Position numbers and translations under genes: made by a program. The notes under the pieces are model-generated. The model searched no databases, had not been told where the DNA came from, and saw only the letters and a list, made by a program, of their open reading frames with translations. Source: an uncultured Gammaproteobacteria bacterium (GTDB lineage: Bacteria > Patescibacteriota > Patescibacteriia > Magasanikbacterales > UBA922). Taken from it: DNA of 64,000 nt. Positions 1-64,000 of the stretch are shown in pieces. The stretch covers positions 12,680-76,679 of the forward strand of contig CAZQHU010000002.1 of NCBI GenBank assembly GCA_964592785.1. Direction: 5' to 3'. Positions within the stretch are counted from its first letter, which is position 1. Each line of letters opens with the position of its first letter.

Positions 1-245
1 AAAAACAAATATTGGTTGAACAGGTAAATTGGATTAGACAAAAATCAAAATTTCCATTAAAATGTTTAGTGAGATTGAGACATCGTCAGTCATTGCAACA
101 AGCAGTAGTTTTTCCTCTTAAAAAAGGGGGAGGAAAGAGAATTTTGGTGGTCAATTTTATTAAACCCCAGCGTGCCATCACTCCCGGTCAGTTTGCTGTT
201 TTTTATAAAAATAATGAATGCTTGGGTGGAGGAGTAATAAAATAA
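1..245 (+). CDS. mnmA: tRNA 2-thiouridylase MnmA, C-terminal fragment; the gene starts upstream of the window
   Basis: Open frame from the window edge; the C-terminal peptide ...RAITPGQFAVFY... is typical of the MnmA C-terminal beta-barrel domain. Confidence 0.55.
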   Translation, partial: KQILVEQVNWIRQKSKFPLKCLVRLRHRQSLQQAVVFPLKKGGGKRILVVNFIKPQRAITPGQFAVFYKNNECLGGGVIK

Positions 246-347
246 ATATGTCATGGATTTGGGAATTATTTATTTCAAGTATTGGTATTATTATTTTGGT
301 TATCATTTTGGTTTTTGTGGCTTTTAAAATTAGACAATAGTTTATAT

Positions 348-2165
348 ATGTTAACATCCAAAGAACTTCGTCAAAAATATTTAGATTTTTTTCAAAAACA
401 CGGGCACTCTATCATCCCGTCAGCTTCGCTTATTCCAGAAAATGATCCTACTGTACTTTTTACCACAGCTGGCATGCATCCGCTCGTGCCTTATTTATTG
501 GGTGAAAAGCACCCGGCTGGAAACAGGTTGACCAATGTTCAAAAATGCGTGAGAACTGGGGATATTGATGAAGTTGGGGATAGTAGTCATTTAACTTTTT
601 TTGAGATGCTTGGCAACTGGTCTTTGGGGGATTATTTCAAAATGGAATCTATTCAGTGGAGTTGGGAATTTTTGACTTCAGCTGATTATTTAAATTTAGA
701 TAAAAATAAATTAGCAGTGTCAGTTTTTGAAGGTGATGCAGATGCTCCTTTTGATGATATGGCTTATAACGCTTGGTTGAATGCTGGAATACCAGTTGAA
801 AGGATTGCCCAACTGCCAAAGAAAAATAATTGGTGGGGTCCAGCAGGTGTTACTGGTCCTTGCGGTCCGGATACTGAAATATTTTATTGGGTGGGAAAAA
901 CCAATCTTCCCCCGGCTGGTAGCAATCCCGGAACTGATGAAGATAATTGGTTGGAAATTTGGAATAATGTTTTCATGCAATATTTTAAAAAAGAAGATAA
1001 AACTTTTGAACCACTCCAACAAAAAAATGTTGACACTGGTATGGGAATGGAGCGAACTTTGGTGACTTTGAATGGTTTTACTGATGTATTTGAAGTAGAT
1101 ACTCTCAAACCAATTATTGAGAAGATTGAGAATATTTCTGGTAAGAGATATAAAGTTGAGGATTCTTCCCCGCAAGGCGGGGTTCAAAATGACATTGTCT
1201 CAATGCGCATTGTGGCAGATCATTTGCGTACCGCGACAATGATCATGGGTGATAGTCGAGGTGTAGCACCAAGCAATGTTGACCAAGGTTATATTGTGCG
1301 TCGTCTGATTCGTCGTGCCGTTCGTCATGGACGCTTGCTGGGTATCAGTGAAAATTTTTGTGCTGAGGTTTCTGAAGAAGTTATCAATATTTTTGCGGAG
1401 ATTTATCCGGAATTAAACAAAAATAAAATTTTTGTTCTTACTGAAATGGAAAAAGAGGAAACAAAATTTAGAAATACACTAGAACAGGGGATCAAAGCTT
1501 TTAATCAATATATATTAATAAACAGTGAGGCAGGAAAAACAATTTCAGGAAAAGAAGCTTTTGATCTTTTTCAATCATATGGGTTTCCTTTGGAGATGAC
1601 AATTGAGCTCGCAACTGAGAAAGGATTAAAAGTTGATGTAGAAAAATATCAGGAGGAAATGAAAAAACATCAAGAATTATCCAGAGCTGGCGCAGAACAA
1701 AAGTTTAAAGGAGGTTTGGCAGATACTTCGGAAATATCCACCAAATATCATACAGCTACTCATTTGCTCTTGGCGGCTTTGCGTCAGATTTTGGGTACAG
1801 ACATTGTGCAAAAGGGGAGTAATATTACTGCTGAAAGATTGAGGTTTGATTTCAATTGGCCAGAAAAATTAACTTCTGAACAACTTCAAGCCGTGGAAAA
1901 TTTAGTAAATCAAAAAATTGCTGAAAAAATTTCTGTTACTGTGACTGAGATGCCCAAAACAGAAGCTGAAGATATTGTCACTGTTCGTTCTTTTGATCTG
2001 GATAAGTATGGTGATGTGGTAAAAGTTTACAAGATTGATGGTTTTAGTATAGAATTTTGTGGCGGTCCTCATGTGGAAAATACTGGTGTCTTGGGTCACT
2101 TTAAGATTGTCAAAGAAGAAGCTTCTAGCGCTGGAGTTAGGAGAATTAAAGCTATTTTAGAATAA
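348..2165 (+). CDS. alaS: Alanyl-tRNA synthetase, short form (about 606 aa) lacking the C-terminal C-Ala domain
   Basis: N-terminus MLTSKELRQKYLDFFQKHGH...NDPTVLFTTAGM. Class II motif HLTFFEMLGNWSLGDYFK. Editing-domain motifs HTATHLL and CGGPHV. Start taken at the internal ATG at 348 that matches the conserved AlaRS N-terminus. Confidence 0.9.
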   Translation: MLTSKELRQKYLDFFQKHGHSIIPSASLIPENDPTVLFTTAGMHPLVPYLLGEKHPAGNRLTNVQKCVRTGDIDEVGDSSHLTFFEMLGNWSLGDYFKMESIQWSWEFLTSADYLNLDKNKLAVSVFEGDADAPFDDMAYNAWLNAGIPVERIAQLPKKNNWWGPAGVTGPCGPDTEIFYWVGKTNLPPAGSNPGTDEDNWLEIWNNVFMQYFKKEDKTFEPLQQKNVDTGMGMERTLVTLNGFTDVFEVDTLKPIIEKIENISGKRYKVEDSSPQGGVQNDIVSMRIVADHLRTATMIMGDSRGVAPSNVDQGYIVRRLIRRAVRHGRLLGISENFCAEVSEEVINIFAEIYPELNKNKIFVLTEMEKEETKFRNTLEQGIKAFNQYILINSEAGKTISGKEAFDLFQSYGFPLEMTIELATEKGLKVDVEKYQEEMKKHQELSRAGAEQKFKGGLADTSEISTKYHTATHLLLAALRQILGTDIVQKGSNITAERLRFDFNWPEKLTSEQLQAVENLVNQKIAEKISVTVTEMPKTEAEDIVTVRSFDLDKYGDVVKVYKIDGFSIEFCGGPHVENTGVLGHFKIVKEEASSAGVRRIKAILE

Positions 2166-2169
2166 TTTT

Positions 2170-2616
2170 GTGTTTGAAAAAATATTTTTTTTCTTAAAAA
2201 ATAATCAAAAACAATTATTTCGTTATTTTATTACCGGTTCTTCAGCCTTTGTTTTGGATTTTGCTACTCTGCTATTTTTAAAAGAAAGTTTATCTTTACA
2301 TCCTGCTTTGGCCGTGGCCCTAAATCAGATTTTGGTTTTAAATTATGTTTTTTTGATGAATAAACACTGGTCTTTTGGTTCCAAAGGCGAAGTAAAAACT
2401 CAGATGTTAAGATTTTTTATTTTAATGTCTTGGAATTATGTTTTTTCAGTATCTTGGATTTGGATTTGGGTTGAGTGGTTGGATTTTTCTTTTTATTTGC
2501 CTTGGTTTAGTCAAAATATAGGTTATTTGATTGGACGTTTGGTGAGTATTTTGATACAAGTTAGTTGGAATTTCTTGTTGTATAAACATTGGATATACAA
2601 AAATGCACTTAAATAA
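2170..2616 (+). CDS. GtrA-family membrane protein (polysaccharide synthesis associated)
   Basis: 148 aa with four predicted TM segments; N-terminal YFITGSSAFVLDFATLLFL pattern typical of the GtrA family. Confidence 0.55.
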   Translation: MFEKIFFFLKNNQKQLFRYFITGSSAFVLDFATLLFLKESLSLHPALAVALNQILVLNYVFLMNKHWSFGSKGEVKTQMLRFFILMSWNYVFSVSWIWIWVEWLDFSFYLPWFSQNIGYLIGRLVSILIQVSWNFLLYKHWIYKNALK

Positions 2617-2664
2617 GCAAAAAACTTATTCACACCTTGGACGGATTTTTTGCCCTTGACAGGG

Positions 2665-2670
2665 TATAAT
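2665..2670 (+). promoter_or_regulatory. Possible -10 element TATAAT upstream of infA; the nearby TTGACA is at non-canonical spacing
   Basis: Sequence ttgacagggtataat about 40 nt upstream of the infA ATG, with GAGGT as a possible SD. Confidence 0.3.
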
Positions 2671-2708
2671 AAATCCTGTAAAATAGCGCCGAGGTTAAAA
2701 AATATCTC

Positions 2709-2924
2709 ATGTCAAAAAAAGATGTAGTGGAAATGCGTGGGAGCATTGAAGAATTGCTTCCCGGCGCTATGTTCCGTGTAAAATTAGAGAACGACCATGA
2801 AATCATTGCCCATCTCTCTGGAAAAATGCGAATGAATCATATTCGTTTGGGAGTAGGCGATGAGGTCAAAGTTGAAATGACCCCTTATGATTTGACTAAG
2901 GGTCGGATCAATTATCGTTTTTAA
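2709..2924 (+). CDS. infA: Translation initiation factor IF-1
   Basis: 71 aa. [62 protein letters not shown] matches the S1-like IF-1 family. Confidence 0.95.
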
Positions 2925-3042
2925 TAAAATTTAAGGAGTATCAACCAGTGCGGTGTAGCTCAAGTCCCTGCGAATAGGCTTTTGTGTCATTAGGGCGAGC
3001 GCCAAAATCGCGGCAGTGGTTGGTATTTTTTTAACTTATTTT

Positions 3043-3180
3043 ATGAAAGTTCAGGCCTCGGTAAAACCCAGATGTGCTAAATGCAAAACTGTGAGAAGAA
3101 GCGGCACAGTTTATGTTATTTGCGATAATCCGCGCCATAAACAGCGCCAGGGTTCTAAATTAAGAAAAAAATCCGCTTAA
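3043..3180 (+). CDS. rpmJ: 50S ribosomal protein L36 (absent from the ORF track because it is under 60 aa)
   Basis: Manual translation gives [45 protein letters not shown], with the C-x2-C...C-x5-H zinc ribbon of L36. It sits in the canonical infA-rpmJ-rpsM position. Confidence 0.9.
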
Positions 3181-3190
3181 TTTTAAATCT

Positions 3191-3577
3191 ATGCGTGTTG
3201 CCGGTGTAACAATTCCTAAAGAAAAAAAGGTAGAGGTCTCATTGACCTATGTTTTTGGTATTGGTAAAACTTCCGCTAAAAAAATTCTAGCGGCTGCTCA
3301 GATCGATGGAAATATTAGAGTCAAAGATTTGACTGAGAGCCAGGAAGATAAGATTCGTACAATTGTTGAAAAACAATACAAGACAGAAGGTGATTTACGT
3401 CGTGAAGTTCAAAGCAATATCAAGCGTTTAAAAGATATTAAATGTTATCGTGGTGCTCGTCACACCAAACATCTACCAGCTCGTGGTCAAAGAACCAAGA
3501 CTAACAGTCGAACAGTGCGGGGTAATAAGAGAAATATTGCTCCTTCTGGTAAAAAACCAGCTGCACAAAAGACCTAA
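3191..3577 (+). CDS. rpsM: 30S ribosomal protein S13
   Basis: [33 protein letters not shown] is the S13 N-terminus; the C-terminus is basic. Confidence 0.95.
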
Positions 3578-3598
3578 AGTTTGTTAATTTTATAATTT

Positions 3599-3991
3599 AT
3601 GGCGAAAACTGTTAAAAATACAAAAAAGAAAAAAGTAGCAAAACAAGTTTCTCATGGCCGTGCTTATATTCAAGCTACTTTCAACAATACCATTGTCAGT
3701 TTAACTGATCCGAATGGTGATGTGTTGGGTTGGGCTTCGGCTGGTATGGTTGGTTTTAAAGGGCCCAAAAAAGCTACTCCTTATGCTGCTTCGCAAGTGG
3801 TTAAGAGAATTGTTGATAATATTGCTGAAGTTGGCTTGAAAGAAGTCAATGTTTTTGTCAAAGGTATAGGCGGTGGTCGTGAAGGAGCTATTCGCGCCTT
3901 GAATAACAATGGTATTCAAGTTTTATCTATCAAGGATATTACACCAATTCCACACAATGGCTGTCGTCCTCCAAAACGTCGCCGCGTCTAA
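3599..3991 (+). CDS. rpsK: 30S ribosomal protein S11
   Basis: [37 protein letters not shown] is the S11 core. Confidence 0.95.
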
Positions 3992-4009
3992 TTTTAGTAA
4001 ATTTTTATT

Positions 4010-4633
4010 ATGGGAAGATCTATTGGACCAAAAAATAAAATCGCACGCCGCTTTGGCGTTAATTTGGGTTTGAAGAGCAATCCTACCAAAGTTGCTCGCC
4101 GTTTAAGTCAGCCACCAGGAGTACATGGCCCCAAAAAACGTCCTGGTGCTTCTTCCAGTTATGGTAAACAGCTTTTGGAAAAACAGAAAGCCAAATTATT
4201 GTATGGTTTGAGAGAGCGTCAGTTTGCCCGTTATGTAAAAATGGCTACTTCTCAAACTGGGGATTCGGGAGTAACTTTACAACGTATTTTGGAATCACGT
4301 TTGGATAATATAGTCTATCGTTTAGGCTTTGCTCTTACTAGAGCACAGGCTCGTCAGTTTGTCAGTCACGGTATGTTCAAAGTTAATGGTAGAAAAAATA
4401 ATATTCCTTCCCACTTATTAAAAGTTGGAGATGAAATTAGTTTGGCTGAAAATAAAACTAAAAAACAAATTTTTGTAGGTATTGAAGATAGGCTTTCAAA
4501 AATAGAACTTCCAGCTTGGTTGAAGATTGATCCAACCAAAAAATCTGGTAAAGTTTTAAATTTGCCTGAAGAAAGGGATTTCGAAAGAATTTTTGATGTA
4601 AAATTAATTATTGAGTATTATTCAACTCGTTAA
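4010..4633 (+). CDS. rpsD: 30S ribosomal protein S4
   Basis: MGRSIGPKNKIARRFGVNL N-terminus and an S4 RNA-binding domain (LESRLDNIVYRLGFA). Confidence 0.95.
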   Translation: MGRSIGPKNKIARRFGVNLGLKSNPTKVARRLSQPPGVHGPKKRPGASSSYGKQLLEKQKAKLLYGLRERQFARYVKMATSQTGDSGVTLQRILESRLDNIVYRLGFALTRAQARQFVSHGMFKVNGRKNNIPSHLLKVGDEISLAENKTKKQIFVGIEDRLSKIELPAWLKIDPTKKSGKVLNLPEERDFERIFDVKLIIEYYSTR

Positions 4634-4685
4634 TCTGTCCTTGGAGTCGGTTCCAAGAGACTTTTAATCTTTAGCATTATTTTTT

Positions 4686-5498
4686 ATGGAGGATATACTT
4701 TTGCCAACTACAATAGAATTTAACGAAGGAGAAACCAAAAATGTTGGGAAAGTTGTGATTACCCCTTGCCAGCAAGGTTATGGTACTACTCTGGGTAATG
4801 CTCTTCGTCGTGTACTTTTGTCTTCTTTGCCGGGTGCGGCAGTTGAGGCAGTGAAGATTTCTGGTGTTTCTCATGAATTTTCCACTGTTGAAGGCGTAAG
4901 AGAAGATATGATTCAAATTATTTTGAATCTTAAACAATTGGCTGTGCGTTGTTTTTCTGACCAGCCAGTCACTCTTTCTTTGCATAAAAAAGGTAAAGGT
5001 GATGTAACAGCCGCTGATTTTGAAAAAAATGCTGATGTGGAAATTGTGAATTCTGATTTGAAATTATTTACTATCACTTCGGACGCTACCAAGATTGACA
5101 TGGAAATTATTATTGGTAGAGGGCGAGGTTTCAAACCGGTAGAAGAAAAAAATTCCAAAGCTTTGGATTTGGGTACTATTTTGATTGATTCTCTTTATAC
5201 TCCTATTCGGGATATTGGTTATAATGTAGAATTGACTCGCGTGGGTGATGTTACTGACTATGAAAAATTGAATTTGCACATTGAAACCAATGGCACAATT
5301 ACTCCCAAAGAAGCAGTTCAACAGGCTACTAAAATATTACTGGAACATTTTTCTTTGATTTTGGAAGCTGCGGATGAACAAGGTCTCAAAAAAAGTAGTT
5401 CAGCATTAACAGAAGAAGAAACAGTTGAAACAACAGAAACAGAAATTTCCGAAGAACCTAAGAAAAAAACTGCTCGTAAAAAAGCTAAAAAAGAATAA
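4686..5498 (+). CDS. rpoA: DNA-directed RNA polymerase alpha subunit, N-terminal domain only; the alpha-CTD appears to be missing
   Basis: LLPTTIEFNEGETKNVGKVVITPCQQGYGTTLGNALRRVLLSSLPGAAV is the alpha NTD. The protein is 270 aa and ends in a K/E-rich tail; no helix-hairpin-helix CTD is present. Confidence 0.9.
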   Translation: MEDILLPTTIEFNEGETKNVGKVVITPCQQGYGTTLGNALRRVLLSSLPGAAVEAVKISGVSHEFSTVEGVREDMIQIILNLKQLAVRCFSDQPVTLSLHKKGKGDVTAADFEKNADVEIVNSDLKLFTITSDATKIDMEIIIGRGRGFKPVEEKNSKALDLGTILIDSLYTPIRDIGYNVELTRVGDVTDYEKLNLHIETNGTITPKEAVQQATKILLEHFSLILEAADEQGLKKSSSALTEEETVETTETEISEEPKKKTARKKAKKE

Positions 5499-5500
5499 CT

Positions 5501-5851
5501 ATGCGTCATCAAAAGAAAAAATTTACCCTTGGCAGGACTACCAAACCACGACGCGCGCTTATGCGTTCACAGGTGGAGAGTTTGGTTTTGCATGGGGGAA
5601 TCAAAACTACTCTGGCAAAAGCCAAGGCTTTGCGTACCATTGTAGAACCCTTGGTTACTAGAGCCAAGAAAGATACAGTTGCCAATCGTCGTTTAGCCAT
5701 GAAAACACTTTATACACAAAAAGCATTGCGTAAACTTTTTACTGAGATTGGTCCGCGTTATCAGACCAGACAGGGTGGCTATACTAGAATCATCAAATTA
5801 GCTGTTCGTCCTCATGATGCTGCTCCTACTGCCAAAATTGAATTTGTCTAA
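5501..5851 (+). CDS. rplQ: 50S ribosomal protein L17
   Basis: MRHQKKKFTLGRTTKPRRALMRSQVESLVLHGGIKTTLAKAKALR. Confidence 0.95.
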   Translation: MRHQKKKFTLGRTTKPRRALMRSQVESLVLHGGIKTTLAKAKALRTIVEPLVTRAKKDTVANRRLAMKTLYTQKALRKLFTEIGPRYQTRQGGYTRIIKLAVRPHDAAPTAKIEFV

Positions 5852-5861
5852 AATTAAATTT

Positions 5862-6218
5862 ATGAATACCAAAAGAGAAAAAATTGAAATTGATGCGGCA
5901 GGAAAAGCTCCTGGCAGAGTAGCTACTCAGGTGGCTATGGCTTTGCGTGGCAAAAATAAACCAGGTTTTGCTCCCCATATTGATAATGGTGCCAAGGTGA
6001 CAGTTATCAATGCTAGTCAGGTAAAGTTTACCGGTCGTAAATTGGCTCAAAAAGATTATTATCATCATAGTATGCACCCGGGTGGTATCAAACGCACTCC
6101 GATGCAGAAAGTTTTTTTAGCAAAGCCAGAAACCATAATCCGTAAGGCTGTTAATGGCATGCTTCCCAAAAATAAATTAAGAAAAGAAATGATGAAAAGA
6201 TTGGTAATTAAAGCTTAA
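5862..6218 (+). CDS. rplM: 50S ribosomal protein L13
   Basis: MNTKREKIEIDAAGKAPGRVATQVAMALRGKNKPGFAPHIDNGAKVTVINAS; start taken at the internal ATG at 5862. Confidence 0.93.
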   Translation: MNTKREKIEIDAAGKAPGRVATQVAMALRGKNKPGFAPHIDNGAKVTVINASQVKFTGRKLAQKDYYHHSMHPGGIKRTPMQKVFLAKPETIIRKAVNGMLPKNKLRKEMMKRLVIKA

Positions 6219-6223
6219 ATTTT

Positions 6224-6634
6224 ATGGCAAATTTGAAAAAAGAAAATTCAACTACTCGAGCGGTTGGACGTCGTAAAACTTCTTCTGCCAGAGTACAATT
6301 GGAACTCAAGAAAGATGGAGAAATTGTTGTCAATGGAAAATCTTTGGCAGTGTATTTTCCTTTGGATCTTTATCAACAAAAAATTAAAGCTCCTTTGGTA
6401 AAAGTTGGTAAAGAAAAAGACTTCGCCATTTCTGTAAAAGTCGTCGGTGGTGGTGTCAATTCTCAAGCTGAAGCTGTACGCCATGGTATTGCGAGAGCCT
6501 TGGTAGAATGGAATGAAGATTTTAAAAGTGTTTTGAAATCAGAAGGTTTTTTGACTCGTGATTCACGAGCCAAAGAAAGAAAGAAATTTGGACGTCATGG
6601 AGCAAGAAGGGGACATCAATGGAGAAAACGTTAA
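6224..6634 (+). CDS. rpsI: 30S ribosomal protein S9
   Basis: GRRKTSSARVQL...GGGVNSQAEAVRHGIARAL...KFGRHGARR is the S9 signature. Confidence 0.95.
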   Translation: MANLKKENSTTRAVGRRKTSSARVQLELKKDGEIVVNGKSLAVYFPLDLYQQKIKAPLVKVGKEKDFAISVKVVGGGVNSQAEAVRHGIARALVEWNEDFKSVLKSEGFLTRDSRAKERKKFGRHGARRGHQWRKR

Positions 6635-6646
6635 TTTTTTCGAATC

Positions 6647-6680
6647 AAAAAAGAGACCAATATGGTCTCTTTTCTTTTAT
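6647..6680 (+). terminator. Rho-independent terminator after rpsI
   Basis: Perfect hairpin aaaagagaccaatatggtctctttt followed by a T-run. Confidence 0.8.
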
Positions 6681-6725
6681 TATTGAAAAATAATGATAAT
6701 TGAGGTAAAATATGACAGTAAACTT

Positions 6726-8156
6726 ATGTCAAATTCTGTAGCCAAAAACACAGCTTTTATCACCAGTGCTTACGTTGGACAAAAGATTATTTCTTTTGTT
6801 TATTTTACTTTGATCGCTCGCCATTTGGGAGCAGAAAATACTGGTAAATATTTTTTTGCTATGTCTTTCACCACTATTTTTGTGGTTTTTGTAGATTTGG
6901 GTTTGACCAATGTTTTGGTGAGAGAAGCCGCGAGAATAAAAGAAAATGTTCAAAAATATTTTTCCAGTATTTTGTTTGTCAAAATAATTCTGGGTATTTT
7001 TAGTTATTTGGCGGCTTTTGCTACGATAAATTTATTGGGATATGATGTGGAAATCAAAAATTTGGTTTATCTCTCAGCGGTCACCATGCTTTTTGATTCT
7101 CTGCATTTATCAATTTACGGGGTTTTGCGAGCTTTGGGTAATTTGAAATATGAGGCTTTGGGGATTGTCGGTTCACAAACAATTACTTTGTTTTTGGGCA
7201 CTTTCTTTTTGTATACCAATAAGCCATTGATTTACTTAATAGTAGCTTTTGTTGTGCCAAGTTTTTTGAACGTTTGTTATGCTGGTATAACTTTGTACAA
7301 AAAATATCAAATTAAATTTCGACCACATTTTGATAAAGAAATATTTAAATACTTAGGGAAAATCGCCATCCCTTTTGCTTTGGCGGCTATTTTTGCCAGA
7401 GTTTATTCTTACATAGATTCAATTATTCTTTCCAAAATGGTGGGTGATACGGCTGTCGGTTGGTATAGTATCCCATATAAAATTACCTATGCTTTTCAGT
7501 TTATACCTCTGGCTTTGACAGCCGCGCTCTATCCTCGTTTCAGTGAATTTTTTATTTTTGATAAACAAAAATTGGCTTATTATTTTGAAAGGGGGATGAA
7601 ATATTTAATGATTATAGTTTTTCCCATTGCTATCGGCATAGGGGTATTAAGTAAAGAAATTATTTTGTCTATTTACTCCAGTGAATTTTTGCCTTCTATT
7701 TTACCTTTAAAAATTTTGATGATAAGTTTAGTTTTTTCTTTTCTGAGTTTTCCAATTGGTTCACTACTCAATGCTTGCAACCGACAAACTGCCCAGACAA
7801 TTTTGGTATTGGTGGTTTTGATTTTTAATATAACTCTCAATTTAATTTTAATTCCCCAATATGGAGTAGTAGGAGCAGCTTTGGCCGCTTTGGCTGGTAA
7901 TATTGTTTTGACTGGGGTTGGTTTTGTGTTGGTGCAAAAAGTTAGTAAAATTCCCAATAAATTGTTGTTTAAAGATTTTATTTATTTATTATTTTGTGCC
8001 ACAATAATGGGGATAGTCGTTCGTTTGTCGGCGGATCGTTGGCACTACCTATGGGCAATTATTTTGGGGATGATTACTTATCCAGCTTTGCTTTTTTTGA
8101 CTCGGATGATAACTAGAAAACAAATTTTAGAGGCTATTTATTTAGTAAAAAGATAA
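6726..8156 (+). CDS. Polysaccharide/oligosaccharide flippase (MOP/Wzx-like, polytopic membrane)
   Basis: About 476 aa with at least 12 TM helices and the typical Wzx/MATE-like topology; start taken at the internal ATG at 6726. It lies next to glycosyltransferase genes. Confidence 0.7.
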   Translation: MSNSVAKNTAFITSAYVGQKIISFVYFTLIARHLGAENTGKYFFAMSFTTIFVVFVDLGLTNVLVREAARIKENVQKYFSSILFVKIILGIFSYLAAFATINLLGYDVEIKNLVYLSAVTMLFDSLHLSIYGVLRALGNLKYEALGIVGSQTITLFLGTFFLYTNKPLIYLIVAFVVPSFLNVCYAGITLYKKYQIKFRPHFDKEIFKYLGKIAIPFALAAIFARVYSYIDSIILSKMVGDTAVGWYSIPYKITYAFQFIPLALTAALYPRFSEFFIFDKQKLAYYFERGMKYLMIIVFPIAIGIGVLSKEIILSIYSSEFLPSILPLKILMISLVFSFLSFPIGSLLNACNRQTAQTILVLVVLIFNITLNLILIPQYGVVGAALAALAGNIVLTGVGFVLVQKVSKIPNKLLFKDFIYLLFCATIMGIVVRLSADRWHYLWAIILGMITYPALLFLTRMITRKQILEAIYLVKR

Positions 8157-8157
8157 T

Positions 8158-9297
8158 ATGAAAAAGGTTTTGATTATCACTTTGGAATATCCACCCCAGG
8201 TCGGAGGAATTGCGACTTATTTGAAAGAATTTGCCAATCATTTGGAACCACAACAAACAATAGTGTTGGCACCAAAAAATAAAAATGCCCAGGAGTTTGA
8301 TAATTTACAAACTTATAAAACTATTAGAAAAAAGTTTTATTTTCCTCTACCAATTTGGCCACGTTGGTTGCGTCTGGTTTGGCAAACTTTTTGGATTTGT
8401 CGAAAAGAAAAAGTTAAATTGGTTTTGATTCACCATGTGTTACCGGTCGGTTATGTGGGAATAATCATTAAAAAGTTGTTAAAAATACCTTTTCTAGTTT
8501 TTTCTCACGGCACTGACATACAATTGGCTTCAACCAATCCTTGGAAAAAAAGAATGTTTATAAAAGTGGCTAAGCAGGCGGAGCAATTATTTTTTAATAG
8601 TGAATCACTCAAACGTCGGACCGGAGAAATCTTTCCTGATTTTGAGTCAAAATTTTCTGTGCTTTATCCTTGTCCCAATCAAGATTTTTTCTCACCCCCC
8701 AAAACGGAAATTATTGAGGATTTGAAAGCTCGTTATGCTTTGGAAGGCAAGAAAGTTATGCTGACTGTCGGAAGAATGGAAGATGGCAAAGGCTATCCAC
8801 ATCTTTTACGAATTTTTTCACAAATTATTAAAGATATTCCCAATCTTATTTGGCTGGTGATTGGTGATGGCAGCAAAAGGCAGCGGTTTTTGGAGGAAGC
8901 GGAAAAAAAATCTTTGCAAAGTTCTATTCGTTATTTAGGTGAGATATCCTATTTAGAATTAAAAAATTATTATTATTTGGCAGATTTATTTGTTTTACTT
9001 ACTCATCCTGATGAAGGAAAAGAGGAAGGTTTGGGTTTGGTGTTTTTGGAAGCTGCCGCCGCGGGGCTACCGGTGGTAGCTGGTAAAAGTGGTGGTGTAG
9101 AAGAAGCAGTTTTGCACGAGGTCACTGGTAAGGTTTTCAATGTTTACCAGGAGGATAAAATTATTGTTGAAAATGTAGTTGCACTTTTGAAAAATAAAGA
9201 ATTATCCCAAAAATTTGGACAAGCAGGTAAACTTAGGATGAGAAATGATTTTCAATGGTCTTTGGAGATTAAAAAATTAGATAAATGGATAATTTAG
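8158..9297 (+). CDS. Glycosyltransferase family 4 (GT-B, retaining)
   Basis: C-terminal EGLGLVFLEAAAAGLPVVAGKSGGVEEAV is the EX7E motif region of GT4/GT1. Confidence 0.85.
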   Translation: MKKVLIITLEYPPQVGGIATYLKEFANHLEPQQTIVLAPKNKNAQEFDNLQTYKTIRKKFYFPLPIWPRWLRLVWQTFWICRKEKVKLVLIHHVLPVGYVGIIIKKLLKIPFLVFSHGTDIQLASTNPWKKRMFIKVAKQAEQLFFNSESLKRRTGEIFPDFESKFSVLYPCPNQDFFSPPKTEIIEDLKARYALEGKKVMLTVGRMEDGKGYPHLLRIFSQIIKDIPNLIWLVIGDGSKRQRFLEEAEKKSLQSSIRYLGEISYLELKNYYYLADLFVLLTHPDEGKEEGLGLVFLEAAAAGLPVVAGKSGGVEEAVLHEVTGKVFNVYQEDKIIVENVVALLKNKELSQKFGQAGKLRMRNDFQWSLEIKKLDKWII

Positions 9298-9301
9298 ATT
9301 T

Positions 9302-9961
9302 ATGTCTTCGCTTATCAGTGTAGTAATACCGGTCTATAAACAAGAAAAAGAGCTTGAACAAGCTTTGTTGTCCATAAAAAATCAGACTTACAAGAATATT
9401 GAAATTATTATAGAAAAAGATGAATTACATGAAGGCGCATCAGTAATGAGAAATAGGGGATTTGCTAAGGCCAAAGGAGATTATCTAATATTTTGGGATG
9501 CGGATGTAGTGGCTGTGCCAAAGATGTTGGAAGTGATGAAGAGTAAGTTGGATGAAAATCCGGGGGCTTCTTTTTCTTATTGTGATTACAATTTACAATT
9601 ATCAATTTTCAATTTCCAAAAAATTTTCAAATCTCAAATTTTCAATATTCAAACTTTAAAACAAAATAATTATATTCATTCCACTTCTCTCATTCGTCGA
9701 GTGGACGCTATAAAATGGGATGAAAAGTTAAGACGTTTCCAAGATTGGGATCTGTGGCTTACCATGGCTGAACAAGGAAAAGTTGGTGATTATATACCAG
9801 AAGTATTATTTACTATTATAGCCAAAGGTAGCATGAGCAGTTGGTTGCCAAGCTTTGCTTATAAAAAACCCTGGAAATGGCTTCCAGGATTTATAAATAA
9901 AGTGAGAGCTTATGAAGAGGCCAAAAAAGTTGTTATTTCTAAGCATTTTTTAGGCGATTAA
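9302..9961 (+). CDS. Glycosyltransferase family 2
   Basis: VVIPVYKQEKELEQALLSIKNQTYKNIEIII...FWDADV is the GT-A fold with a DxD motif. It contains an internal AT-rich low-complexity repeat at about 9594-9665. Confidence 0.8.
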   Translation: MSSLISVVIPVYKQEKELEQALLSIKNQTYKNIEIIIEKDELHEGASVMRNRGFAKAKGDYLIFWDADVVAVPKMLEVMKSKLDENPGASFSYCDYNLQLSIFNFQKIFKSQIFNIQTLKQNNYIHSTSLIRRVDAIKWDEKLRRFQDWDLWLTMAEQGKVGDYIPEVLFTIIAKGSMSSWLPSFAYKKPWKWLPGFINKVRAYEEAKKVVISKHFLGD

Positions 9962-11444
9962 AAACCCGGTAAAGAATTTTTATTGTCCGTTCAAAACCTT
10001 GGGTGTGTCTAAGGGCTAGAGTGGCTACCAAGGCTATAAAAAGAATGGTATAAACATGAAAAAGCGCGGGAATAGTAATATTCATCACCAAAAAAGCGAT
10101 AATTCCAGCCAAAAGTCCAACATCCAGATCATGCCAATCTTGGGTGTTTTTTATTTTTTTAATTAAACGAAAAATTACAAAAAAATAAAAGCTTAAAAGT
10201 ATTAAAGCTCCCAAAATTCCTAGTTCGGTCCACATTTCTAGATAGCCCCAGTCAAAATTTGCAGTAGTGATATTGGTATAAGTCAAAGGATTATAAAAAG
10301 TCACCATTGCCCCTAGGCCTTGTCCAAGAAGAGGATTTTGAGTTATTAGGTGCCAAATTTCTGGTAAAATGATCATTCTAGTTTCTGTGGATATCTCTAC
10401 GCTGGGATTAACAAAACTTTGGAGTCTTATACCAAAAAGCTCTAAACCCAAGGTTTTACCTCCTGAAGCCAAGAGATTACTGCCAATAAAAACTGAAAAA
10501 ATCAAAGTTATTAAAATAAATGATTGTTGCAACCATTTTTTCCAACTGTGTTTATATTTTAAAACTAGAAGACCGACCAAGAGTGCCAAAAAATATCCAC
10601 GTGATAAATTCAATACTAAAATGATAATTGCTGAAAAACGCAATACTCCCCACATCGGGTTGTGTTTTTCATCTCGCATTAGAAGAGAGGAAATGAAAAG
10701 TATCAAAGGAGCAATCAAAAGATGCTCCGGTTCTACGATTCGAAAAAAGCCATTGCCGAGATCAGTGATTTTTCCCAAATTTATATCTCTATACCAAGTA
10801 TAAAAATCCCCGTGGATTATTGACCAACCATTGCTAAAGAAAACAAAAGTAAAAATAGAAAAAATTGCCGTAGCCAAAATAAAAACTGTTAAAAGGCGAA
10901 CTAGGAATTCTTGCGTTTTCTCTTCTTGAAAAAGATGATAAGAAGGAAAGATCAAAAATAGAAGTATAAAAGGCACAAAATCGGCAACAATCTGATGCCA
11001 GCTGTGACTGTGATAAATGCCATTAATAATGGAAAAAAAGAGTAAAACAAAGAGTGTAATTAATAAATAAGTAAAATTTTTATCCAGATGCAGTCTTTGT
11101 TTTAGATTGTTTTTTCCTAATTGATGAAAAAACCAGAGAAAAAGAAAAAAACAAATAAATAAAGTACGAATGGATAGTCCCAAAAATTCCAAATAGTGTC
11201 CTGAACCTCCTAAAAAAAATTCACCTAAAAGCAAGTACCACCCATATTCTGGTTTTTTGAAATAAAGAATACCCAAAATCATTAATAATAAAAAAACCAA
11301 AAATGCTTGGATTAAATGGTGAGGAAATAACAAATAAGAAAAAAGCCTAATTAAAAAATAGACAATAAAAAGCAGGAAAGTTTGTTTGGTAAAAAAAATG
11401 GATTTATTGGCCAGATGTTCTTCGTACATATTAAATAAAGTCAA
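9939..11444 (-). CDS. O-antigen ligase/polymerase-like polytopic membrane protein (Wzy/WaaL family candidate)
   Basis: 501 aa with more than 10 TM helices and a large periplasmic-like loop; adjacent to the flippase and GT genes. Confidence 0.5.
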   Translation of the reverse strand: MTLFNMYEEHLANKSIFFTKQTFLLFIVYFLIRLFSYLLFPHHLIQAFLVFLLLMILGILYFKKPEYGWYLLLGEFFLGGSGHYLEFLGLSIRTLFICFFLFLWFFHQLGKNNLKQRLHLDKNFTYLLITLFVLLFFSIINGIYHSHSWHQIVADFVPFILLFLIFPSYHLFQEEKTQEFLVRLLTVFILATAIFSIFTFVFFSNGWSIIHGDFYTWYRDINLGKITDLGNGFFRIVEPEHLLIAPLILFISSLLMRDEKHNPMWGVLRFSAIIILVLNLSRGYFLALLVGLLVLKYKHSWKKWLQQSFILITLIFSVFIGSNLLASGGKTLGLELFGIRLQSFVNPSVEISTETRMIILPEIWHLITQNPLLGQGLGAMVTFYNPLTYTNITTANFDWGYLEMWTELGILGALILLSFYFFVIFRLIKKIKNTQDWHDLDVGLLAGIIAFLVMNITIPALFHVYTILFIALVATLALRHTQGFERTIKILYRVFNRLKNA

Positions 11445-11454
11445 AATTCAAAAA

Positions 11455-12399
11455 TCAAATTTCAAAACTTTTTAGATAACCATTGACAAAACTCCTGGCA
11501 TTTGTTGCTTTGGCACCTTCCAACTGTAATTCTACCACTTCTATTGAATTTTCACCACAACCAATAAATAATTTTTCGTTTTCCACTTTCCACTTTCCAC
11601 TTTCCACTGGCAACTCATCCAATCTAATTTTTAAAAGTTTCACTCGTTTGCCTTTCCATTCCGTCCACACTCCCGGCCAAGGCGTTAGCCCCCGATATTG
11701 GTTGTAAATATCCTTGGCAGTTTTTGTCCAATCAACTTTACCATCTTCCCGATTTAAGATTTTTGTATAGGTGGCTCGGGTATTATCTTGAGGGGTGGGT
11801 TTGATTATTCCTGAAATATAACCAGAAATAGCCTCTGTAAGGGCAAAATTGGCGATTTTAGCCAGTTTTTGGCTAAGTATGGGGTAAGTGTCGTTTGGAT
11901 CAATTTTGAGTGTTTTTTGTAGTAAAATTGGCCCGGTATCCATGCCAGCATCCATTTTCATAATCGTCACTCCAGTTTCGGTTTCACCATTTAACAAAGC
12001 TGTTTGAATAGGTGAGGCACCGCGGTATTTTGGCAGTAGGGAAGTGTGGACGTTTATGATGCCATGCTTTGGCGCATTTAAAATATTTTCTGGAATAATT
12101 AGTCCATATTGGGCACAAATTCCCCAGTCAAAAGTCTGTAAAGTCTTAAAGTCAAAAGTCTTGAGTGAGACAGGTTGTAATATTTTAAGATCGTGTTTCT
12201 CGGCCAAAATTTTTACAGCGGATTTTTGAAGCTCTTGTTTTCTGCCCACTGGTTTGTCGGGTTGAGTAATAACCAATCCAATACTAAAATTAGGATTGTC
12301 AATTAACCCTTGTAAAATTTCTGCGGCAAAGTCGTGCGTGCCAAAGAAAATGATATTGATTGTATTATTGTCCAATTGTTTTATTGTGGGACTTGACAT
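11455..12399 (-). CDS. fmt: Methionyl-tRNA formyltransferase
   Basis: IIFFGTHDFAAEIL...QPDKPVGRKQELQ...HTSLLPKYRGASPIQTALLNGETETGVTIMKMDAGMDTGPIL. Contains a (ttccac)4 repeat insertion. Confidence 0.92.
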   Translation of the reverse strand: MSSPTIKQLDNNTINIIFFGTHDFAAEILQGLIDNPNFSIGLVITQPDKPVGRKQELQKSAVKILAEKHDLKILQPVSLKTFDFKTLQTFDWGICAQYGLIIPENILNAPKHGIINVHTSLLPKYRGASPIQTALLNGETETGVTIMKMDAGMDTGPILLQKTLKIDPNDTYPILSQKLAKIANFALTEAISGYISGIIKPTPQDNTRATYTKILNREDGKVDWTKTAKDIYNQYRGLTPWPGVWTEWKGKRVKLLKIRLDELPVESGKWKVENEKLFIGCGENSIEVVELQLEGAKATNARSFVNGYLKSFEI

Positions 12400-12581
12400 G
12401 ATTTTAATTTTATGTTATGATATTTCGTCATCTAGTTATTTCCAATACCGTTGTAACGGGATAGTGTTTTTACACTATCGGAAATAATAGGATGATAATG
12501 GATGAATCTAAGTAGGTATGGGGTGTTCTAGTTCTAGGTTCCCTCGTGTTCCGTTCTAAACCCTCACCGAAAGGAGACACC

Positions 12582-12854
12582 ATGTTCAGTTACCGGATTT
12601 ACGACCACACCACGTTTCATACTGGTGGAACCGCTACAATTTTCTTTCATGTCGGTGATATCCGAATGCTTGGGCTCAATGGGACAACGATCGGATTTGT
12701 CGATGTGGAAAAAATGAGATGGTTCCGGTTTAACGGCAGAAAGCTCGCGAAAGCGAGAGTAATTCAGGCGCCAGGAATGGAAGAAACCTTCCGACCTGGC
12801 ACTGACATTCTCATCTTCGTGAGCAAATGTCGTCCCGCATATATCTTGGTCTGA
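12582..12854 (+). CDS. Small hypothetical protein (90 aa) in GC-rich island 1; paralog of the 57992-58291 protein
   Basis: Strong SD aaaggag 6 nt before the ATG. GC far above background. It shares the leader/start architecture and peptide motifs with island 3 (N-terminal FS..IxxHTTF versus FSLSVHSTSF; AKxxxxxxxG; KC). The ORF-track start at 12546 lacks an SD. Confidence 0.5.
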   Translation: MFSYRIYDHTTFHTGGTATIFFHVGDIRMLGLNGTTIGFVDVEKMRWFRFNGRKLAKARVIQAPGMEETFRPGTDILIFVSKCRPAYILV

Positions 12855-12861
12855 CTTTTGC

Positions 12862-12903
12862 CCCCGGGTAACGCGTAATGGCGACCCGGGGCTTCACTTT
12901 TTT
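12862..12903 (+). terminator. Intrinsic terminator closing GC-rich island 1
   Basis: ccccggg...cccgggg stem with a 16-nt loop, then cttcac and a T6 run. Confidence 0.6.
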
Positions 12904-13396
12904 ACTCAATTTTTTTTATATTTTTCGCTTTATCAATAAACAAAACCCCATCCAAATGATCCACTTCATGCTGAATCACTCGCGCGAAATAACCATGAGC
13001 TTTAAATTTTATTTCTTCACCATGTTCATTCCAAGCTCGTACTTCAATATCTGAATATCTTTTCACTTTGCCAATAGTTTTGGGAACTGATAAACAACCT
13101 TCTTCTTCTACATTGGTTTTACGACTAGTTTTTTGCCAAATAGGATTTACCAAAACCAAGTCAGCGATGGGTAGTTTATTTTTTTTATCCATTTTTAGAG
13201 CTTCTTGGCCAATGATACAAAGACGAATATTATGTCCAATTTGTGGAGCTGCCAAACCAATGCCATCGGACTCATACATTTTGGGGATCATCTCCTCAAT
13301 CAATTGTTGAGTTTTTTTTAATAATAAAAAATCACGGTCAATTTCTTGGGAACGTTCTCTAAGGGAAGAGGTTGGTAGGGTAATAATAGACAGCAT
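12902..13396 (-). CDS. def: Peptide deformylase
   Basis: Def motifs GLAAPQIG, EGCLSVP and HEVDHLDG. Confidence 0.95.
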   Translation of the reverse strand: MLSIITLPTSSLRERSQEIDRDFLLLKKTQQLIEEMIPKMYESDGIGLAAPQIGHNIRLCIIGQEALKMDKKNKLPIADLVLVNPIWQKTSRKTNVEEEGCLSVPKTIGKVKRYSDIEVRAWNEHGEEIKFKAHGYFARVIQHEVDHLDGVLFIDKAKNIKKIE

Positions 13397-13467
13397 ATTT
13401 TTATGTCACCCCTGCGAAGGCAGGGGTCTAATTGAGATTCCTGCTTTCGCAGGAATGACAGCTTATT

Positions 13468-13758
13468 TTATTCTTTTTTTTGCTTTTTGTCAAGGCTAGG
13501 CACTTCTTTACTTTTCCAAATAAAAAGCTTGCCAGGAGTGCTGGCGTTACTTTGTTTAATTTCCGAAAAAATTCTTTGAGCCTCTTTTACTCCAATCCTC
13601 TTGATAACTCCCAAATACATGGCAAATTTTTTTCTTTCTCCAAAAGCAGTGGAAATTTGATCCGCCCAATAATGTACTTCTGAATGTATATTTTTATTTT
13701 TTTCTTTTCTGGGCTGAATGAGTTTGCCAATACTGTCCATATTTTTAATCCAAAACAA
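13468..13758 (-). CDS. Hypothetical small protein
   Basis: ORF only, 96 aa and basic; no recognisable family. Confidence 0.3.
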   Translation of the reverse strand: MFWIKNMDSIGKLIQPRKEKNKNIHSEVHYWADQISTAFGERKKFAMYLGVIKRIGVKEAQRIFSEIKQSNASTPGKLFIWKSKEVPSLDKKQKKE

Positions 13759-14536
13759 AATTTCCTACTAAATAACCCACACCAAAAGGGCCTTCATAAG
13801 AGTAATTTTTGAAATTATAATTTACCCCTTGGAGTATTCCTAATAAAATGAGAATTGAGCGATAGCCACATTCAGCAGCTTCTTCTACAAGCTTGGGATC
13901 AAGTTTACTAAAACCCAAAGTATTGTGGTTTTCCAGAAGTTCGATAACATCTTGATCAAACTTAGTCCCGGCTGGTGAAAAGCCGGCGGGGGCGCCGGTG
14001 GCCAAAGCGTGTGATAGATCTCCAGAAGCGATTACTGCCACACGTTTGCTGGTATTCATGAATGATTCTTTCATAAGTTCACCAAAATCAAGATGCTGTT
14101 TATTATCCAAAAGACTATAACCGACCGGTAAAATTCGACAGTTTGGTAAATGAGTAGTCAAATAAAATAGTGGTACTGTAGTGCCATGATCCAAAAGCTC
14201 TTCACTAATTAGCTGAACTCTCATATTGAGATCATTGGCCGCATGAGCGATGGTAGAAGCAAGTGATGGTTCTCCTTGCCAATTAAGTTTAGTTTTTAGA
14301 TCGCCAAATTCGGCAAAATTTGAAGAAAAATTGGTGTTGGCATTGAGACAAAAAGCATCAGGAAAGAGACTGCCGTGAGGAGAAATAACAACTATTACAT
14401 CTGGCTTGGATAGATAAAGATCTTCCTCGAGTTTGTTTAGAGCTTTTTTAGTTTGTTCAACTTTGGCGATTTCCTTTTTTCCTATATCTGGTATAAGAAG
14501 CGGGGGATGAGGAGTAATTCCAGCAAATACTAACAT
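13745..14536 (-). CDS. Extradiol dioxygenase class III subunit B-like / MEMO1-family protein
   Basis: N-terminal GITPHPPLLIPDIG and a His-rich fold typical of the LigB/MEMO superfamily. Confidence 0.5.
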   Translation of the reverse strand: MLVFAGITPHPPLLIPDIGKKEIAKVEQTKKALNKLEEDLYLSKPDVIVVISPHGSLFPDAFCLNANTNFSSNFAEFGDLKTKLNWQGEPSLASTIAHAANDLNMRVQLISEELLDHGTTVPLFYLTTHLPNCRILPVGYSLLDNKQHLDFGELMKESFMNTSKRVAVIASGDLSHALATGAPAGFSPAGTKFDQDVIELLENHNTLGFSKLDPKLVEEAAECGYRSILILLGILQGVNYNFKNYSYEGPFGVGYLVGNFVLD

Positions 14537-14545
14537 AAATAAAAA

Positions 14546-16798
14546 TTAAAAATTATTAATTACCCAATTGGTTAATTTTTCTGGTTCATCAAAACGACGA
14601 TTGTATTCTGCATTACCCATGGTGATGATAATAAATTTTTTACCATCTAGTGGTCGTTCTATGAGCATGGCCAAACCAGCACCGGCTTCATCCAGATATC
14701 CGGTCTTGCTGGCAATTATATTAAACGACAAATTTGATTTATTAGCAAGATCATTACTGTTATTATCAAAATGTTTAGGTTTGCCGTCAAGATCTTTTAT
14801 TTCTAAATATTCGTAACTTTTTAATCCTAAAGTTTTTTGTAAAGTGTCATTGGTTACCGCCTTAGTGAAAATAAACAAAAATTCTCTAGCAGTGCCAACG
14901 TTTTTCAAATCATAACCATAGGTATCAGTAAATTTGGTTTTTTCCAGGCCCCAAGATTTTATTTTTTCATTCATTTTTTTAACCATTAATTTTTCACCAC
15001 CCAGTTCATTGGCTAGCATTTTGGCGGCAGTATTGATGGAAGAAACCAACATGGCTTCTAGTAAATTCTGATTTTTTATTTTTTCTCCTTCGGCCACTCG
15101 GAAATTATGATAAGCTGATTTGTCTAAACTGCCAGCGTAAGTGTGGGAATGATTTAGTTGTAACCCCGCATGTAAAAATTCATAGGCTGACATGATTTTG
15201 GTAAAAGAGGCTAGGGGACGAACAAAGTCTATATTTTTTCCAGCTAAAATTTCGCCAGTTTTGTAATCCGCTACCAGGTAAGTGTCTAGATTGGTTTCAA
15301 ATTTTTTATCACCAACAAAAATTGTTGTTGTGGCTCTGATCATTTTCTCTGTGTCACCAACTCCGCCATTATCCACTTGGGTGGTTGGCGGTGTGGAAGT
15401 TTGTTTTTCATCAAGAGAAGTGTTCAGGCGTGAAGGTAGGTAAAGAGGCTGTCCGGAAGGGTGATTCATGCCGGTTATTTGATCAGTCCAAATAATGTTT
15501 TTCCAATTAAAGCCAAAACCATTAAAAACTTCTTCTGAAGCAATGTGGCGTTTTTTGCCTTTTTCAATTACATAAATTTTATTATCCCCCTTGATTCCCA
15601 TAAGTGTGCCATCTTGAAATTTGAGGATCTCACCAGTAGTGTAATTTTGTAATTCAGTAATTGAAACCATTTCAATTTGTAGATTGGGAAAATTAATTTT
15701 GGCAATTTGTGAATCGGTCAAGGGATAATAGAAATTATCTTTTAAATAATAAAGGGAATTGGTTTCTTTGGTTTTGACCAACCGTCCTATGGGTGCAGTC
15801 TCCAAATCAGTAGTGATCACTGTACCCATGTTATAACCCAGCAAATCGCTGGGAGAGACATCGATTATTTCTTCTGGATTGTAACCAAGACTTCTCACTA
15901 CTTCTTCTGATGCAAAAGGACGAATGGTGTCAAAATCTATTAAATAATAATTTGAACCTTGGCGTAAAATAGAGTAATTGGGAAAATTTAATTCTTTACC
16001 ATCGGCATAATTGGCCAATTCGGAAGCTGGTATAGTGATTACCATTTTTGGGTCAAAACGGCTGGCTAAAATTCCCATACTTTTGATTAGTCTTTTGGTT
16101 CCATCTTGTAAAAGATAGACAGCTGGATTATTGGAAGTTTTTACCAAAGAACCATCTGGGTAAACTTGGCCAAACCATTCATTCCAAAGTTTCCAAAAAT
16201 TTTTATTACCATGAAGATGTGGGGTATAGGTGTAGAGAAAAGCAGTGGCAAAATTTTTGGGAATCACTATTTCCCCGTCAATTACATAGGAACGATTGGG
16301 TCGTTTGATCCATACTTCGGTGAAATAGTTATCATAGTACCAACGAATTATGCCGGCGGCCGCATCTACTTGTTTGCCAAAACCTTGATTTTTACTATCA
16401 CAGCCACCAGAATCAGGGCAACCATAGCCAGTAGCGAAATCAAGCTGTCTTTGAGTTGGATTTTTGACAGTGATGAGACTCATTTCTTTTTGCAATTTAA
16501 CTAGCAAATATTTAGGGTTTATTTTGTATTCTTGGGCTGCTCGGTAAATAATATCTGCAGTTTTGCGTTCAATTCCATCCTTGTCTGCAGTTCGCCAATT
16601 GGCAATGTAACCATCAAAATCATCCAAAAATGCTTGGATTTCTTCTCTGGTAAGACTGTTATATTCCTGCATTTCTTCATCAGAAATAATGTAGTTAGGA
16701 TTAAAATTATCTTTGCCAATTGTCAGAGCAGAGGAATAACTAACTAAAAAAAATACTGATAAAAACAAAATATAAGCTATTTTTTGGGCTTTATTCAT
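14546..16798 (-). CDS. Secreted D-alanyl-D-alanine carboxypeptidase-family (PBP5/S11-like) protein with a large N-terminal extension
   Basis: Signal peptide MNKAQKIAYILFLSVFFLVS; C-terminal about 250 aa with an SxxK-type motif (RPLASFTK) and the S11-like region. Confidence 0.55.
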   Translation of the reverse strand: MNKAQKIAYILFLSVFFLVSYSSALTIGKDNFNPNYIISDEEMQEYNSLTREEIQAFLDDFDGYIANWRTADKDGIERKTADIIYRAAQEYKINPKYLLVKLQKEMSLITVKNPTQRQLDFATGYGCPDSGGCDSKNQGFGKQVDAAAGIIRWYYDNYFTEVWIKRPNRSYVIDGEIVIPKNFATAFLYTYTPHLHGNKNFWKLWNEWFGQVYPDGSLVKTSNNPAVYLLQDGTKRLIKSMGILASRFDPKMVITIPASELANYADGKELNFPNYSILRQGSNYYLIDFDTIRPFASEEVVRSLGYNPEEIIDVSPSDLLGYNMGTVITTDLETAPIGRLVKTKETNSLYYLKDNFYYPLTDSQIAKINFPNLQIEMVSITELQNYTTGEILKFQDGTLMGIKGDNKIYVIEKGKKRHIASEEVFNGFGFNWKNIIWTDQITGMNHPSGQPLYLPSRLNTSLDEKQTSTPPTTQVDNGGVGDTEKMIRATTTIFVGDKKFETNLDTYLVADYKTGEILAGKNIDFVRPLASFTKIMSAYEFLHAGLQLNHSHTYAGSLDKSAYHNFRVAEGEKIKNQNLLEAMLVSSINTAAKMLANELGGEKLMVKKMNEKIKSWGLEKTKFTDTYGYDLKNVGTAREFLFIFTKAVTNDTLQKTLGLKSYEYLEIKDLDGKPKHFDNNSNDLANKSNLSFNIIASKTGYLDEAGAGLAMLIERPLDGKKFIIITMGNAEYNRRFDEPEKLTNWVINNF

Positions 16799-16828
16799 AG
16801 GTTTTTATTATAGCATATTTTGAAGAAT

Positions 16829-16861
16829 AAAAAAACTGCCCAAAATGGGCAGTTTTTTTAT
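16829..16861. terminator. Bidirectional intrinsic terminator
   Basis: Hairpin aactgcccaaaatgggcagtt flanked by an A-run and a T-run. Confidence 0.7.
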
Positions 16862-17172
16862 TTTCTCGCTTCTATTCTATGTTTATCAATAAGAGCACCT
16901 ATTAAAAGTCCTATAAATACTCCTACTAAAATAGTAATAAGTGGTAATCTAATACCCAATAAATTTTGAAAAAAACTATCTATTGAAGCCACAGGGCCAG
17001 CAGGATTTAGAAAAAAATCATAATCAAACCAAGTAATTATAAAACCTATTATAAAACCAAAGACTCCACATTTTATAATCATTGTTTTTTTTGATTTCAC
17101 GGTAATCATAAATATCCCAATAATGAGTATAATTGGTGTAATTATAATCATATACCACAGGAAATTACCCAT
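16858..17172 (-). CDS. Small integral membrane protein (hypothetical)
   Basis: 104 aa with three hydrophobic helices. Confidence 0.4.
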   Translation of the reverse strand: MGNFLWYMIIITPIILIIGIFMITVKSKKTMIIKCGVFGFIIGFIITWFDYDFFLNPAGPVASIDSFFQNLLGIRLPLITILVGVFIGLLIGALIDKHRIEARK

Positions 17173-17197
17173 ATTTTTTAATAAAAAATTAATTAAT

Positions 17198-19834
17198 TTA
17201 TTTTATCAAAATTTTATTTTTTTCCACCTCGATCTTTACATTTTGTCCTTCTTGAATTTTACCTTCAATAATCAAAAGCGAGAGGGGATTGAGGACTTCA
17301 GTTTGGATTAAACGTTTGAGTGGACGAGCACCAAGATTGGGATCATAACCTTTTTTACCCAAATAATCTTTGGTTTTCCCCAAAATATTGAGAGTAATCT
17401 TTTTTTCAGAAAGACGGTCAATAACTTTTTGAAGTTGTAAATCCACAATTTGTCGAATTTCTTTTTCTCCCAGAGGGTGGAACATAATTATTTCATCAAG
17501 ACGGTTGAGAAATTCTGGTTTGAAGTTTTCTTTGAGTTTTTCTAGGATTTTTTCTTTAATATTTTCTTCGCGATTTTTTCCATTTTTTTTGTTTTCAACT
17601 CCAAAACCAAATTCTCCACCTTTGTTCATCTGCATGATTATTTCTGAGCCAATATTACTGGTCATGATGATGACCGTATTTTTGAAATTTATCTTTCTTC
17701 CTTTAGCATCGGTTAAATGTCCATCTTCGAGTATTTGCAACATCATATTGAAAACATCGGGGTGAGCTTTCTCTATTTCATCAAAAAGAATCACAGAATA
17801 AGGCCGACGACGAATTATTTCAGTCAGTTGTCCTCCTTCTTCATAACCAACATAGCCAGGAGGCGAACCAATCATTTTGCTGGTGGAATGTTTTTCCATA
17901 TATTCACTCATATCCACTCGGACTAGGGCTTCTTCATCGTTAAAAAGAAATTCTGCCAAAGCTTTGGCTAATTCTGTTTTGCCAACTCCAGTCGGCCCCA
18001 TGAAGATGAAGGAACCAATAGGTCGTTTTTCTTCACCAATCCCTGCGCGTGAACGACGGATAGCGTTGGCTACTGCGGTGATGGCCTCTGTTTGACCGAT
18101 CACCCGTTTGGAAAGTTCGGCTTCTAGATGGGCCAATTTTTTCACTTCATCTTGAAGCATTTTGGAGACTGGAATACCAGTCCAACGTGAGACTACACCG
18201 GCAATATCTTCTTCAGTAACTTCTTCTTTTAAAATTATTCTACCTTTTTGAATTTCCGCCAATTTTATTTCATTTTTTTTGATAGCTTCTTCCAGTAAAG
18301 GAACTTGTCCATAGCGAACTTCGGCTACTTTTTGTAAATTGCCACGACGTTCTTCTATATCGGCTTGAGACTTGAGTTTCTCAATTTCTTTTTTGTGTTC
18401 GCGAATTTTAGTAATGATATCTTTTTCATTTTTCCAATGAGCTTCCAGTTCATTACTTTTTTCTTTGAGATTGGCTAATTCTTGTTTTAATTTTTTTTCT
18501 CTTTCTTTTGATTCTTGATCAGATTCTTTTTTCAAAGCTCGCAGTTCAATATCTATTTTCATCATTTTGCGTTTCATTTTATCAAGATCATCAGGCATGG
18601 AATCTATTTCCATACGAAGTGCCGAGGTGGCTTCATCTACCAGGTCAATAGCTTTATCAGGTAAAAATCTATCGGTAATATAGCGATTACTAAGCTCTAC
18701 CGCTGCCACGATCGCTGGATCGGTGATACGCACACCATGATGAACTTCATATTTTTCTTTTATTCCACGTAAGATGGCGATAGCATCATCCACTGCAGGT
18801 TCACTCACCAAGACTGGTTGAAAACGACGTTCAAAAGCCGCGTCTTTTTCAATGTGTTTTTGGTATTCTTTCAAAGTAGTGGCGCCAATAGTGTGAAGTT
18901 CGCCACGAGCCAAAGCCGGTTTCAACATATTGCTAGCATCAATTGCCCCCTCACTTGAACCAGCACCGACAATAGTGTGCAATTCATCAATGAACAAAAT
19001 TATTTTACCATTGGATTCTGTCACTTCTTTTAAAACTGCTTTGAAGCGTTCCTCAAATTCACCACGAAATTTTGTCCCGGCTATAAGAGCCCCAACATCT
19101 AGAGCAATCACTTCTTTGTCTTTGAGACTTTCTGGTACGTCACCATTGACAATTCTTTGAGCCAAACCTTCAACAATTGCTGTTTTTCCTACACCAGGTT
19201 CACCAATTAAAACTGGATTATTTTTGGTTCGTCTAGACAAAACTTGCATTACTCGACGAATTTCATCATCACGACCGATCACTGGATCAAGTTTTTCTTT
19301 ACGCGCAAATTCTGTAAGATTTTTTCCGTATTTTTCCAAAGCTTGATATTTGCTCTCCGGTTCAGGGGAATCTACTTTTTGGTTACCGCGAATTAAAACT
19401 AAAGTTTTCAAAATCTCAGCGTATTGAATTCCCTGATGAGAGAGAGTATCACTAATCGGATTTTTATTGGTCAAAAATGCCAAAAGCAGGTGTTCTACTG
19501 AAATATAATCATCACCCATTTTTTGGGCTTCATTTTGAGCGTTTTGTAAAATATACATCATGGCTGGACCAAGCATTATTTGTCCCAAACCACCAGCTGG
19601 AGAAGAACCAAATTGTTTGGGCAGAACCCCAATCATTTTTTGAACTTCCAAACGTAATTGTTCCAAATTGATATTTAACTTTTTAAAAAGAGAAATAACC
19701 ACACCTGCTTCATCTTCTAAAAGTGACAAAAAAAGATGGGGCGGTTCTACTTGTGGCTGACCATTTTCATGGGCTATTTGTGAAGCTCTTTGCAGGGCTT
19801 CTTGGGATTTATGGGTAAAATTTTGTGGATTCAT
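17198..19834 (-). CDS. clpB: ATP-dependent chaperone ClpB (Hsp100)
   Basis: Two AAA+ modules ([18 protein letters not shown]; [15 protein letters not shown]), a middle coiled-coil domain and a Clp N domain; 878 aa. Confidence 0.95.
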
Positions 19835-19942
19835 AAAGTTTTGTCACCCTGAACTTGTTTCAAGGTCTTTTTTAGGTTTTATTTTTTAGTAAATATAATT
19901 TTAGAAAAGATGCTGAAATAAATTCAGCATGACAATTCTATC

Positions 19943-19961
19943 ACTCAATATATGAGAGTGA
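19943..19961. promoter_or_regulatory. CIRCE-like inverted repeat CACTC-N9-GAGTG upstream of clpB
   Basis: tatCACTCaatatatgaGAGTGata matches the core of the HrcA CIRCE consensus TTAGCACTC-N9-GAGTGCTAA, with the exact 9-nt spacer. Confidence 0.35.
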
Positions 19962-19976
19962 TAATATTATACTATA

Positions 19977-19996
19977 TTGTCAAACACTGTCAAGTG
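19977..19996. promoter_or_regulatory. CtsR-box-like direct heptad repeat TGTCAAA-cac-TGTCAAG upstream of clpB
   Basis: Matches the CtsR operator consensus (A/G)GTCAAA-NAN-(A/G)GTCAAA; a third GTCAAAT lies at about 20042. Confidence 0.4.
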
Positions 19997-20061
19997 TGAT
20001 AATATTATAGCATAATTTTGCTATTTATTTGTAGTAAATTTGTCAAATTAGGGATAAAATA

Positions 20062-20526
20062 GTGTTTGAAATTTTTTACTTAATTATGAATAGTGTTGTA
20101 CTTAAAAAAGCCACTCTCAATGATTATAAAGAAGTTGCTGAAATAGAAAAAATGGCTAGTTCAAAAACATACTCAGCTAGATTAAAGGAAAATGAAATCA
20201 AAAATTTTATTGAAAAAGATTTTGTTTTTCTTATTATACACGATCAAACAACTGTCGGATTAACATCTTTTCAAGTTTTAAAAAATAAAATCGCGCATTG
20301 CAATGGATTGGCTATTTACCCAAAATATAGAAGAAAAGGCTTTGCTAAAAAGGCAATGAATTTATTGCTAAATAAAATGAATAAGTATCAACATGTTGAA
20401 TTGGTTGTTCACCCATATAATAATACCGCGATTACTCTTTATCTCTCTTTGGGTTTTAAAATTACAAAATGGTTAAATAATCACTTTGGGGATAATGAGC
20501 CAAGACTTTTAATGATCAGAAAATAG
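20062..20526 (+). CDS. GNAT-family N-acetyltransferase
   Basis: Acetyl-CoA binding region YRRKGFAKKAMNLLL and the GNAT fold pattern. Confidence 0.75.
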   Translation: MFEIFYLIMNSVVLKKATLNDYKEVAEIEKMASSKTYSARLKENEIKNFIEKDFVFLIIHDQTTVGLTSFQVLKNKIAHCNGLAIYPKYRRKGFAKKAMNLLLNKMNKYQHVELVVHPYNNTAITLYLSLGFKITKWLNNHFGDNEPRLLMIRK

Positions 20527-20528
20527 TT

Positions 20529-21269
20529 ATGGAAATTTTGAGTGTTAAAGTTAACAATATCCAAAAATCTGAAATTCTGAATCAAATTAGACAATTTTTA
20601 AATTCAGATACATCACACAAAATTTTTACTCCTAACCCAGAGATGCTCGTTGATGCAGATAAAGACCAATATTTTAAAGAAATTTTGAATAGTGGTGATT
20701 TGAATGTTTGCGATGGGTTTGGACTTTCACTTGTGAGTGGAATCAAACGCTATCCGGGTGTAGAATTAATGTCAGATATCTGCGCATTGGCAGAAAACGA
20801 AAATAGGAGCGTATATTTACTTGGGAGTGGGAGTGATGAGGTGCTTAAGAAAACAGTGGAGGAATTGAATAAAAAATATCCAAATTTAAAAATTGTCGGC
20901 TATAATAAAGGCCCAGCAATTGGACTACAGACTATAGACCACAGACTACAAATCAACAAAATTGAAAATGAAGAGATTTTGAATGATATTATTATGTCTG
21001 CACCTGATATTCTCTTCGTTGCCTTTGGTCACGTTAAACAAGAAAAGTGGATATATGAAAATTTAAAACACCTGCCTAGCGTAAAAGTCGCTATGGGAGT
21101 AGGTGGAGCTTTTGATTTCATTTCCAAGAAAACCAAACGTGCCCCTTTATTTATGCGTAAAATTGGGTTAGAATGGTTATATCGCTTAATTAAACAGCCG
21201 TGGAGAATTAAACGAATTTGGAAAGCGACGGCGATATTTTTATTTTTATATGTTAGACAAAAGAGGTGA
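20529..21269 (+). CDS. WecB/TagA/CpsF-family glycosyltransferase (N-acetylmannosaminyltransferase-like)
   Basis: FTPNPEMLVDA...YLLGSG...VAFGHVKQEKWIYEN...VAMGVGGAFDFISKKTKRAPLFMRKIGLEWLYRLIKQPWR. Confidence 0.85.
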   Translation: MEILSVKVNNIQKSEILNQIRQFLNSDTSHKIFTPNPEMLVDADKDQYFKEILNSGDLNVCDGFGLSLVSGIKRYPGVELMSDICALAENENRSVYLLGSGSDEVLKKTVEELNKKYPNLKIVGYNKGPAIGLQTIDHRLQINKIENEEILNDIIMSAPDILFVAFGHVKQEKWIYENLKHLPSVKVAMGVGGAFDFISKKTKRAPLFMRKIGLEWLYRLIKQPWRIKRIWKATAIFLFLYVRQKR

Positions 21270-21648
21270 ATGGCCTGTAAGAAAGTATTCGTATATAAGT
21301 GATCTATCTGGTAATTATGGTCCCGATAGACCAGTCGTTGGTTTAACAGCTGAAGGAGAAATTGCCCAGGTTGATGTACCTGAAATTATTTCTGAAGTTT
21401 TTCATCTAATGACTGAAGAGCAAATCGATTTCTATTTTTCAAATTATATATTCAACTCTCCAGAACAAAAAATGTTTGATGCGCTTGGTAATGACACTGG
21501 TGCCAAAATATTAAAAATTAGAGAAAAAGTTAAAACTAACCCAGCAAATTCAAATTTAACACAAGAAGAATCTGATCTTTTAGTTTTTGGTTTCAAAAAT
21601 TATTTACTCACACAAGGTATTCGTTTACCAGAAGAAGATGATATCTAA
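21250..21648 (+). CDS. Hypothetical protein
   Basis: 132-aa ORF with no recognisable domain. Confidence 0.35.
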   Translation: MLDKRGEWPVRKYSYISDLSGNYGPDRPVVGLTAEGEIAQVDVPEIISEVFHLMTEEQIDFYFSNYIFNSPEQKMFDALGNDTGAKILKIREKVKTNPANSNLTQEESDLLVFGFKNYLLTQGIRLPEEDDI

Positions 21649-22423
21649 AATTATGCTTTCAGAAAGAATTAAAAAACATCTTGCTAAACTTCAACAGAAA
21701 AAATTTCGAGCTGAGGAGGAAGAATTCATTATTGAAGGGATAAAAGGAGTGGATGAAGCTTTAAACGCATCTGCCGAAGTTGTGTTACTTGTCATAGAAG
21801 GTAATAGGCGAGACGAACCAGATATTCAAAGCCTTGTTATCAAAGCAGAAGCTAGAGGAGTACCAATAGAATTTTGTGGCCGTAAAGATATTGGTGAAAT
21901 AAAAACTACTGATACTTTCCCTGGTATTTTAGCGATTATCAGGACAAAAGAAATTGAAATTCAAAATTTGATTAGTGAAAAAATAATTTGTTTAGATGGA
22001 ATTAAAGATCCAGGCAATTTGGGGACGATTATTCGTACAGCTGATTGGTTTGGCATTAAAAATATTCTGTTATCAGAGGACTGTGTAGATACCTACAACC
22101 CCAAAGTTGTTCGTAGTACTATGGGTTCGATTTTTCACTGCCAAATAATGGAAAGTCAAAATATAATTAAAGATTTATTATATCTACAAAATCATCATGA
22201 ATACAAAATTTATTCACTAACTATGAACGGTGAAAATTTTGATAAATTGGAAAAAAATAAAAAAGTTGTTTATATTATTGGTAGCGAATCCCACGGTGTG
22301 AGGCCAGAAATTGAAAAAATATCTGATAAACGCTATACTATACACGGTCAAGGTCAAGCAGAGTCACTCAATGCTGCTGTGGCCGCTGGAATTTTAATGA
22401 GTAAAATATATGATAAGAACTAG
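21638..22423 (+). CDS. TrmH/SpoU-family RNA 2'-O-methyltransferase (RlmB-like)
   Basis: SPOUT motifs DGIKDPGNLGTIIRTADWFG, IIGSESHGV and LNAAVAAGI; start chosen at the internal ATG. Confidence 0.85.
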   Translation: MISKIMLSERIKKHLAKLQQKKFRAEEEEFIIEGIKGVDEALNASAEVVLLVIEGNRRDEPDIQSLVIKAEARGVPIEFCGRKDIGEIKTTDTFPGILAIIRTKEIEIQNLISEKIICLDGIKDPGNLGTIIRTADWFGIKNILLSEDCVDTYNPKVVRSTMGSIFHCQIMESQNIIKDLLYLQNHHEYKIYSLTMNGENFDKLEKNKKVVYIIGSESHGVRPEIEKISDKRYTIHGQGQAESLNAAVAAGILMSKIYDKN

Positions 22424-23870
22424 ATTTGCCCCTTCACCAACTGGCTTTGTTCATGTGGGTTCATTACGCACTGCTCTCTATGCTTATTTATTTGCTAAAA
22501 AAAATAAGGGTGCTTTTATTTTACGTATTGAAGATACAGACAGAGAAAGATATGTGGAAGGAGCCATTGAAAATCTTTTGAAATCACTTCATTGGTCAGG
22601 ACTGACAATTGATGAAGGAGTGGATTTTGATTTGAATAATAAAATTGTTCAAAAAGGAGACTGTGGTCCTTATGTTCAATCTGAAAGGCTAACTATATAC
22701 AAAAAACATGCTGAAAAATTGCTAGAAAAAAATCATGCCTATTATTGTTTTTGTTCAAAAGAAAGACTGGAAGAAGTGAAAAAAATTCAAGAATTAAATA
22801 AACAGCCAACTGGTTATGATGGGCATTGTCGTAATCTTCAACCGACTGAAGCCAAAAAAAGAGTTGAGGCAGGGGAGAGTCATGTAATAAGAATGAAAAT
22901 GCCAAAAGAGGGTGTGACCAAATTTAATGATTTGATACGTGGCGAAGTTTCTTTTGAAAATAAATTAGTTGACGACCAAGTAATAATGAAAGCTGATGGT
23001 TATCCTACTTATCATTTGGCGGTTGTAGTAGATGATCATCTCATGGAAATTACTCACGTCATCCGTGGTGAGGAGTGGCTTTCATCTACTCCTAAACATA
23101 TTGAACTTTATAAAATGTTTGGATGGCAAGCTCCTGAATTTGCTCATTTACCTTTACTTTTAAATTCTGACAAGTCAAAACTCTCCAAACGGCAAGGTGA
23201 TGTGGCGGTAGAGGACTATCGTGACAAAGGATATTTAGCACAAGCTTTGGTAAATTTTGTAGCCTTTTTGGGTTGGAATCCTGGAGATGAACGGGAAATA
23301 TTTAGTTTAGAGGAGCTTGTTAAAGAATTTAGTTTGGAAAAAGTTAATAAAGCTGGTGCCGTCTTTAATCTAGAAAAACTGGATTGGTACAATCGAGAAT
23401 ATATGAAAAAAATGAGTGATGAAGAATTAGCTGATTTATGTCAGCCCCTTTTGGAAGAAAAATTTCAAATTTCAAATTTCAAATTTCAAATTGACAAAGT
23501 TGTTGCATTAGAAAAAGAAAGAGCGACAACTTTGGTAGAGCTAGTGGAAAATGTTAGATTTATTTTTGAGCTGACTGATTATGAAGCTGATTTATTGATC
23601 TGGAAAAAGAGTGATGGAGTGAAAACCAGAGAAATTTTGGCTAAATTAAGCGATTTTTTGGCTAAATTAAGCGATTTTTCCAAAGAAAATCTAGAAAAGA
23701 AAATAGGGGAGTGGCTTGTTTCTGAGGGGTTTGGTACTGGTGATGTTCTGTGGCCGATGAGGGTTGCATTATCAGGACAAAAAAATTCTCCGGGGCCATA
23801 CGAAATTGCTGAAGTCTTGGAGAAAGAAGAAACTTTGAAAAGAATTAAAAATGCCATAGCTAAATTGTGA
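22410..23870 (+). CDS. gltX: Glutamyl-tRNA synthetase
   Basis: RFAPSPTGFVHVGSLRTALYAYLFAK...ILRIEDTDRER (HIGH region) and KLSKRQG (KMSKS). Contains internal short tandem repeats. Confidence 0.95.
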   Translation: MIRTRFAPSPTGFVHVGSLRTALYAYLFAKKNKGAFILRIEDTDRERYVEGAIENLLKSLHWSGLTIDEGVDFDLNNKIVQKGDCGPYVQSERLTIYKKHAEKLLEKNHAYYCFCSKERLEEVKKIQELNKQPTGYDGHCRNLQPTEAKKRVEAGESHVIRMKMPKEGVTKFNDLIRGEVSFENKLVDDQVIMKADGYPTYHLAVVVDDHLMEITHVIRGEEWLSSTPKHIELYKMFGWQAPEFAHLPLLLNSDKSKLSKRQGDVAVEDYRDKGYLAQALVNFVAFLGWNPGDEREIFSLEELVKEFSLEKVNKAGAVFNLEKLDWYNREYMKKMSDEELADLCQPLLEEKFQISNFKFQIDKVVALEKERATTLVELVENVRFIFELTDYEADLLIWKKSDGVKTREILAKLSDFLAKLSDFSKENLEKKIGEWLVSEGFGTGDVLWPMRVALSGQKNSPGPYEIAEVLEKEETLKRIKNAIAKL

Positions 23871-23899
23871 ACGGTTTTAAAATATGTTATAATTTAACC

Positions 23900-25117
23900 A
23901 TGAAGAAATTCGTGGTTATTTTATTTTTATTATCAGCCATACTTAGTTGGCCGGTTTTTTATTGTTCAGCGGACAATAGTCTCGAAATAGACAAATTGAA
24001 TCAGGCGATTGCTGAAAAGAAAGAAAAAACCAAACAATTGGAAGCCAGTATTGCTGAATATAAAGAAAAAATAGCTAAAAAACAATTGGAAGCTGTGTCA
24101 TTAAATAATCAAATGTCTATTTTGGACAACCGCATGTCGGCTATTGAATTGGATATCCAAGCAACTACTGAAAAATTAAATTCAATAATGTTGGAAATTG
24201 AAGCGTTAAATTTATCCATACAAGATAAAGAAGAAATAATTAATAAACAAAAAGATTTAGTAGCAGAGCTTTTGCGAACATTACATTATAAAAATGGTAA
24301 AAGTTATATAAAAATTGCTGCTACTTATGAAAATTTTTCTGATTTTTATAACCAAGTTCAATATTTAAAAACAGTGGAAACCGATTTGACTAAAAATGTT
24401 AAAAATTTAAAATTAGCCAAGACTGAATTGGAAAATAAAAAAGATCAAACAGAAGAAAGAAAAATTGCTTATGAAGATGTTAAGCAAGATTTACAGGCCA
24501 AAAAGGAAGAATTACAGGCCCAAGTAAATGTTAAACAAAATTTATTAATAAAAACACGTTCTTCAGAAGCTGCTTTTAAAACAGTTCTTAGTAATTTAAA
24601 AACTCAATACCAACAAATTGAAGGAGAAATTACTGGAATAGAACAGGAAGTTCGTAAAAAATTGGCTGAACAAAATAAACTTGAATCTTTGTCCACGGAC
24701 GATGACGCTTTTGGTTGGCCTGTTCCCAGTCATTACATCACTTCAGGTTTTCGGGATCCGGATTATCCTTATCGTAATGTTTTTGAGCATACTGGTATTG
24801 ATATTCGCGCCAGTCAAGGGACTGCTGTACGCGCCGTAGCTTCTGGCTATGTAGGTATTGCTAAACGTTGTTCTTTGGCTTCTTGTTATAGTTATGTTAT
24901 GTTGATTCATAGTAGTGGTTTGGCCACTGTCTATGGACATCTTAATAAAATAACTGTAAATGATGATCAATTTGTCACCAGAGGAGATGTGATAGGCTAT
25001 AGTGGTGGCACACCAGGAACAGCCGGGGCTGGTCCATTTGTGACAGGTCCGCATCTGCATTTGGAGGTAAGAAAAAATGGTATCCCAGTAAATCCATTGA
25101 ATTATTTGGCCCAATAA
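23900..25117 (+). CDS. M23-family peptidoglycan metalloendopeptidase with an N-terminal coiled-coil (EnvC-like)
   Basis: Signal/TM MKKFVVILFLLSAIL, a long coiled-coil region, and the C-terminal M23 motifs HTGIDIRA and GPHLHLEV. Confidence 0.85.
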   Translation: MKKFVVILFLLSAILSWPVFYCSADNSLEIDKLNQAIAEKKEKTKQLEASIAEYKEKIAKKQLEAVSLNNQMSILDNRMSAIELDIQATTEKLNSIMLEIEALNLSIQDKEEIINKQKDLVAELLRTLHYKNGKSYIKIAATYENFSDFYNQVQYLKTVETDLTKNVKNLKLAKTELENKKDQTEERKIAYEDVKQDLQAKKEELQAQVNVKQNLLIKTRSSEAAFKTVLSNLKTQYQQIEGEITGIEQEVRKKLAEQNKLESLSTDDDAFGWPVPSHYITSGFRDPDYPYRNVFEHTGIDIRASQGTAVRAVASGYVGIAKRCSLASCYSYVMLIHSSGLATVYGHLNKITVNDDQFVTRGDVIGYSGGTPGTAGAGPFVTGPHLHLEVRKNGIPVNPLNYLAQ

Positions 25118-25142
25118 GAAAATAAAAAATATATAAAATTAA

Positions 25143-25172
25143 AACAACCCCTGTTAAATGGAGGTTGTTTTT
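25143..25172 (+). terminator. Intrinsic terminator after the M23 peptidase gene
   Basis: aacaacccctgttaaatggaggttgtt followed by ttttt. Confidence 0.7.
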
Positions 25173-25289
25173 AATTGTTTTGGAGGATGAAGAATTGTCT
25201 TACCTTGGTATATAGTGTCGTATAAGATATATTGTGCGACATCATATACTATGAGCAGGCAGAGCTTTTATCTCTCTTCCCTATCATTA

Positions 25290-26297
25290 TTACTGCCAAA
25301 AAATTCTTCCTGGAAATCTTAAATCAATATAATTTAAATTATTAATATCTATTTTTTTATTTTGTAATAAATATTGTAAAGAATTATATTGAATTTCCAA
25401 ATCTTTTTCCAAATTGATTTTCAAAAGCCAGCCATCCCCTGTGTGAATTATCCCCTCTCCCCGATCATTGTCCAAAAAGACATAATTAAATTTAATATTA
25501 GTTGATTTATTTAAAAAATTAAACCATTGAATAATTCCACTGGCTAATTCTTTTGGTAAAATTGGGGTATTAACATTCAATTCTAAACCACGTGAATCAT
25601 AAACGATCGGATAATCGCCAAATTCCAAAATCAAATTTTTGACAGGTGGTGAATGTTTCTGGCTGATAATTTTTTCTTCAGTTAATTCTTGGCCCAACTC
25701 ATTGGTCGAAGTGACAGTGATTTTTTCTCTTTGCCACTCATCTTCACCAACCAGACGCAGTGTTTCCAAGAATAACCCGTCTGCGCCTAAATAACTGTAA
25801 TTTTTGCCATTATCATAAATCAAAGTAGAAACTTTTTCTTGTACTACAAATAATATATCATGAGGGAAAGACTTATCAATGACTATGTTTTCAAAAGAAA
25901 ATCTTTGATTCAGGATATACTGGAGTTCTTTTTCGTTTATTAAAAAATAATTATTTCCAGGAAAAATTAAAAAGCGCTGGCAATTTATGACACCCTGAAC
26001 CGCACTTTTGAATTCTTGTTCATTGATTCTTTGTAGACCAGTTACTTTTATTGAACTAATATGGAAATAGGGGTGGTATATAAGAAAACTTAAAGTTAAA
26101 ATAAACAATAAAAATAAAATTATCAAACGGAATTTTACTTTCCAATTAGTCCTTTCTTTCTTATAAGGATTAACTTTTCTTTCATGCCAATCAAAATCTC
26201 TAGGTAAGGCATCTTTTTCAAAAACAAAACCAGTTGCTTTCTTAAAAGCCCTGCCTAATTTTCTTTTTTGTTTGTAGGGATTAAAAATTTTACCCAC
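25290..26297 (-). CDS. ftsQ: Cell division protein FtsQ/DivIB-like (POTRA domain)
   Basis: Basic N-terminus, single TM helix (LIILFLLFILTLSFLIY), then a POTRA-like region ISSIKVTGLQRINEQEF. Confidence 0.5.
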   Translation of the reverse strand: MGKIFNPYKQKRKLGRAFKKATGFVFEKDALPRDFDWHERKVNPYKKERTNWKVKFRLIILFLLFILTLSFLIYHPYFHISSIKVTGLQRINEQEFKSAVQGVINCQRFLIFPGNNYFLINEKELQYILNQRFSFENIVIDKSFPHDILFVVQEKVSTLIYDNGKNYSYLGADGLFLETLRLVGEDEWQREKITVTSTNELGQELTEEKIISQKHSPPVKNLILEFGDYPIVYDSRGLELNVNTPILPKELASGIIQWFNFLNKSTNIKFNYVFLDNDRGEGIIHTGDGWLLKINLEKDLEIQYNSLQYLLQNKKIDINNLNYIDLRFPGRIFWQ

Positions 26298-26306
26298 ATT
26301 TTTTAT

Positions 26307-27335
26307 TTAAGCATTGAATCCCCTTTTTTCTTTTCTAATCATCTCTATCAACCAATTAAACCAATAATTTTTACTGACAAGCAAATCTTGACAATGCAAA
26401 AGATTTTTTTGGGCTCCACCAAAACCTTTTTTGAAATGAGTAATCCCATAAAAAGGATGGGAGAAATGTGCTCCTTCGGGGGCAATGCCCCAAAAATTAT
26501 ACCATTTACAACCACGTTCTTTGGCTTCTTTTATAGCTTCCCATTGCAATAAATAAGATGTGGGGATTTTTTTATCACTACCTAGAGAGGCTCCATGGCG
26601 ATATGCTGCCATATTTCCGTAATACATGATCACTGCCGAAGAATCTAGAGTGCCATCTGCTAAATAAGCATGCAAAACCAGGGCTTGATTGTTTTTTGAA
26701 AAAGCGAAAAATTCTTTATTTACATAGTTTTTTGAAAAACGATGAAAATTGTGACGTTCGGCTGTGATATCATGCAATTTATTAAAATCTTCTAGAGCAG
26801 TATCATAGTTAAATTTTTTTACTTCAACTTTTTCTCTTTCGCAACGGTGTATCAAATTACGGTGGTTTTTGTTCATGCCCATAAGCAAATCGTGGTGAGA
26901 AACATCTAAATTCAAAATCCAAGTTGTTTCGGCCAAGATGTGCATGGGTGCTGATCGATAGCCTGCTTCTCTGAAGATCCTCTTATTTTCTTGGTCATCA
27001 TTTAAAAAAGGACTAACTCTAACAAAATCATATTTATTTTTTTTGGCAAAATTAAATAAATTATTTGTTAATAATTTTAAACTTTCCAATTTTTTATCTA
27101 GGGGTAAAATCGGCCCGTAAGGCAGAAACAAAAAATTTCCTCGTTTAGCGTGCACTGAAACTACTAAAGAACCCCCAATCAAAATATTTTTTTCATAAAT
27201 ACCAAAAAGCCAAAAATCTTCATTTATTGATTTGTAAAATTCTCCATAGCTGGCAGATTGCATGAATAGAGTGTAAGGTTGGGATAAAACAAAATCTTCC
27301 CATTCAGCAAAATTGGTAATAATTTTAATTTCCAT
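26307..27335 (-). CDS. FemAB-family peptidoglycan peptide-bridge aminoacyltransferase-like protein
   Basis: 342-aa GNAT-like duplicated fold and a FemABX-like pattern; it neighbours Mur ligase and aminotransferase genes. Confidence 0.5.
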   Translation of the reverse strand: MEIKIITNFAEWEDFVLSQPYTLFMQSASYGEFYKSINEDFWLFGIYEKNILIGGSLVVSVHAKRGNFLFLPYGPILPLDKKLESLKLLTNNLFNFAKKNKYDFVRVSPFLNDDQENKRIFREAGYRSAPMHILAETTWILNLDVSHHDLLMGMNKNHRNLIHRCEREKVEVKKFNYDTALEDFNKLHDITAERHNFHRFSKNYVNKEFFAFSKNNQALVLHAYLADGTLDSSAVIMYYGNMAAYRHGASLGSDKKIPTSYLLQWEAIKEAKERGCKWYNFWGIAPEGAHFSHPFYGITHFKKGFGGAQKNLLHCQDLLVSKNYWFNWLIEMIRKEKRGFNA

Positions 27336-28572
27336 AATTATTAATAATATCTACAATTTTTTGGGCATCCAGTAGTGTGATTTGTCTATCTGTTGGTAAA
27401 TTAATTGATTTGAGGGCCAAATTTTCATCATTGGGACAAGTGCCTTTTTGATAATCAAAAATTGTCAAATCAACATCTTTGGGGGCGACTGGGGCATCAT
27501 ACCAATTCCCCAAAATAATTCCATTTTTTTTGGCCAAGACATGCAGTTTTTTAGGATTTTCTACCAAAATATTATAGCGAAGCCAAATCGTTTCATTATT
27601 CCATTCTGGTTTAATGATTATTGGGTTATTAATTTTTTCTTCATAAAAATGGGCTATGGTTTTTTGATGTTTGATAACTTCTGAAAGATCCAAAAATTGA
27701 TTTAACAAAATATTTGCCAAAGAATTGGCTAGTTTAGCAGGATAAAATACAACAGGCAGACCAAATTTTTCAGGAGTATAGATTATTTTATTATAAATAT
27801 TAAAATATTTTGCTAGAGCCAAGAGCCACTTACCTATTCCTAAATTGTAAATTGGTTTGGCTAAATAAAAAATAGGATAATGCAAAAGATGTTGTATGGT
27901 TTTTCCTAATTTGGGAAATGATAAATTTTTTTGATAATTTTTAATTTTCTCAAACAATACAAGATCAGCTGTAAGTAGTGCTCCACCGCGTACACAAGAA
28001 AGTATTTTATCACTGCCAAAACTTAACATCCCAATATCGCCCATGGTGCCGGTCAATTTTTCTTGGTATTTAGCACCGAGTGAATGTGCACAATCTTCGA
28101 TTATTTTCAAATTGCTTTTTCTAGCCACAGAAATCAATTGTTCCAAATTTGCTGGTCGGCCAAAAGTGTGTTGAACAATTAAAGCTTTAGTTTTATTGGT
28201 TATTTTTTTTGATAAATCCTCCACTGACATATTACAATCATCTTTTACATCAACATAAATCGGTTTGGCTCCGGTCCATTTAATGGCATTGATAACCACC
28301 AAACAAGTATAAGATTGAACCAAAACCTCATCGTCTTCTCCAATTTCTAGGGCTTTTAGAGCAAAATAAAGAGCACTGCGTCCGCTATCAAAAGCAATAG
28401 CTGGAATGCCAAAGTATCTTTGTAGCCAATTTTCGACTTCTGATATTTTGGTTCCAACTATTATTTTTTTCCAGTTCCAGGGGAAAATCAAAAAACTAAA
28501 AGCAAGTTTTACATCGCGTTTAGTGAGATTTGGTGAAAAACCTGTAAAAATTGGTTTTTTAAAAAATTTCAT
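27325..28572 (-). CDS. DegT/DnrJ/EryC1/StrS-family PLP-dependent sugar aminotransferase
   Basis: SGRSALYFALKAL...HTFGRPANL...SFGSDKILS (the PLP-lysine region). Confidence 0.8.
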   Translation of the reverse strand: MKFFKKPIFTGFSPNLTKRDVKLAFSFLIFPWNWKKIIVGTKISEVENWLQRYFGIPAIAFDSGRSALYFALKALEIGEDDEVLVQSYTCLVVINAIKWTGAKPIYVDVKDDCNMSVEDLSKKITNKTKALIVQHTFGRPANLEQLISVARKSNLKIIEDCAHSLGAKYQEKLTGTMGDIGMLSFGSDKILSCVRGGALLTADLVLFEKIKNYQKNLSFPKLGKTIQHLLHYPIFYLAKPIYNLGIGKWLLALAKYFNIYNKIIYTPEKFGLPVVFYPAKLANSLANILLNQFLDLSEVIKHQKTIAHFYEEKINNPIIIKPEWNNETIWLRYNILVENPKKLHVLAKKNGIILGNWYDAPVAPKDVDLTIFDYQKGTCPNDENLALKSINLPTDRQITLLDAQKIVDIINNYGN

Positions 28573-30167
28573 ACTACACTTTTTTTACCAGTCAATTCGT
28601 AATAAACGTTTTCAGGCAAACGATTTTCTAATAAAATCACTGTTTTGGTATTTTTTAAAGATTTGAGATAATTGAGTAATTCTCTATTTTCAAAAATGAA
28701 ATTAACTTTGGTATTGAACCTATCGCCTACTCCCTCTGCCAAGGCCAAAGCTTGATCTTTGTTTATAATTATTAATTCTTCGGCTACCAGAGAGATTTCT
28801 TCCCCGATTGATCTATGTATTTCAAAACTTTTTTCTCCTAGTTCCAACATGCCTCTAGTCACAATCACTCGTCGGTATTCAGAGGGAAAAGTTTTTAATA
28901 CATCCAAAACAGCCAAAAAACCATTGGGATTGGAATTGTAGCTGTCGTCCAAAACTTTGGCTTGGCCATATTCATAAATTTGCAGTGATCCTTCTGGTAA
29001 TTTTAAAGTTAAACAACGTTCTCTAACTTGTTGGCGAGTCATACCTAGAAATTTTCCTATTAAAAAGCAGGGAGCAATATTCATAAAATTATGTTCTCCT
29101 ATAATTGGTACATCGACCTGCCCCAATTCTCCATCCATGTAACCAACACAATGAATTCCTTGATCGGTACGCTTTACATCTTTGATTAAAAAATCAGGTT
29201 TGTTTTCTTCCTTCGCACCAAAGGTCCAAACTGGAGATTTAAGTTCATTTACAAATTCCATACACAGCTGATTGTCAGCATTGGTAACTGCCAATCCATC
29301 TGGAGGTAAAGATCGCAATAATTCGTATTTTGTTTCTTGAGTTTTTTTGATATTTCCAAAAAGAGAAAGATGTTGCTCGTTGATAGCTGTCAAAATTCCT
29401 ATTTTGGGGTGAACAATATTGCAAATTCTTTTTATTTCACCTATACAATAAGCCCCCATTTCCACTATAAAAATTTCAGCATGAGAAAAATCGGCACGAA
29501 GAATAAATTTGGCCACACCAATTTCAGTATTAACATGCTTTGGTGTCATTACTGTTTTAAATTTACCCTGTAAAATATGATGGAGAAAAGTTTTGGTGGT
29601 GGTCTTGCCATAACTACCAGTAATTCCTATTACTATCAAATTGGGATAATGACTTATTTTTTTGGTTGCCTTTTTTATGATCCAGTGTTTGACCAAATCT
29701 GTTAATTTATTAACCAAGAAAACAATGAAAGCTAAAATAAAAAATCGTAAAATTAGTAACATTAGAGGTAGTGTCCACTCTTTTGTAAAAACAAAAAGTC
29801 CACCTTCAAAAACTAGAGCAATAAATACTATTAAAATAGCTTTGGCTGTGAGTACTGGATGAGATAATCTGTGATATAAAAATTTATATAAATTATATAA
29901 AAAATCCAAGCTAAAAATTCCTAATAAAAGATATTTTATAGTTGGAATATCATTAATTGGCCAGAAAAAAATAATTATCGCCAAAGAAGATCGCCAAAAT
30001 AAAGAATATTTCAAAAAAAAGACTTTGCCTTGTTGAGTAGAAAGAAAATCTCTAAAACGATCCAAACGATATTCTTTTAATTGCCAGAGATAACAAAAAT
30101 CAAGGTAATCCACTACAGCACTCAAAAACCATAAGCTGGCGATAATTATATTAATTGGTGAAATCAT
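28569..30167 (-). CDS. Mur ligase family protein (MurF-like) fused to an N-terminal polytopic membrane domain of about 170 aa
   Basis: GITGSYGKTTTK P-loop, a Mur ligase middle domain and a C-domain; the N-terminal 170 aa hold 5-6 TM helices. Confidence 0.7.
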   Translation of the reverse strand: MISPINIIIASLWFLSAVVDYLDFCYLWQLKEYRLDRFRDFLSTQQGKVFFLKYSLFWRSSLAIIIFFWPINDIPTIKYLLLGIFSLDFLYNLYKFLYHRLSHPVLTAKAILIVFIALVFEGGLFVFTKEWTLPLMLLILRFFILAFIVFLVNKLTDLVKHWIIKKATKKISHYPNLIVIGITGSYGKTTTKTFLHHILQGKFKTVMTPKHVNTEIGVAKFILRADFSHAEIFIVEMGAYCIGEIKRICNIVHPKIGILTAINEQHLSLFGNIKKTQETKYELLRSLPPDGLAVTNADNQLCMEFVNELKSPVWTFGAKEENKPDFLIKDVKRTDQGIHCVGYMDGELGQVDVPIIGEHNFMNIAPCFLIGKFLGMTRQQVRERCLTLKLPEGSLQIYEYGQAKVLDDSYNSNPNGFLAVLDVLKTFPSEYRRVIVTRGMLELGEKSFEIHRSIGEEISLVAEELIIINKDQALALAEGVGDRFNTKVNFIFENRELLNYLKSLKNTKTVILLENRLPENVYYELTGKKSVV

Positions 30168-30921
30168 AAATTATTTGCAATAATTTATCCGGCATTTGCA
30201 AGTGTAAACCATGGCGTCCATTTTTAATTATTTCCAATTTTGAATTTTTAATCAATTCATTTAGCTTATAAGCATCTTTAATTGGTAAATAATTGTCCAT
30301 GGTACCCCAAATAATGAGCGCGGGTAGTTTAATTTTATTGGCTTCCTCTCCCCTATCTTGGCGGATGATTTTTTTAAATATTTCGCGTTTAATTCCCGAA
30401 CTATCATGATAATCATGAGCACCAATAGCTTTGTGGTAAATTTCTTCCGCCCAAAGTGAACCTTTTTCTATCCAAGGAATTTTAAAAATTAACTTACCAA
30501 ATTTGGCTCCAATATTAAAAATGATTCTTCTGAAAGTTTTTTTTGGTCTAAAAACCGCTGGTGCCACCAAAACAAGTTTATCAATCATTTCAGGATATTT
30601 ACTAGCAAAAACTGTCGCCACCTGCCCACCAAAACTATGGCCTAACAATATTACTTCGTCATTCTGAATCCGCCCTTTGGCGGACGAAGAATCTCTTTCG
30701 TTTAGATCTTTCGATTCTGTCTTGTTTCTCTCAAGGTGATTTCTTACAAAATCTACATACTCCTCTACCCCCCAAGTTGTCTCTGGGCAGGGCTCATCAC
30801 CAAAACATGGTAAATTAATTATCTCAACCTCAAAATATTTACTAGCTAAATTAGCAAATTCTTTCCAAGTTTCTTTGTTGCCTCCCCAGCCAGGGAGAAT
30901 TAGCAAAGATTTTTTATTCAT
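30151..30921 (-). CDS. Alpha/beta hydrolase-fold protein
   Basis: GHSFGG nucleophile elbow; 256 aa. Confidence 0.7.
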   Translation of the reverse strand: MNKKSLLILPGWGGNKETWKEFANLASKYFEVEIINLPCFGDEPCPETTWGVEEYVDFVRNHLERNKTESKDLNERDSSSAKGRIQNDEVILLGHSFGGQVATVFASKYPEMIDKLVLVAPAVFRPKKTFRRIIFNIGAKFGKLIFKIPWIEKGSLWAEEIYHKAIGAHDYHDSSGIKREIFKKIIRQDRGEEANKIKLPALIIWGTMDNYLPIKDAYKLNELIKNSKLEIIKNGRHGLHLQMPDKLLQIIYDFTN

Positions 30922-30924
30922 GCT

Positions 30925-32184
30925 TTATTTAATTACTTTTTTATCCAAATATTTTTTCAAAACTTTTGGCACTTTTATGTTGCCATCTTTTTGTTGGTAG
31001 TTTTCTACTACAACTAATGGCCAACGACTGGTATTTACAGCTGTGCCATTTAAAGTATGCACATATTCATTGGTGCCGTCAGCTTTTTTATATCTTATAT
31101 TCAATCTCCTCGCCTGATAATCTGTACAATTGGAACAACTAGTAATTTCGCCATAATCACCTTGAGGTGAGCTTGCCGAACCTTTCATTGGCATCCAAGC
31201 TTCTATATCATATTTTTTATAAGCCGGTCCACCCAAATCTCCAGAAGCAATATCAATCACTCGGTAAGCAATATCTAGTCCTTCAATAATTTCTTTTTCA
31301 ATGTCTAAAATTTCTTGATGATATTTTTCACTCTCTTCTGGCTTGCAATAAACAAACATTTCTAATTTTGTAAATTGATGAACTCGGTATAAACCTTTGG
31401 ATTCCTTACCATAAGCTCCAGCCTCAGTGCGAAAACAATGAGATAAAGCAACATATTTTTTTGGCCCAGCTGATAAATCCAAAATTTCATTCATATGATA
31501 GCCACCAACAGTAATCTCCGCTGTACCAATAAGACTTAGATCTGTATTTTCCAGACTATAAACCTGGGTTTCTGCCCCTCTGGGATTGAAGCCAATACCC
31601 TCCAAAACCTCATTTTTGGCCAAATCCGGGGTTTCTATCAAGGTGTAGCCATATTTGTTCACAACCTCTATTCCGTAGCTGATTAAAGCCATATTTAGCC
31701 TTACTAAGTCATTTTTTACAAAGTAAAATTTGGCTCCAGAAACTTTGGCTCCTCGTTCAAAATCTATCAAATCCAAATTTGTTAACAGAGTTTCATGATC
31801 TTTTGTTTCAAAATCAAACTTAGGCACTTTTCCACCAGTGGATACAATTTTGAAATCTTCTTCTCCACCAATTGGCGAAGTTGGATGAGTTAAGTTTGGC
31901 ACTTGTTTTAATAAAGAAAAATATTCAATCTCAATTGCTTGCAACTCAACTTCCAAAGATTTAATCCCCTCTCCTACCAAACGCATCTTGGCAATTTCTT
32001 CTTCATTTGGTTTACCTTTTGATTTTTCATTTCTAGTCGCTCTAAGATCTTCGATTCTTTTTATTATGCCTTTCCTTTTTTCATCCAAAGAAATTAATTT
32101 ATCTAAATCAACTTTGACTCGGCGATTGGTACAATTATTTTTTACCAATTCTAAATTTTCACGAATAAATTTAATATCCAACAT
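30925..32184 (-). CDS. serS: Seryl-tRNA synthetase
   Basis: N-terminal coiled-coil, and class II motifs FRTEAGAYGKESKGLYRVHQFTKLEMF. Confidence 0.93.
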   Translation of the reverse strand: MLDIKFIRENLELVKNNCTNRRVKVDLDKLISLDEKRKGIIKRIEDLRATRNEKSKGKPNEEEIAKMRLVGEGIKSLEVELQAIEIEYFSLLKQVPNLTHPTSPIGGEEDFKIVSTGGKVPKFDFETKDHETLLTNLDLIDFERGAKVSGAKFYFVKNDLVRLNMALISYGIEVVNKYGYTLIETPDLAKNEVLEGIGFNPRGAETQVYSLENTDLSLIGTAEITVGGYHMNEILDLSAGPKKYVALSHCFRTEAGAYGKESKGLYRVHQFTKLEMFVYCKPEESEKYHQEILDIEKEIIEGLDIAYRVIDIASGDLGGPAYKKYDIEAWMPMKGSASSPQGDYGEITSCSNCTDYQARRLNIRYKKADGTNEYVHTLNGTAVNTSRWPLVVVENYQQKDGNIKVPKVLKKYLDKKVIK

Positions 32185-32189
32185 AAATA

Positions 32190-32519
32190 CTAATTAATTT
32201 TTAAATATCTATTTAAAGCCTTGCGAATCGCCTCTTTTTCAACAGCAGTAAATTGTCTACTATCCTGCACTCTAATCCCTTCTTTTAATAAATAACCTGT
32301 CTTGACAGCCTCATCTTCTCCCACATAAGTGTCCATAGCCTCATGATCAAACCCATCGAAATCTGTACACCATAGTTTTATTGTTCCATTAAAAATCGAC
32401 CAACTCAATCTCTTACCGGCATCATAAAGAGTACGGAGTATGCCAGAACTTGTAGGAGATTCAACTGTAAAAATGTATGACAACTTTTCTGCCTCAAGAT
32501 CTGTTTCAAAATCGTTCAT
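32190..32519 (-). CDS. Hypothetical protein
   Basis: 109-aa acidic ORF with no recognised domain. Confidence 0.35.
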   Translation of the reverse strand: MNDFETDLEAEKLSYIFTVESPTSSGILRTLYDAGKRLSWSIFNGTIKLWCTDFDGFDHEAMDTYVGEDEAVKTGYLLKEGIRVQDSRQFTAVEKEAIRKALNRYLKIN

Positions 32520-33553
32520 AGTTTATGATTATCAATAACTTGTCTTAATTCTGGTAAAAACTTATCCAACATTTTATTATCCTCATATAAAAACTTAAAT
32601 TTTCTGTGTTCTTCCGGATTTATCCACTTTGCGTCCAAGACCTCAGCATCATTCAAGGATAGTTTTCCTCCCACAATCTTACAAACAAAAGGTACTAAAT
32701 AAACCTGGTAAGAAAAACTAGGAAAACTAAGATTTTTAACAGAAATACCTTGTAATTGTTTTATTATTTTTACTTTATAGCCCACTTCTTCTTGGACTTC
32801 TTTTACCACTGTGGATTCGGTATTCTGTCCAAAATCCACAATACCGCCGGGCAACTCCCATTTTCTGTGATTTTCTTTTCTGTGAGGATCATTACGAAGA
32901 GTAATTAACAATTTGCCATTTTTTATTATCAGAGCAATCGGTACCACAATATGCTTGGCACCGTACTGATTTTGTAAATAATATTTTATTTTAATAAGAG
33001 CCTTACCACGATGTGAACAAGAATTTTTTTCTTGTATATTCATCTGGCTAAAAGTTTTTTTTAGCTCATCTACATAAAAAATCGGATCATAAGTAAAACC
33101 GCCATTTTTGTTTATTTCTTTCAAAGTAATTTTGCCGTTAGTTTGACCCAAAGACAAGTACAGATCTTTGTTAGTTGGATTATAAAGAGCGCTGACATTG
33201 GCAAAAATTGCTTTTCTATTTTTTTTATTTTTTAAATTTTTCAAAATTATGCTTCTTCTTTCCTGGTCAGTCCTGCCAATTCTGGCTGAATGTACTCCTG
33301 GATAATTTTTTAAAGCTTTTATAAATAATCCTGAATCTTCGCTCAAGGTTATTAGTCCGGATTTTTCTCCATAATAAGTGGCTTTGAGAATAGCATTTTG
33401 TTCTAGGCTTTCTCCATTTTCATATGGTTCTTTTATTTTCTTTTTTAAATCACTCAAATTCAAATACTCAAATGGCAAATCAGCCAAAAAATGTAACATC
33501 TCTTTAAATTTTCCCTGATTGGTAGTGGCGATCAAAATTTTTTGTTTCTTCAT
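32516..33553 (-). CDS. Fusion protein: RdgB/HAM1 non-canonical purine NTP pyrophosphatase (N-terminal) plus a Nudix hydrolase (C-terminal)
   Basis: N-terminus MKKQKILIATTNQGKFKEM...YDPIF is the ITPase fold. C-terminus LPGGIVDFGQNTESTVVKEVQEEVG is a Nudix box. Confidence 0.75.
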   Translation of the reverse strand: MKKQKILIATTNQGKFKEMLHFLADLPFEYLNLSDLKKKIKEPYENGESLEQNAILKATYYGEKSGLITLSEDSGLFIKALKNYPGVHSARIGRTDQERRSIILKNLKNKKNRKAIFANVSALYNPTNKDLYLSLGQTNGKITLKEINKNGGFTYDPIFYVDELKKTFSQMNIQEKNSCSHRGKALIKIKYYLQNQYGAKHIVVPIALIIKNGKLLITLRNDPHRKENHRKWELPGGIVDFGQNTESTVVKEVQEEVGYKVKIIKQLQGISVKNLSFPSFSYQVYLVPFVCKIVGGKLSLNDAEVLDAKWINPEEHRKFKFLYEDNKMLDKFLPELRQVIDNHKL

Positions 33554-33969
33554 ACCAATCTTTCTATGTATTTTCTAATTTTACTAGTTTTAAATTTATT
33601 TTCTTGATAAGGAGATAGACGAACAATCGGAATTTTTAAATCAGCAGCAGTAATGGCACCTTCTAGTTTATCAACATAAACTTTTTGATCATAACCAAGA
33701 GCAATAATATCTGGCTTTATTTCTCTTATTACTTTATAAACATCAGTTTCGTCGCCCAAAATGACCTCATCCAATAATTTAATATTTTTTAAAAAATCTA
33801 GACGTTCATTTTCATCGTGTAGTGGTCCAATACCTTTTACCTTTTCAGTATTAGCATCACGCGCTACCACAGCAATTAATCTGTCCCCGTACTCTTTGGC
33901 CTCACGAAACATGTGTAAATGCCCAGCATGTACGATATCAAAAGTCCCAAAGATCATGACTGTCTTCAT
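33550..33969 (-). CDS. Cytidylyltransferase-like nucleotidyltransferase (TagD/RfaE domain II family)
   Basis: GTFDIVHAGHLHMF, the (H/T)xGH nucleotidyltransferase motif. Confidence 0.75.
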   Translation of the reverse strand: MKTVMIFGTFDIVHAGHLHMFREAKEYGDRLIAVVARDANTEKVKGIGPLHDENERLDFLKNIKLLDEVILGDETDVYKVIREIKPDIIALGYDQKVYVDKLEGAITAADLKIPIVRLSPYQENKFKTSKIRKYIERLV

Positions 33970-35036
33970 ATTTGGTTCTGTTCTTCATAAAGTGCGTCCA
34001 ATCGTCTAATTATTGATTTATTGGTCATTAATTTTTTTATTATTCGTTGCACTTCTTCTGGAATTTGTGAAGAATTACCTGGTTGTGTCATGAATTTTTG
34101 AAAATCTTCTTTAATTTTTTTTAAAGTTTCAGAAGGTCTTTTTTGTTCACCTCGAGAACTAATAGCCTGGTACATATCTGCCAGTTCTACCAGGGTAGCC
34201 AGTCTATCTGCTAAGGCATGAATTTCTGGATTGTCAGGAAGATTTTCAAGCAAATGACCATTTGGATTGTAAGAATAATTATGCATCCAACGATGATGAT
34301 TACCAACCAAAAAAATCAAAACAGGATCAACCGGCATCTCACTTCTTTCTTGATAAGCTTGTAAAACATCCAAAGAATATTGAAGATGTGAACCAAACAA
34401 ATCTTTCATTTTTTTATCCAAAAGACCTAAGGATTTCATCGTCTTGGTAACCCCTTCCTTTCTATCCAGAGGGATATGATTTTCTATAGCCTGAGCTATA
34501 GAGCATTCTGGTAAACTACTACCTTCTTTTTTATTTTTTTCAAAAATACTGAAAAGTAAAACAAAATCGTCATTCATTTCAGTTGGAATTTTTTGACCAT
34601 CAACCATTTCTGGACCAGTTTTACCAATGTCATGAAGTAAAGCGGCAGTAATAACTTTTCTTTCCAAAACTTGATAATCTGAACTGCCAGGTTTTTCGCG
34701 TAAAAAATGTGGCAACAAAATTTTTAAAATTTCTGCTAGTTTCAAACTGTGTTCAAGATGAGTTTCATTCTTTTTTACAACAATATTGCCTTCGGCGTCT
34801 TCGGCTTCATAAGTCTTATTATCAGAAGAAAGACAATTTCCATTGCTACATCTAGGTGTATCCAAAAGTTTTAATCGCTCTATTATTCCTGGTGGTAATT
34901 CTATTTGTTCTCTTTCCAGCACACTTAACAATTCTAAAATATTTTTAGAATTATTATCATATTGATCTCTGGAATCCACTCTCGGTAGTCTGCCCTCGAT
35001 TCTTGGTAACATGCCCTCCATTTCCATTCTGTTCAT
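33966..35036 (-). CDS. HD-domain phosphohydrolase
   Basis: AALLHDIGK and downstream His/Asp residues of the HD superfamily. Confidence 0.65.
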   Translation of the reverse strand: MNRMEMEGMLPRIEGRLPRVDSRDQYDNNSKNILELLSVLEREQIELPPGIIERLKLLDTPRCSNGNCLSSDNKTYEAEDAEGNIVVKKNETHLEHSLKLAEILKILLPHFLREKPGSSDYQVLERKVITAALLHDIGKTGPEMVDGQKIPTEMNDDFVLLFSIFEKNKKEGSSLPECSIAQAIENHIPLDRKEGVTKTMKSLGLLDKKMKDLFGSHLQYSLDVLQAYQERSEMPVDPVLIFLVGNHHRWMHNYSYNPNGHLLENLPDNPEIHALADRLATLVELADMYQAISSRGEQKRPSETLKKIKEDFQKFMTQPGNSSQIPEEVQRIIKKLMTNKSIIRRLDALYEEQNQI

Positions 35037-35049
35037 AGTTTATATTTTA

Positions 35050-36513
35050 TTATTTATCATTAGGTTTAACTAGTGGAAATATTACACATTCTCTAATCGG
35101 TTTGTTTTCCAAAAAAGAAAATAATCTTTCGGAAAAACCAAAACCGCAGGTTGGCGGCATACCATGTTCCAGAGCTTCTACAAAGTCATAATCGTGCATT
35201 TGAGCTTCACTATCCCCTGCCTCACGCATGGCAGCTTGTTCTTGGAATCTTCCAGCTTGATCAATTGGATCATTTAATTCTGAATAACCATTCCCTAATT
35301 CTGAACCGGCAATAATAATTTGAAAACGTTCAGTCAAATTTGGGTTATCAACTCTGCGTTTGGCCAAAGGTGAAACCATAACAGGAACATTAATCAGAAA
35401 TCCCGGACCTTTGAGAGAACGTCGACAATATTTCCAAATGGCGTCGATCAGACTGCTACGCCCCTCAGTTTCTTCATATTTGACTTCTAATTTTTTCAGT
35501 TCTTGTTTTAGCTCTTCGTCACTAGCTTGTAAGACATCCACCCCTGTTTTTTCTTTGATAGTGGAAACATAATCATATCTTTCCCACTTTTGGCCAAGAT
35601 CAATCTCCCCAAATTCACCAATAGTAAATCTTAAAGTTTCATAAGTTTCTTGTGCAATATGTTTGACCATCCTTTCCACTAAATCCATACCCATCTCATA
35701 ATTGGCGTAAGCCCAATAAAATTCCATTTGTGTATAATCTTGTAGATGCTCACGACTCATGCCCTCATTTCTAAATTGACGACCAATCTCAAAAGTTTTT
35801 TCAAAACCAGAGACCATGAGTCTTTTTTGCCAAAGCTCGCCCATAGAAATTCGCAGGTAAACATCTATATCCAAAGCATTATGATGAGTAACAAAGGGTG
35901 TGGCACTGGCGCCACCAGCTGTAGTTTCCAAAGCTGGAGTTTCTACTTCCAAAAATCCTTCTTTCAACAAAAATTGACGTGTACTATTCCAAAATCTACT
36001 CTTACGCACAAAAATTTGTTTGATTTCGGAGTCTGTTAAAATTTCTAAATAACGTTTACGTAAACGAATTTCTTCATCTTGAAGGCCATGAAATTTATCT
36101 GGCAAAGGGAGAAGAGCTTTGGTGAGCAGGAGCCACTCTTTCACCAAAATAGACTCTTCACCAGTGTGAGTAGTAAAACGTTCTCCTTTTACATAAATAA
36201 TATCACCAGTGTCTATTTTTTTAACAAACAATTTATAATTTTCTTTTTCTAAATTTTCATCTTTAAAAGCCAGCTGTATTTTACCGCTATTATCAAGGAT
36301 TGTACAAAAGGTCAATTTGCCTATTTCCCTCTTCAAAACAATTCTGCCAGCTACAGCTACAATTTCACCTGACTTTTTACCTAGAGCACTAATGGTCGTT
36401 TCTCTTGGTGGACAGCTAGCTGGAAAAGGATTAACCCCCAATTCTTTCAAATCTTTAAGTTTTTCCAAACGTACCTGACGTTCGTCGTTGATATTTAGAT
36501 TTTTTTTGTTCAT
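35050..36513 (-). CDS. lysS: Lysyl-tRNA synthetase (class II)
   Basis: FLEVETPALETTAGGASATPFVTHHNALDIDVYLRISMGELWQKRLMVSGFEKTFEIGRQFRNEG. Confidence 0.93.
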   Translation of the reverse strand: MNKKNLNINDERQVRLEKLKDLKELGVNPFPASCPPRETTISALGKKSGEIVAVAGRIVLKREIGKLTFCTILDNSGKIQLAFKDENLEKENYKLFVKKIDTGDIIYVKGERFTTHTGEESILVKEWLLLTKALLPLPDKFHGLQDEEIRLRKRYLEILTDSEIKQIFVRKSRFWNSTRQFLLKEGFLEVETPALETTAGGASATPFVTHHNALDIDVYLRISMGELWQKRLMVSGFEKTFEIGRQFRNEGMSREHLQDYTQMEFYWAYANYEMGMDLVERMVKHIAQETYETLRFTIGEFGEIDLGQKWERYDYVSTIKEKTGVDVLQASDEELKQELKKLEVKYEETEGRSSLIDAIWKYCRRSLKGPGFLINVPVMVSPLAKRRVDNPNLTERFQIIIAGSELGNGYSELNDPIDQAGRFQEQAAMREAGDSEAQMHDYDFVEALEHGMPPTCGFGFSERLFSFLENKPIRECVIFPLVKPNDK

Positions 36514-36547
36514 AATAATTTGGCTTATTTGTAAGATAATTTTACCA

Positions 36548-36590
36548 AAAAATCAAAAAAAATACAAATACCTCAACACGTGAGGTATTT
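36548..36590 (-). terminator. Intrinsic terminator downstream of greA
   Basis: Minus-strand hairpin aaatacctcacgtgttgaggtattt followed by a T-run. Confidence 0.65.
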
Positions 36591-36610
36591 GATTAAAATT
36601 TTGGCTTATT

Positions 36611-37078
36611 TTAGCTTATTTTCAAAATCTTATACACCTGGGTGCCAGCAGGTATTTCCACTTCCACTTTTTCTCCCTTCTTTTTACCCAGGAGGGCGCT
36701 GCCCAAAGGAGACTCATTGGAAATTTTCCCTTCCAAAGGATTGGCCTCTTGGGCACCAACAATTGTAAATTCTTTTTCTTTTCCGTGAGTTTCAACTTTG
36801 ACAGTGGCCCCGATAGTTACTTTTCCACTTTCATCCTGACCTGTCTGAATAATTTGGGCATTATCTAAAATTATTTGTATTTCTCCAATTCTTGATTGGA
36901 CCCAAGCTAATTCTTCACGAGCGGCATGATATTCAGCGTTTTCGCTCAAATCACCCATTTGTCTCGCTTCATCGATGCGTTTACGTAGTTGAGGAGCTTT
37001 ATTATTTTTTAAATCAGATAATTCTGTTTTTAACTCATCAATTTTTTCTTGGGACATGTATTGTGTTTGTTCTGACAT
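36611..37078 (-). CDS. greA: Transcription elongation factor GreA
   Basis: MSEQTQYMSQEKIDELKTEL...GDLSENAEYHAAREE; start moved to the internal ATG. Confidence 0.9.
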   Translation of the reverse strand: MSEQTQYMSQEKIDELKTELSDLKNNKAPQLRKRIDEARQMGDLSENAEYHAAREELAWVQSRIGEIQIILDNAQIIQTGQDESGKVTIGATVKVETHGKEKEFTIVGAQEANPLEGKISNESPLGSALLGKKKGEKVEVEIPAGTQVYKILKIS

Positions 37079-37174
37079 ATAAACAAAAATTAACAAAAAT
37101 ATTCCGCTTGAGGCGGACCACTTAAGTATAGACTTTAAAAAAACAAAGTACAACCCAATACCTGTGGATATGTT

Positions 37175-39184
37175 TTATTCTTGAATATTACGATAAAAAC
37201 TCCACCACTTATAAAAATCATAAGCAATTGGCGCAGCTGTGGCACTTCCTTCTCCTCCTTCCTCCACCAAAATGGTGAGAGTAATTTCGGGATTTTCAAA
37301 TGGTGCAAAAGAGGTAAACCAAGCATGATTTGGTTTTTTACTATTCCATTGTGCAGTTCCAGTTTTTCCGGCAACCGAAATTGGCAAGAGCGACAAACGT
37401 CTACAGGAACCATAATCTACACAATCTTTCATGCCCATCCTAATAGTTTTAATATTGTCTGGATTAATAAAGTTTTCATTCAAAATGGAACTTTCTACGG
37501 GTTGCTCTTCTTTGGTGATTGGATCAATAACTGCTTTAATGATTTCTGGTTTGTAAAGAGTTCCACCATTGGCAAAAACAGCGGTCATGGCTGCTACTTG
37601 TAAAGGTGTAACCAGGAGATCCCCTTGTCCGATTGAAAGATTATAAGTATCACCTACATACCATCTTTCATTTTTAACCCTTTCCTTCCATTCTTTAGAT
37701 GGCAAAAATCCTTTTTCTTCACCTGGTAGATCCAATCCTAAAATTTTTCCAAAACCAAATTTTTTTAAATACTCTGTGATTTTTTCTACTCCCAAACCCA
37801 TAAAGTTATTATAACCACCACCAATATAATAAAAGAAGGTATTGACCGACCAAGCCAGCGCTCTTCTGACATCTGTGGAGCCATGGCCACCGGCTTGCCA
37901 ATCTGGAAAAAACCATTGCCCTACTTGCAGGCCACCAGTACTCAAAAAAACTGTTTTAGCATTAATAATCCTCTCCTCCATGGCTGCTGCAGCAATTGCT
38001 GGTTTGATAGTTGATCCCGAAGGAAAAATTCCGCTGTAAGCTCGACTAAAAAGAGGTTGATCAGGATCATTTAAATAATTATTGTAAATTTCTTTTTTGA
38101 TACCGCCAGAAAAATCATTATTATCAAAAGTTGGTAAACTAACCAAGGCTAACACTTGACCATTATTAGGATCAAGAACAATAGCGCTAACCCGGCGTAA
38201 ATTGGAATTTTTTAAATAAGACAAAATTATCTCTTCCAATTTATTTTGTATGATTTTATCTATACTTAATTCTAAATAAAAACCAGGAACTGGTGCTTCT
38301 TCAGCCAAAACAGTTTGTTCACGACCAGCAGCATCCACTTCTATTCTTTTACGACCATAGGTACCTCTAAGAAAAGTTTCATAACTTTTTTCAATCCCAG
38401 TTTTACCAATTAAATCTGAAGGATAATAACCTTCTGAATATAGACTTTTCAATTCGTCTTTGTTTAATTTACCAATATAGCCAACCACATGTGATAAAGA
38501 ATTGGGTGTTGAGGTGGTAATTTCTTCTGTTTGGGTATTTAAATAAAGACGTTTGCTACCGCGTTGAATTTGAATACCAGGCAAATCATCTCCCAGGGCA
38601 ATTAAAATAGACAGAGCTGTATCATATTCTAAATTTTCTTTGATAACTATAGATTCATAAGTGTAATCCTTGTATTCTTCCAATAAAGCACGGATTTCTT
38701 CCACGGAAATACCAGTCAATGAAGAAAGTTTTGAAATAATATTTTCTCTCAATTCCACTGATCGAGGCAAGGATTGAGGAATTATAGCCAAAGAAAAATT
38801 TGGGATATTCTTGGTCAAAGATAAACCGTTGCGGTCATAGATTAATCCTCGTTCAGCTGGAATAGGTACAATGCGTTGGCGATTATTTTCAGCCAGAACT
38901 CGATTATCAGTACCCTGAATAATTTGTAAATAAAAAAGTCGTAAAAAAATAAAAAGGAAAATTATGAATACAGATAAAAATAAAAAAAATAACCGTCGAG
39001 CAGTGAAACTATTGCCCAAATATTCTCTAGTGTAGTTGGAAAATTTTTTTTGTTTACCGTAAGCTTTTTCAAAATAAAAAGACTCTTCAACCCAGTCTTC
39101 GTGAAAATTTTCGGAAAATTTTCCTACTGAAATTTCTCCGCCTGATTTGAATAGATCTTTTTTAACTTCTTCCATAAATACCAC
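37175..39184 (-). CDS. mrdA: Penicillin-binding protein 2 (elongasome transpeptidase)
   Basis: N-terminal TM helix, a dimerisation domain, and transpeptidase motifs STIK (SxxK) and KTGTAQ. It lies downstream of mreBCD. Confidence 0.88.
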   Translation of the reverse strand: MVFMEEVKKDLFKSGGEISVGKFSENFHEDWVEESFYFEKAYGKQKKFSNYTREYLGNSFTARRLFFLFLSVFIIFLFIFLRLFYLQIIQGTDNRVLAENNRQRIVPIPAERGLIYDRNGLSLTKNIPNFSLAIIPQSLPRSVELRENIISKLSSLTGISVEEIRALLEEYKDYTYESIVIKENLEYDTALSILIALGDDLPGIQIQRGSKRLYLNTQTEEITTSTPNSLSHVVGYIGKLNKDELKSLYSEGYYPSDLIGKTGIEKSYETFLRGTYGRKRIEVDAAGREQTVLAEEAPVPGFYLELSIDKIIQNKLEEIILSYLKNSNLRRVSAIVLDPNNGQVLALVSLPTFDNNDFSGGIKKEIYNNYLNDPDQPLFSRAYSGIFPSGSTIKPAIAAAAMEERIINAKTVFLSTGGLQVGQWFFPDWQAGGHGSTDVRRALAWSVNTFFYYIGGGYNNFMGLGVEKITEYLKKFGFGKILGLDLPGEEKGFLPSKEWKERVKNERWYVGDTYNLSIGQGDLLVTPLQVAAMTAVFANGGTLYKPEIIKAVIDPITKEEQPVESSILNENFINPDNIKTIRMGMKDCVDYGSCRRLSLLPISVAGKTGTAQWNSKKPNHAWFTSFAPFENPEITLTILVEEGGEGSATAAPIAYDFYKWWSFYRNIQE

Positions 39185-39707
39185 CTTCGATAATGGCAGC
39201 GCTCAATCTTCTAGAAAAGCGCGACATAATCAAATAAAAAAATAAAACTACTAAAGCTGTAAAAAATGTTTCCCAAAACCAGGTAACAAATAGTAAATCC
39301 CAAAAAATAAAATCGATTATATTTAAAATATATAAAATTAAAATTCCCAATAAATATAATAATCTAAAAAAAGTGACGGTAAAAATAGCCAAAACTGTGG
39401 AGGCATACCAGGAACGGTTGGTAAAAATATTACGATAAAGCCAAAAACTAACCAAAAAAGCACAGGTACTTGAAAACAAAACCAAACCAAAAGGACTGGC
39501 ATTGAAAAGTTCCAAAAGAAAATGAGAAAAAAAGACTAGCCAGACAACCATCCCAGAGTCAGACCACAAAAGCCATAAAATAAAAAAGGCAAAAAGAAAA
39601 TTAAATTTAGAAAAAGGAAAAGGTAAAAGATATGTTAAACCAAGATGTAAAGCAGTGAAGAAAATTAAGATAAAAAAAATGGCTATAAAACGAAACAGAA
39701 TGCGCAT
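39162..39707 (-). CDS. mreD: Rod shape-determining protein MreD
   Basis: 181-aa polytopic membrane protein between mreC and mrdA. Confidence 0.65.
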   Translation of the reverse strand: MRILFRFIAIFFILIFFTALHLGLTYLLPFPFSKFNFLFAFFILWLLWSDSGMVVWLVFFSHFLLELFNASPFGLVLFSSTCAFLVSFWLYRNIFTNRSWYASTVLAIFTVTFFRLLYLLGILILYILNIIDFIFWDLLFVTWFWETFFTALVVLFFYLIMSRFSRRLSAAIIEGGIYGRS

Positions 39708-39708
39708 A

Positions 39709-40506
39709 TTAATTAGAGATAATAACGCTAACCATAAAAATTTTGTTCAAATCAAAAAAAGGCGTAAGAATAGCATTTTGAAAAGGCTGATAAGCTTCTT
39801 TTTCTACAGTTTCCACCCTACCAATCAAAAGACCTTTGGGAATTTTTTCTTCCAAACCAGATGAAACCACTGAGTCCCCCACGTTGATAATTTCATTTTG
39901 TGGAATATAATTTAAATAAACGCTTATACCATAGCCACCTTCTACAAGACCTAGACTTTTATCTTTGTTTATCACCGTAGCAGCAATTTTACTTTGGTTA
40001 TCATTAATTAAACGGATAACAGAAGTTTTTTCTTGAACTTTGGCTATTGTGCCGACCAATATTCCCTGATTGACTATGACTGGGTTGCCAACCTGGAGGT
40101 CACTATCTTCACCACGATTGATGATTATGGTGTTTCCCAGAGTATCAATATTTTTACCAATTACTTCCGCTCCGACAGTTTGCCAAGATTTTTTTTGTAA
40201 AAAACTTAACTGTTCCCGCAATTCGTTATTTTCATCTTCCAATAATTTTTTTTGAGTGCTGTCAATTTTATTTTTTAAAAATTCTTCTTTCAAAGTAAAA
40301 TAAGCTTCTCGCCACTCCTCCAAAGTGGAAAATTGTTGTTCTCGATTTTGGATATTTATATTCCAATCATACATTTCCTGTGAAACTGGGGTAATAATTG
40401 ATCGTAAAAAATTTTCCAATCCTGAAAGCCAACCTAAATAATGAAAAAAAATTGTTAAAAAAATAACAAAAACTATAGATACTAAAGTTCTCATTTTTTT
40501 ATTCAT
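39709..40506 (-). CDS. mreC: Rod shape-determining protein MreC
   Basis: N-terminal TM helix, coiled-coil, and MreC beta-domains (GDSVVSSGL...GLLIGRV). Confidence 0.85.
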   Translation of the reverse strand: MNKKMRTLVSIVFVIFLTIFFHYLGWLSGLENFLRSIITPVSQEMYDWNINIQNREQQFSTLEEWREAYFTLKEEFLKNKIDSTQKKLLEDENNELREQLSFLQKKSWQTVGAEVIGKNIDTLGNTIIINRGEDSDLQVGNPVIVNQGILVGTIAKVQEKTSVIRLINDNQSKIAATVINKDKSLGLVEGGYGISVYLNYIPQNEIINVGDSVVSSGLEEKIPKGLLIGRVETVEKEAYQPFQNAILTPFFDLNKIFMVSVIISN

Positions 40507-40511
40507 AAGGG

Positions 40512-41564
40512 CTATTTCTTATTAATGCGAGCGGAAGGTAAAACTATTTCTTTCAAAAGGTCGGGTTGATCCAAAAGAATTCCCGTACCTCGTACCACAG
40601 CACTCAAAGAGTCATCAGCCAAACGGACGGGAATTTCGGTAGCTTCGGCTATCACTCGATCAAGACCTTTGAGAAGTGAACCACCCCCAGTCAGAAGTAA
40701 TCCTCTCTCGTGGATGTCGGCAGTCAATTCCGGAGGAGTTATTTCCAAAGTCATTTTTATATGTTCTACTATAGTATTCACAGAACGTTCCAAAGCTTCA
40801 CGAATTTGAACGTCAGTCACAGTCACTTCCCGGGGCAAACCAGTAATAACATCTCTTCCTTTCATGGCAAATTCAGTAGTTCCGCCCGTATCCATGGCTG
40901 AGCCAACTTTAATTTTTATTTGTTCTGCTTGTGTCTCACCAATAAAAAGATTAAAAACTTCACGTGCATATTGCATAATATTGCGGTTCATTTCATCACC
41001 TGCTACTGGTGTGGATTTCCAAGCGACTATCCCGTGTAAAGAAATAACTGCTACTTCTGTATTACCTCCTCCAATATCCACAATTAAATTACCTACCGGG
41101 TCTTGAATTGGCATACGCGCCCCAATCGCCGCTGCCATTGGTTCTTGAACCACAAAGACTTCTTTGGCTCCAGCTGATAGAGTGGCATCTTCCACAGCTT
41201 TGGTTTCTACTTCAGTAACTTCCAAAGGTACACAAATAATAACTCTTGGTCGATTCAAAAAATTCCAAGCATCATCTTGAATTTTATCAATAAAATACCT
41301 TAACATTTTTTCTGTAACCTCATAATCTGATATTACTCCCTTGGTTAAGGGACGAGTAACCGTAATGTGAGGGGGTGTTTTACCTAGCATACTTTTGGCT
41401 TCATTACCTACAGCCAATATTTGTTCGGTACGGGTGTTCACAGCAACTACCGAAGGTTCATCAATAACAATCCCCTTGCCTTTAACATAGACCAAAGTGT
41501 TAGCAGTACCTAAATCAATGCCGATGTCCTTGTTAAATTTTTCAAAAAAATTTTTAAATATCAT
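40512..41564 (-). CDS. mreB: Rod shape-determining protein MreB
   Basis: IGIDLGTANTLVYVKGKGIVIDEPSVVAV; actin-fold motifs. Confidence 0.95.
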   Translation of the reverse strand: MIFKNFFEKFNKDIGIDLGTANTLVYVKGKGIVIDEPSVVAVNTRTEQILAVGNEAKSMLGKTPPHITVTRPLTKGVISDYEVTEKMLRYFIDKIQDDAWNFLNRPRVIICVPLEVTEVETKAVEDATLSAGAKEVFVVQEPMAAAIGARMPIQDPVGNLIVDIGGGNTEVAVISLHGIVAWKSTPVAGDEMNRNIMQYAREVFNLFIGETQAEQIKIKVGSAMDTGGTTEFAMKGRDVITGLPREVTVTDVQIREALERSVNTIVEHIKMTLEITPPELTADIHERGLLLTGGGSLLKGLDRVIAEATEIPVRLADDSLSAVVRGTGILLDQPDLLKEIVLPSARINKK

Positions 41565-41567
41565 AAT

Positions 41568-42803
41568 TTAAATTTTATTCAATAATACCAAGTTGGTTTC
41601 CCCACTTTTCCGATCAATCACTTCTACACTTTCTTTTTCTAAAGTTTTGGCGCTAATAATATAACGATAAGGTATGCCAATTAAATCGCTATCAGCAAAT
41701 TTTTGCCCAGGAGTTACTTCTTCTCGATCGTCAAATAAAACTTCTTTGCCAGAAGCCAATAATTTTTTATATAATTTTTCAGCTTGCTCTTTTTCTGTGG
41801 AAATTTTGGCCAAAGAAACCAAATGAATTTCAAACGGTGCAACCTCTTCAGGCCAGACGATACCCTTTTCATCAGACAAGATTTCTACAATAGTGCCCAT
41901 AAGCCGACCCAAGCCTATGCCATACGAACCCATAAAAACCAGGCTTTCTTCACCTTTTTCATTTTTGTATTTGAAATCAAACGGCTCGGAAAATCTTGTA
42001 CCCAAAGTAAATATATTACCAACCTCAATGGCCTTTGCTTCTTTTAGGTTTTCTTTTTCTAAGTTTAAATCTTTCAAAACTTGGTCGTTGTAGACTTCTT
42101 TGTTAACTGCCAATTTTTTTTCTTCATCTAAATAAATAATATCTTCCCCTGCTTCACAAATAGTTTGAAACTCATGACTATAACGAGAAAAAGTTCCACC
42201 CGAAGCGAAGGTCAAATAAGTTTGTTTCGCTATACCGACACGATTAAATATTTTTTTGTAAGCCTCTGAAGCTTGGTTATAAAAAGATAAATGTTCAGAT
42301 TCATTTTTGGAAAATGAATATAAAGCTTTCCAAAAAAATTCCCTACCTCTTAAAAGACCTGATTTACTCCGAGCTTCATTTCTAAAAATCTCTTTAAAAT
42401 CATAAGGGTAAGCCGGTAAATCTTTATATGAATTAATATATTGTTTTAAAATATTTGAGTAAGCTTCTTCATTAGTAAAAGATAAACCAACTTCTGTGCC
42501 ATTTTTAAATTTTGTTTTAAACCAATTATCAACCAAAGAATCATCCCATCTATTAGATTTCATCCAAACTTCTTTGCTTTGTAAAACTGAAGTTTTCATT
42601 TCTATTCCCCCAATGGCATTCATCTCCTCTCTTATAATTTTTTCAATTTTTTTAATTACTCTCAATCCCAAAGGTAATAAAGAATAAACACCAGCCATTT
42701 CTTTGAAAACAAAACCGCCTCGGATCAAAAACTGAGCATTTTGGGCGGTCTCATCAGCTGGAACTTCTCGCCTAGTTTTGATAAATAATTGTGATTGACG
42801 CAT
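41568..42803 (-). CDS. proS: Prolyl-tRNA synthetase, minimal form without the INS editing domain
   Basis: MRQSQLFIKTRREVPADETAQNAQFLIRGGFV...YSLLPLGLRVIKKIEKIIREEM matches the bacterial ProRS N-terminus; only 411 aa. Confidence 0.8.
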   Translation of the reverse strand: MRQSQLFIKTRREVPADETAQNAQFLIRGGFVFKEMAGVYSLLPLGLRVIKKIEKIIREEMNAIGGIEMKTSVLQSKEVWMKSNRWDDSLVDNWFKTKFKNGTEVGLSFTNEEAYSNILKQYINSYKDLPAYPYDFKEIFRNEARSKSGLLRGREFFWKALYSFSKNESEHLSFYNQASEAYKKIFNRVGIAKQTYLTFASGGTFSRYSHEFQTICEAGEDIIYLDEEKKLAVNKEVYNDQVLKDLNLEKENLKEAKAIEVGNIFTLGTRFSEPFDFKYKNEKGEESLVFMGSYGIGLGRLMGTIVEILSDEKGIVWPEEVAPFEIHLVSLAKISTEKEQAEKLYKKLLASGKEVLFDDREEVTPGQKFADSDLIGIPYRYIISAKTLEKESVEVIDRKSGETNLVLLNKI

Positions 42804-42809
42804 ATAATC

Positions 42810-43214
42810 TTAATTTATTAATTGATCATTATTATTAAACTTTTTTTTAGAAAATTTTAACAGTGCCATGAAAAATATCAAACCCATAAAAATACCAAAA
42901 TTCCACCAACGTAAATAACCCTGACCTTGTAAAAATAATAAAAAAACTAGAATAAAAGAAATCAAAAAAGCCCAAACAAAACTTCTTTCCACAGCTTTAA
43001 ATAAAAGTATTTCTGTAGACGAAAAATAATAATAAAATAAAAAACTAAACAAAGAAAAAGTACCCAAAAGAGCTAAAAATAAACTAAAATAGAAAAAAAC
43101 AAAACCCATCAAAGCCTCTTGAAATGGATCAACATTCATTATAACCATACCCCAAGCCACCCAGCATAAAATGGCCCCCAAGGTCATAATCAAAAGATAC
43201 TGTCTAAGAGACAT
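42810..43214 (-). CDS. Hypothetical membrane protein
   Basis: 134 aa with four TM helices. Confidence 0.4.
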   Translation of the reverse strand: MSLRQYLLIMTLGAILCWVAWGMVIMNVDPFQEALMGFVFFYFSLFLALLGTFSLFSFLFYYYFSSTEILLFKAVERSFVWAFLISFILVFLLFLQGQGYLRWWNFGIFMGLIFFMALLKFSKKKFNNNDQLIN

Positions 43215-43285
43215 AATAAAAAAATAAAATAGCTTATACTATTCTATAGTTTACCCTTTTTGGCCAATTTTAGCAAGACTTCTTC

Positions 43286-43585
43286 TCAAAGCAAATAACG
43301 AATCCTGTCCACATCTTTTTTGCCTAATTTTTCATTGATTTTTTCAAGTATCTGAACTTGATGGGCCATAAGTTCAGCAGCCAGTTCGGCTTTGACGCAA
43401 GCTATGGTCAAGGTCCTATTTTTCAAAAATAAAGGCCTGAAATCCAAGACTCGATCTTCGCCGAAAATTTCCTTGATACTGTCCTCAGCTTTTTTCACGA
43501 CCAAATCAGAGACATCCAATTTTTTATTACTTGTCCCATTGTTTTTATTTTTTTTTGGAAAATTGTTGGAATTATTAAAAGTCAT
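43286..43585 (-). CDS. DUF721/DciA-like protein
   Basis: C-terminal RTLTIACVKAELAAELMAHQVQILEKINEKLGKKDVDRIRY fits the DUF721 pattern. Confidence 0.55.
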   Translation of the reverse strand: MTFNNSNNFPKKNKNNGTSNKKLDVSDLVVKKAEDSIKEIFGEDRVLDFRPLFLKNRTLTIACVKAELAAELMAHQVQILEKINEKLGKKDVDRIRYLL

Positions 43586-44103
43586 ACTATATACAAATAT
43601 ATATTATCATTTTTTTCTTTATATTGCCAATCTGGAAAAGTAAAACCATGAGAAATCACTCGACTACCTGGTCTCATTTCTTTTTTAATTTTTTTAGACA
43701 TCTCTTGCATTTTGGTGTTTATAAAATACATAAACAAAACATCAATATGATCTAAATCATATTGCCAAAAATTAGTGCATTGAAAACTAACATTTTTTAC
43801 ACCTCTAACAAAAGCGTTTAACTTTGACCAATAACAAAGTATCGGATTTATCTCAATCCCTAAGCAGTCAGCGCCAGTTTTGGCAGCAGTAAAAACTATA
43901 CGACCATCACCAGAACCAAGATCCAACGCTTTTTCACCTGACTTCAAATTTGATAAATAAATCATCTTATCTGTTCTCTTTTTATCAGTGGGTACAAAGG
44001 GAGCGCCTGTGTAAAATGAATAAAATATGTAAAACAAAAATATCACAATTAAAAACAGTAGAAAAAAAGAAGATAAACTTATAATTATTTCAATGATAAA
44101 CAT
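43582..44103 (-). CDS. Class I SAM-dependent methyltransferase with an N-terminal TM anchor
   Basis: SAM motif I ALDLGSGDGRIVFTAA; start set to the internal ATG to avoid overlap with the upstream gene. Confidence 0.65.
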   Translation of the reverse strand: MFIIEIIISLSSFFLLFLIVIFLFYIFYSFYTGAPFVPTDKKRTDKMIYLSNLKSGEKALDLGSGDGRIVFTAAKTGADCLGIEINPILCYWSKLNAFVRGVKNVSFQCTNFWQYDLDHIDVLFMYFINTKMQEMSKKIKKEMRPGSRVISHGFTFPDWQYKEKNDNIYLYIV

Positions 44104-44104
44104 A

Positions 44105-47035
44105 CTACAATTCTCTAAACTCACAAATATCCCTGAAATCACAATGAGCACAAAGAAAATGATTGGGAGTTGGGGTAAAATCATTTTTTTTGATATTTTC
44201 AATTGTTTCCAGAACTTTTTCTTTAATTTTTAAAAGTTCCTGATCAGTGCCTATAAATTCCAACTTAATATTTTCTTCTAAATAATAAAAAACTAATTGT
44301 TCAACTGGGCCTAAATTTTTGTATTCCGGTAGAGTTTCCACTGCCAATTGGTAAATTAAAAGTTGATCTTTATCATCAGCCAAAAGTTTTTCTTTGGCCT
44401 TACCTGTTTTATAATCAATTATTCGTAAATTGCCTTCTGTCGATCGGTCTATTCTATCCATTCTGCCTTGCAAAAAATAATCACCCACTTTTATTTTGAA
44501 CCAGCCTTCCAAAGAGACTGGTATCTGCCATTGGCCATCTTCTGCTTGATAAAAAATTTTTAAAATTTCTCTACCTTTTTTATAATAAGCTTCACGCTGT
44601 TTTTCGCTTTCATACCAATCGGCAATCCAACAAGTTTCAAACAAATCTAACAAATCTTGAAGTGAAGGAGCTTTTATTAATTCTTTTGAGGTGTTTTCAA
44701 TAGTTGGCAAAGAAAAAAGAGAATTTTGTTTGAGACTGTTCAATTCTATTATCTTTTCATAAAATTTTTGTAAAGTATTGTGGACACTTTGTCCAAAACT
44801 AAAACTAGCAGAACCTTTGGTTGGTATATGGAGAATATGAGCCAATTTGTATTGATAAGGACATTTTTGATAAGAATTTATTTGTGAATAAGAAAATTTA
44901 TCTGGAGTTGGGTAACTATTTTCTTTTTCTATCGAAGTATTTACCAAAGGTTTGGAAAAAATAGAAGAATTATTTTTTTGAATTTCTTCTGTAAACAAAT
45001 CCTCGGATAATTCTGTCAAAAATCTACTTAATTTTTTCTGGCGAACACCACCATAATTCAGGGCTGAAGTTAAAAATAACTTTTCTTTAGCTCGAGTTAC
45101 ACCCACATAAAAAAGTCTTCTTTCTTCTTGGATATGAAAATCTCCTTCAGGTAATCTTTCCTTGATCAAAGCCAGTGGTAATTCAATAGCTTCTGAACGT
45201 CTACGACTGGGAAACCTATCCTCTACCAAATTAACCATAAAAACATACCTAAATTCCAAGCCTTTGGCACCATGGATAGTCATTATCTTTAGTGAATCAA
45301 AAAAATCATCAGGGTGATGCAGAGAACCTTCATCCCCTGCTTCCATAAGATATTGGTAATGATTTACAAAATCAGAAACTTTGGCTCCTGACAAATTTTC
45401 TTCAAATTTTGCAAGTTCAGAAAAGAAATCACGTAAATGATGGATTTGTTTAATGATTCTTTCATCACCCTCTGTTTCTTTTTTCGTTAAATAAGCCAAA
45501 TAACCACTGTTTTCCAAAAAATCCAATAGAACAACTGTGGGTTTTTCTGTACGCGCTTTTTTTACTCCTTCGATTATTAAAGAATACAGATGCTGACAAA
45601 TATTTTCACCTTTTTGGCTCAGACCAATTTCTGGAATGATTTTTAAAACTTCAAAATAACTTAATGATTTTTTCTTTGAAAAATGAATTAATTGTTGTAA
45701 ATCTTCTTCGGATAACCCCCAAAAAGGCAGTAGTAGAAGCCGATAAATCGCTGTTGACTCATGATAATGATCAATAACTTTCAAAAAATTCAGAACATCT
45801 AAAATAATAGGTTGACGATAGAGCCCAGAAGAAGCTAAAAATTCATAAGGGATTTTGGCTTTTTCCAAAGCATTTATAAAAGGATCGGCCTGTGCATTGG
45901 CTCTAATCAAAATAACAAAATCACTCCAAACCGCACCTTGATTTTTTAATTCAAAAATTTTTTGTAATACCCAATCCACTTCTGCTTCTATTGTTTTTTC
46001 TTGAACTTGTAAAATTTGTGAATTTATTTGATTATTTTTAGCATCCAATTTTTTAACAATGTTTAATTTAACTTCCAAGCGATCCGGATTGTTATTCTGT
46101 ATTGAATGATATGCCAAATCCAAAATCTTCTGCCCCGAACGATAATTTTCTGTCAAAACAATTTCTTTGGCTTCTGGATAATCATCTTTGAAACGTAAAA
46201 TATTGGAAACACTGGCACCCCGAAAAGCATAAATACTTTGGTCATCATCACCCACGACTGTCAGTTGACTATTCTTGGCCAAAAGTCTGACTAGTTCATA
46301 TTGAGCAAAATTTACATCTTGAAATTCATCTACTAAAATAAATCTGAATTGTGAACGCAATTGTTCTAAAATATTTTGTCTTTCTTTGAGTAACTTTAAA
46401 CTATAGAAAATTAAATCTCCAAAATCCAGGGCATTATTATCCAAGAGCAATTGATTATAAACATGATAGGCATTGGCCACCTCTTCCAAGCGAGTTTTTT
46501 CGTCACTATTTATTTGATCGCTATCCAATTTTAAATTTTCTACATAAGAAAGATAATCATCCGTTGAAATCAATTCATCTTTACATTTGGAAAAATGCTT
46601 GATCAATTCATGAATATGCCGTGCAGGATTGCCAATAGGGCGATAATAATTCAAATTAAATTTATCTAAATTTTCCCTTACCAAGAGCCAGGCATCGATA
46701 TTGGTGAGAAGTTTAAAATGATTGGGTAAACCAATATCCAAACCATAATTTTCTAAAAGTTTTTGGCCAAAAGCATGAAAAGTGGAAATTTGCATCTCAC
46801 TATAGCCAATTGTCAATTGTTGATCTACTCTTTCTTCCATTTCTCCAGCGGCTTTTTCAGTAAAAGTCAAAGCCAAAATTTCTTCAGGTTTAGCTAATTT
46901 TTTATTTATTAAATAATTTATTTTTTCGCTAATAACAGTAGTTTTGCCTGTACCAGCTCCGGCCACGATCAAAAGTGGACCACTGATGTAATCCACTGCC
47001 TCCTGCTGTTGTTTGTTCAAAATTTTTTCTGACAT
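44105..47035 (-). CDS. UvrD/PcrA-type SF1 helicase fused to a C-terminal PD-(D/E)XK RecB/Cas4-like nuclease with an FeS cysteine cluster (AddA-like)
   Basis: N-terminal Walker A LIVAGAGTGKTTV, UvrD helicase motifs, and a C-terminal nuclease ending ...CPYQYKL...FLCAHCDFRDICEF. Confidence 0.85.
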   Translation of the reverse strand: MSEKILNKQQQEAVDYISGPLLIVAGAGTGKTTVISEKINYLINKKLAKPEEILALTFTEKAAGEMEERVDQQLTIGYSEMQISTFHAFGQKLLENYGLDIGLPNHFKLLTNIDAWLLVRENLDKFNLNYYRPIGNPARHIHELIKHFSKCKDELISTDDYLSYVENLKLDSDQINSDEKTRLEEVANAYHVYNQLLLDNNALDFGDLIFYSLKLLKERQNILEQLRSQFRFILVDEFQDVNFAQYELVRLLAKNSQLTVVGDDDQSIYAFRGASVSNILRFKDDYPEAKEIVLTENYRSGQKILDLAYHSIQNNNPDRLEVKLNIVKKLDAKNNQINSQILQVQEKTIEAEVDWVLQKIFELKNQGAVWSDFVILIRANAQADPFINALEKAKIPYEFLASSGLYRQPIILDVLNFLKVIDHYHESTAIYRLLLLPFWGLSEEDLQQLIHFSKKKSLSYFEVLKIIPEIGLSQKGENICQHLYSLIIEGVKKARTEKPTVVLLDFLENSGYLAYLTKKETEGDERIIKQIHHLRDFFSELAKFEENLSGAKVSDFVNHYQYLMEAGDEGSLHHPDDFFDSLKIMTIHGAKGLEFRYVFMVNLVEDRFPSRRRSEAIELPLALIKERLPEGDFHIQEERRLFYVGVTRAKEKLFLTSALNYGGVRQKKLSRFLTELSEDLFTEEIQKNNSSIFSKPLVNTSIEKENSYPTPDKFSYSQINSYQKCPYQYKLAHILHIPTKGSASFSFGQSVHNTLQKFYEKIIELNSLKQNSLFSLPTIENTSKELIKAPSLQDLLDLFETCWIADWYESEKQREAYYKKGREILKIFYQAEDGQWQIPVSLEGWFKIKVGDYFLQGRMDRIDRSTEGNLRIIDYKTGKAKEKLLADDKDQLLIYQLAVETLPEYKNLGPVEQLVFYYLEENIKLEFIGTDQELLKIKEKVLETIENIKKNDFTPTPNHFLCAHCDFRDICEFREL

Positions 47036-47041
47036 TTGAAA

Positions 47042-47464
47042 TTATTTTAAACTAATCAAAATTGCTCCACCAGCAATCATAGCCGAACCTAGTAAACTTC
47101 GCCAAGTTAAACCTTCACCAAGAAACATCGCTGCCAATAAAATCACAAAAACAATACTCAATCGATCAATCGCTACTACCTTACCAGCAATACCATATTT
47201 AAGAGCAAAAAAATAAAATAACCAAGATAGAGCCCCGGCAATACCAGACAAGGTGATCAAGAGCCAATCTTTACCACTTAAATCATTAAAATTGAAACCA
47301 TTAAACTTTTTCATGGCCAAAGCTAGAGAAAACAAAAAAATCGCCATGATAATAGAGCGAATGGTAGTCGCCAAGGTAGAATCTACGGTCTTTAGACCCA
47401 ATTTACCAAAAATAGCCACAGCTGCGGCAAAAGCTGCTGAAAGAAAAGCATAAAATAACCACAT
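47042..47464 (-). CDS. EamA/DMT-superfamily small membrane transporter (4 TM)
   Basis: 140-aa four-helix membrane protein with the EamA-like pattern. Confidence 0.55.
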   Translation of the reverse strand: MWLFYAFLSAAFAAAVAIFGKLGLKTVDSTLATTIRSIIMAIFLFSLALAMKKFNGFNFNDLSGKDWLLITLSGIAGALSWLFYFFALKYGIAGKVVAIDRLSIVFVILLAAMFLGEGLTWRSLLGSAMIAGGAILISLK

Positions 47465-47539
47465 AATAAATTATCTAAAAAATAATTAAGACTGATTTAT
47501 TTTAACATTATTTTTTATAAATTGACAGTACCCAAAAAC

Positions 47540-47566
47540 AAAAGCGGTTTTTTGACCGCTTTTGTA
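47540..47566. terminator. Bidirectional terminator hairpin
   Basis: aaaagcggttttttgaccgctttt. Confidence 0.65.
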
Positions 47567-47570
47567 AGAA

Positions 47571-47702
47571 TTACATTTCTTCATCAGAGAGATCTTCTTC
47601 ATCACTCTCTTCGGAATAGCACTCGCAACAATTGTCGCAAGCGTCGCACTTTGGACAAGCAATATCCTCATCCATGGGCATACCACATTGTGGACACTCC
47701 AT
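47571..47702 (-). CDS. Small zinc-ribbon protein (44 aa; absent from the ORF track)
   Basis: Manual translation gives MECPQCGMPMDEDIACPKCDACDNCCECYSEESDEEDLSDEEM (CPxCG plus CPKC and an acidic tail); a terminator hairpin follows. Confidence 0.45.
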   Translation of the reverse strand: MECPQCGMPMDEDIACPKCDACDNCCECYSEESDEEDLSDEEM

Positions 47703-47777
47703 ATAAAATATTAATGATTATTGTATGTCTATATTATCCCACATCTATAATATTTTCGTCCAGAAATTCATCCACAA

Positions 47778-49091
47778 CTAGATAGCCTCCCCTGGTTTTT
47801 CCATTTTCATTCCACTTTGTTTCATTACTTCTTTTTCAAAAAGAATGGCACCCAAAACTGTAACCAAGATTACAGCCAAAAGACCGGCCGCTGCGGTGAT
47901 TTCATCCAAAGCATGATTGGCCAAAGCCACAGCAATAAACACCAATCCCACTTCGCCACGGATTGACATAGCCAAACCCACCAATTTACCATCTTCTTTA
48001 TCTTTCAAAAGATAACGAGTAAGATACTTACCTACAAAAGCTAAAGCAGTGAGAATGATCGCCCAAAGCCAAGCCTTGGGAGCTAATAAAGATTCCCGAG
48101 GTAACATCGTACCAATACTGACCAAAAATCCACCAACAAAAATGTGCATATACCCTTCAACTTTTTCCCAAGTTTCGTGCTTAAGTTCATTATCAACTTT
48201 GGATAATACCACCCCGATACCAAAAGCACCTAGAACTGGTTCAAGACCAATAACCCCAGCCAAAGCACCGGCCAACATGAGTGCCCCGAAGAAAAATCTA
48301 GTAAAAGGCCCGGTGACTGCTTCAGAATTTTCTTGATAATGTTTTTCCAAGTACTTGGCAATTTTGTCAGCCACACCCCACATCCAAAGTACATAAGCCC
48401 CACCAAAGAAAGCGATTACCGCTACAAAAATCCAAACAATACTCATGGCTTCAAGTTGTCCTCCTGATAACTTAGCCAAAATAGTCAAAACCAAAACGCC
48501 TAAAATATCATCAATGACCGCAGCTCCCACAATTTTATTACCCACATCACTTTCCAATTTACCTGCTCTCTTCAAAGCCTCAACTGAAAGACCAACAGAG
48601 GTGGCAGTAAAAACACCGCCCAAAAATATTGCTGGCATCCAAGCCAAAGCAAAAACGTAATGTCCCAATAAAGCCACAGTTACCAGAGGAACCAAAACAC
48701 CTACACAAGCAATGACTGTGGAAATAAACCAATTTTTCTTGAGTAATTCCATGTCAAAATGAAGACCGGCTTCAAAAAGAATAAATAAAACACCAGCTAA
48801 ACGAGCCAATTCCACACCTTCGGAATATGGTTGTAAAATCCCCAATACTGCTGGGCCGGCTACTATACCCATGATAATTTTACCAGCCATAGGTGCAAAG
48901 CCAAGTAATTTGGCCAAACGACCGCCAAACGAGGCATAAACAGCCAAAAAAGCGATATCTATAAGCATCACCATAATCACGCTAATCTCATGACTGTGTG
49001 AGGCTTCTAGAGCAGCCCGCAAATAGTGCAAACCTACTGAGATGACCAAAACTTCTATAATCAACGTCAGCAAAGATCTTAATTTTTGCAT
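47778..49091 (-). CDS. Cation:proton antiporter (Na+/H+ exchanger family)
   Basis: 437 aa with 11-12 TM helices and the CPA-family pattern. Confidence 0.75.
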   Translation of the reverse strand: MQKLRSLLTLIIEVLVISVGLHYLRAALEASHSHEISVIMVMLIDIAFLAVYASFGGRLAKLLGFAPMAGKIIMGIVAGPAVLGILQPYSEGVELARLAGVLFILFEAGLHFDMELLKKNWFISTVIACVGVLVPLVTVALLGHYVFALAWMPAIFLGGVFTATSVGLSVEALKRAGKLESDVGNKIVGAAVIDDILGVLVLTILAKLSGGQLEAMSIVWIFVAVIAFFGGAYVLWMWGVADKIAKYLEKHYQENSEAVTGPFTRFFFGALMLAGALAGVIGLEPVLGAFGIGVVLSKVDNELKHETWEKVEGYMHIFVGGFLVSIGTMLPRESLLAPKAWLWAIILTALAFVGKYLTRYLLKDKEDGKLVGLAMSIRGEVGLVFIAVALANHALDEITAAAGLLAVILVTVLGAILFEKEVMKQSGMKMEKPGEAI

Positions 49092-49174
49092 ACAATAAAT
49101 TAATTAATAAAATTGTTTTAACCGGCAATAGTATACTCTAAATATAAATACTTTTCAATATTATTTGTGGATAA

Positions 49175-49207
49175 AAAAATAACCAGTAATTTCGGTTATT
49201 TTTTAAA
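49175..49207. terminator. Bidirectional intrinsic terminator
   Basis: aaataaccagtaatttcggttattt flanked by an A-run and a T-run. Confidence 0.6.
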
Positions 49208-49298
49208 AAATATTTTATTCCCCCACCCCGCGCCGGATCTTACCTTGTCTTAAAAAGACTTGGCAGAAATTCCGGCGCGGGGGCCTCGGCAGGTCGGC

Positions 49299-49775
49299 CT
49301 AGAAGACCAAGAAACGGAAACGGTACCTGAGATCATCGGTCCCAAGAGGTTCGAGCACCAACCCGTAGGCGGGGATTCCGAATCTCTGCTGGAACCACTG
49401 CAGACCATCATGAGCGGTCTGAATGTTCTCCAGATCACCCAAACCGCCATCGGCAGCAGCGTGGCAACCGACCACCGAACCCCGTCCGATGTGGGTGATC
49501 CCCACGAAGTGTGTAGGCTGGAAGATCCTCACCGCCCGCTCCAACAACTCACGGTTGTTGAATGGCGACCCTTCTGCCAGCCCGAGAATGGTACCGGGAG
49601 TAGCCACGACGTGCTTATCCCAGCCCTTGGAGCCGGCAGCACAGTCGATCCCCATCATCAGTTTCACGGAAAATCGATCATCTGAACACACGGCAAAAAG
49701 CACGCGTGCACCCTCCGGAATCAACAGTTCACTCAACTTGACCACATCAACCATAACTGAAGTAACTTCGGGCAT
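49299..49775 (-). CDS. Hypothetical 158-aa protein in GC-rich island 2
   Basis: About 60% GC in a roughly 33% GC background. SD GAGGTG 5 nt before the ATG (MPEVTSV...). Plus-strand ORFs here look non-proteinaceous. No family recognised; weak flavodoxin-like/CxDxR-like hints only. Confidence 0.45.
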   Translation of the reverse strand: MPEVTSVMVDVVKLSELLIPEGARVLFAVCSDDRFSVKLMMGIDCAAGSKGWDKHVVATPGTILGLAEGSPFNNRELLERAVRIFQPTHFVGITHIGRGSVVGCHAAADGGLGDLENIQTAHDGLQWFQQRFGIPAYGLVLEPLGTDDLRYRFRFLVF

Positions 49776-49855
49776 CTGACACCTCACTTTTCTTTGTTTA
49801 TTACCGGTTTCCGCCGGTACGGTTCCCTTTCCGCCGAGGAAGGGTGTTGCTAGAA

Positions 49856-49884
49856 CTTATATCAAAAAATCTTAAAAAAGTCAA
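49856..49884 (-). promoter_or_regulatory. Sigma70-like promoter driving island 2
   Basis: Minus strand TTGACT, a 17-nt spacer, then TATAAG; about 90 nt upstream of the ORF. Confidence 0.55.
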
Positions 49885-49888
49885 GACA

Positions 49889-49918
49889 AAAAAACAGCCG
49901 AATAATGGCTGTTTTAAA
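49889..49918 (-). terminator. Intrinsic terminator after the SnoaL-like gene
   Basis: aaaaacagccattattcggctgttttttt on the minus strand. Confidence 0.7.
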
Positions 49919-49933
49919 AAATATTTTATTTTA

Positions 49934-50359
49934 TTATTCTCTCGGTTTGACTGATGAATGATGATGAATAATTTTCCATTCTCCTTGGTCATTTTTTTGC
50001 CACACAAATGAAAATCTAGCTTCAACTACCTGTCTATTTGATTCCGGACCAACTTCAAAATTATACATTCCAGAATGGAGATAAACATCCTGCCCCAAAA
50101 CTTGAACTTCATCCTGCACTATTTCACCATTAGGATTTTTTTTCAAAAAATGATGAAAATAACTCTCTGCCCCAGACTGACCTTTTTTAAATTCAGAAGA
50201 AACGGTTGGTAAAAATGTGGCCTCTGGTGTATATAAATCAGCAACAACTTTAGGATCACGTGTTAACAAAGCTTCACCCCAACGAGAAAAATTATTTTTA
50301 GCAATTTCGTTAAATTCAATTTCTCTATTTTTTGTAGAACTTTCTTGTGTATCTGACAT
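49934..50359 (-). CDS. SnoaL/NTF2-like fold protein (DUF4440-like)
   Basis: 141 aa with an NTF2-like pattern (WGEALLTRDPKVVADLYTPEATF...W..I). Confidence 0.5.
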   Translation of the reverse strand: MSDTQESSTKNREIEFNEIAKNNFSRWGEALLTRDPKVVADLYTPEATFLPTVSSEFKKGQSGAESYFHHFLKKNPNGEIVQDEVQVLGQDVYLHSGMYNFEVGPESNRQVVEARFSFVWQKNDQGEWKIIHHHSSVKPRE

Positions 50360-50363
50360 AATT

Positions 50364-50801
50364 TTATTCTTTAATATTAATCTTCTTATATTTCTTCCCT
50401 ACTCTCACTCGATTCATTTCACGATCAATCACTGCTTGCAACTTGGCATAATCCACATTTTCTTGTCCTTTAACTTTGGCCATTTCTTCTTCAGCACGCC
50501 TTCTCGCTTCTTCAGCGCGGTCAATATCAATTATCTCCGCACGTTCAGCATTATCAGCAAGAATAACTATTTCATTGTTGGCACGAACCTCCAAAAAACC
50601 ACCAGAAACAGCGATGATATGCTCACCTTCTTTATCTACAATTTTAAGTTCACCAGCTTGTAAAATTGAAACAAGTGGCGAATGATGCGGTAAAACAGTA
50701 ATTTCACCAGTAGTTGTTGGAATGGAAACTTGAAGAACATCGTCTTCATAAACAACTTTTTCTGGTGTAGCGATTTTGAAGTGGATTGTTGACACTGACA
50801 T
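50364..50801 (-). CDS. atpC: F1 ATP synthase epsilon subunit
   Basis: N-terminal beta-sandwich and a C-terminal helical hairpin; it is the last gene of the atp operon. Confidence 0.85.
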   Translation of the reverse strand: MSVSTIHFKIATPEKVVYEDDVLQVSIPTTTGEITVLPHHSPLVSILQAGELKIVDKEGEHIIAVSGGFLEVRANNEIVILADNAERAEIIDIDRAEEARRRAEEEMAKVKGQENVDYAKLQAVIDREMNRVRVGKKYKKINIKE

Positions 50802-50906
50802 AAACGTCTGTCATCCTGAATTTATTTCAGGATCTTTCTTAAAATAATATTTACTTAATTGATAATATGACGGAAAGATGCTGAAACAAGTTCAGCATGA
50901 CAATTC

Positions 50907-52295
<1,389 letters not shown>

Positions 52296-52454
52296 TCATT
52301 CCGAGCGAAGCGAGGAATCCCTTTACAAGTCTCGAACACTCGATTTATATTATTAATTTTTTAGTAAAATTATTTAATAAATTATTATATAAAGCATCTT
52401 TTAAACCCTTGAAAAGGGATCCCTCACCCCTATCGGGGATTCGGGATGATATTA

Positions 52455-53432
52455 CTACTCCAACGCTGCCGCTCCACCAGCAATTTCTGCAATTTCTTGT
52501 GTAATACCAGCCTGGCGTGCTTTATTAAAGGTTAAAGTTAATTCTTTAATCATGTCTGAAGCAGCATCAGATGCATTCCTCATAGCCATCATCCGAGCAG
52601 AATGCTCCGAAGCAGCAGATTCAAGAGCTGCTTGGTAAACTTGTGTTTCCACCAAACGGGGTAAAATTATTTCCAAAACATTATCTTGGGTTGGTTCAAA
52701 AATATAATTATCCAATTCTATTTCTGCTTCTTCAACATTTAAATCTTTTATTTTTTTCTTCATTTCTGTAACATCCTCTCCCAATTCACCGATCATTTTT
52801 TCCAAATCTATTTGTGAAATAGGTAAAACTTGTCGTAATTTAGCTACTTGATTTACAGTTGACTTAAAATCTGTGTAAGCAACAACTACTTTATCATAAG
52901 TTTTCTTCTGGTATTCATCTATCACTAACCGGGAAATAGGCAGAATATCATTCAACTTCGGTGTATCAGACATTTCGGAAAAACTGGCAATGAGATTATA
53001 GCCCATTTTTTTGGCAAAATCAGCGCCTTTTTTCCCTACTCCAACCACATCAACTTGAATATTTTCTGAAGGTTCTATAAAACCATCCTGCACTCTCTGA
53101 CGGCTGATATTCTTAGGATCTGCCAATTGAGCAGCAGTTTTTTTGATAATATTGGCATTGAAACTGCCACACAACCCACGATTGGAAGTAATAAGAATAA
53201 CTAATAATTTTTTAACAGGACGAACTTCTAACAATGAAAATTGTTCTTTTTGTACTTTGGATAATTTTACGAGCAAATCCCAAGCCAGCGTCGCATAAGT
53301 GCGCGTATTAACAGCAGCTTCGGTCGCTTTCCGCATCTTGACTGCTGAAATCATTTCCATGGCGCGAGTAATCTTCTTGGTCGAGCCGACAGATTTGATT
53401 CTTCTTTTAATTGCCTTGGTATTTACGGGCAT
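52455..53432 (-). CDS. atpG: F1 ATP synthase gamma subunit
   Basis: ITKAMEMISAVKMRKA N-terminus and the conserved C-terminal helix. Confidence 0.92.
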   Translation of the reverse strand: MPVNTKAIKRRIKSVGSTKKITRAMEMISAVKMRKATEAAVNTRTYATLAWDLLVKLSKVQKEQFSLLEVRPVKKLLVILITSNRGLCGSFNANIIKKTAAQLADPKNISRQRVQDGFIEPSENIQVDVVGVGKKGADFAKKMGYNLIASFSEMSDTPKLNDILPISRLVIDEYQKKTYDKVVVAYTDFKSTVNQVAKLRQVLPISQIDLEKMIGELGEDVTEMKKKIKDLNVEEAEIELDNYIFEPTQDNVLEIILPRLVETQVYQAALESAASEHSARMMAMRNASDAASDMIKELTLTFNKARQAGITQEIAEIAGGAAALE

Positions 53433-53683
53433 ACAGGTTCATTCCGAGCGAAGCGAGGAATCTTTCTTACCTCGTACTCTCTTAGAAAATAAATTATTGA
53501 TTATAAAATTCTAATTTTTTATTCATACTTTCAGTTTCTTGTGTATGAACAATAAATATTATTACATAGTACGTCAATAAAATCATTCCTACTAATATCA
53601 TAGCCAATAAAATTGGATTACCTTTCTTCATATTATATCTTAAGAAAGATTCCTCACTCGACTTGAGCCGAGATTCGGAATGA

Positions 53684-55171
53684 CTAACGCACAAACTCCC
53701 CACAAGCTTCTTTCAATTCGTTCTCCACGTTTTCATCCCATTCACCCTTAGCAAGCTTATCTAATAATGTTTTTTTGGTTTTGTGCATGAAATCAATAAA
53801 CTTCTTCTCAGCTTCTGAAACTTCTTTAACTCCAAATTTATTGAAATACTCATTGGATACAGCATAAATAACTGCTACTTGATCTTCTACCGCCATTGGA
53901 CTGTATTGAGGTTGTTTTAAAAGTTCTGTCATGCGCTGACCAAGATCAATTTGTTTCTTGGTTTCCGGATCAAGATCAGAAGATAACTGGGCAAAAGCTT
54001 CTAGTTCACGAAACTGGGCCATAGCCAATTTTAATTTACCGGCAACTTTTTTCATAGATTTGATTTGTGCTGAACCACCAACACGAGAAACTGAAATACC
54101 AACATTCAAAGCAGGACGAATACCACGATAGAACAAATCTGTTTCCAAGAAAATTTGGCCATCAGTAATGGAAATAACATTGGTTGGAATATAAGCAGTC
54201 ACGTCCCCTGCCTGAGTTTCAATGATTGGTAATGCTGTAATAGAACCACCGCCATATTTTTCATTAAGCTTGCAGGCACGTTCCAAAAGTCTTGAGTGTA
54301 AATAAAACACGTCTCCTGGATAAGCTTCACGCCCTGGCGGACGACGAAGTAAGAGGGATATTTCACGATAAGCCCAAGCTTGTTTGGTAAGATCATCATA
54401 AATAATGAGTACATCTTCGCCTTGATCAGCAAAATATTCTGCCATGGCTACCCCAGCATAAGGAGCAATAAAGGACATAGCAGCTGGATCAGAAGCGCCA
54501 GCCACAACTACTGTAGTGTATTCCATAGCGCCAGCTTCTTCTAGCTTGGCAACAATGCGAGCCACTTTGGATTCTTTTTGACCAACAGCCACATAAATAC
54601 ATTTCATGTTTTGGCCTTTTTGATTGATGATAGTGTCAACAGCAATAGCAGTTTTACCAGTTTGGCGGTCACCAATAATAAGTTCGCGCTGACCACGACC
54701 AATCGGAATCATAGCATCAATCGCTTTGATACCAGTTTGCACTGGTTCGTGCACGCCCTGGCGAGTCATGACGCCTGGAGCAATCTTTTCTACTGGATAA
54801 AATTTGTCAGCTTTTATTTCACCTTTGCCATCAATAGCTTGGCCAAGAGCATTCACTACACGCCCTACAACATTTTTTCCAACTGGAACTGACAAAATAC
54901 GACCGGTACGCTTTACACTATCACCTTCTTTAATACCTTTATAATCACCCAAAATAACCGCACCAACAGTTTCTTCTTCCAAGTTCAAAGCCACGCCAAA
55001 AACCCCACCAGTAAATTCCAACATTTCTTGGTATTGACAATTGGAAAGTCCGGTCATACGAGCAATACCATCGCCCACTTCAATGACTGTGCCGACTTCC
55101 TCAACTTCAACTGACTTTTCAAATTCGGCAATGTGTTTTTTTAATTCTTCAACGATCTGATTACTTGACAT
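53684..55171 (-). CDS. atpA: F1 ATP synthase alpha subunit
   Basis: [10 protein letters not shown]-loop. Confidence 0.97.
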
Positions 55172-55264
55172 AAAAAATAAATTTAGTTGTTAATAATATT
55201 TTTTTAATATTTGTTTAGTATTTATAAAATATTAGCTAAATACTAGAAAAATACTAACCAAATA

Positions 55265-55657
55265 TTAATTAGATATTTTTTGATGTAGTTTTTTAAGTTG
55301 TTTCTTTATGCTCCCATCAAAAATCTTGTCTTCAGTTTTTATTTTCACTCCACCCAATAGAGCTAGATCAAGATCTTCAGTCATTTCGGTTTTACCTCCA
55401 AAAGCTTTATTAATTAAATCCAAAGTATGTTTCTCCAACTTTCGGGCCGAAGACACTGTCATCGTCACAATCCCCTCTTGTTTTTTATAATAAGAAACGT
55501 ATTCGGCTATAATTTTATCCGCTTTTTTCAATTTATTATTACGTACCAAAACTACAACAAACTGCTTCAAAGCTTGATGCAATTTCTCGCCTTTCAAATC
55601 TCTTGTCGCTTCATACAAGGCTTTGGCAAATTGTTTGTTCGAAATTTTACGACGCAT
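55265..55657 (-). CDS. atpH: F1 ATP synthase delta subunit (OSCP), short
   Basis: Position between atpF and atpA; 130 aa, helical N-domain. Confidence 0.7.
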   Translation of the reverse strand: MRRKISNKQFAKALYEATRDLKGEKLHQALKQFVVVLVRNNKLKKADKIIAEYVSYYKKQEGIVTMTVSSARKLEKHTLDLINKAFGGKTEMTEDLDLALLGGVKIKTEDKIFDGSIKKQLKKLHQKISN

Positions 55658-55664
55658 AAACTAA

Positions 55665-55745
55665 TATACAGATTGGAACACGGATCTAACGGATCAAACG
55701 GATTTGAACGGATTCGTTTTAATTCGTTAAATCCGTTCAATCCGT
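55665..55745. repeat. Array of AACGGAT heptamers (4 direct, then inverted copies) forming an imperfect palindrome in the atpF-atpH spacer
   Basis: aacacggatctaacggatcaaacggatttgaacggattcgttttaattcgttaaatccgttcaatccgtgtgc. Confidence 0.7.
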
Positions 55746-55748
55746 GTG

Positions 55749-56318
55749 CTATTTATCTAACTTTTTTAATGAATTTTGAATAAGTAAAATATCTTTCTTC
55801 TCATCCAACTTCTCTTCCAAAATTTTCTCTACAGCTGCTACCACCAAATTAGCAGTCTCAACTTTAATACCACGCATTACTTCTTCTTTTTCGTCTTTAA
55901 TTTTTCCTCTAGCTTGTTCTACTAAATTTTCAATTTCAGTCTTGGCCTTGGCTTTCATGTCAGCTGTCAAACGTTCTCCGTCGGCTCCAGCACGCTCCAA
56001 AATTTTATTATATTCTGCTTTGGCTTCTTCCATTTTTTCTTGAAACTTTTGATTACTCATCACTAAATTTGCTTCCACTTCTTTGGCTTTGTCTAGACTC
56101 TCATCAATTATCTTCTTGCGTTCTTCAAGTTTACTGGTCAAAGGTTTCAAAATAAGAAACCAAACAATCGCTGCCACAATAGCAAAATTGAGAAGTTGAA
56201 AAGCAAATAGTTGGCCGTTTAAACCAAGAGAAGCAGCAACACTCTCATTTCCGGCTGATTCAGTAGTGTGTTCTATGGTTGCCTCTTCAGAGGCATATGC
56301 AATATTAACTAAATTCAT
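55749..56318 (-). CDS. atpF: Fo ATP synthase b subunit
   Basis: N-terminal TM helix followed by a long charged helix. Confidence 0.85.
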   Translation of the reverse strand: MNLVNIAYASEEATIEHTTESAGNESVAASLGLNGQLFAFQLLNFAIVAAIVWFLILKPLTSKLEERKKIIDESLDKAKEVEANLVMSNQKFQEKMEEAKAEYNKILERAGADGERLTADMKAKAKTEIENLVEQARGKIKDEKEEVMRGIKVETANLVVAAVEKILEEKLDEKKDILLIQNSLKKLDK

Positions 56319-56375
56319 AATTTTTAATTTTAAATAATTTCATTCTACCGGACCAAATTGATCCGGTAAATAAAA

Positions 56376-56660
<285 letters not shown>

Positions 56661-56686
56661 TCACCGTTGATATTTAATTAATTATT

Positions 56687-57475
56687 TTAATGTTCCTCTG
56701 ACCCATGAGGTTCTGAACTTGCTACTGTTAAGTAAACAATTGTCAACATAGAAAATACTGCCGCCTGAATAAGACCAACTAATAATTCTAATAACATAAA
56801 TGGTGTTGGTACAAAAGCAGCCACTAGTGCAGAAATAACGGAAATAAGCACTTCACCAGCAAAAATATTACCGAAAAGACGGAGAGACAGGGATAAAATT
56901 TTAGCCACTTCCGAAGCAATTTCAATAATTCCAACCATAAATTCAATCAAAGCAGTAAAAATAGCAATCGGTCCTTTTTTAATACTCTTGACAATATTGC
57001 CAAGCTGAACAAACTTACCAAGATGAGTAAAAAAACCAATGGCAAAAAAAGCATAAACATGAGAAGCCAGCACAGATATCAAAGCCATAGCCAAAGTCAA
57101 ATTCAAATCAGTATTGGCCGGTCGTAAAACAAAAGTGTGCCCAAGAGTCAGACTGCCAGTACCTGGAAGGAGACCCAACCAATTTGATAATAAAATAAAA
57201 AAGAAGATAGATCCGACTATTGGTAAAAACTTTATAGTCTTTTTTCTATCTCCTGTCACTTGATCAAAATAACCTAAGATACTTTCTAAAAAATATTCAC
57301 AAACATTTTGTAATTTACTTGGTTTGAGACTCACTCTACGGCGCAAAGCAATCCCCAACCCCAAGAAAATCAAAATTGCAATCCAGGCATTCACCATAGT
57401 ATTGGTGATGCTAATACTACCAATATGAAACAAAACATCTGGTGCAAGGGTAGGAATGTGAATTTGTCCTGACAT
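56687..57475 (-). CDS. atpB: Fo ATP synthase a subunit
   Basis: Polytopic protein; conserved Arg in LSLSLRLFGNIFAGE. Confidence 0.92.
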   Translation of the reverse strand: MSGQIHIPTLAPDVLFHIGSISITNTMVNAWIAILIFLGLGIALRRRVSLKPSKLQNVCEYFLESILGYFDQVTGDRKKTIKFLPIVGSIFFFILLSNWLGLLPGTGSLTLGHTFVLRPANTDLNLTLAMALISVLASHVYAFFAIGFFTHLGKFVQLGNIVKSIKKGPIAIFTALIEFMVGIIEIASEVAKILSLSLRLFGNIFAGEVLISVISALVAAFVPTPFMLLELLVGLIQAAVFSMLTIVYLTVASSEPHGSEEH

Positions 57476-57477
57476 AA

Positions 57478-57753
57478 CTATTCTTTTTTGTCATTGCTTC
57501 CCTTTTCAATATTTTGATATTCTTTTCCGTAAGCTTTGGCTTTCTTATAAATCATCTTGCCAGAAAGTAATACTGCCAAGACAAAAGCCAAAACTGTAAA
57601 CCATGGACTCTTTTCATATTTGCCGTCCAACCACTGCCCAATAATAACAAAAATGATTATTGGCACCGCAATGGTTGCCCCAAAATCTCCGGCGATACGT
57701 AATCCCATTAACATATACTTCCGGTCGTTTGGATCAGACGGCAAAAGGCTCAT
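57478..57753 (-). CDS. atpZ: AtpZ/AtpI-family small membrane protein
   Basis: 91-aa two-TM protein immediately upstream of atpB. Confidence 0.6.
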   Translation of the reverse strand: MSLLPSDPNDRKYMLMGLRIAGDFGATIAVPIIIFVIIGQWLDGKYEKSPWFTVLAFVLAVLLSGKMIYKKAKAYGKEYQNIEKGSNDKKE

Positions 57754-57921
57754 ACACTAGTCTCGCCGTAGCTTGCTGAGTGGCAAGCGAAGGCAGATTG
57801 AAAAGAAAAAGCACTTTTTTAAAGTGCCGCTATTTTACCCTATTTCAAAACCCCCGTCAAGTGTATTTTTTAGTTAGAATGTGGATGAAAAACAACTCAA
57901 TTTTAATATCCACAATAAGAC

Positions 57922-57950
57922 TTGACAATTTTCAAAACTTTTGCTATATT
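57922..57950 (+). promoter_or_regulatory. Near-consensus sigma70 promoter driving GC-rich island 3
   Basis: TTGACA, a 17-nt spacer, then TATATT. Confidence 0.65.
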
Positions 57951-57970
57951 TAGCGGTCCAATCGGGGACC

Positions 57971-57985
57971 CCTCCTTGAAGGAGG
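57971..57985 (+). promoter_or_regulatory. Perfect hairpin CCTCC-TTGA-AGGAGG sequestering the SD of the island 3 ORF
   Basis: cctccttgaaggagg is a 6-bp perfect stem; AGGAGG is the SD, placed 6 nt before the ATG. Confidence 0.6.
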
Positions 57986-57991
57986 AACACC

Positions 57992-58291
57992 ATGCATTTT
58001 TCACTGTCCGTTCACAGCACCTCGTTCCTGATCATGGTCATCAGAAAGAGAGGGCGTAGGATTGCTGCGTTCGCAGGGCCAACTCGAGAAGACATCCTGA
58101 GACTGATGAATGGCATGGGCTACGACCCCCAGGAGATCTCCACCGCGCATGAGGCCACACCGCGACACCTGGAAATGATCGCGAAATACCAGGCGCGATC
58201 GTTCGCCGGCTTCATCATTGCGATGATGAAGAGTGGAAAATGCTCCGAAGAGTCCTACTACATCGGTGAACTCTACAAGCGCGCTGGCTGA
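57992..58291 (+). CDS. Small hypothetical protein (99 aa) in GC-rich island 3; paralog of the 12582-12854 protein
   Basis: Consensus promoter and AGGAGG SD; GC-rich; leader, start and peptide motifs shared with island 1. Confidence 0.55.
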   Translation: MHFSLSVHSTSFLIMVIRKRGRRIAAFAGPTREDILRLMNGMGYDPQEISTAHEATPRHLEMIAKYQARSFAGFIIAMMKSGKCSEESYYIGELYKRAG

Positions 58292-58443
58292 GCGAGTCTC
58301 AATCATCACGAATGCCTCCAGCATGCCCGGCACGCAACCACCCCACCAGTGCCGGCATCGTTCTTTCCCACCACTCCGGCACACCCCAGTTATTATCTCT
58401 AGAAGGTAATAAATGAAAAAAACCGGAGTGAGTGAAGAAAAAT

Positions 58444-58481
58444 AAAAACAACTTTAAATTTTAAGGTTGTTTTTTATTTTT
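58444..58481. terminator. Bidirectional intrinsic terminator (serves island 3 and tatD)
   Basis: aaaaacaac...ggttgttttttattttt. Confidence 0.7.
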
Positions 58482-58508
58482 CCTCCTTTCGCAAAGGGAG
58501 GAATTAAA

Positions 58509-59459
58509 TTATACTTTTATTTTATTGAAAAGTCGTAAAGCATTTTCCAAAGTAATTTTCTCCACTTCCTCAACAGATAAATGCCTAATCCCCGCAATTT
58601 TCTTCACCACTTCTTCCACCATCCAAGGTTCACATTTTTGCCCGCGATAAGCTTGAGGGGCCAGATATGGCGCATCGGTTTCCACCAAAATTCTATCCAA
58701 AGGACATTTTTCCACAACTTCCAATAAATCCAATGTTGGTTGAGGATCAGTTTTACGTGCAGGAAAAGTGATGACACCAGTGAAACCAATATAGAGTCCC
58801 AAAGTAAGGAATTTTTCTGCTTGTTGCCAATTACCGCCATAGCAGTGGACTACGCCCCAAGGTTCATTCCGAATCCCGCTCAAGCGGAGTGAGGAATCTT
58901 TCGAAGTAAGAACCTGTTGAATTACATTAGAATTGTGTACCCCAAAGTTATCTTCTCCGAAAGATTTCTCGCCTTTTAGTCTCGAAATGAGTGGAAACAT
59001 CTCATCGTAAGCATCGCGAATGTGAATAACAAGAGGTAAATTATGCTTTTGCGCAAAATTATATTGCTTAATAAAAATTTCTCTTTGTTTCTCTAAAACT
59101 TTTTCTTTATCTAACTCTTCCGGAAGATGAAAAAGTTCCAGCCCACACTCCCCTACTGCTATCACTTTTTTTGACTGTGCCAATTCATCATAAAATTTTT
59201 CATCAAAATCTTCTTCGTGCGATAAAAAACTGGATTCTTCCTCGTCTACTTGTTTGGCATGAAGGTGAATTGGATGAAGACCAATTGTCGCATAAATATT
59301 TTCATATTTTTCTGCCATTTCCACAGCTTTTTTACTGGTGTCCATTTGTGTACCAACAGCATTCATAACCACACCTTTCTGACGACAACGCGACAAGACG
59401 GCCTCGCGGTCGTCTTGATATCCTTGAAACTGAATATGACAATGAGTATCAATCATCAT
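58509..59459 (-). CDS. tatD: TatD-family metal-dependent hydrolase
   Basis: MMIDTHCHIQF and later His/Glu/Asp motifs; contains an in-frame repeat-element insertion at 58862-58898. Confidence 0.88.
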   Translation of the reverse strand: MMIDTHCHIQFQGYQDDREAVLSRCRQKGVVMNAVGTQMDTSKKAVEMAEKYENIYATIGLHPIHLHAKQVDEEESSFLSHEEDFDEKFYDELAQSKKVIAVGECGLELFHLPEELDKEKVLEKQREIFIKQYNFAQKHNLPLVIHIRDAYDEMFPLISRLKGEKSFGEDNFGVHNSNVIQQVLTSKDSSLRLSGIRNEPWGVVHCYGGNWQQAEKFLTLGLYIGFTGVITFPARKTDPQPTLDLLEVVEKCPLDRILVETDAPYLAPQAYRGQKCEPWMVEEVVKKIAGIRHLSVEEVEKITLENALRLFNKIKV

Positions 59460-60001
59460 AAATTATCTGCCAGTACATCTTCCATATAGTCAACTGAAGA
59501 TCTCAAAAGTTTCAAAGCTTCTGGTACAAAAGGTAATAATATCGCTGCAATAGATACTGTATAAGGTACGACTACTGAACCAGCCATCCAGCCCATAAAA
59601 CGCTCGGAAAGTGGTATTCTTTCAATAAAATAAAAAACTATCCCCAAACTAATAAGACCTTCCAAAAGTCCAAAAATTAAACCCAAAAAGCGATTGATAC
59701 CTCTAATGAAAGGCAAATAAGTAATAACATTGGTAGTCTTTTCTATTATCCAAAAAACAAAACCAACTAAACGGTTGATCACCACAAAAGCAATAATGAA
59801 CATGAGCACTTTGGAAAAATTGTCTCCCCAACCAGTAACTCCGATAAGCCAATCAGCCATCGGGCCATAGTAGCGAGTAGCCAAATAAACCCCAAATATT
59901 GTTCCCAAAAGAGAACCTAGAGTATGGATAAGTCCAAACCAAAACCCAAACATTCCAAAACCAGCAATGATAATGAGGAGAATGATGTCAAACAGGCCCA
60001 T
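59456..60001 (-). CDS. cvpA: CvpA-family membrane protein
   Basis: MGLFDIILLIIIAGFGMFGFWFGLIHTLGSLLGTIFGVYLA pattern. Confidence 0.8.
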   Translation of the reverse strand: MGLFDIILLIIIAGFGMFGFWFGLIHTLGSLLGTIFGVYLATRYYGPMADWLIGVTGWGDNFSKVLMFIIAFVVINRLVGFVFWIIEKTTNVITYLPFIRGINRFLGLIFGLLEGLISLGIVFYFIERIPLSERFMGWMAGSVVVPYTVSIAAILLPFVPEALKLLRSSVDYMEDVLADNL

Positions 60002-60094
60002 ATAGATTAATTTTAAAATTAAAATTTTTAATTTTTATTGACCCCTGCCGGACGGAAGCTTGGTTTTTTGCTTCCGTCCGGCAGATTCTGATCC

Positions 60095-60286
60095 TCACGA
60101 CATCTTTTCAACACTTTGTCCTCGAGTCAGCCACTGCCAACCCACAACGAAGTAGTAAGCAGTGTGTCTCCAGACAAGACCGGAAATGTACCAATACCGC
60201 TGCCTAACCGTAAGCGGCTTGGTATCCATCTTGACAACACCGACCCCCTTGCCCCACCATAGAGTCTTTTCCGCTGAAGTAGCCAT
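60095..60286 (-). CDS. Small Trp-rich hypothetical ORF (64 aa) in GC-rich island 4
   Basis: AGGGGG SD-like sequence 7 nt before the ATG (MATSAEKTLWWGKG...); GC-rich; a 16-bp perfect hairpin follows. May be a structured RNA rather than a protein. Confidence 0.3.
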   Translation of the reverse strand: MATSAEKTLWWGKGVGVVKMDTKPLTVRQRYWYISGLVWRHTAYYFVVGWQWLTRGQSVEKMS

Positions 60287-60297
60287 TGGCAAACCCC

Positions 60298-61830
60298 CTA
60301 TTTTTCGAGCCGTGGAAAAAGAATTTCCTTTGCGCCTATGAGAGATCCCCCCCTAAGCGCGCCCCATGTTACTACTTTATCACTTGTATTTAATTGATTC
60401 AATATCTTTTCCGCAGTCTCGGGAATAATCGGAAATAAAGCCACAGCAATATGACGCAAACCTTCAGCTAGCTGATATAACAAACCAGAAATGTCTTCAC
60501 CAGCTTTGGCTTTTTTCCAAGGTTCTTGTTCAGAAATGAAACCGTCTAATCCTGCAACAAACTTATTTATTAAATTAACAACTTCTTCAAATTTATATTC
60601 ACCTAAATATTTATTATACTCTGTCCAAAAACTTTCCACTTTCCACTTTCCACTTTCCACTTGAGGAATCTTTGATTCCGAATATTTTTCAACCATTGTT
60701 AAAATCCTACTAGTCAAATTCCCTACTCCATTTACAAGATGTGCGGTATAAAATTCTTCAAAACGAGTAATACTAAAATCACCATCATCATAAGCTGGCA
60801 TGCCTCCAAGCAAAAAATAACGTACTGCATCTGTACCATATTTTTCAACTACTTTATAAGGTTCCACTACATTACCAAGAGATTTACTCATCTTTTGTCC
60901 TTCAGAAGTAATAAATCCATGAATAAACACTTGTTTTGAGTTTGGTAAACCAGCTGACATGAGCATTGCTTGCCACATAGCAGTCTGCTGACGTAAATTG
61001 TCTTTACCAGCTACTTGTACTCCCGGCCAAAACTCTGTATATAAGTCGGGTTTACCCGCCGAAGCTTTAGCGTAGATGGGCTTGTCCGGCGTAGCCTTGG
61101 CGAAGCCGGGCCAACCGAGTGTGGAAATATAGTTTATCAAAGCATCAAACCAGACATACATTACTTGCGTTTCATCTCCTGGTACAGGAATACCCCAAGG
61201 CATTTTTTCAGCCAATCTAGAAATACTAAAATCTTCCAAACCTCGCTCAACAAAGTTTTTAATTTCTAGCTGTCTATTTTGAGGTATAACAAAATTTGAA
61301 TTTTTTTCGTATAATTTTAATAAAGGTTTTTGGTATTTAGAAAATTTAAAAAAATAATTTTCTTCTTCAATTAATTCCAATTCCAAATTGGGGTGAACTG
61401 GACATTTACCATCAACTAGCTCTGAATCCGTTTTTTCCAATTCACAACCTACACAATATTTAACACTATAATTCTTTTTATAAATATCACCATTTTTTTC
61501 ACATAATTTCCAAAATTCCTGAGCAGCTTCTATGTGATGTTTATCAGTGGTGCGAATAAAATTGGTATAACTTAAATTCAAAGCTTGCTTCAAAGAATCA
61601 AATTTAGCAGCATATTCATCACAATATTTTTGTGGGTCAATTCCCAACTCTGTGGCTTTGCGAAAAATCTTTAGGCCGTGTTCATCCGTACCAGTATTAA
61701 AAATTACTTCTTCACCCAATAATTTGTGATAACGAGCGAGAACATCAGCTTGAATAATTTCCAAAGCAAAACCGATGTGAGGTTCAGCGTTTACATATGG
61801 CAAGGTGGTTGTAATATAATAGTTTTTCAT
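60298..61830 (-). CDS. metG: Methionyl-tRNA synthetase
   Basis: TTTLPYVNAEPHIGFALE (HIGH), KMSKS, and a zinc-knuckle CxxC...CPVH. Carries a (ttccac)4 insertion and a 30-nt tandem duplication. Confidence 0.95.
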   Translation of the reverse strand: MKNYYITTTLPYVNAEPHIGFALEIIQADVLARYHKLLGEEVIFNTGTDEHGLKIFRKATELGIDPQKYCDEYAAKFDSLKQALNLSYTNFIRTTDKHHIEAAQEFWKLCEKNGDIYKKNYSVKYCVGCELEKTDSELVDGKCPVHPNLELELIEEENYFFKFSKYQKPLLKLYEKNSNFVIPQNRQLEIKNFVERGLEDFSISRLAEKMPWGIPVPGDETQVMYVWFDALINYISTLGWPGFAKATPDKPIYAKASAGKPDLYTEFWPGVQVAGKDNLRQQTAMWQAMLMSAGLPNSKQVFIHGFITSEGQKMSKSLGNVVEPYKVVEKYGTDAVRYFLLGGMPAYDDGDFSITRFEEFYTAHLVNGVGNLTSRILTMVEKYSESKIPQVESGKWKVESFWTEYNKYLGEYKFEEVVNLINKFVAGLDGFISEQEPWKKAKAGEDISGLLYQLAEGLRHIAVALFPIIPETAEKILNQLNTSDKVVTWGALRGGSLIGAKEILFPRLEK

Positions 61831-61833
61831 AAC

Positions 61834-61858
61834 TTAGTAAGTAGTAATTAGTAAATAG
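61834..61858. repeat. Left 25-bp perfect inverted repeat flanking the four-helix-bundle gene
   Basis: ttagtaagtagtaattagtaaatag; its exact reverse complement lies at 62244-62268. Confidence 0.85.
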
Positions 61859-61861
61859 AAA

Positions 61862-62224
61862 TTAGGATAGGTTAGATTCTGTAGATCGAATTAAACCATT
61901 AATTAACTTTGCAATTTCAATACTTTGTTCACCTAATTTCCGACTTATTATACCATCAATAAAATTTAAATCTTTAGCTAATAAAATAAAATTTTGGACT
62001 TCTGCCACTGAACCCCTAGCTTGATAATAAAATCTTATTTTATCCTTAAAATGATATCTAGCAAAACCTTCAGCAATATTGGCAGTTATGGAACTAGAAG
62101 CTCTTCGTAACTGACTAATAATTCCATATAATTCTTCTCTTGGCAAATCATTTGTCATCTTATAAATTTCTAATACTAGCAAATGACCCTTCTTCCAAGC
62201 ATCTAGATCATAAAAATTCATCAT
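61862..62224 (-). CDS. Four-helix-bundle protein of the 23S rRNA intervening-sequence (IVS) protein family
   Basis: MMNFYDLDAWKKGHLLVLEIYKMTNDLPREELYGIISQLRRASSSITANIAEGFARYHFKDKIRFYYQARGSVAEVQ is typical of the TIGR02436/S23-IVS family. Confidence 0.8.
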   Translation of the reverse strand: MMNFYDLDAWKKGHLLVLEIYKMTNDLPREELYGIISQLRRASSSITANIAEGFARYHFKDKIRFYYQARGSVAEVQNFILLAKDLNFIDGIISRKLGEQSIEIAKLINGLIRSTESNLS

Positions 62225-62243
62225 AAAAAAGTTACTAGTTACT

Positions 62244-62268
62244 ATTTACTAATTACTACTTACTAACC
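62244..62268. repeat. Right 25-bp perfect inverted repeat; supplies the last codons and stop of rsmI
   Basis: ctatttactaattactacttactaa is the reverse complement of the left copy. Confidence 0.85.
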
Positions 62269-62984
62269 ACCACCACAAATTCCCCTTTTTCACTAATATT
62301 CATTTTTAAAATTTCTTGAATTGTTCCTCGATAAACAGTTTCAAATTTTTTGGTCAACTCACGACAAACGCAAATCTGTCGTTTTTTATCCAAAACTTCG
62401 GCCAATTCGCCCAAACATTTCTTGATCCTATGTGATGATTCATAAAAGGCCACAGTATATTCTGCTTTAACCACTTCTTTAAAAAATGTTTGTCGGCCTT
62501 TTTTGTGTGGAGGAAAACCGAGAAATAAAAATTTATTCGTATCAAACCCTGATATAGATAATGCAGTTATAACTGCGCTTGGACCTGGGATTGGCACTAC
62601 CACGTCATCCTGAGCGATAGCCGAAGGATCTCTTTCCTCAACGAGATATTTCGACTTTGCCCTTCGGGCTTCGCTCAATATGACGCTAACAAGTTCATTC
62701 CCCGGATCACTAATCCCTGGTGTACCGGCATCAGTTACCAAGGCCAGATTCTTACCACTTTCTAATAATTTCTCAATTTCCATTAATTTCCCAGTCTCGC
62801 TATGTTGATGATAAGAAATTGTTTTGGTTTTTATATTAAAATGATTCAAAAGTTTTTGGGTATTCCTGGTATCCTCGCATAAAATAAAATCCACGTCCTT
62901 TAAAATTTCCAAAGCACGCAAAGTAACATCACCAAGATTTCCAATTGGTGTAGCCACTATGTAGAGTTTGCCTAGTTCTGACAT
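62256..62984 (-). CDS. rsmI: 16S rRNA (cytidine1402-2'-O)-methyltransferase RsmI
   Basis: LYIVATPIGNLGDVTLRALEILKDVDFILCEDTRNTQKLL; tetrapyrrole-methylase fold; contains a roughly 22-aa insertion. Confidence 0.88.
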   Translation of the reverse strand: MSELGKLYIVATPIGNLGDVTLRALEILKDVDFILCEDTRNTQKLLNHFNIKTKTISYHQHSETGKLMEIEKLLESGKNLALVTDAGTPGISDPGNELVSVILSEARRAKSKYLVEERDPSAIAQDDVVVPIPGPSAVITALSISGFDTNKFLFLGFPPHKKGRQTFFKEVVKAEYTVAFYESSHRIKKCLGELAEVLDKKRQICVCRELTKKFETVYRGTIQEILKMNISEKGEFVVVVSK

Positions 62985-63020
62985 AACAATATTCTATCGA
63001 AAATTGGCTAAAAAAGCAAA

Positions 63021-63048
63021 CTTGATAATAATAAAATATGTGGTAAAA
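63021..63048 (+). promoter_or_regulatory. Putative promoter of GC-rich island 5
   Basis: TTGATA, a 16-nt spacer, then TAAAAT. Confidence 0.45.
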
Positions 63049-63049
63049 T

Positions 63050-63290
63050 AACTTTATCTTGTCAAAGGAGACCTATCTTCGAAGAAAGACAGCACCTACC
63101 GCTACGCAGGGAAAGTGGCTACACGCCGTTCAACTGCCTGGCTATCCTTCTGGATGGCCTCTTCGACCTCGTCGCCCTTCTCCAAGACAAGTGGCGCCAA
63201 GCCGCTTGAACCATTCGCCGGCCAGCTATCCACGCGCCGGCACTTCCAAAAATAAACCCGCCCCACATATTCCGGGGCGGGTATTTTTAT
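63050..63290 (+). ncRNA. GC-rich island 5: candidate small RNA, or degenerated relative of the island 1/3 genes
   Basis: About 240 nt at more than 55% GC between a promoter-like element and a strong terminator. Its only ORF starts at TTG without an SD and encodes a P/R/S-rich low-complexity peptide. Its 5' end (aaaggagac...) resembles the island 1 leader. Confidence 0.3.
63255..63289. terminator. Bidirectional intrinsic terminator (island 5 and the ferredoxin/nifU operon)
   Basis: acccgccccacatattccggggcgggt flanked by A-runs and T-runs. Confidence 0.75.
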
Positions 63291-63320
63291 CCTCTTCTTT
63301 TTAAAAGTAAAAGAGGAAAA

Positions 63321-63506
63321 CTACTCCAATATAATTGCTCCAACTGGACAATTGTCCCGAGCGTCATTCAAAGCTTGTTCGCTATCACCGGGTGGATTGA
63401 TCCCCACAGCCTTACCATCATCTTCTATTTTAAAACTTCCAGATGCCAAAATAGGGCAAGTACCACAACCAATACAAAGATCTTTATTTACTTTTACTTT
63501 AACCAT
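63321..63506 (-). CDS. Small 4Fe-4S ferredoxin
   Basis: CIGCGTCPILA...DNCPVGAI. Confidence 0.85.
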   Translation of the reverse strand: MVKVKVNKDLCIGCGTCPILASGSFKIEDDGKAVGINPPGDSEQALNDARDNCPVGAIILE

Positions 63507-64000
63507 AATATTTTTCTTTATAAAATCTAATTAATTCTTCAATTGCTGGAATAGCTTCTGGATCCCCCACACCAACTTTTAGTTTTTTCTGTACATCTTC
63601 TAGAGTCTGTGCACCTTCCAAAACTGCTTCTTCAATATCCTGATCAGTAATTTTTAATTTTTGATCAATAACTCTGGCGCCTTCGGTAATTATTCTATCA
63701 TGTTGACCGGTTTTACGAAAGTAATCATTTACTGCTGCTCTCAAGGCCTTATCACCAAGAACAGAGCAATGAACTTTTCTAGCTGGAAGGCCGCCCAAGC
63801 GGGCCATGATATCTTGAGGTTTAATTTTCAAGGCTTCATCAATTTTCATACCTTTGTTTTCAGTTATTATCACCGAAAGCATGGAAGTGGAAGCAATGGC
63901 ACTGCCACAACCAAAAGTTTGCCATTTGCAATCTATTATCTTATCATTTTTCTTATCTACTTTTATCCAGATCACCATCTCATCACCACAAGCTGGAGAC
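63499..64000 (-). CDS. NifU/IscU-like FeS cluster assembly scaffold, 5' partial (continues beyond the window end) with a C-terminal Cys-free extension
   Basis: ...SPACGDEMVIWIKVD...FGCGSAIASTSM...KVHCSVLGDKALRAAVNDY carries the three conserved Cys of the U-type scaffold. Confidence 0.8.
   Translation of the reverse strand, partial: SPACGDEMVIWIKVDKKNDKIIDCKWQTFGCGSAIASTSMLSVIITENKGMKIDEALKIKPQDIMARLGGLPARKVHCSVLGDKALRAAVNDYFRKTGQHDRIITEGARVIDQKLKITDQDIEEAVLEGAQTLEDVQKKLKVGVGDPEAIPAIEELIRFYKEKYYG

Follow-up and report, generated by a model that had tools for sequence, protein, structure and literature searches.

A strain-variable, GC-rich insertion with a predicted small gene at the def-fmt junction of a Candidatus Magasanikbacteria chromosome

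Results

The stretch of DNA analysed here (64,000 nt; the window) comes from a member of the Candidatus Magasanikbacteria (Patescibacteria/CPR). Within a core chromosomal operon, clpB - PBP - Memo - def / fmt - wzy, it carries an inserted segment of 501 nt (12400-12900) between def (12902-13396, minus strand) and fmt (11455-12399, minus strand), so that the spacer between the two genes is 502 nt long. The flanks are core genes (ClpB, PBP, Memo, Def, Fmt, Wzy and glycosyltransferases), and the neighbourhood consists of housekeeping genes, as judged from 20 Pfam-scanned window proteins and the Pfam-assigned neighbours in related contigs; no recombinase, integrase or reverse transcriptase was found in either set.

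The limits of the segment are set by alignment with an empty-site strain about 99% identical to the window (L015, Logan SRR10276719), in which the stop codon of def and the start codon of fmt are separated by one nucleotide (TAA-A-ATG). The insertion is present in some strains of one species: the window and contigs L001 and L002 carry it, and it is missing from L015 and L016, which are ~99% identical elsewhere, as well as from the outgroups L011 and L013, whose Def proteins are 75-77% identical. The first-pass annotation of this DNA had proposed that a segment was inserted into a normally tight fmt-def pair and had called for a search for the same insertion in related genomes; its reading is borne out. 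Between def and fmt, L015 has 1 nt, L013 6 nt and L011 67 nt. Of eight more distant Patescibacteria, five keep the pair tight, the junction of the other three being occupied by unrelated other genes or spacer DNA. The 501 nt were inserted precisely at the 1-nt junction between the def stop and the fmt start, antisense to the operon. The copies in the window, L001 and L002 are identical and so hold no evolutionary information; because L001 and L002 are two independent SRA assemblies, the island is no assembly artefact. A repeat search and the L015 alignment revealed no terminal inverted repeats, direct repeats or target duplication at the boundaries, and within the window there is neither a second copy of the island nor any similarity among the GC-rich islands.

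Both flanks differ between the filled and empty alleles. On the fmt side, the 5' end of the gene (12328-12399, minus strand) has been remodelled and reads MSSPTIKQLDNNTINIIFFGTH in the filled allele as opposed to MLNSTKIVFFGTH in the empty-site strain, with 27 extra nt and several substitutions. As the outgroups L011 and L013 share the N-terminus KIVFFGTH with the empty allele, it is the filled fmt allele that is derived. On the def side, the last two sense codons (12905-12910, minus strand) give ...KKIE* in the filled and ...KKNE* in the empty allele. By its sequence, fmt lacks a Shine-Dalgarno (SD) motif in both alleles. There are also recombination patches nearby, fmt differing between strains at 56 of 176 positions in the interval 12057-12232.

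The inserted DNA had been described as a GC-rich segment of roughly 460 bp. A GC scan upholds the composition, with 46.8% GC over 12440-12903, 50.0% in a core at 12516-12895 and 55% in the best 150-nt window, but the extent needed revision, in that the insertion includes, besides the core, a left arm of 116 nt (12400-12515) with only 29% GC. The window as a whole has 35.4% GC, fmt 38% and def 34.5%; compared with these, the composition of the island is foreign to the locus and is that of GC-richer DNA. It is not the strongest such island of the window, as those at 49182-49859, 57928-58454 and 63033-63343 reach 61-63%.

A promoter scan predicts a sigma-70-like promoter on the plus strand at 12393-12421 (11 of 12 matches plus TG), composed of a -35 element TTGACA (12393-12398) that lies over fmt codons 1-2, a 17-nt spacer and an extended -10 element TGtTATGAT that runs to 12421, with a predicted transcription start at ~12428. 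The empty allele reads TTAACA at the position of this -35 element, and a single change therefore completes the consensus. A weaker promoter-like site faces fmt at 12417-12445 on the minus strand (-35 TTGGAA, 12445-12440; -10 TATCAT, 12422-12417), with 9 of 12 matches, a grade common in AT-rich DNA, where thirteen were found in 1.2 kb. This site, wholly within inserted DNA, precedes the fmt ATG by 10-20 nt, and its -10 element overlaps that of the plus-strand promoter (12416-12422); from their arrangement, the two may form a bidirectional promoter that replaces the coupling of def and fmt.

The transcript predicted from the plus-strand promoter would be strongly folded (z = -5.7 for the whole, vs -3.5 on the minus strand), although scores of this kind are not unique, 3 of 24 background windows also having z <= -4.2. 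It would begin with a three-way junction (12428-12495, plus strand) in which an outer stem encloses two hairpins, the perfect palindrome GATAGTGT-TTTT-ACACTATC being one of these, with an MFE of -29.8 kcal/mol that accounts for 59% of the ensemble (z = -6.6; none of 200 shuffles reaches this stability). The 20-nt palindrome was considered as the end of a mobile element and discarded, since none of its 17 exact metagenome matches continues past the palindrome itself. Next comes an open leader (12496-12581), which contains the motif AAAGGAG (12570-12576) 5 nt before the ATG at 12582; the textbook SD that had been reported here is therefore present, but with a spacing of N5 and not N6. The region around this ribosome-binding site (12500-12600) folds worse than 200 of 200 shuffles (z = +2.3), and the mean unpaired probability is 0.44 for the SD (12568-12575) and 0.47 for 12496-12560, compared with 0.22 in the 5' junction and 0.29 in the remainder of the ORF.

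Within the ORF, an imperfect, G-U-rich hairpin at 12645-12710 gives a weak signal (MFE -21.8 kcal/mol, z = -2.1), and the 3' half (codons ~49-86) forms a long irregular hairpin of ~110 nt at 12726-12837 (MFE -53.2 kcal/mol, z = -5.8) that none of 200 shuffles equals in stability. It is mainly through this hairpin that the whole ORF folds 3.6-3.8 SD better than its synonymous-codon permutations (0 of 300), and the ORF region also stands at z = -4.9. None of the other coding segments among the 10 tested folds so far beyond its synonymous recodings, and the ORF is much more structured than the real genes of the window, those of islands 2 and 3 included. The composition had been taken to indicate either horizontal acquisition or a strongly structured transcript, and in fact both apply, the DNA being foreign to the locus and its transcript folding at z = -5.7 against shuffles and -3.8 against recodings.

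At the 3' end (12860-12903, plus strand), a GC hairpin (12860-12892; MFE -21.4 kcal/mol, z = -3.3) is followed by CUUCAC and then by UUUUUU at 12898-12903, a U-run that starts 5 nt past the stem and overlaps the def stop codon (12902-12904, minus strand). A strict consensus scan makes no terminator call here because the U-run is displaced and the loop is long, so that of the GC hairpin terminator proposed earlier the hairpin itself is real and the element as a whole is best called terminator-like. The minus strand has no U-run after the hairpin, and def transcripts therefore probably read through it. A search of viral contigs with the 3' hairpin gave no match. An Rfam family that would explain the segment had been suggested as a check; there are no Rfam matches at the gathering score in the whole window, and none at E <= 10 in 12350-12960 on either strand. 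ARAGORN finds no tRNA or tmRNA, and the known structured RNAs (RNase P, tmRNA, 6S, SRP, riboswitches, group I/II introns, HEARO/OLE/ROOL and others) were set aside for want of any covariance-model match.

The ORF that had been noticed on the strand opposite to the operon is there, at 12582-12854 (plus strand; 90 aa plus TGA). Its predicted product is a protein of 10.3 kDa with a pI of 9.9, predicted to be all-beta and to have no hydrophobic or transmembrane segment (maximum 19-residue Kyte-Doolittle mean 0.96), and would yield the tryptic peptides MLGLNGTTIGFVDVEK and VIQAPGMEETFRPGTDILIFVSK. The coding status of the frame is a matter of sequence statistics only. An ATG ORF of at least 90 aa occurs in 6.3% of dinucleotide shuffles of the region and, with an SD-like motif upstream, in 0.4% (p about 0.004), and the purine content at codon position 1 is 65.6%, close to the 65.9% of fmt and 64.6% of def (p = 0.009, conditional on an open frame). 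The ORF is called as a gene in two Logan assemblies and is absent from the NCBI-sourced proteins of the contig, among which that of island 2 is present.

The first-pass annotation had recognised no family in this protein, and more exhaustive searches concur. The protein has no match in Pfam, PHROG, NCBIfam, PADLOC or PDB sequences, the four profile libraries each yielding 0 families at E <= 1, which likewise disposes of the known anti-phage defence (PADLOC), NCBIfam and PHROG families as candidates. A word-indexed search of 5.8 billion proteins returned the protein itself as its sole match. An exhaustive HMMER search of 1.84 billion representatives gave 22 matches, all of them repeat proteins, but we do not accept these as homologues, as their significance sums 3-6 near-identical repeats of 4-15 bits each and is thereby inflated; single BLASTP HSPs reach 32.7 bits, a score expected by chance in 2.4e11 residues. 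The repeats in question are tectonin-like beta-propeller repeats of ~45 aa (consensus ...ALNGTDVAFID...ELRTYRFNG...) that sit C-terminally in large proteins (P0004-P0023, most without a Pfam assignment). Residues 25-52 of the 90-aa protein (GDIRMLGLNGTTIGFVDVEKMRWFRFNG) are similar to them, and a weaker second copy can be made out by eye about 41-44 aa further on. Membership in this group was rejected: an HMM of the single repeat (79 units) scores 10.8 bits with one match, the Pfam Tectonin family does not match, nor does any Pfam family at E <= 1, and homology to these repeats is accordingly not established on the sequences compared. An AlphaFold2 model from the single sequence without an alignment is unconfident (pLDDT 47), and Foldseek with this model against the PDB finds nothing at E <= 0.001, the best E of 0.36 being meaningless. 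No relatives of the ORF were found in viral contigs or JGI metagenomes (back-translated patterns) or in phage and plasmid records (tblastn or blastn), and the ORF has no nuclease, recombinase or transposase motif, GIY-YIG, HNH, LAGLIDADG and others being absent at E <= 1. In all of these searches the predicted protein is an orphan without a homologue, so that neither dN/dS nor conservation of the frame enters the argument.

The genome holds further GC-rich cassettes. For the GC-rich orphan gene of island 2 there is a homologue elsewhere with 72% identity, and a homologue of island 2 adjoins an rve transposase; the island-3 slot is occupied by different GC-rich cassettes in different strains, and the GC island at 63040-63300 has a promoter and a terminator without a credible ORF. 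From island 2 and the variants of the island-3 slot it follows that GC-rich plug-in genes are a feature of the flexible genome of this species.

Discussion

We think it reasonably probable that the island is a recently and horizontally acquired, strain-variable and self-contained moron-like expression cassette for a small, basic, beta-rich protein with a strongly structured mRNA. Transcription would start near 12428 from a near-consensus extended -10 promoter whose predicted -35 element is built of the first fmt codons. The RNA would then begin with the very stable three-way junction, perhaps as a 5' stabiliser, and the unusually unstructured stretch that comes next would present AAAGGAG-N5-AUG for translation of the predicted 90-aa basic, beta-rich, cytoplasmic orphan protein, until the transcript ends at the putative terminator formed by the GC hairpin and U-run that abut the def stop codon. 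As the ~110-nt hairpin in the coding part is stronger than the protein sequence requires, the mRNA would appear to descend from a strongly folded RNA or to have been under selection to be one. For the host, the translational coupling of def and fmt would be lost and the Fmt N-terminus would be longer and remodelled, with fmt probably served by read-through and/or a divergent promoter from the AT-rich arm. As to what the product does, we can offer only a low-confidence guess at an accessory, non-essential role of the moron type, for example in phage exclusion or nucleic-acid binding.

Phage morons carry their own promoter and terminator, deviate in GC content and are inserted between genes that are adjacent in relatives, as exemplified by HK97 gene 15 (reviewed in PMC3594210). 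The island resembles them in being a single small gene with a GC content unlike that of its neighbours and a variable presence, and it may also have its own promoter and terminator. The deviation in composition is clear (50% in the core vs 35%, 38% and 34.5% for window, fmt and def), as is the insertion between adjacent genes (spacers of 1, 6 and 67 nt vs 502 nt); the extended -10 promoter with 11 of 12 matches and the GC hairpin with its displaced U-run are predictions from the DNA alone. The likeness ends with the location, as the island lies in a core chromosomal operon of a CPR bacterium and not in a phage or prophage, with core genes on both sides and no match in phage or viral collections. 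It is furthermore antisense to its host operon, and its transcript is unusually structured.

It is possible that the folded RNA is itself the product, an RNA of ~470 nt acting as an sRNA or as a cis-antisense to def-fmt read-through, with the 90-codon frame incidental or a minor part of a dual-function RNA, but we regard this as unlikely. RNAs of the dual-function kind, highly structured and encoding small proteins, include S. aureus RNAIII/hld, SgrS/SgrT and B. subtilis SR1/SR1P, and the island is like them in that its predicted RNA, transcribed on its own, is a few hundred nt long and combines a short ORF with several hairpins of very high stability. It differs in that its ORF makes up 58% of the transcript and in having no known target, homologue or Rfam family. 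The stronger folding of the plus strand, and that of the ORF beyond its synonymous recodings and the real genes of the window, give it the look of a non-coding RNA, to which the well-defined 5' junction and ~110-nt hairpin add, together with a protein that has no homologue and a sequence that makes the RNA fully complementary to any def-to-fmt read-through transcript. Moreover, GC-rich islands in AT-rich genomes are typically RNA genes, as the one at 63040-63300 without a credible ORF might also be. What tips the balance toward a coding mRNA is that an SD at ideal spacing, an ATG and 90 open codons would rarely coincide by chance (p about 0.004), that the purine bias over codon positions resembles that of real genes, and that it is precisely at the ribosome-binding site, and nowhere else, that the RNA folds worse than random, to which may be added the lack of an Rfam family and the 3 of 24 background windows that also have z <= -4.2.

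Two further readings take the ORF to be of little account. One holds that the insertion mainly rewires the regulation of fmt, which it would uncouple from def and place under a bidirectional promoter, the plus-strand ORF being a passenger. The overlapping -10 elements, the minus-strand site inside the insert just upstream of the fmt ATG, the joint remodelling of the fmt N-terminus and the -35 region, and the unrelated genes tolerated at the same junction in other Patescibacteria are in its favour, but the minus-strand site is of a weak and common type, the 116-nt AT-rich arm would have been enough and leaves 380 nt of GC-rich, ORF-bearing, terminated sequence unexplained, and fmt has no SD in either allele; we consider it very unlikely. 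The other, to which we also give a slim chance, is that the island is a selfish or decaying fragment without current function, left over from a mobile element, from a prophage or from a free-standing gene of the homing-endonuclease kind. A presence/absence polymorphism inside one species, flanks altered right beside the insertion as after homing or imprecise repair, an orphan ORF resembling nothing known and the rve transposase beside a homologue of island 2 would all suit such an origin. Yet the promoter, the open ribosome-binding site, the intact ORF and the hairpin are all undecayed, and the signs of mobility looked for are missing, from terminal inverted repeats, target duplications or a second copy in the window to related sequences in viral, metagenome, phage and plasmid collections and nuclease, recombinase or transposase motifs in the ORF or such genes among the 20 Pfam-scanned neighbours and the Pfam-assigned genes of related contigs.

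Free-standing homing endonuclease genes such as the T4 seg and mob genes sit between conserved genes, and like them the island is a small gene with its own promoter, polymorphic in close relatives and with an altered flank, but its ORF has no nuclease signature (E <= 1) and there is no evidence of a cleavage site. Strain-specific ORFan genes and genomic islets are gained horizontally and spread through homologous recombination of the flanking core genes. The island shares with these a polymorphic presence at about 99% identity, atypical composition, the lack of a homologue and nearby recombination patches; it differs in that the insertion is base-precise at a stop/start junction and the flanking codons are remodelled, one change completing a consensus -35. 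An integron gene cassette, which would be promoterless and have an attC site at its 3' end and an IntI integrase/attI close by, was discounted because the island has its own predicted promoter, a GTTRRRY core is missing from both strands of the 3' hairpin and no integrase is encoded among the scanned window proteins or the Pfam-assigned genes of related contigs. A type I toxin-antitoxin locus would have a hydrophobic membrane toxin of <60 aa, an SD sequestered in mRNA structure and an antisense sRNA overlapping it, whereas here the protein has 90 aa and no TM segment and no part of the RNA is less structured than the ribosome-binding region. Likewise, an IS element or MITE does not agree with the lack of inverted or direct repeats at the boundaries, the single copy in the window and the palindrome matches that stop at the palindrome.

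Genomes of CPR/Patescibacteria are small and streamlined, and their ways of gaining genes are little known. In the present case, the arrival of a single orphan gene inside an essential and normally translationally coupled operon can be followed to the base, from filled and empty alleles that are about 99% identical. A real protein would be the founder of a new family, without relatives among 1.84 billion cluster representatives; should the RNA be the active part, it would be a structured RNA of a new kind. Current understanding is not overturned by any of this: the island is a real and fairly ordinary gain of an accessory gene, set apart mainly by a transcript that folds very strongly, and it makes a clean example without being a surprise.

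Seen alongside the neighbouring GC-rich cassettes, the island suggests that a small flexible gene pool of distinct composition circulates in this lineage. One could go further and propose, though we think it distinctly improbable, that it belongs to a class of plug-in cassettes as yet undescribed, small, GC-rich and with promoters of their own, that strains of CPR bacteria gain, lose and swap at core-gene junctions without an associated recombinase and whose strongly folded RNA parts are functional, for which roles could be imagined as dual-function RNA, as protection for a transcript embedded antisense or as handles for recombination. The parts in question could be, in the island, the 5' three-way junction and the ~110-nt hairpin, and in the island-3 slot a structured 3' module, also of ~110 nt, that is common to two different cassettes found there.

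An insertion between def and fmt

In Logan contig SRR10276719_11418 (L015), which is ~99% identical to the window on either flank of the site, the TAA of def and the ATG of fmt are separated by a single base, whereas in the window def (12902-13396) and fmt (11455-12399), both on the minus strand, stand 502 nt apart. A second assembly (L016) has the same empty site, and the def-fmt gap is 6 nt and 67 nt in two outgroups whose Def is 75-77% identical. The 501 nt at 12400-12900, here called island 1, are thus an insertion, and the empty-site comparison is decisive on this point. The first-pass annotation had described a GC-rich small gene, with its own Shine-Dalgarno (SD) sequence and terminator, inserted into a normally tight gene pair. 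It was correct in both respects that concern the insertion: the pair is also tight in five of eight distant Patescibacteria, with the junction of the remaining three occupied by spacer DNA or by unrelated genes for membrane proteins. The description as GC-rich holds for the interval 12440-12903 as a whole (46.8% GC, against 35.4% for the window) and for the core at 12516-12895 (50%, with a peak of 55% in a 150-nt window) but not for the left arm at 12400-12515, which is 29% GC.

The filled state is derived, since ...KIVFFGTH is the N-terminus of Fmt both in the empty allele and in the outgroups, against MSSPTIKQLDNNTINIIFFGTH in the island-bearing allele. Both edges of the insert carry further changes. 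The last two def codons, directly beside it, differ by allele (KKIE versus KKNE, each before the stop), and the first ~20 fmt codons have been remodelled, gaining 27 nt and a number of substitutions; further on, identity is back at ~99-100%. Identical filled alleles in two further independent assemblies (L001, L002) rule out an assembly artefact; since the copies are identical, there is no variation within the island to analyse.

There are no inverted or direct repeats at the ends of island 1, no second copy within the window, and no recombinase, transposase, integrase or reverse transcriptase among the proteins scanned around it. The neighbours are housekeeping genes (ClpB, PBP, Memo/LigB, Def, Fmt, Wzy, glycosyltransferases, tRNA synthetases, ATP synthase). 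Judged by its Def homologues, the window belongs to Candidatus Magasanikbacteria (Patescibacteria), with the closest named relative at 77% identity. Within fmt, a recombination patch derived from a diverged donor spans 12057-12232: L001/L002 differ there at 56 of 176 positions from the window, which is here identical to the empty-site contig L015, and the sequence on either side is nearly identical. Island 1 may plausibly have spread between strains by homologous recombination in the core genes that flank it.

A predicted transcription unit in the insert

A promoter scan finds, on the plus strand, TTGACA (12393-12398), a 17-nt spacer and TG-n-TATGAT (to 12421), with 11 of 12 matches and an extended -10, and transcription is predicted to start near 12428. 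The -35 overlaps fmt codons 1-2, and the same hexamer is TTAACA in the empty allele, so that a Leu-to-Ser change in Fmt completes the -35 consensus, a change that may be adaptive. At its 5' end the predicted transcript folds into a three-way junction at 12428-12495 (z = -6.6; -29.8 kcal/mol; 59% of the ensemble), and the following ~100 nt, with the SD and the start codon among them, are less stably folded than every one of 200 shuffles (z = +2.3), a pattern that would be expected of an efficient translation start. The SD, AAAGGAG at 12570-12576, is as previously annotated except that its spacer to the ATG is 5 nt rather than 6. Within the 90-codon ORF (12582-12854) lie a modest hairpin (12645-12710, z = -2.1) and an irregular one of ~110 nt (12726-12837; -53.2 kcal/mol, z = -5.8). 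The annotated 3' GC hairpin is present at 12860-12892 (z = -3.3), although the U-run expected of a terminator is displaced: CUUCAC comes first and then UUUUUU, which overlaps the def stop codon.

Over the whole transcript the folding z-score is -5.7 on the plus strand versus -3.5 on the minus strand. No U residues follow the 3' hairpin on the minus strand, and def transcripts therefore probably read through island 1 in antisense. Also on the minus strand, inside the insert, the promoter scan marks a weak promoter-like site (TTGGAA-17-TATCAT, 12445-12417) which could serve fmt and whose -10 overlaps that of the plus-strand promoter. The def gene has its own near-consensus promoter (TTGACA-17-TAAAAT, 11/12, minus strand, within 13400-13493) and a leader of ~60 nt with two GC hairpins, CATTCCTGCGAAAGCAGGAATC and CCCCTGCCTTCGCAGGGG, which is kept in the empty-site strain.

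The predicted orphan protein

The 90-aa product (10.3 kDa, pI 9.9) has no hydrophobic segment, and AlphaFold2 models it, with low confidence (pLDDT 47), as all-beta. The first-pass annotation recognised no family for it, and our searches agree: there was no match in Pfam, PHROGs, NCBIfam, PADLOC or PDB sequences, nothing in Foldseek at E <= 0.001, and a word-indexed search of 5.8 billion proteins returned only the protein itself. An exhaustive HMMER search found 22 other proteins (E 1.6e-13 to 6.5e-4), all of them repeat proteins aligned in 3-6 stretches of 4-15 bits each, and 20 of the 22 share a ~45-aa repeat (consensus ...ALNGTDVAFID..ELRTYRFNG...); among the eight top matches scanned, Pfam Tectonin is above cut-off in one (P0005) and sub-threshold in two more. 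An HMM of the single repeat matches the 90-aa protein once, at 10.8 bits, and single BLASTP HSPs reach 32.7 bits, a score that chance alone should produce thousands of times over 2.4e11 residues, so homology to these proteins is not established. The ORF is an orphan. No relatives of island 1 were found in viral contigs and JGI metagenomes (back-translated pattern scans) or in phage and plasmid records (tblastn and blastn), and exact scans for the 5' palindrome and 3' hairpin found no related DNA.

Coding sequence or structured RNA

The main rival to a protein-coding gene is a non-coding or dual-function structured RNA, which we consider unlikely; a purely non-coding RNA is a serious rival. Against coding, the ORF lacks a homologue, it is on record only from Logan assemblies and is absent from the NCBI-sourced proteins of the contig (where the ORF of island 2, at 49182-49859, is present), and it folds 3.6-3.8 SD better than its own synonymous-codon permutations (0/300). 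None of the other coding segments tested, ten in all, is as extreme: z lies between +0.5 and -1.6 for def, fmt and islands 2 and 3, and atpI is at -3.0. Background 273-nt windows have a mean z of -1.0 (SD 1.8) and 3 of 24 are at or below -4.2, so the structure signal is strong but not unique. In favour of coding, an ATG-initiated ORF of 90 aa or more arises in 6.3% of dinucleotide shuffles and in 0.4% together with an SD-like motif, and purine occupies codon position 1 at a frequency (65.6%) like that of fmt (65.9%) and def (64.6%), with p = 0.009 relative to shuffles in which the frame is kept open. In addition, the ribosome-binding site is predicted to be open, and the Logan gene caller calls the ORF. 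Most economically, the transcript is read as a genuine mRNA for a small protein with, in addition, an unusual degree of structure.

Island 1 was also tested as an Rfam family member, an integron cassette, an IS or MITE, a type I toxin-antitoxin locus and a known defence family, and is none of these. We classify it as a strain-specific, horizontally acquired ORFan gene, an already known kind; what is unusual is the base-precise insertion, which would break the coupling of def and fmt, and a transcript predicted to fold more strongly than its protein demands. Phage morons carry their own promoter and terminator, deviate in GC and lie between two genes that are neighbours in related genomes (PMC3594210). 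Island 1 looks functionally like them in its GC deviation and its insertion site, and a promoter and a terminator are predicted for it from the sequence; it sits in a core operon rather than in a phage. The best explanation, at moderate confidence, is an orphan gene cassette of the moron type whose mRNA is structured. The earlier annotation, which took the composition to point to horizontal acquisition or a strongly structured transcript, is upheld overall with small corrections.

Other GC-rich units

GC-rich self-contained units are a recurrent, partly strain-variable feature of this genome, which supports horizontal acquisition as a general explanation. Island 2 (49182-49859; also L017, and L019 985-1491), the GC-richest (up to 63%), encodes a near-orphan 158-aa ORF (49299-49775, minus strand) that is also found, at 97% aa identity, in the strain without island 1. 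A 72% identical homologue from another metagenome adjoins an rve-family transposase. The promoter and 5' UTR of the two (CACCCTTCCTCGGCGGAAAGGGAACCGTRCCGGCGG..ACCGGTAA) are almost identical, conserved above the coding sequence, which makes this a candidate cis-regulatory leader.

Island 3 occupies a slot (57754-58508; also L038 2152-3083, and L039) between atpI (57478-57753) and tatD (58509-59459), and its orphan 99-aa ORF (57992-58291, plus strand), with the SD within an anti-SD hairpin, is not on record in the protein collection. Gene callers evidently disagree on ORFs of atypical composition (12582-12854 and 57992-58291). In SRR10276719 and SRR8925817 the slot holds a different GC-rich cassette, with a 144-aa MshEN-domain gene (54% GC); a strongly structured 3' stretch of ~110 nt (window ~58345-58440) is common to the two cassettes, and their ORF and promoter parts do not align.

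In a fourth island (63025-63300, plus strand, up to 63% GC), a near-consensus promoter (TTGATA-17-TGnTAAAAT) is paired with a clean terminator (AAACCCGCCCC...GGGGCGGGTATTTTT), and there is no credible ORF and no Rfam family (best, ar14 at 22 bits versus a gathering score of 58.8); the island is a candidate novel sRNA of ~230 nt. At 60029-60394, GC reaches 54% across the 3' end of a 510-aa gene (60298-61830) and the region downstream, with a long perfect hairpin, CTGCCGGACGGAAGC...GCTTCCGTCCGGCAG, and a 65-aa TTG-start frame as the only ORF. Between the 510-aa gene and a 242-aa gene (62256-62984) lies a stand-alone 120-aa '23S rRNA intervening sequence protein' (61862-62224, minus strand; PF05635, four-helix bundle), with no rRNA or retroelement nearby within the window. 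Finally, a ~330-nt AT-rich segment (16856-17184, 25% GC), downstream of a terminator hairpin at 16836-16858, is absent from L001, as a strain-variable insertion or deletion; on inspection by eye, a small hydrophobic protein could be encoded on the minus strand of this segment.

Follow-up and report, generated by a model that had tools for sequence, protein, structure and literature searches.

Five GC-rich intergenic islands as probable foreign single-gene islets in the chromosome of a CPR bacterium related to Candidatus Magasanikbacteria

In this work, five short GC-rich islands that interrupt the AT-rich sequence of a CPR bacterium were analysed, and we consider that they are probably five unrelated and independently inserted foreign transcription units, i.e., moron-like single-gene accessory islets in a CPR chromosome. 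The best reading of the evidence is that these islets were recently acquired and are strain-variable. The genomes of CPR bacteria are tiny and streamlined, and these organisms are believed to rely on host bacteria; to our knowledge, little is known about how they acquire new genes. Five foreign-looking single-gene units per 64 kb, at least one of which is swapped between strains, offer a testable view of the gene influx into these bacteria.

Results

Gene calls and GC measurements across the window (the whole stretch of 64,000 nucleotides that was analysed) confirmed five intergenic GC-rich islands with cores of 226-641 nt, each of which lies between housekeeping genes, as the preliminary description had stated (Table 1). 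The cores contain 49-57% GC compared with a window mean of 35.4% and a range of 27-43% among the host genes, and their GC3 is 0.52-0.69 versus 0.23-0.35 in the host. The 55-65% GC that had been given earlier describes only the peaks (highest 80-nt windows 58-66%, i.e., 0.575-0.662) and not the whole cores; I1 and I5 rise only modestly above the GC peaks within the host genes clpB and metG (0.54 in 150-nt windows). Judged by its sequence, the host is an AT-rich CPR relative of Candidatus Magasanikbacteria, and the fmt gene of the window shares 63-69% identity with those of Magasanikbacteria MAGs. I1-I4 are built as stand-alone units with a sigma-70-like promoter at the consensus level, an SD motif, a small predicted ORF (90, 158 and 99 aa in I1, I2 and I3, respectively; I4 lacks a canonical one) and a GC-rich hairpin. 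The claim that every island has its own promoter and terminator was upheld in part: promoter-like sites were found at I1-I4 and a strong GC-rich hairpin ends all five islands, but I5 is promoterless and a canonical T-tract is present in only some of them.

Table 1. Positions of the five islands and their predicted features in the window
Island	Feature	Position	Strand	Remarks
I1	Spacer	12400-12901		between fmt and def; core 12505-12897, 49.4% GC
I1	Promoter-like site TTGACA-17-TATGAT with TG	12393-12421	+	11/12 matches, best in region
I1	5' leader, AT-rich, perfectly paired multi-stem	12428-12495	+	fold
I1	Predicted ORF, 90 aa, pI 9.9	12582-12854	+	SD AAGGAG 12571-12576
I1	GC-rich terminator hairpin and T-run	12860-12903	+	overlaps def stop codon; sequence and fold
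I2	Spacer	49092-49933		between Na/H exchanger gene and SnoaL-like gene; core 49205-49845, 55.2% GC
I2	Direct repeat (19 bp, exact), left copy	49201-49219	.	beside I2
I2	3' hairpin, long, GC-rich	49220-49285	-	sequence and fold
I2	Predicted ORF, 158 aa	49299-49775	-	codon-position GC 0.62/0.42/0.64
I2	5' leader, two hairpins	49776-49850	-	nearly identical in distant homologue L003
I2	Promoter TTGACT-17-TATAAG	49856-49884	-	read by eye; kept in L003 homologue
I2	Direct repeat (19 bp), right copy	49912-49930	.	beside I2
I3	Spacer	57754-58508		between atpI and tatD; core 57953-58395, 56.4% GC
I3	Promoter TTGACA-17-TATATT with TG	57922-57950	+	11/12 matches, best in region
I3	Predicted ORF, 99 aa, pI 9.7	57992-58291	+	SD AAGGAGG 57979-57985
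I3	3' module, long imperfect hairpin	58349-58441	+	~94% identity with sister-strain MshEN cassette
I5	Spacer	60002-60297		between cvpA and metG; core 60040-60297, 53.1% GC
I5	3' hairpin, 15-bp GC-rich stem, no T-tract	60045-60084	-	fold
I5	Predicted ORF, 63 aa, Trp-rich, pI 10.1	60095-60286	-	starts 11 nt past metG stop codon
I4	Spacer	62985-63498		between rsmI and ferredoxin gene; core 63060-63285, 57.1% GC
I4	Promoter TTGATA-16-TAAAAT with TG	63022-63049	+	10/12 matches, best in region
I4	Transcript body	63057-63256	+	SD-like AAGGAG 63065-63070
I4	GC-rich bidirectional terminator	63257-63290	.	common to convergent ferredoxin gene

Chimeric assembly or contaminating GC-rich reads, an artefact that had been named in advance, could account for the abrupt GC shifts at the island borders and for the common breakpoint, inside rsmI, of six of the six contigs on the ferredoxin side. 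However, the junctions of I1, I2, I4 and I5 were reproduced in independent Logan assemblies (2-6 sequencing runs each), which excludes assembly chimerism for these islands, and the borders fall on promoter and terminator signals rather than on arbitrary points. No second assembly with I3 itself was found, yet its slot and 3' module do recur in sister strains. We regard an artefact as highly improbable.

The islands are alike in architecture and not in sequence. All-against-all blastn-short and tblastx comparisons of the five gave chance-level matches only, and the resemblance between I1 and I4 is confined to the ribosome-binding-site motif AAAGGAGAC. This supports neither the statement that at least two islands are paralogous nor the idea of a dispersed family of paralogues. 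Rfam 15 covariance models gave no match over the window at gathering thresholds and, on the islands with E up to 10, only sub-threshold hairpins of the terminator type, while a search for tRNA/tmRNA found none; these results speak against distinct known RNA genes. It had also been suggested that the islands form a family of regulatory RNAs that are structured and contain embedded ORFs; no structure common to the islands supports this, and I4 alone remains a candidate. The proposal that small genes were acquired from a source of different composition fared better, since the insertions are lineage- or strain-specific and the ORF GC, SD use and terminators are unlike those of the host. Searches with the islands against viral contigs, phage records and PHROG were negative, and for I1 and I3 nothing was found in phage or plasmid collections either.

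None of 66 host genes is preceded by AGGAG, GGAGG or AAGGA, whereas these motifs are present in I1, I3 and I4, and I2 and I5 carry GAGG and GGGGG, respectively. The comparison of SD use between islands and host gave a Fisher's exact p of ~2e-4 (calculated by hand). When the whole window was considered, a strong SD followed by ATG and an ORF of at least 60 aa was present outside the host genes in I1 and I3 only. The SD-led small ORFs, the translation of which is predicted, thus appear to set the islands apart from an SD-less host. Approximately half of the Parcubacteria are without the anti-SD motif (PMC9297842); the 3' end of the host 16S rRNA lies outside the window.

In the case of I1, the ORF runs antisense to the def-fmt operon. 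The two genes are neighbours in 12 of 12 related MAGs, and the spacer between them measures 0-95 nt at seven of the eight inspected junctions versus 502 nt in the window; on this comparison, I1 is an insertion that splits an otherwise closely spaced operon. Empty sites were demonstrated for this island alone among the five. The annotated fmt start codon is adjacent to the -35 hexamer of I1 or overlaps it, and some of the signals for expression may therefore be native. The I1 protein found nothing but itself in a search of 5.8 billion protein clusters.

The I3 slot is strain-variable. Four sister-strain assemblies, the flanks of which are 99% identical, carry a different GC-rich cassette at this position, which has a promoter of its own and an ORF of 144 aa (codon-position GC 0.60/0.33/0.68) that encodes an MshEN domain (PF05157; Pfam E = 3.7e-19, score 68.9 bits, gathering cut-off 23.1). 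The part that I3 and this MshEN cassette have in common is limited to the 3' module of ~93 nt; no alignment was obtained between the two proteins. For the I3 protein (codon-position GC of its ORF 0.49/0.45/0.69), a search of 5.8 billion protein clusters gave no further homologue. Polymorphism of the cargo was demonstrated at this slot alone among the five. In the 700 nt of tatD beside the slot, 27 mismatches were counted against the sister strains, and such raised divergence is expected from import by homologous recombination.

For I2, one distant homologue (L003) was found, in a different context and adjoining an rve-family transposase. The comparison of both ORFs yielded a dN/dS of ~0.29 and differences of 18/12/35 at the three codon positions; by this measure, I2 is coding and its predicted ORF is under purifying selection, although the signal could have built up in a donor lineage. 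A structure model predicts an alpha/beta fold for the I2 protein, which we set beside the lumazine synthase/beta-carbonic anhydrase-like alpha/beta fold. Residues ~55-150 were also considered as possible TPR_10/TPR_12 repeats. For these, phmmer gave an E of 1e-24 to a 16-repeat TPR protein, with a score summed over 12 weak stretches; the Pfam search with the I2 protein gave no match, and the model predicts alpha/beta and not TPR.

I2 also has the direct repeat TTTTAAAAAATATTTTATT on both sides; the two 19-bp copies are identical, and each is followed by a terminator hairpin. Such a repeat would fit an undescribed, trans-mobilised cassette system of the CPR, with site-specific insertion beside intergenic terminators and an attC-like 3' module. 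The alternatives in the I3 slot, which differ in promoter and ORF and have the 3' hairpin module in common (94% identity, z = -4.1), as well as the L003 homologue, which includes the promoter and leader of I2 in another context beside an IS element, point in the same direction. However, no direct repeats were found around I1, I4 and I5, and a 10-nt repeat at I3 is at chance level. Searches of the rest of the window, of 103 loci and of viral contigs did not find the I3 3' module again, i.e., it was found at one locus only, and among JGI metagenomes the I2 leader was found nowhere beyond L003. There is no recombinase within or adjoining any island, the closest integrase-family gene being ~9 kb outside the window, and plain homologous recombination would account for the raised divergence of the flanks. 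We regard such a system as unlikely. As in integrons, the units are exchangeable and carry a single gene, and one slot holds alternative cargo with a common structured 3' element; unlike integron cassettes, the islands are dispersed and not arrayed, and I1-I4 have promoters of their own. When the I3 3' module, the one element inspected in this respect, was read by eye, no attC consensus was seen. We attach a similarly small probability to a more specific form, in which exchangeable foreign cassettes, GC-rich, SD-bearing and equipped with promoters, would be inserted beside intergenic terminators of an SD-less CPR host, site-specifically and in trans via the ~19-bp repeats and the structured 3' module. 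If true, this would be a chromosomal, non-phage moron or cassette system specific to episymbiotic CPR bacteria and possibly fed by the DNA of their GC-richer bacterial hosts.

I4 and I5 deviate from the architecture of the other islands. I4 has no canonical start codon; it may be either a structured RNA or a 44-codon frame that starts at ATC 63075, and it is the sole island left as a plausible non-coding RNA. Three strain SNPs in I4 are structure-neutral, one of which turns a U.G pair into C-G. In L103, the I5 ORF was annotated by gene calling, and two SNPs between strains, both of which are synonymous, fall within it.

More generally, the islands could be structured ncRNAs or dual-function RNAs whose GC richness was selected for folding in an AT-rich genome. 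GC-rich intergenic regions of such genomes are enriched for ncRNAs (PMC6429828), and in the islands the GC richness extends approximately from the transcription start to the terminator, UTRs included (60% in the I3 3' UTR and 53% in the I2 leader). The folding z-scores reach -5.7 for the whole I1 transcript, -4.5 for I2, -6.3 for the I4 body and -4.6 for I5, and the I2 leader is better conserved relative to L003 than its coding sequence; the features of I4 described above also fit. On the other hand, terminators and leaders supply much of these z-scores, the fold of I3 is no more stable than those of shuffled controls (z = -1.5), and the islands lack a common sequence or structure as well as Rfam matches other than terminator hairpins. 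Moreover, a coding-type, period-3 GC pattern is present in I2 and I3 and codon-level constraint in I2, and roughly a quarter to a third of the regions screened in this way prove to be missed ORFs (PMC6429828). For the islands as a whole, we find this explanation improbable.

Discussion

In the foreign-unit reading, which we prefer, the units would have been transferred horizontally from donors that are richer in GC and use SD motifs, possibly mobile elements that are under-sampled, and would be only partly ameliorated. Homologous recombination in the core genes on either side may have carried them from strain to strain. Their cargo would be small cytoplasmic accessory proteins, basic in I1, I3 and I5 (pI 9.7-10.1) and with the predicted alpha/beta fold in I2, while I4 may act as an RNA. 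The near-absence of homologues (none for I1 and I3, one distant for I2) is surprising if the genes came by ordinary transfer from bacteria that have been sampled. Several features count against a foreign origin: the promoters of the islands are rich in AT and resemble those of the host, a promoter is missing in I5, and I4 is without a canonical ORF.

The host-like promoters, the failure to find outside homologues and the location of islands at strain-variable, recombining sites would also suit native, lineage-specific orphan genes that stayed or became GC-rich in situ, e.g., through GC-biased gene conversion at recombination hot spots or selection for mRNA stability. However, the island GC3 lies far past the known effects of biased gene conversion, and the GC of orphan genes is normally close to that of the host (PMC11293555). 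Moreover, SD motifs and GC-rich terminators, neither of which the host uses, would need to have evolved in place, and the MshEN cassette combines a conserved domain with a foreign composition. A native origin is very unlikely.

Foreign acquisition, in turn, aligns well with the moron concept of Hendrix and Juhala, in which units flanked by a promoter and a terminator deviate in composition (PMC3594210). Similar to phage morons, I1-I4 have their own sigma-70 promoter and terminator at the consensus level, their composition is off from that of the neighbours, and insertion occurred between genes that are adjacent in relatives (I1, 12 of 12 MAGs; the I3 slot is polymorphic). The small cargo, often without an assigned function and horizontally exchanged, is another likeness; promoterless I5 departs from the pattern. 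In contrast to phage morons, the islands lie outside any phage or prophage and have def/fmt, the atp operon, metG, rsmI and other housekeeping genes as neighbours. The search for viral relatives was negative, and the islands deviate upward in GC and carry SD motifs in an SD-less host. Genomic islets that are swapped by homologous recombination in their flanks are comparable in being strain-variable, in occupying hot spots between core genes and in the raised divergence of the adjacent core gene. However, the islands are exceedingly short (0.25-0.7 kb with a single gene each) and number five per 64 kb in a CPR genome that is itself reduced; all are orphan-like and lie ~15-20 GC points above the host.

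The candidates from ncRNA screens of GC-rich intergenic regions (PMC6429828) have the same signature, i.e., long intergenic stretches that are rich in GC although the genome is AT-rich, whereas most islands contain SD-led ORFs, one of which shows codon-level constraint, and none has a conserved RNA motif or an Rfam match. The practical lesson is that a GC-rich intergenic region in an AT-rich genome is not necessarily an ncRNA. The islands also pose the questions of where GC-rich orphan genes without database relatives come from and whether an SD-less ribosome is able to translate SD-led, structured, GC-rich mRNAs.

Analogous units were seen elsewhere. One, with 63% GC and a lipoprotein-like ORF, is present in another Magasanikbacteria MAG (L017), and another, with an 83-aa ORF, lies just outside the window (L087).

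Reality and composition of the islands

The five GC-rich intergenic islands of the window (I1-I5; see the table) are a real compositional feature. The window has a GC content of 35.4% and its single host genes, i.e., those outside the islands, range from 27 to 43%. The preliminary description gave the islands 55-65% GC, but these values describe their peaks, because the 80-nt maxima are 0.58-0.66, and not entire islands, whose cores lie at 49.4-57.1%; I1 and I5 are just moderately higher than the GC peaks within host genes. The neighbours of the islands were identified using Pfam. Each of the junctions of I1, I2, I4 and I5 was reproduced by contigs that had been assembled independently, from 2-6 sequencing runs per junction, which excludes a chimeric assembly, an artefact that had been considered earlier, for these four islands. 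I3 was found in the window alone, while its slot and 3' module are common to the sister strains.

Positions and signals of the islands and their ORFs in the window
Feature	Strand	Position	Characteristics
I1		spacer 12400-12901; core 12505-12897	fmt / def; core GC 49.4%
I1 promoter-like site	+		TTGACA-17-TATGAT with TG; 11/12 matches, top of its region
I1 ORF	+	12582-12854	90 aa
I2		spacer 49092-49933; core 49205-49845	Na/H exchanger / SnoaL-like gene; core GC 55.2%
I2 promoter	-		TTGACT-17-TATAAG
I2 ORF	-	49299-49775	158 aa
I3		spacer 57754-58508; core 57953-58395	atpI / tatD; core GC 56.4%
I3 promoter	+		TTGACA-17-TATATT with TG; 11/12 matches
I3 ORF	+	57992-58291	99 aa; SD AAGGAGG upstream; GC-rich 3' region ~130 nt downstream
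I4		spacer 62985-63498; core 63060-63285	rsmI / ferredoxin; core GC 57.1%
I4 promoter	+		TTGATA-16-TAAAAT with TG
I5		spacer 60002-60297; core 60040-60297	cvpA / metG; core GC 53.1%
I5 ORF	-	start 11 nt past metG stop codon	63 aa; no promoter

Expression signals of the islands and the host

We regard the islands as imported transcription units because they differ from the host in GC content, in the translation signal and in the style of their terminators. In the 20 nt before the start codon, none of the 66 host genes of the window had AGGAG, GGAGG or AAGGA, a 4-mer Shine-Dalgarno (SD) core was found in 3/66, and the host leaders are AT-rich. AAGGAG(G) was present in I1, I3 and I4, and the comparison of strong SD motifs in 0/66 host genes vs 3/5 islands gave a Fisher exact p of ~2e-4 (hand calculation). 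The SD-type motifs of I2 and I5 are GTGAGGTG and GGGGG, respectively. When both strands of the window were considered, a strong SD followed by ATG and an ORF of at least 60 aa occurred outside of the host genes in I1 and I3 only. Terminators are GC-rich in the islands and AT-rich hairpins in the host. The lack of SD motifs in host genes is in line with reports on Parcubacteria, since a published survey found the anti-SD motif to be undetectable in about half of them (PMC9297842). Judging from the gene starts between 11455 and 64000, the host apparently makes no use of SD at all. Promoter-like and terminator elements, which had been ascribed to every island, were recognised at the consensus level in I1-I4 but not in I5, which has no promoter and whose 3' hairpin (15-bp stem) has no T-tract.

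Two further elements were observed. A ~100-nt long hairpin between infA and rpmJ (2926-3035; ~53% GC, AAGGAG at its start, a T-run at its end, z = -3.6) had no match in Rfam at gathering thresholds and may be an attenuator or terminator of the ribosomal-protein gene cluster. In a Magasanikbacteria MAG with 43% GC (L017, 11215-11880), an analogous unit of 63% GC combines a promoter and the SD AAGGAGAG with a terminator and an ORF for a 179-aa, Cys-rich, lipoprotein-like protein (GC3 0.80) with no Pfam match.

Evidence for insertion

The strongest insertion evidence of this analysis comes from the I3 slot. In four assemblies of sister strains, with ~99% identity to the window in the flanks, the slot between tatD and atpI holds a different cassette with its own promoter (TTGACA-17-TACTTT), the SD-type motif GGGG and a 144-aa ORF that carries an MshEN domain (Pfam E = 3.7e-19). 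This MshEN cassette has 55-64% GC and codon-position GC of 0.60/0.33/0.68; that of I3 is 0.49/0.45/0.69, which is coding-like. The two proteins are unrelated, and the alleles have in common only a ~93-nt 3' module (94% identity) that folds into a long imperfect hairpin (z = -4.1). The tatD gene has 27 mismatches over the 700 nt adjoining the slot and is nearly identical farther off, which is what homologous recombination would be expected to leave if it brought in a cassette along with some of its flanking DNA.

The host itself can be placed among the CPR/Patescibacteria because its fmt is 63-69% identical to that of Candidatus Magasanikbacteria MAGs. In 12/12 Magasanikbacteria-like loci, tblastn placed def and fmt next to each other, and the spacer between them was 0-95 nt in seven of the eight junctions that were inspected directly; in the window it is 502 nt, and I1 has thus been inserted into an operon specifically in this lineage. 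Downstream of its promoter, on the same strand, I1 has an AT-rich 5' element that pairs perfectly, then the SD AAGGAG, the ORF and a GC-rich hairpin. The T-run of this hairpin overlaps the stop codon of def, and the whole unit is antisense to def-fmt. The eighth junction, in a marine Patescibacteria MAG (L012, 2500-2830), has a moderately GC-rich spacer of ~330 nt that matched nothing in Rfam. Insertion between def and fmt may be recurrent. The annotation starts fmt at ATG 12399, which adds ~8 N-terminal residues that relatives lack (12376-12399); if translation instead begins at TTG 12378, as it may, the inserted DNA would contain the I1 promoter in full, with its -35 hexamer.

Downstream of its promoter, I2 has a leader of ~85 nt that forms two hairpins, followed by a GAGG motif and the ORF, with a long GC-rich hairpin 3' of it. 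As judged from its sequence, I2 is coding: its codon-position GC is 0.62/0.42/0.64, and the differences from its sole distant homologue (L003/L004, 72% aa identity) fall on codon positions 1/2/3 as 18/12/35, with a dN/dS of ~0.29 over the first 90 codons. This homologue is located on another AT-rich contig, directly adjoining an rve-family IS element. The homologue shares its promoter and leader with I2, is lower in GC and carries a frameshift, which fits a unit that moves whole and then decays toward AT. The frameshift is of 1 nt and is present in two independent samples. The IS (L003, 20-1010) encodes the rve-family transposase between terminal inverted repeats (…ACTGTATAGTACACCTT / AAGGTGTACTGTACA…) and directly adjoins the homologue's promoter. 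A 20-mer taken from the conserved leader of I2 and scanned against metagenomes recovered nothing beyond the L003 contig already known and chance matches in GC-rich genomes.

An exact 19-bp direct repeat brackets I2, with a different AT-rich terminator hairpin after each copy. Together with the 3' module shared in the I3 slot, this repeat could point to a dedicated mechanism that mobilises cassettes; however, each is a single example that the other sites do not support, flanking direct repeats having been found among the islands for I2 only, and we consider such a mechanism improbable. The dispersed location of the islands and their possession of own promoters ruled out integron cassettes.

Relatedness and coding or RNA nature of the islands

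The islands had also been proposed to form a dispersed family with at least two paralogous members, or a class of structured RNAs. Neither view held. An all-against-all comparison of the five islands using blastn-short and tblastx gave chance matches only, so the five units are unrelated in sequence; the impression of paralogy is likely traceable to a ribosome-binding-site motif common to I1 (AAAGGAGACACCATG) and I4 (AAAGGAGACCTATC). No tRNA or tmRNA was detected by ARAGORN and no Rfam family matched at gathering thresholds; with the islands alone and E up to 10, Rfam returned just terminator-like sub-threshold matches, which argues against each island being a known RNA gene. All of the islands except I3 had strongly negative folding z-scores, and a large share of this signal is due to terminators and leaders.

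I4 is the sole island that may act as an RNA. It has the SD-like AAGGAG, but ATG, GTG and TTG are all absent at the spacing required for a start codon, and its body of ~200 nt ends in a bidirectional terminator that also serves the convergent ferredoxin gene. It folds with z = -6.3 into a well-defined minimum-free-energy structure and is nearly invariant across six other assemblies. One SNP changes a U.G to a C-G pair and two others are at unpaired positions; in the sole coding-like frame (start ATC 63075), they would amount to one synonymous and two non-synonymous changes, a comparison of very low statistical power. All six independent contigs with the ferredoxin gene stop at one point inside rsmI (window ~62600-62625; L087 10880-10904), at a short GC-rich hairpin-like segment (ccccgcaaggcggggc vs cggctatcgc in the window).

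The coding signal of I1 and I5 (codon-position GC 0.47/0.43/0.52 and 0.48/0.48/0.56) is weaker than that of I2 and I3. Both strain SNPs in I5 are synonymous, and the gene caller also reports the identical 63-aa ORF in L103, another of the compared contigs.

Proteins, possible donors and known systems

Pfam, PHROGs, NCBIfam and PADLOC gave no significant match for any candidate island ORF, including alternative I4 frames, and a PDB sequence search returned none for I1 and I3 and a best E of ~1 for I2. Full HMMER searches of I2 gave weak matches to repeat proteins; the E = 1e-24 to TPR_10/12 is summed over 12 weak matches of one motif and is at odds with the structure model, which predicts an alpha/beta fold; both assignments are tentative. 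The proteins of I1, I3 and I5 are basic (pI 9.7-10.1) and without obvious signal peptides. In large protein searches, I2 had a 97% orthologue in addition to the 72% homologue, I1 matched itself only and I3 had zero candidates, its protein being absent from a collection of 15 billion proteins; exact look-ups of the window's I2 protein, the Na/H exchanger and the SnoaL-like protein also gave no match. The single-sequence structure prediction of I3 (pLDDT 54) was too poor for use. At the protein and DNA level, I1, I2, I3 and the MshEN cassette had no match in phage records, plasmid records or viral contigs, and no donor was found in these or in JGI metagenomes. That relatives are lacking points to donors among under-sampled mobile elements or lineages. 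Orphan genes are usually close to the host GC and phage-derived orphans usually lower (PMC11293555), so the islands, at 15-20 GC points over the host, are atypical as orphans.

We consider it fairly probable that the five islands are single-gene units of a CPR genome that were acquired recently, vary among strains and are unrelated to one another. The earlier idea of small genes acquired from a different composition is thus retained, given the foreign GC, SD motifs, terminators and insertions, but without the family. In architecture and insertion behaviour they resemble phage morons (PMC3594210), but are better called moron-like chromosomal islets because the defining phage context is absent. 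Screens for ncRNAs in GC-rich intergenic regions would flag the islands, and many regions flagged in this way prove to be missed ORFs (PMC6429828). Our best mechanistic guess is one of accessory roles: the island genes are predicted to yield small accessory proteins expressed from their own promoters, the allelic cassette of the I3 slot would provide a c-di-GMP/pilus-related MshEN module, and I4 may function as an RNA.

Other variable regions

In strains that are otherwise ~99.9% identical, dense clusters of 12-53 substitutions were observed at 12000-12250 (fmt), 50500-50750 (atpC) and 49294-49331 (the I2 C-terminus); such short patches could be recombination mosaics or targeted diversification. 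A 104-aa ORF of 27% GC with a weak sub-threshold Bestrophin-like match (16856-17197) is missing from the sister contig L005 (~330-bp indel), which shows that the strain-variable genes of the window are not all GC-rich. Approximately 8 kb past the window end (L087, 1600-1910), an 83-aa ORF with 52% GC and no Pfam match is located in a short spacer with an AT-rich stretch upstream; it is kept in seven contigs and appears to be a sixth island-like unit.

Follow-up and report, generated by a model that had tools for sequence, protein, structure and literature searches.

Two-hairpin modules upstream of clpB and atpC in a Candidatus Magasanikbacteria genome are probably inserted dimers of CGTC-tagged REP repeats

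CGTC-tagged REPs, as defined by Di Nocera, De Gregorio and Rocco (2013, BMC Genomics 14:522, PMC3733652), carry a CGTC, TGTC or CCTC tag and a hairpin with an 8-9 bp stem beginning with AT, a 4-5 nt loop and a 3-nt tail. They occur mostly as dimers with spacers of 20-100 bp, heterodimers predominate in CGTC-2, intragenic copies are found in-frame, and no association with a transposase was detected (PMC3733652). In the same survey Neisseria dRS3 and Rickettsia RPE-6 are placed in CGTC-1 and Rickettsia RPE-4 in CGTC-4, and a supplementary table gives the peptide RHSELVSGS for the CGTC-2 repeat of Sulfurovum (PMC3733652).

SsnA is a single-domain GIY-YIG nuclease of ~100 amino acids (Chenal et al., 2025, Nat Commun 16:2388, PMC11893778). 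Its target NTS, an extended dRS3, is bound and cut only as single-stranded DNA (ssDNA) and on one strand only; the three bases GTC before the palindrome are needed for cutting and a C after it is needed for binding (PMC11893778). The role described for Ssn in Neisseria is the restriction of transforming ssDNA, the arrangement NTS-ssnA-NTS was called IS-like, and the question whether Ssn nucleases mobilise repeats was raised in the same paper (PMC11893778).

The window analysed here is a stretch of 64 kb from a Candidatus Magasanikbacteria (CPR) genome, the lineage being indicated by the matches of its ClpB. A preliminary description of it, made from the letters, had reported two homologous modules at 19840-19940 and 50803-50909, each with a hairpin X, an AT-rich spacer and a hairpin Y and each situated directly 5′ of the start codon of a minus-strand gene, with hairpin X abutting a Shine-Dalgarno sequence (SD). 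A diverged relative had been placed upstream of atpD, and either a MITE-like dispersed repeat or a shared cis-regulatory or mRNA-stabilising leader had been proposed. The two modules, here called A and B, and the genes around them are as follows.

17198-19834, minus strand: clpB (Pfam), with its ATG at 19834-19832, 7 nt beyond module A
19842-19934, 93 bp: module A, a dimer with its tags outward, in the clpB 5′ leader
19842-19870: unit X of module A, decayed stem ACCCTGAA/TTCAAGGT, loop CTTGT
19871-19905, 35 nt: AT-rich spacer of module A
19906-19934: unit Y of module A, stem ATGCTGAA/TTCAGCAT, loop ATAAA on the plus strand
50364-50801, minus strand: atpC, F1 epsilon subunit (Pfam), with its ATG at 50801-50799, 7 nt beyond module B
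50809-50902, 94 bp: module B, a dimer with its tags outward, occupying the whole atpD-atpC spacer
50809-50837: unit X of module B, ATCCTGAA-TTTAT-TTCAGGAT
50874-50902: unit Y of module B, stem ATGCTGAA/TTCAGCAT, loop CTTGT in unit orientation on the minus strand
50907-52286, minus strand: atpD (Pfam), with its stop codon at 50909-50907, 4 nt before module B, and its ATG at 52286-52284
52455-53432: atpG (Pfam)

The homology of the two modules was confirmed within these exact limits, since the mean column identity of A and B was 81% in a MAFFT alignment. Global alignment from tag to tag gave 75% identity for A against B and 76.6% for A against inverted B, the inverted alignment being favoured by the loops and by part of the spacer. 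Because the module is nearly palindromic, A and B are equally alike in direct or inverted orientation, with no clear polarity toward the gene. A search with hairpin X also recovered hairpin Y on the opposite strand with two mismatches, indicating that X and Y are inverted copies of one unit. Both hairpins and the AT-rich spacer are present in both modules, as had been described, and the description can be refined in that Y is the reverse complement of X except for one stem pair (C-G versus G-C) that is compensated inside each hairpin, so that the local hairpins are preserved. The unit, hereafter type I, reads TGTC, AT-(C/G)CTGAA, a 5-nt loop (TTTAT or CTTGT), TTCAG(G/C)-AT and C + TTT; in each module the TGTC tags point outward and the T-rich tails inward, with an AT-rich spacer of 35-36 nt between the units (36 nt in module B). 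Each of the two hairpin consensus patterns of the preliminary description matched the window at modules A and B only, and 100 dinucleotide-preserving shuffles gave 0 matches. The placement directly 5′ of minus-strand starts also stood, at 7 nt before the ATG of both clpB and atpC. The SD, on the other hand, is not there, and most genes of the window lack one.

As DNA, the intact type-I units were predicted to form an 8-bp stem with a 5-nt loop at -6.2 to -6.8 kcal/mol (z about -4). A C.A mismatch in plus-strand DNA marks unit X of module A, whose canonical hairpin was not predicted (-3 kcal/mol, z -0.5); read on the sense strand, this position becomes a T.G wobble. RNA structure prediction, which had been suggested as a check, showed that both modules fold beyond shuffles (predicted z -5.4 for A and -6.0 for B), the predicted fold of each whole module being one long hairpin formed by X:Y pairing. 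The search of Rfam over the window gave no matches at gathering thresholds, and by E-value only sub-threshold hairpin look-alikes (miRNA precursors) were seen at 19780-20080. ARAGORN gave no match, and neither the literal hairpin strings nor the peptides they encode turned up in a literature search.

Scans for 'TCAT + hairpin + CTTT' and for tagged perfect stems revealed five dimers beyond the three reported in the preliminary description. The window holds at least eight dimers: five are intergenic (one in the clpB leader, three in successive atp spacers and one upstream of a def-like ORF) and three lie in-frame inside genes. Those other than A and B are the following.

13404-13460: compact dimer with an 8-nt spacer, TGTCATTCCTGCGAAAGCAGGAATC ... 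ACCCCTGCCTTCGCAGGGGTGACA, between the ORF 13468-13758 and the def-like ORF 12902-13396
about 30658-30740: probable in-frame dimer inside an alpha/beta-hydrolase ORF (30151-30921, minus strand), with one clear unit at 30658-30693 and a decayed partner
52294-52450: type-II dimer that fills the atpG-atpD spacer, TGTCAT-TCCGAGCGAAGCGAGGA-ATC and an inverted ATCAT-CCCGAATCCCCGATAGGGGTGAGGG-ATC around an AT-rich core of ~90 nt
53437-53684, 248 bp: type-II element that fills the atpA-atpG spacer
58863-58992: in-frame type-II dimer inside a TatD-family ORF (58509-59459, minus strand)
62604-62695: in-frame type-II dimer inside an RsmI-like ORF (62256-62984, minus strand)

The diverged relative upstream of atpD is therefore real, but it extends over 52294-52450 and not 52330-52450, and it consists of a second hairpin subtype, type II, which is used by most of the window copies other than A and B. 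The type-II stem has a basal part of 5 bp (ATTCC/GGAAT or ATCCC/GGGAT) that starts with AT. One form continues with G.A/A.G mismatches and a GCGAAGC core, the other is a 'GAATC-stem-loop-stem-GTGA' arrangement with a nested distal hairpin, and the two forms are paired as heterodimers. Calculated with nearest-neighbour DNA parameters, type-II hairpins are individually no more stable than shuffles, which counts against the explanation preferred below. All window copies have in common a GTC-type tag, a stem starting with AT and a C followed by a T-rich tail. The dimer at 52294-52450 starts 4 nt past the atpG stop and ends 7 nt before the atpD ATG. In the 248-bp element, which contains a hydrophobic ORF of 45 amino acids, the G of the GTCAT tag is the final base of the atpA stop codon TAG. 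The compact dimer stops 7 nt short of the ATG at 13396, and its unit at 13432-13460 has an 8-bp stem starting with AT and a GAAA loop (-7.8 kcal/mol, z -4.7).

Two of the in-frame copies coincide with additional protein segments. Residues 159-198 of the TatD-family ORF have no counterpart in the TatD structure 1j6o, residues 102-128 of the RsmI-like ORF have none in E. coli RsmI (5hw4), and these inserts of 27-40 extra residues lie exactly at the dimers. This is reminiscent of the Rickettsia palindromic elements, of which RPE-1 is said to have been described by Ogata et al. in 2000: there, too, palindromes lie in-frame in conserved protein genes of a reduced genome and leave the frame undisturbed. 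The lineage is a different one, and the inserts here are dimers encoding about 27-40 residues.

Comparison of the units with the published features demonstrates that the modules are members of the described CGTC/SRM hairpin-repeat class. This class includes Neisseria dRS3/NTS and Rickettsia RPE-4 and RPE-6, and its members have lately been named Ssn-related motifs (SRM). An unpaired TGTC tag was found in both units of module B, in unit Y of module A, in the units starting at 52294 and 13460 and also in unit X of module A, the stem of which is decayed; the tag is CGTC in the units at 62604 and 30658, and variants are AGTC (53684), GTTC (53437, 58863) and TATC (52450). Stems of 8-9 bp that start with A-T and then T-A are present in the type-I units and in 13432-13460, whereas type-II stems start with AT but have only five Watson-Crick basal pairs before the G.A mismatches. 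Likewise, the loops of A and B (5 nt) and of 13432-13460 (4 nt) fall within the 4-5 nt of the class and those of the type-II units do not. The short 3′ tail in the window is CTT(T)(C), compared with the published consensus CCA. The units are arranged as inverted dimers with spacers inside the range of 20-100 bp (35 nt in A, 36 nt in B) and differ by a compensated pair. GTC directly 5′ and C directly 3′ of the palindrome, the determinants of Ssn cutting and binding, are both present. A regular-expression scan of both window strands for the SRM pattern HGTCWYN(0-2)YYVSBRHN(0-5)WNVSBRGN(0-2)RNCYNB gave 0 matches, because the pattern requires G+C-rich stem positions and the window stems are AT-rich; the assignment is therefore to the same class by architecture and not by a match to the published SRM pattern.

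The closest likeness is to CGTC-2 REPs. The tag, the 8-bp stem starting with AT, the 5-nt loop, the presence of a short unpaired tail, the inverted heterodimers, the compensated stem differences, the in-frame intragenic copies and the lack of association with a RAYT are the same. The hairpin sequence is shared with units of Sphingomonadales and Sulfurovum, and in our own back-translation the Sulfurovum peptide RHSELVSGS gives cgtcattctgaacttgtttcaggatc, the hairpin of the window. The differences are that the host belongs to the Magasanikbacteria, a CPR group outside the 2013 survey, that the tail is CTT(T) and not CCA, that type II departs from the 4-5 nt loop rule, and that the window copies lie just before starts whereas the units of the 2013 survey lie mostly just after stops. 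What is new here is the host lineage, the type-II hairpin variant and the comparative evidence for insertion.

A scan of 185,579 species-representative genomes with the query TCATSCTGAANTTNTTTCAGSATC gave at least 120 matching stretches, where ~0.3 would be expected by chance according to our own estimate. The hosts among the matches listed were Sphingomonadales, Pedobacter and other Bacteroidota, Nitrospirota, Treponema, Gastranaerophilales (Melainabacteria), Ignavibacteria, Sulfurovaceae, Heliobacteriaceae, many CPR lineages and one Nanoarchaeota MAG, and most of the matches listed had an inverted partner 10-100 nt away. The set used for covariation was anchored on the loop and the inner stem, with the selection matches left out, and comprised 97 partner hairpins from the matches listed. 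All five outer Watson-Crick pairs were formed in 69 of these 97, with nine stem variants; GTC precedes 62 of these 69 unselected hairpins and C follows nearly all of them. Nine stem variants between constant flanks imply a free stem sequence, with fold, tag and trailing C held constant. Tails elsewhere read CTT, CTC, CCA, CTG or CTA, the constant base being the first C only. Solo units and tandem arrays also occur among the matches listed. At one locus (L108), an apparent single unit of ~26 nt interrupts the stem of another hairpin.

With at least eight dimers in the window, at least 120 matching stretches in many phyla and the empty orthologous sites presented below, the MITE-like dispersed repeat of the preliminary description is borne out. 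A MITE in the classical sense, that is, an internally deleted insertion sequence of a DDE transposase moved by cut-and-paste through terminal inverted repeats, is nevertheless very improbable. Terminal inverted repeats of ~28 bp, a length of ~95-250 bp, an AT-rich core and an intergenic position would suit it, and so would the resemblance to Correia elements in size and gene adjacency. Each terminal repeat is, however, a covarying hairpin in which the stem is free and the tag and trailing C are fixed, and such ends fit structure-specific recognition of ssDNA rather than a double-stranded site of a transposase. Solo units, tandem arrays and the unit that interrupts another hairpin's stem do not agree with it either, and the full-length relatives described below encode a GIY-YIG protein of ~100 amino acids and not a DDE enzyme. 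No target-site duplication flanks any copy in the window, which argues against a classical MITE, and no defined insertion junction was found; both findings also count against insertion of the modules as REP dimers, the explanation preferred here. The Correia elements (CREE) of Neisseria, of about 100-150 bp, are comparable in size and similarly have terminal inverted repeats, lie next to genes, are co-transcribed and can fold as RNA into one long hairpin. They differ in duplicating a TA target and in having ends that are not known to fold by themselves into tagged hairpins; no target duplication was seen at the window copies.

Orthologous sites were compared in relatives, whose atp operons were obtained by a metagenome scan with AtpG. 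In the closest atp relatives, L121 (AtpG 83%, AtpD 95%), L122, L123, L126, L129 and L159, the atpA-atpG spacer is only 2-10 nt long; the atpG-atpD spacer measures 9-44 nt in L121, L122, L123, L126 and L159. Between atpD and atpC the spacer is at most 5 nt, or the genes overlap, in L122, L125 and L159. L125 (70%) has independent type-II dimers in two of these atp spacers and none between atpD and atpC. In the clpB leader of L204 (ClpB 82%), 30 nt separate the promoter and a CIRCE-like operator from the ATG, with the module missing. The clpB leader of L203 (ClpB 83%) has a dimer with hairpins identical to those of module B, and in L201 (ClpB 83%) this place is taken by a type-II dimer. Presence in some relatives and absence from others, together with differing subtypes at one site, indicates repeated insertion and not an inherited leader. 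Since the atp spacers of the closest relatives are compact or empty and one clpB leader is empty, these comparisons demonstrate, at the level of sequence, that the modules are insertions into once compact spacers and leaders of this genome.

Related to the second alternative of the preliminary description is the reading as a dedicated cis-acting RNA leader or intercistronic element, shared by stress and highly expressed genes, that would act on mRNA stability, on translation rate or as a thermosensor. The native control region of clpB bears on this reading.

19938-19993, minus strand: native clpB control region, TTGACA-16-TATAAT followed by a CIRCE-like inverted repeat, TTATCACTC-N9-GAGTGATAG, outside the repeat and upstream of module A

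The clpB promoter matches the consensus at 12/12 positions, and promoter and operator are conserved in L201, L203 and L204 whether the module is present or not. A shared leader is nevertheless consistent with several observations: the modules are situated in transcribed DNA, at 7 nt from start codons, their predicted RNA folds go far beyond shuffles, only the sense strand has a G.U wobble at the decayed stem position of copy A, unit Y followed by CTTTTCT is terminator-like by score in the clpB leader, and three related lineages each have some dimer in this leader. Liang, Rudd and Deutscher reportedly found in 2015 that in E. coli a gene can be expressed less when a REP hairpin follows its stop codon within about 15 nt, an effect that was counted in favour of an RNA role. 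Against this, L204 lacks the module in its clpB leader and the closest relatives lack it in their atp spacers, and the subtypes at occupied sites differ, which points to repeated insertion; conservation of the module at orthologous clpB and atp sites was not found. In addition, the family occurs in-frame inside three ORFs, the module is orientation-neutral, no SD is available to be sequestered, and clpB has a promoter and operator of its own that are conserved independently of the module. Across phyla there was no bias toward start codons either: a long ORF start lay within 80 nt for 65 of the 228 units from the matches listed, and the distances had no peak. A dedicated leader function is accordingly unlikely.

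Two narrower versions were rejected. The purine-rich 3′ hairpin arm as a supplier or mask of an SD was dismissed because most window genes are SD-less, and an RNA thermometer of clpB was dismissed on the grounds that L204 has no module and that conservation lies with the CIRCE-like operator. Side effects of the modules on mRNA are possible; by analogy with E. coli REPs near stops, the modules could reduce the output of the cistron before them or break translational coupling.

The spacing to start codons is a feature of its own. Exactly 7 nt separate the ...GACA end from the ATG in four of the five intergenic copies, namely those at clpB, atpC, atpD and the def-like ORF; two of these, module B and 52294-52450, also leave 4 nt after the upstream stop. 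The 7-mers between dimer and ATG are of unlike sequence and hence do not belong to the repeat, and three further cases in relatives have a gap of 6-7 nt. As a general property the gap was not recovered, there being no peak among the 228 units from other phyla in the matches listed. A purely selfish model does not predict this recurrence, which counts against the explanation preferred here. Choice of target, selection for an unpaired stretch before the start in an SD-less genome, or the narrowness of short spacers are possible causes.

The architecture of REPINs is alike, with two inverted REP hairpins, a spacer and an unpaired tag beside each stem (PMC3116915, PMC3337134), and REPINs and RAYTs (Bertels and Rainey, 2011) further share with the present family the behaviour of the dimer as one unit, the reading of singletons as decayed dimers and a single-copy nuclease or transposase gene flanked by its own repeats. 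Strictly, however, a REPIN is a REP doublet that depends for its mobility on a RAYT, an IS200/IS605-like Y1 HUH transposase, and in this sense it is a most doubtful identity for the modules. RAYT-linked REPs are tagged GTAG and the window tag is (C/T)GTC, and the 2013 survey found CGTC REPs without association with a transposase (PMC3733652). No Y1 transposase was present among the 20 window ORFs scanned, and the ORFs bracketed by these hairpins are GIY-YIG and not Y1 proteins. Neither the GTAG-type tag nor a flanked RAYT gene, the marks of REPIN/RAYT membership, was thus found.

The bracketed ORFs are of 94-108 amino acids, with Pfam PF01541 (GIY-YIG) as their only domain; those of 94-102 amino acids were found by a motif scan of the loci examined. 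Inverted type-I hairpins bracket such an ORF in L008, L060, L062 and L086. In the CPR contig L141, a hairpin-GIY-YIG-hairpin cassette lies inside the atpA-atpG spacer, the one that holds the 248-bp element in the window. A homologue of the L141 protein in a Patescibacteria genome (L205, GCA_018830025.1) is bracketed by TCATCCTGAGCGTAGCGAAGGATCTTTCGAAG and its inverse, hairpins that are the type-II hairpin of the window. A second GIY-YIG locus (L207) had no clear flanking hairpins. The ORF was present in only 5 of the 120 hairpin-selected loci listed; in L004 it lies 6 kb from the match. NCBIfam gave no match for the GIY-YIG ORFs, which are known here by PF01541 only and not by cd10448. No GIY-YIG ORF was seen in the 64-kb window by a crude motif scan and Pfam on 20 ORFs. 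The low count, the lack of an NCBIfam match and this negative scan weigh against the explanation preferred below, as does the failure of the window stems to match the SRM pattern. An inverted hairpin pair ~1 kb apart at another locus (L077) was considered as an autonomous element and rejected, its enclosed ORFs having no nuclease or transposase recognisable by eye. As genomic arrangements, these loci demonstrate that the hairpin class is associated, by bracketing, with small GIY-YIG genes, CPR included.

The likeness to Neisseria dRS3/NTS and Ssn is accordingly in the directional hairpin with GTC before and C after the palindrome and in repeats that bracket a small single-domain GIY-YIG gene, here in other genomes. 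The differences are that no ssn gene was seen in the 64-kb window, that AT-rich stems miss the SRM pattern, and that NTS form large clusters whereas the window copies are isolated dimers in operons and genes.

Taken together, these data make it probable that the modules are tags-outward, inverted dimers of CGTC-tagged REPs that were inserted, and that they are not a dedicated leader; they may be gene-less derivatives of hairpin-nuclease-hairpin cassettes with recognition of the Ssn type. The unit comprises an unpaired (C/T)GTC tag, a stem starting with A-T and then T-A, a short loop, a C directly after the stem and a short tail. Dimers without a gene would be non-autonomous, MITE- or REPIN-like derivatives of hairpin-GIY-YIG-hairpin cassettes, and an Ssn-type nuclease supplied in trans may recognise them as ssDNA hairpins and nick just outside the tag. 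By their position the modules necessarily belong to the clpB 5′ UTR and to the polycistronic atp mRNA, are co-transcribed with these genes and must fold in the transcripts as two local stem-loops or as one long hairpin; an effect on expression, if any, would be a by-product tolerated by the host and not the cause of their presence. We know of no Ssn protein for which transposition activity has been shown, and the L141 and L205 cassettes offer a concrete model for mobilisation of repeats by Ssn.

A wider reading is more speculative and, in our judgement, rather doubtful: Ssn-type nucleases may be the engine of an undescribed kind of transposable element that ranges from Proteobacteria to CPR and possibly DPANN, and the element may target, or be retained by selection at, a constant distance of 7 nt upstream of starts. 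If so, the 7-nt placement in an SD-less Magasanikbacterium would imply a link between insertion and gene starts.

The filled and empty orthologous sites are direct comparative evidence that this class has inserted in CPR genomes. For annotation, the modules are better masked as CGTC/SRM-type repeat dimers than labelled as regulatory leaders. The repeats explain odd inserts of 27-40 residues in conserved CPR proteins such as TatD and RsmI, and they also explain spurious start calls: in L203, the gene call begins at the ATG inside an ...ATGAC tag.

The clpB gene of the window is preceded by the following control region:

window 19938-19993, minus strand: sigma-70-type promoter and CIRCE-like inverted repeat

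The promoter is a perfect sigma-70-type element (TTGACA-16-TATAAT), and it is directly followed by the CIRCE-like repeat, TTATCACTC-N9-GAGTGATAG. Both elements were kept 5' of clpB in three loci from relatives (L201, L203 and L204), suggesting that clpB may be under HrcA-type control in this Magasanikbacteria lineage of the CPR. In L203 (region 1913-2012), the deposited ClpB gene call takes as its start codon an ATG within the terminal ...GGATGACA of the hairpin repeat, and four extra residues (MTTI) stand ahead of the conserved MNPQNF start. This call is an example of start-codon misannotation induced by the repeat. When all start codons of the window were considered, most genes were preceded by AT-rich sequence that lacks a Shine-Dalgarno match, which suggests that initiation in this genome may be SD-independent.

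In the Magasanikbacteria GW2011_GWC2_37_14 locus (L108; reverse strand, about 970-1110), one hairpin unit, GATGCTGAAACGAGT...TCAGCATGAC, is split by a 26-nt single unit, AATGTCACCCTGAACTTGTTTCAGGG, suggesting that a solo unit may be able to insert alone. Same-type hairpin dimers also occur as tandem arrays, with six dimers at a period of approximately 145 nt in Melioribacteraceae (L102) and two at a period of 82 nt in Ignavibacterium (L039).

In the window, the 248-bp element of the atpA-atpG spacer (53437-53684, minus strand), a dimer of the second hairpin subtype, contains a 45-codon ORF for a hydrophobic peptide, MKKGNPILLAMILVGMILLTYYVIIFIVHTQETESMNKKLEFYNQ, which had no match in Pfam. Small insertions seem to land repeatedly in the atp operon. 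In loci from other CPR relatives, its spacers are expanded by 0.5-1 kb and carry extra ORFs:

L130, 5936-6420: 123-aa ORF
L138, 3349-3876: 144-aa ORF
L141, 220-1080: GIY-YIG cassette (hairpin-GIY-YIG-hairpin)
L164, 7403-8257: 249-aa ORF

A second palindromic repeat family, with ACGGAT/ATCCGT-like words and unrelated to the tagged hairpin dimers, was also observed:

window, about 55660-55745: another atp-operon spacer
L124, 4900-5000 and 7460-7557: atp spacers of a relative
L127, 1107-1231: atp spacer of a relative

Between the MetRS-like and RsmI-like genes of the window lies the following ORF:

window 61862-62224: 23S rRNA intervening-sequence protein (PF05635, four-helix bundle)

It is flanked by 32-nt inverted repeats (61834-61865 and 62235-62266) that are 94% complementary, and the whole (61834-62266) looks like another small selfish cassette.

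Three islands reach 51-57% GC, compared to 35% for the window:

window 58000-58400: GC-rich island
window 60100-60300: GC-rich island
window 63100-63300: GC-rich island

No Rfam family reached its gathering threshold in them, and the hits below threshold were all weak. The islands contain only implausible ORFs and are candidate structured RNAs.
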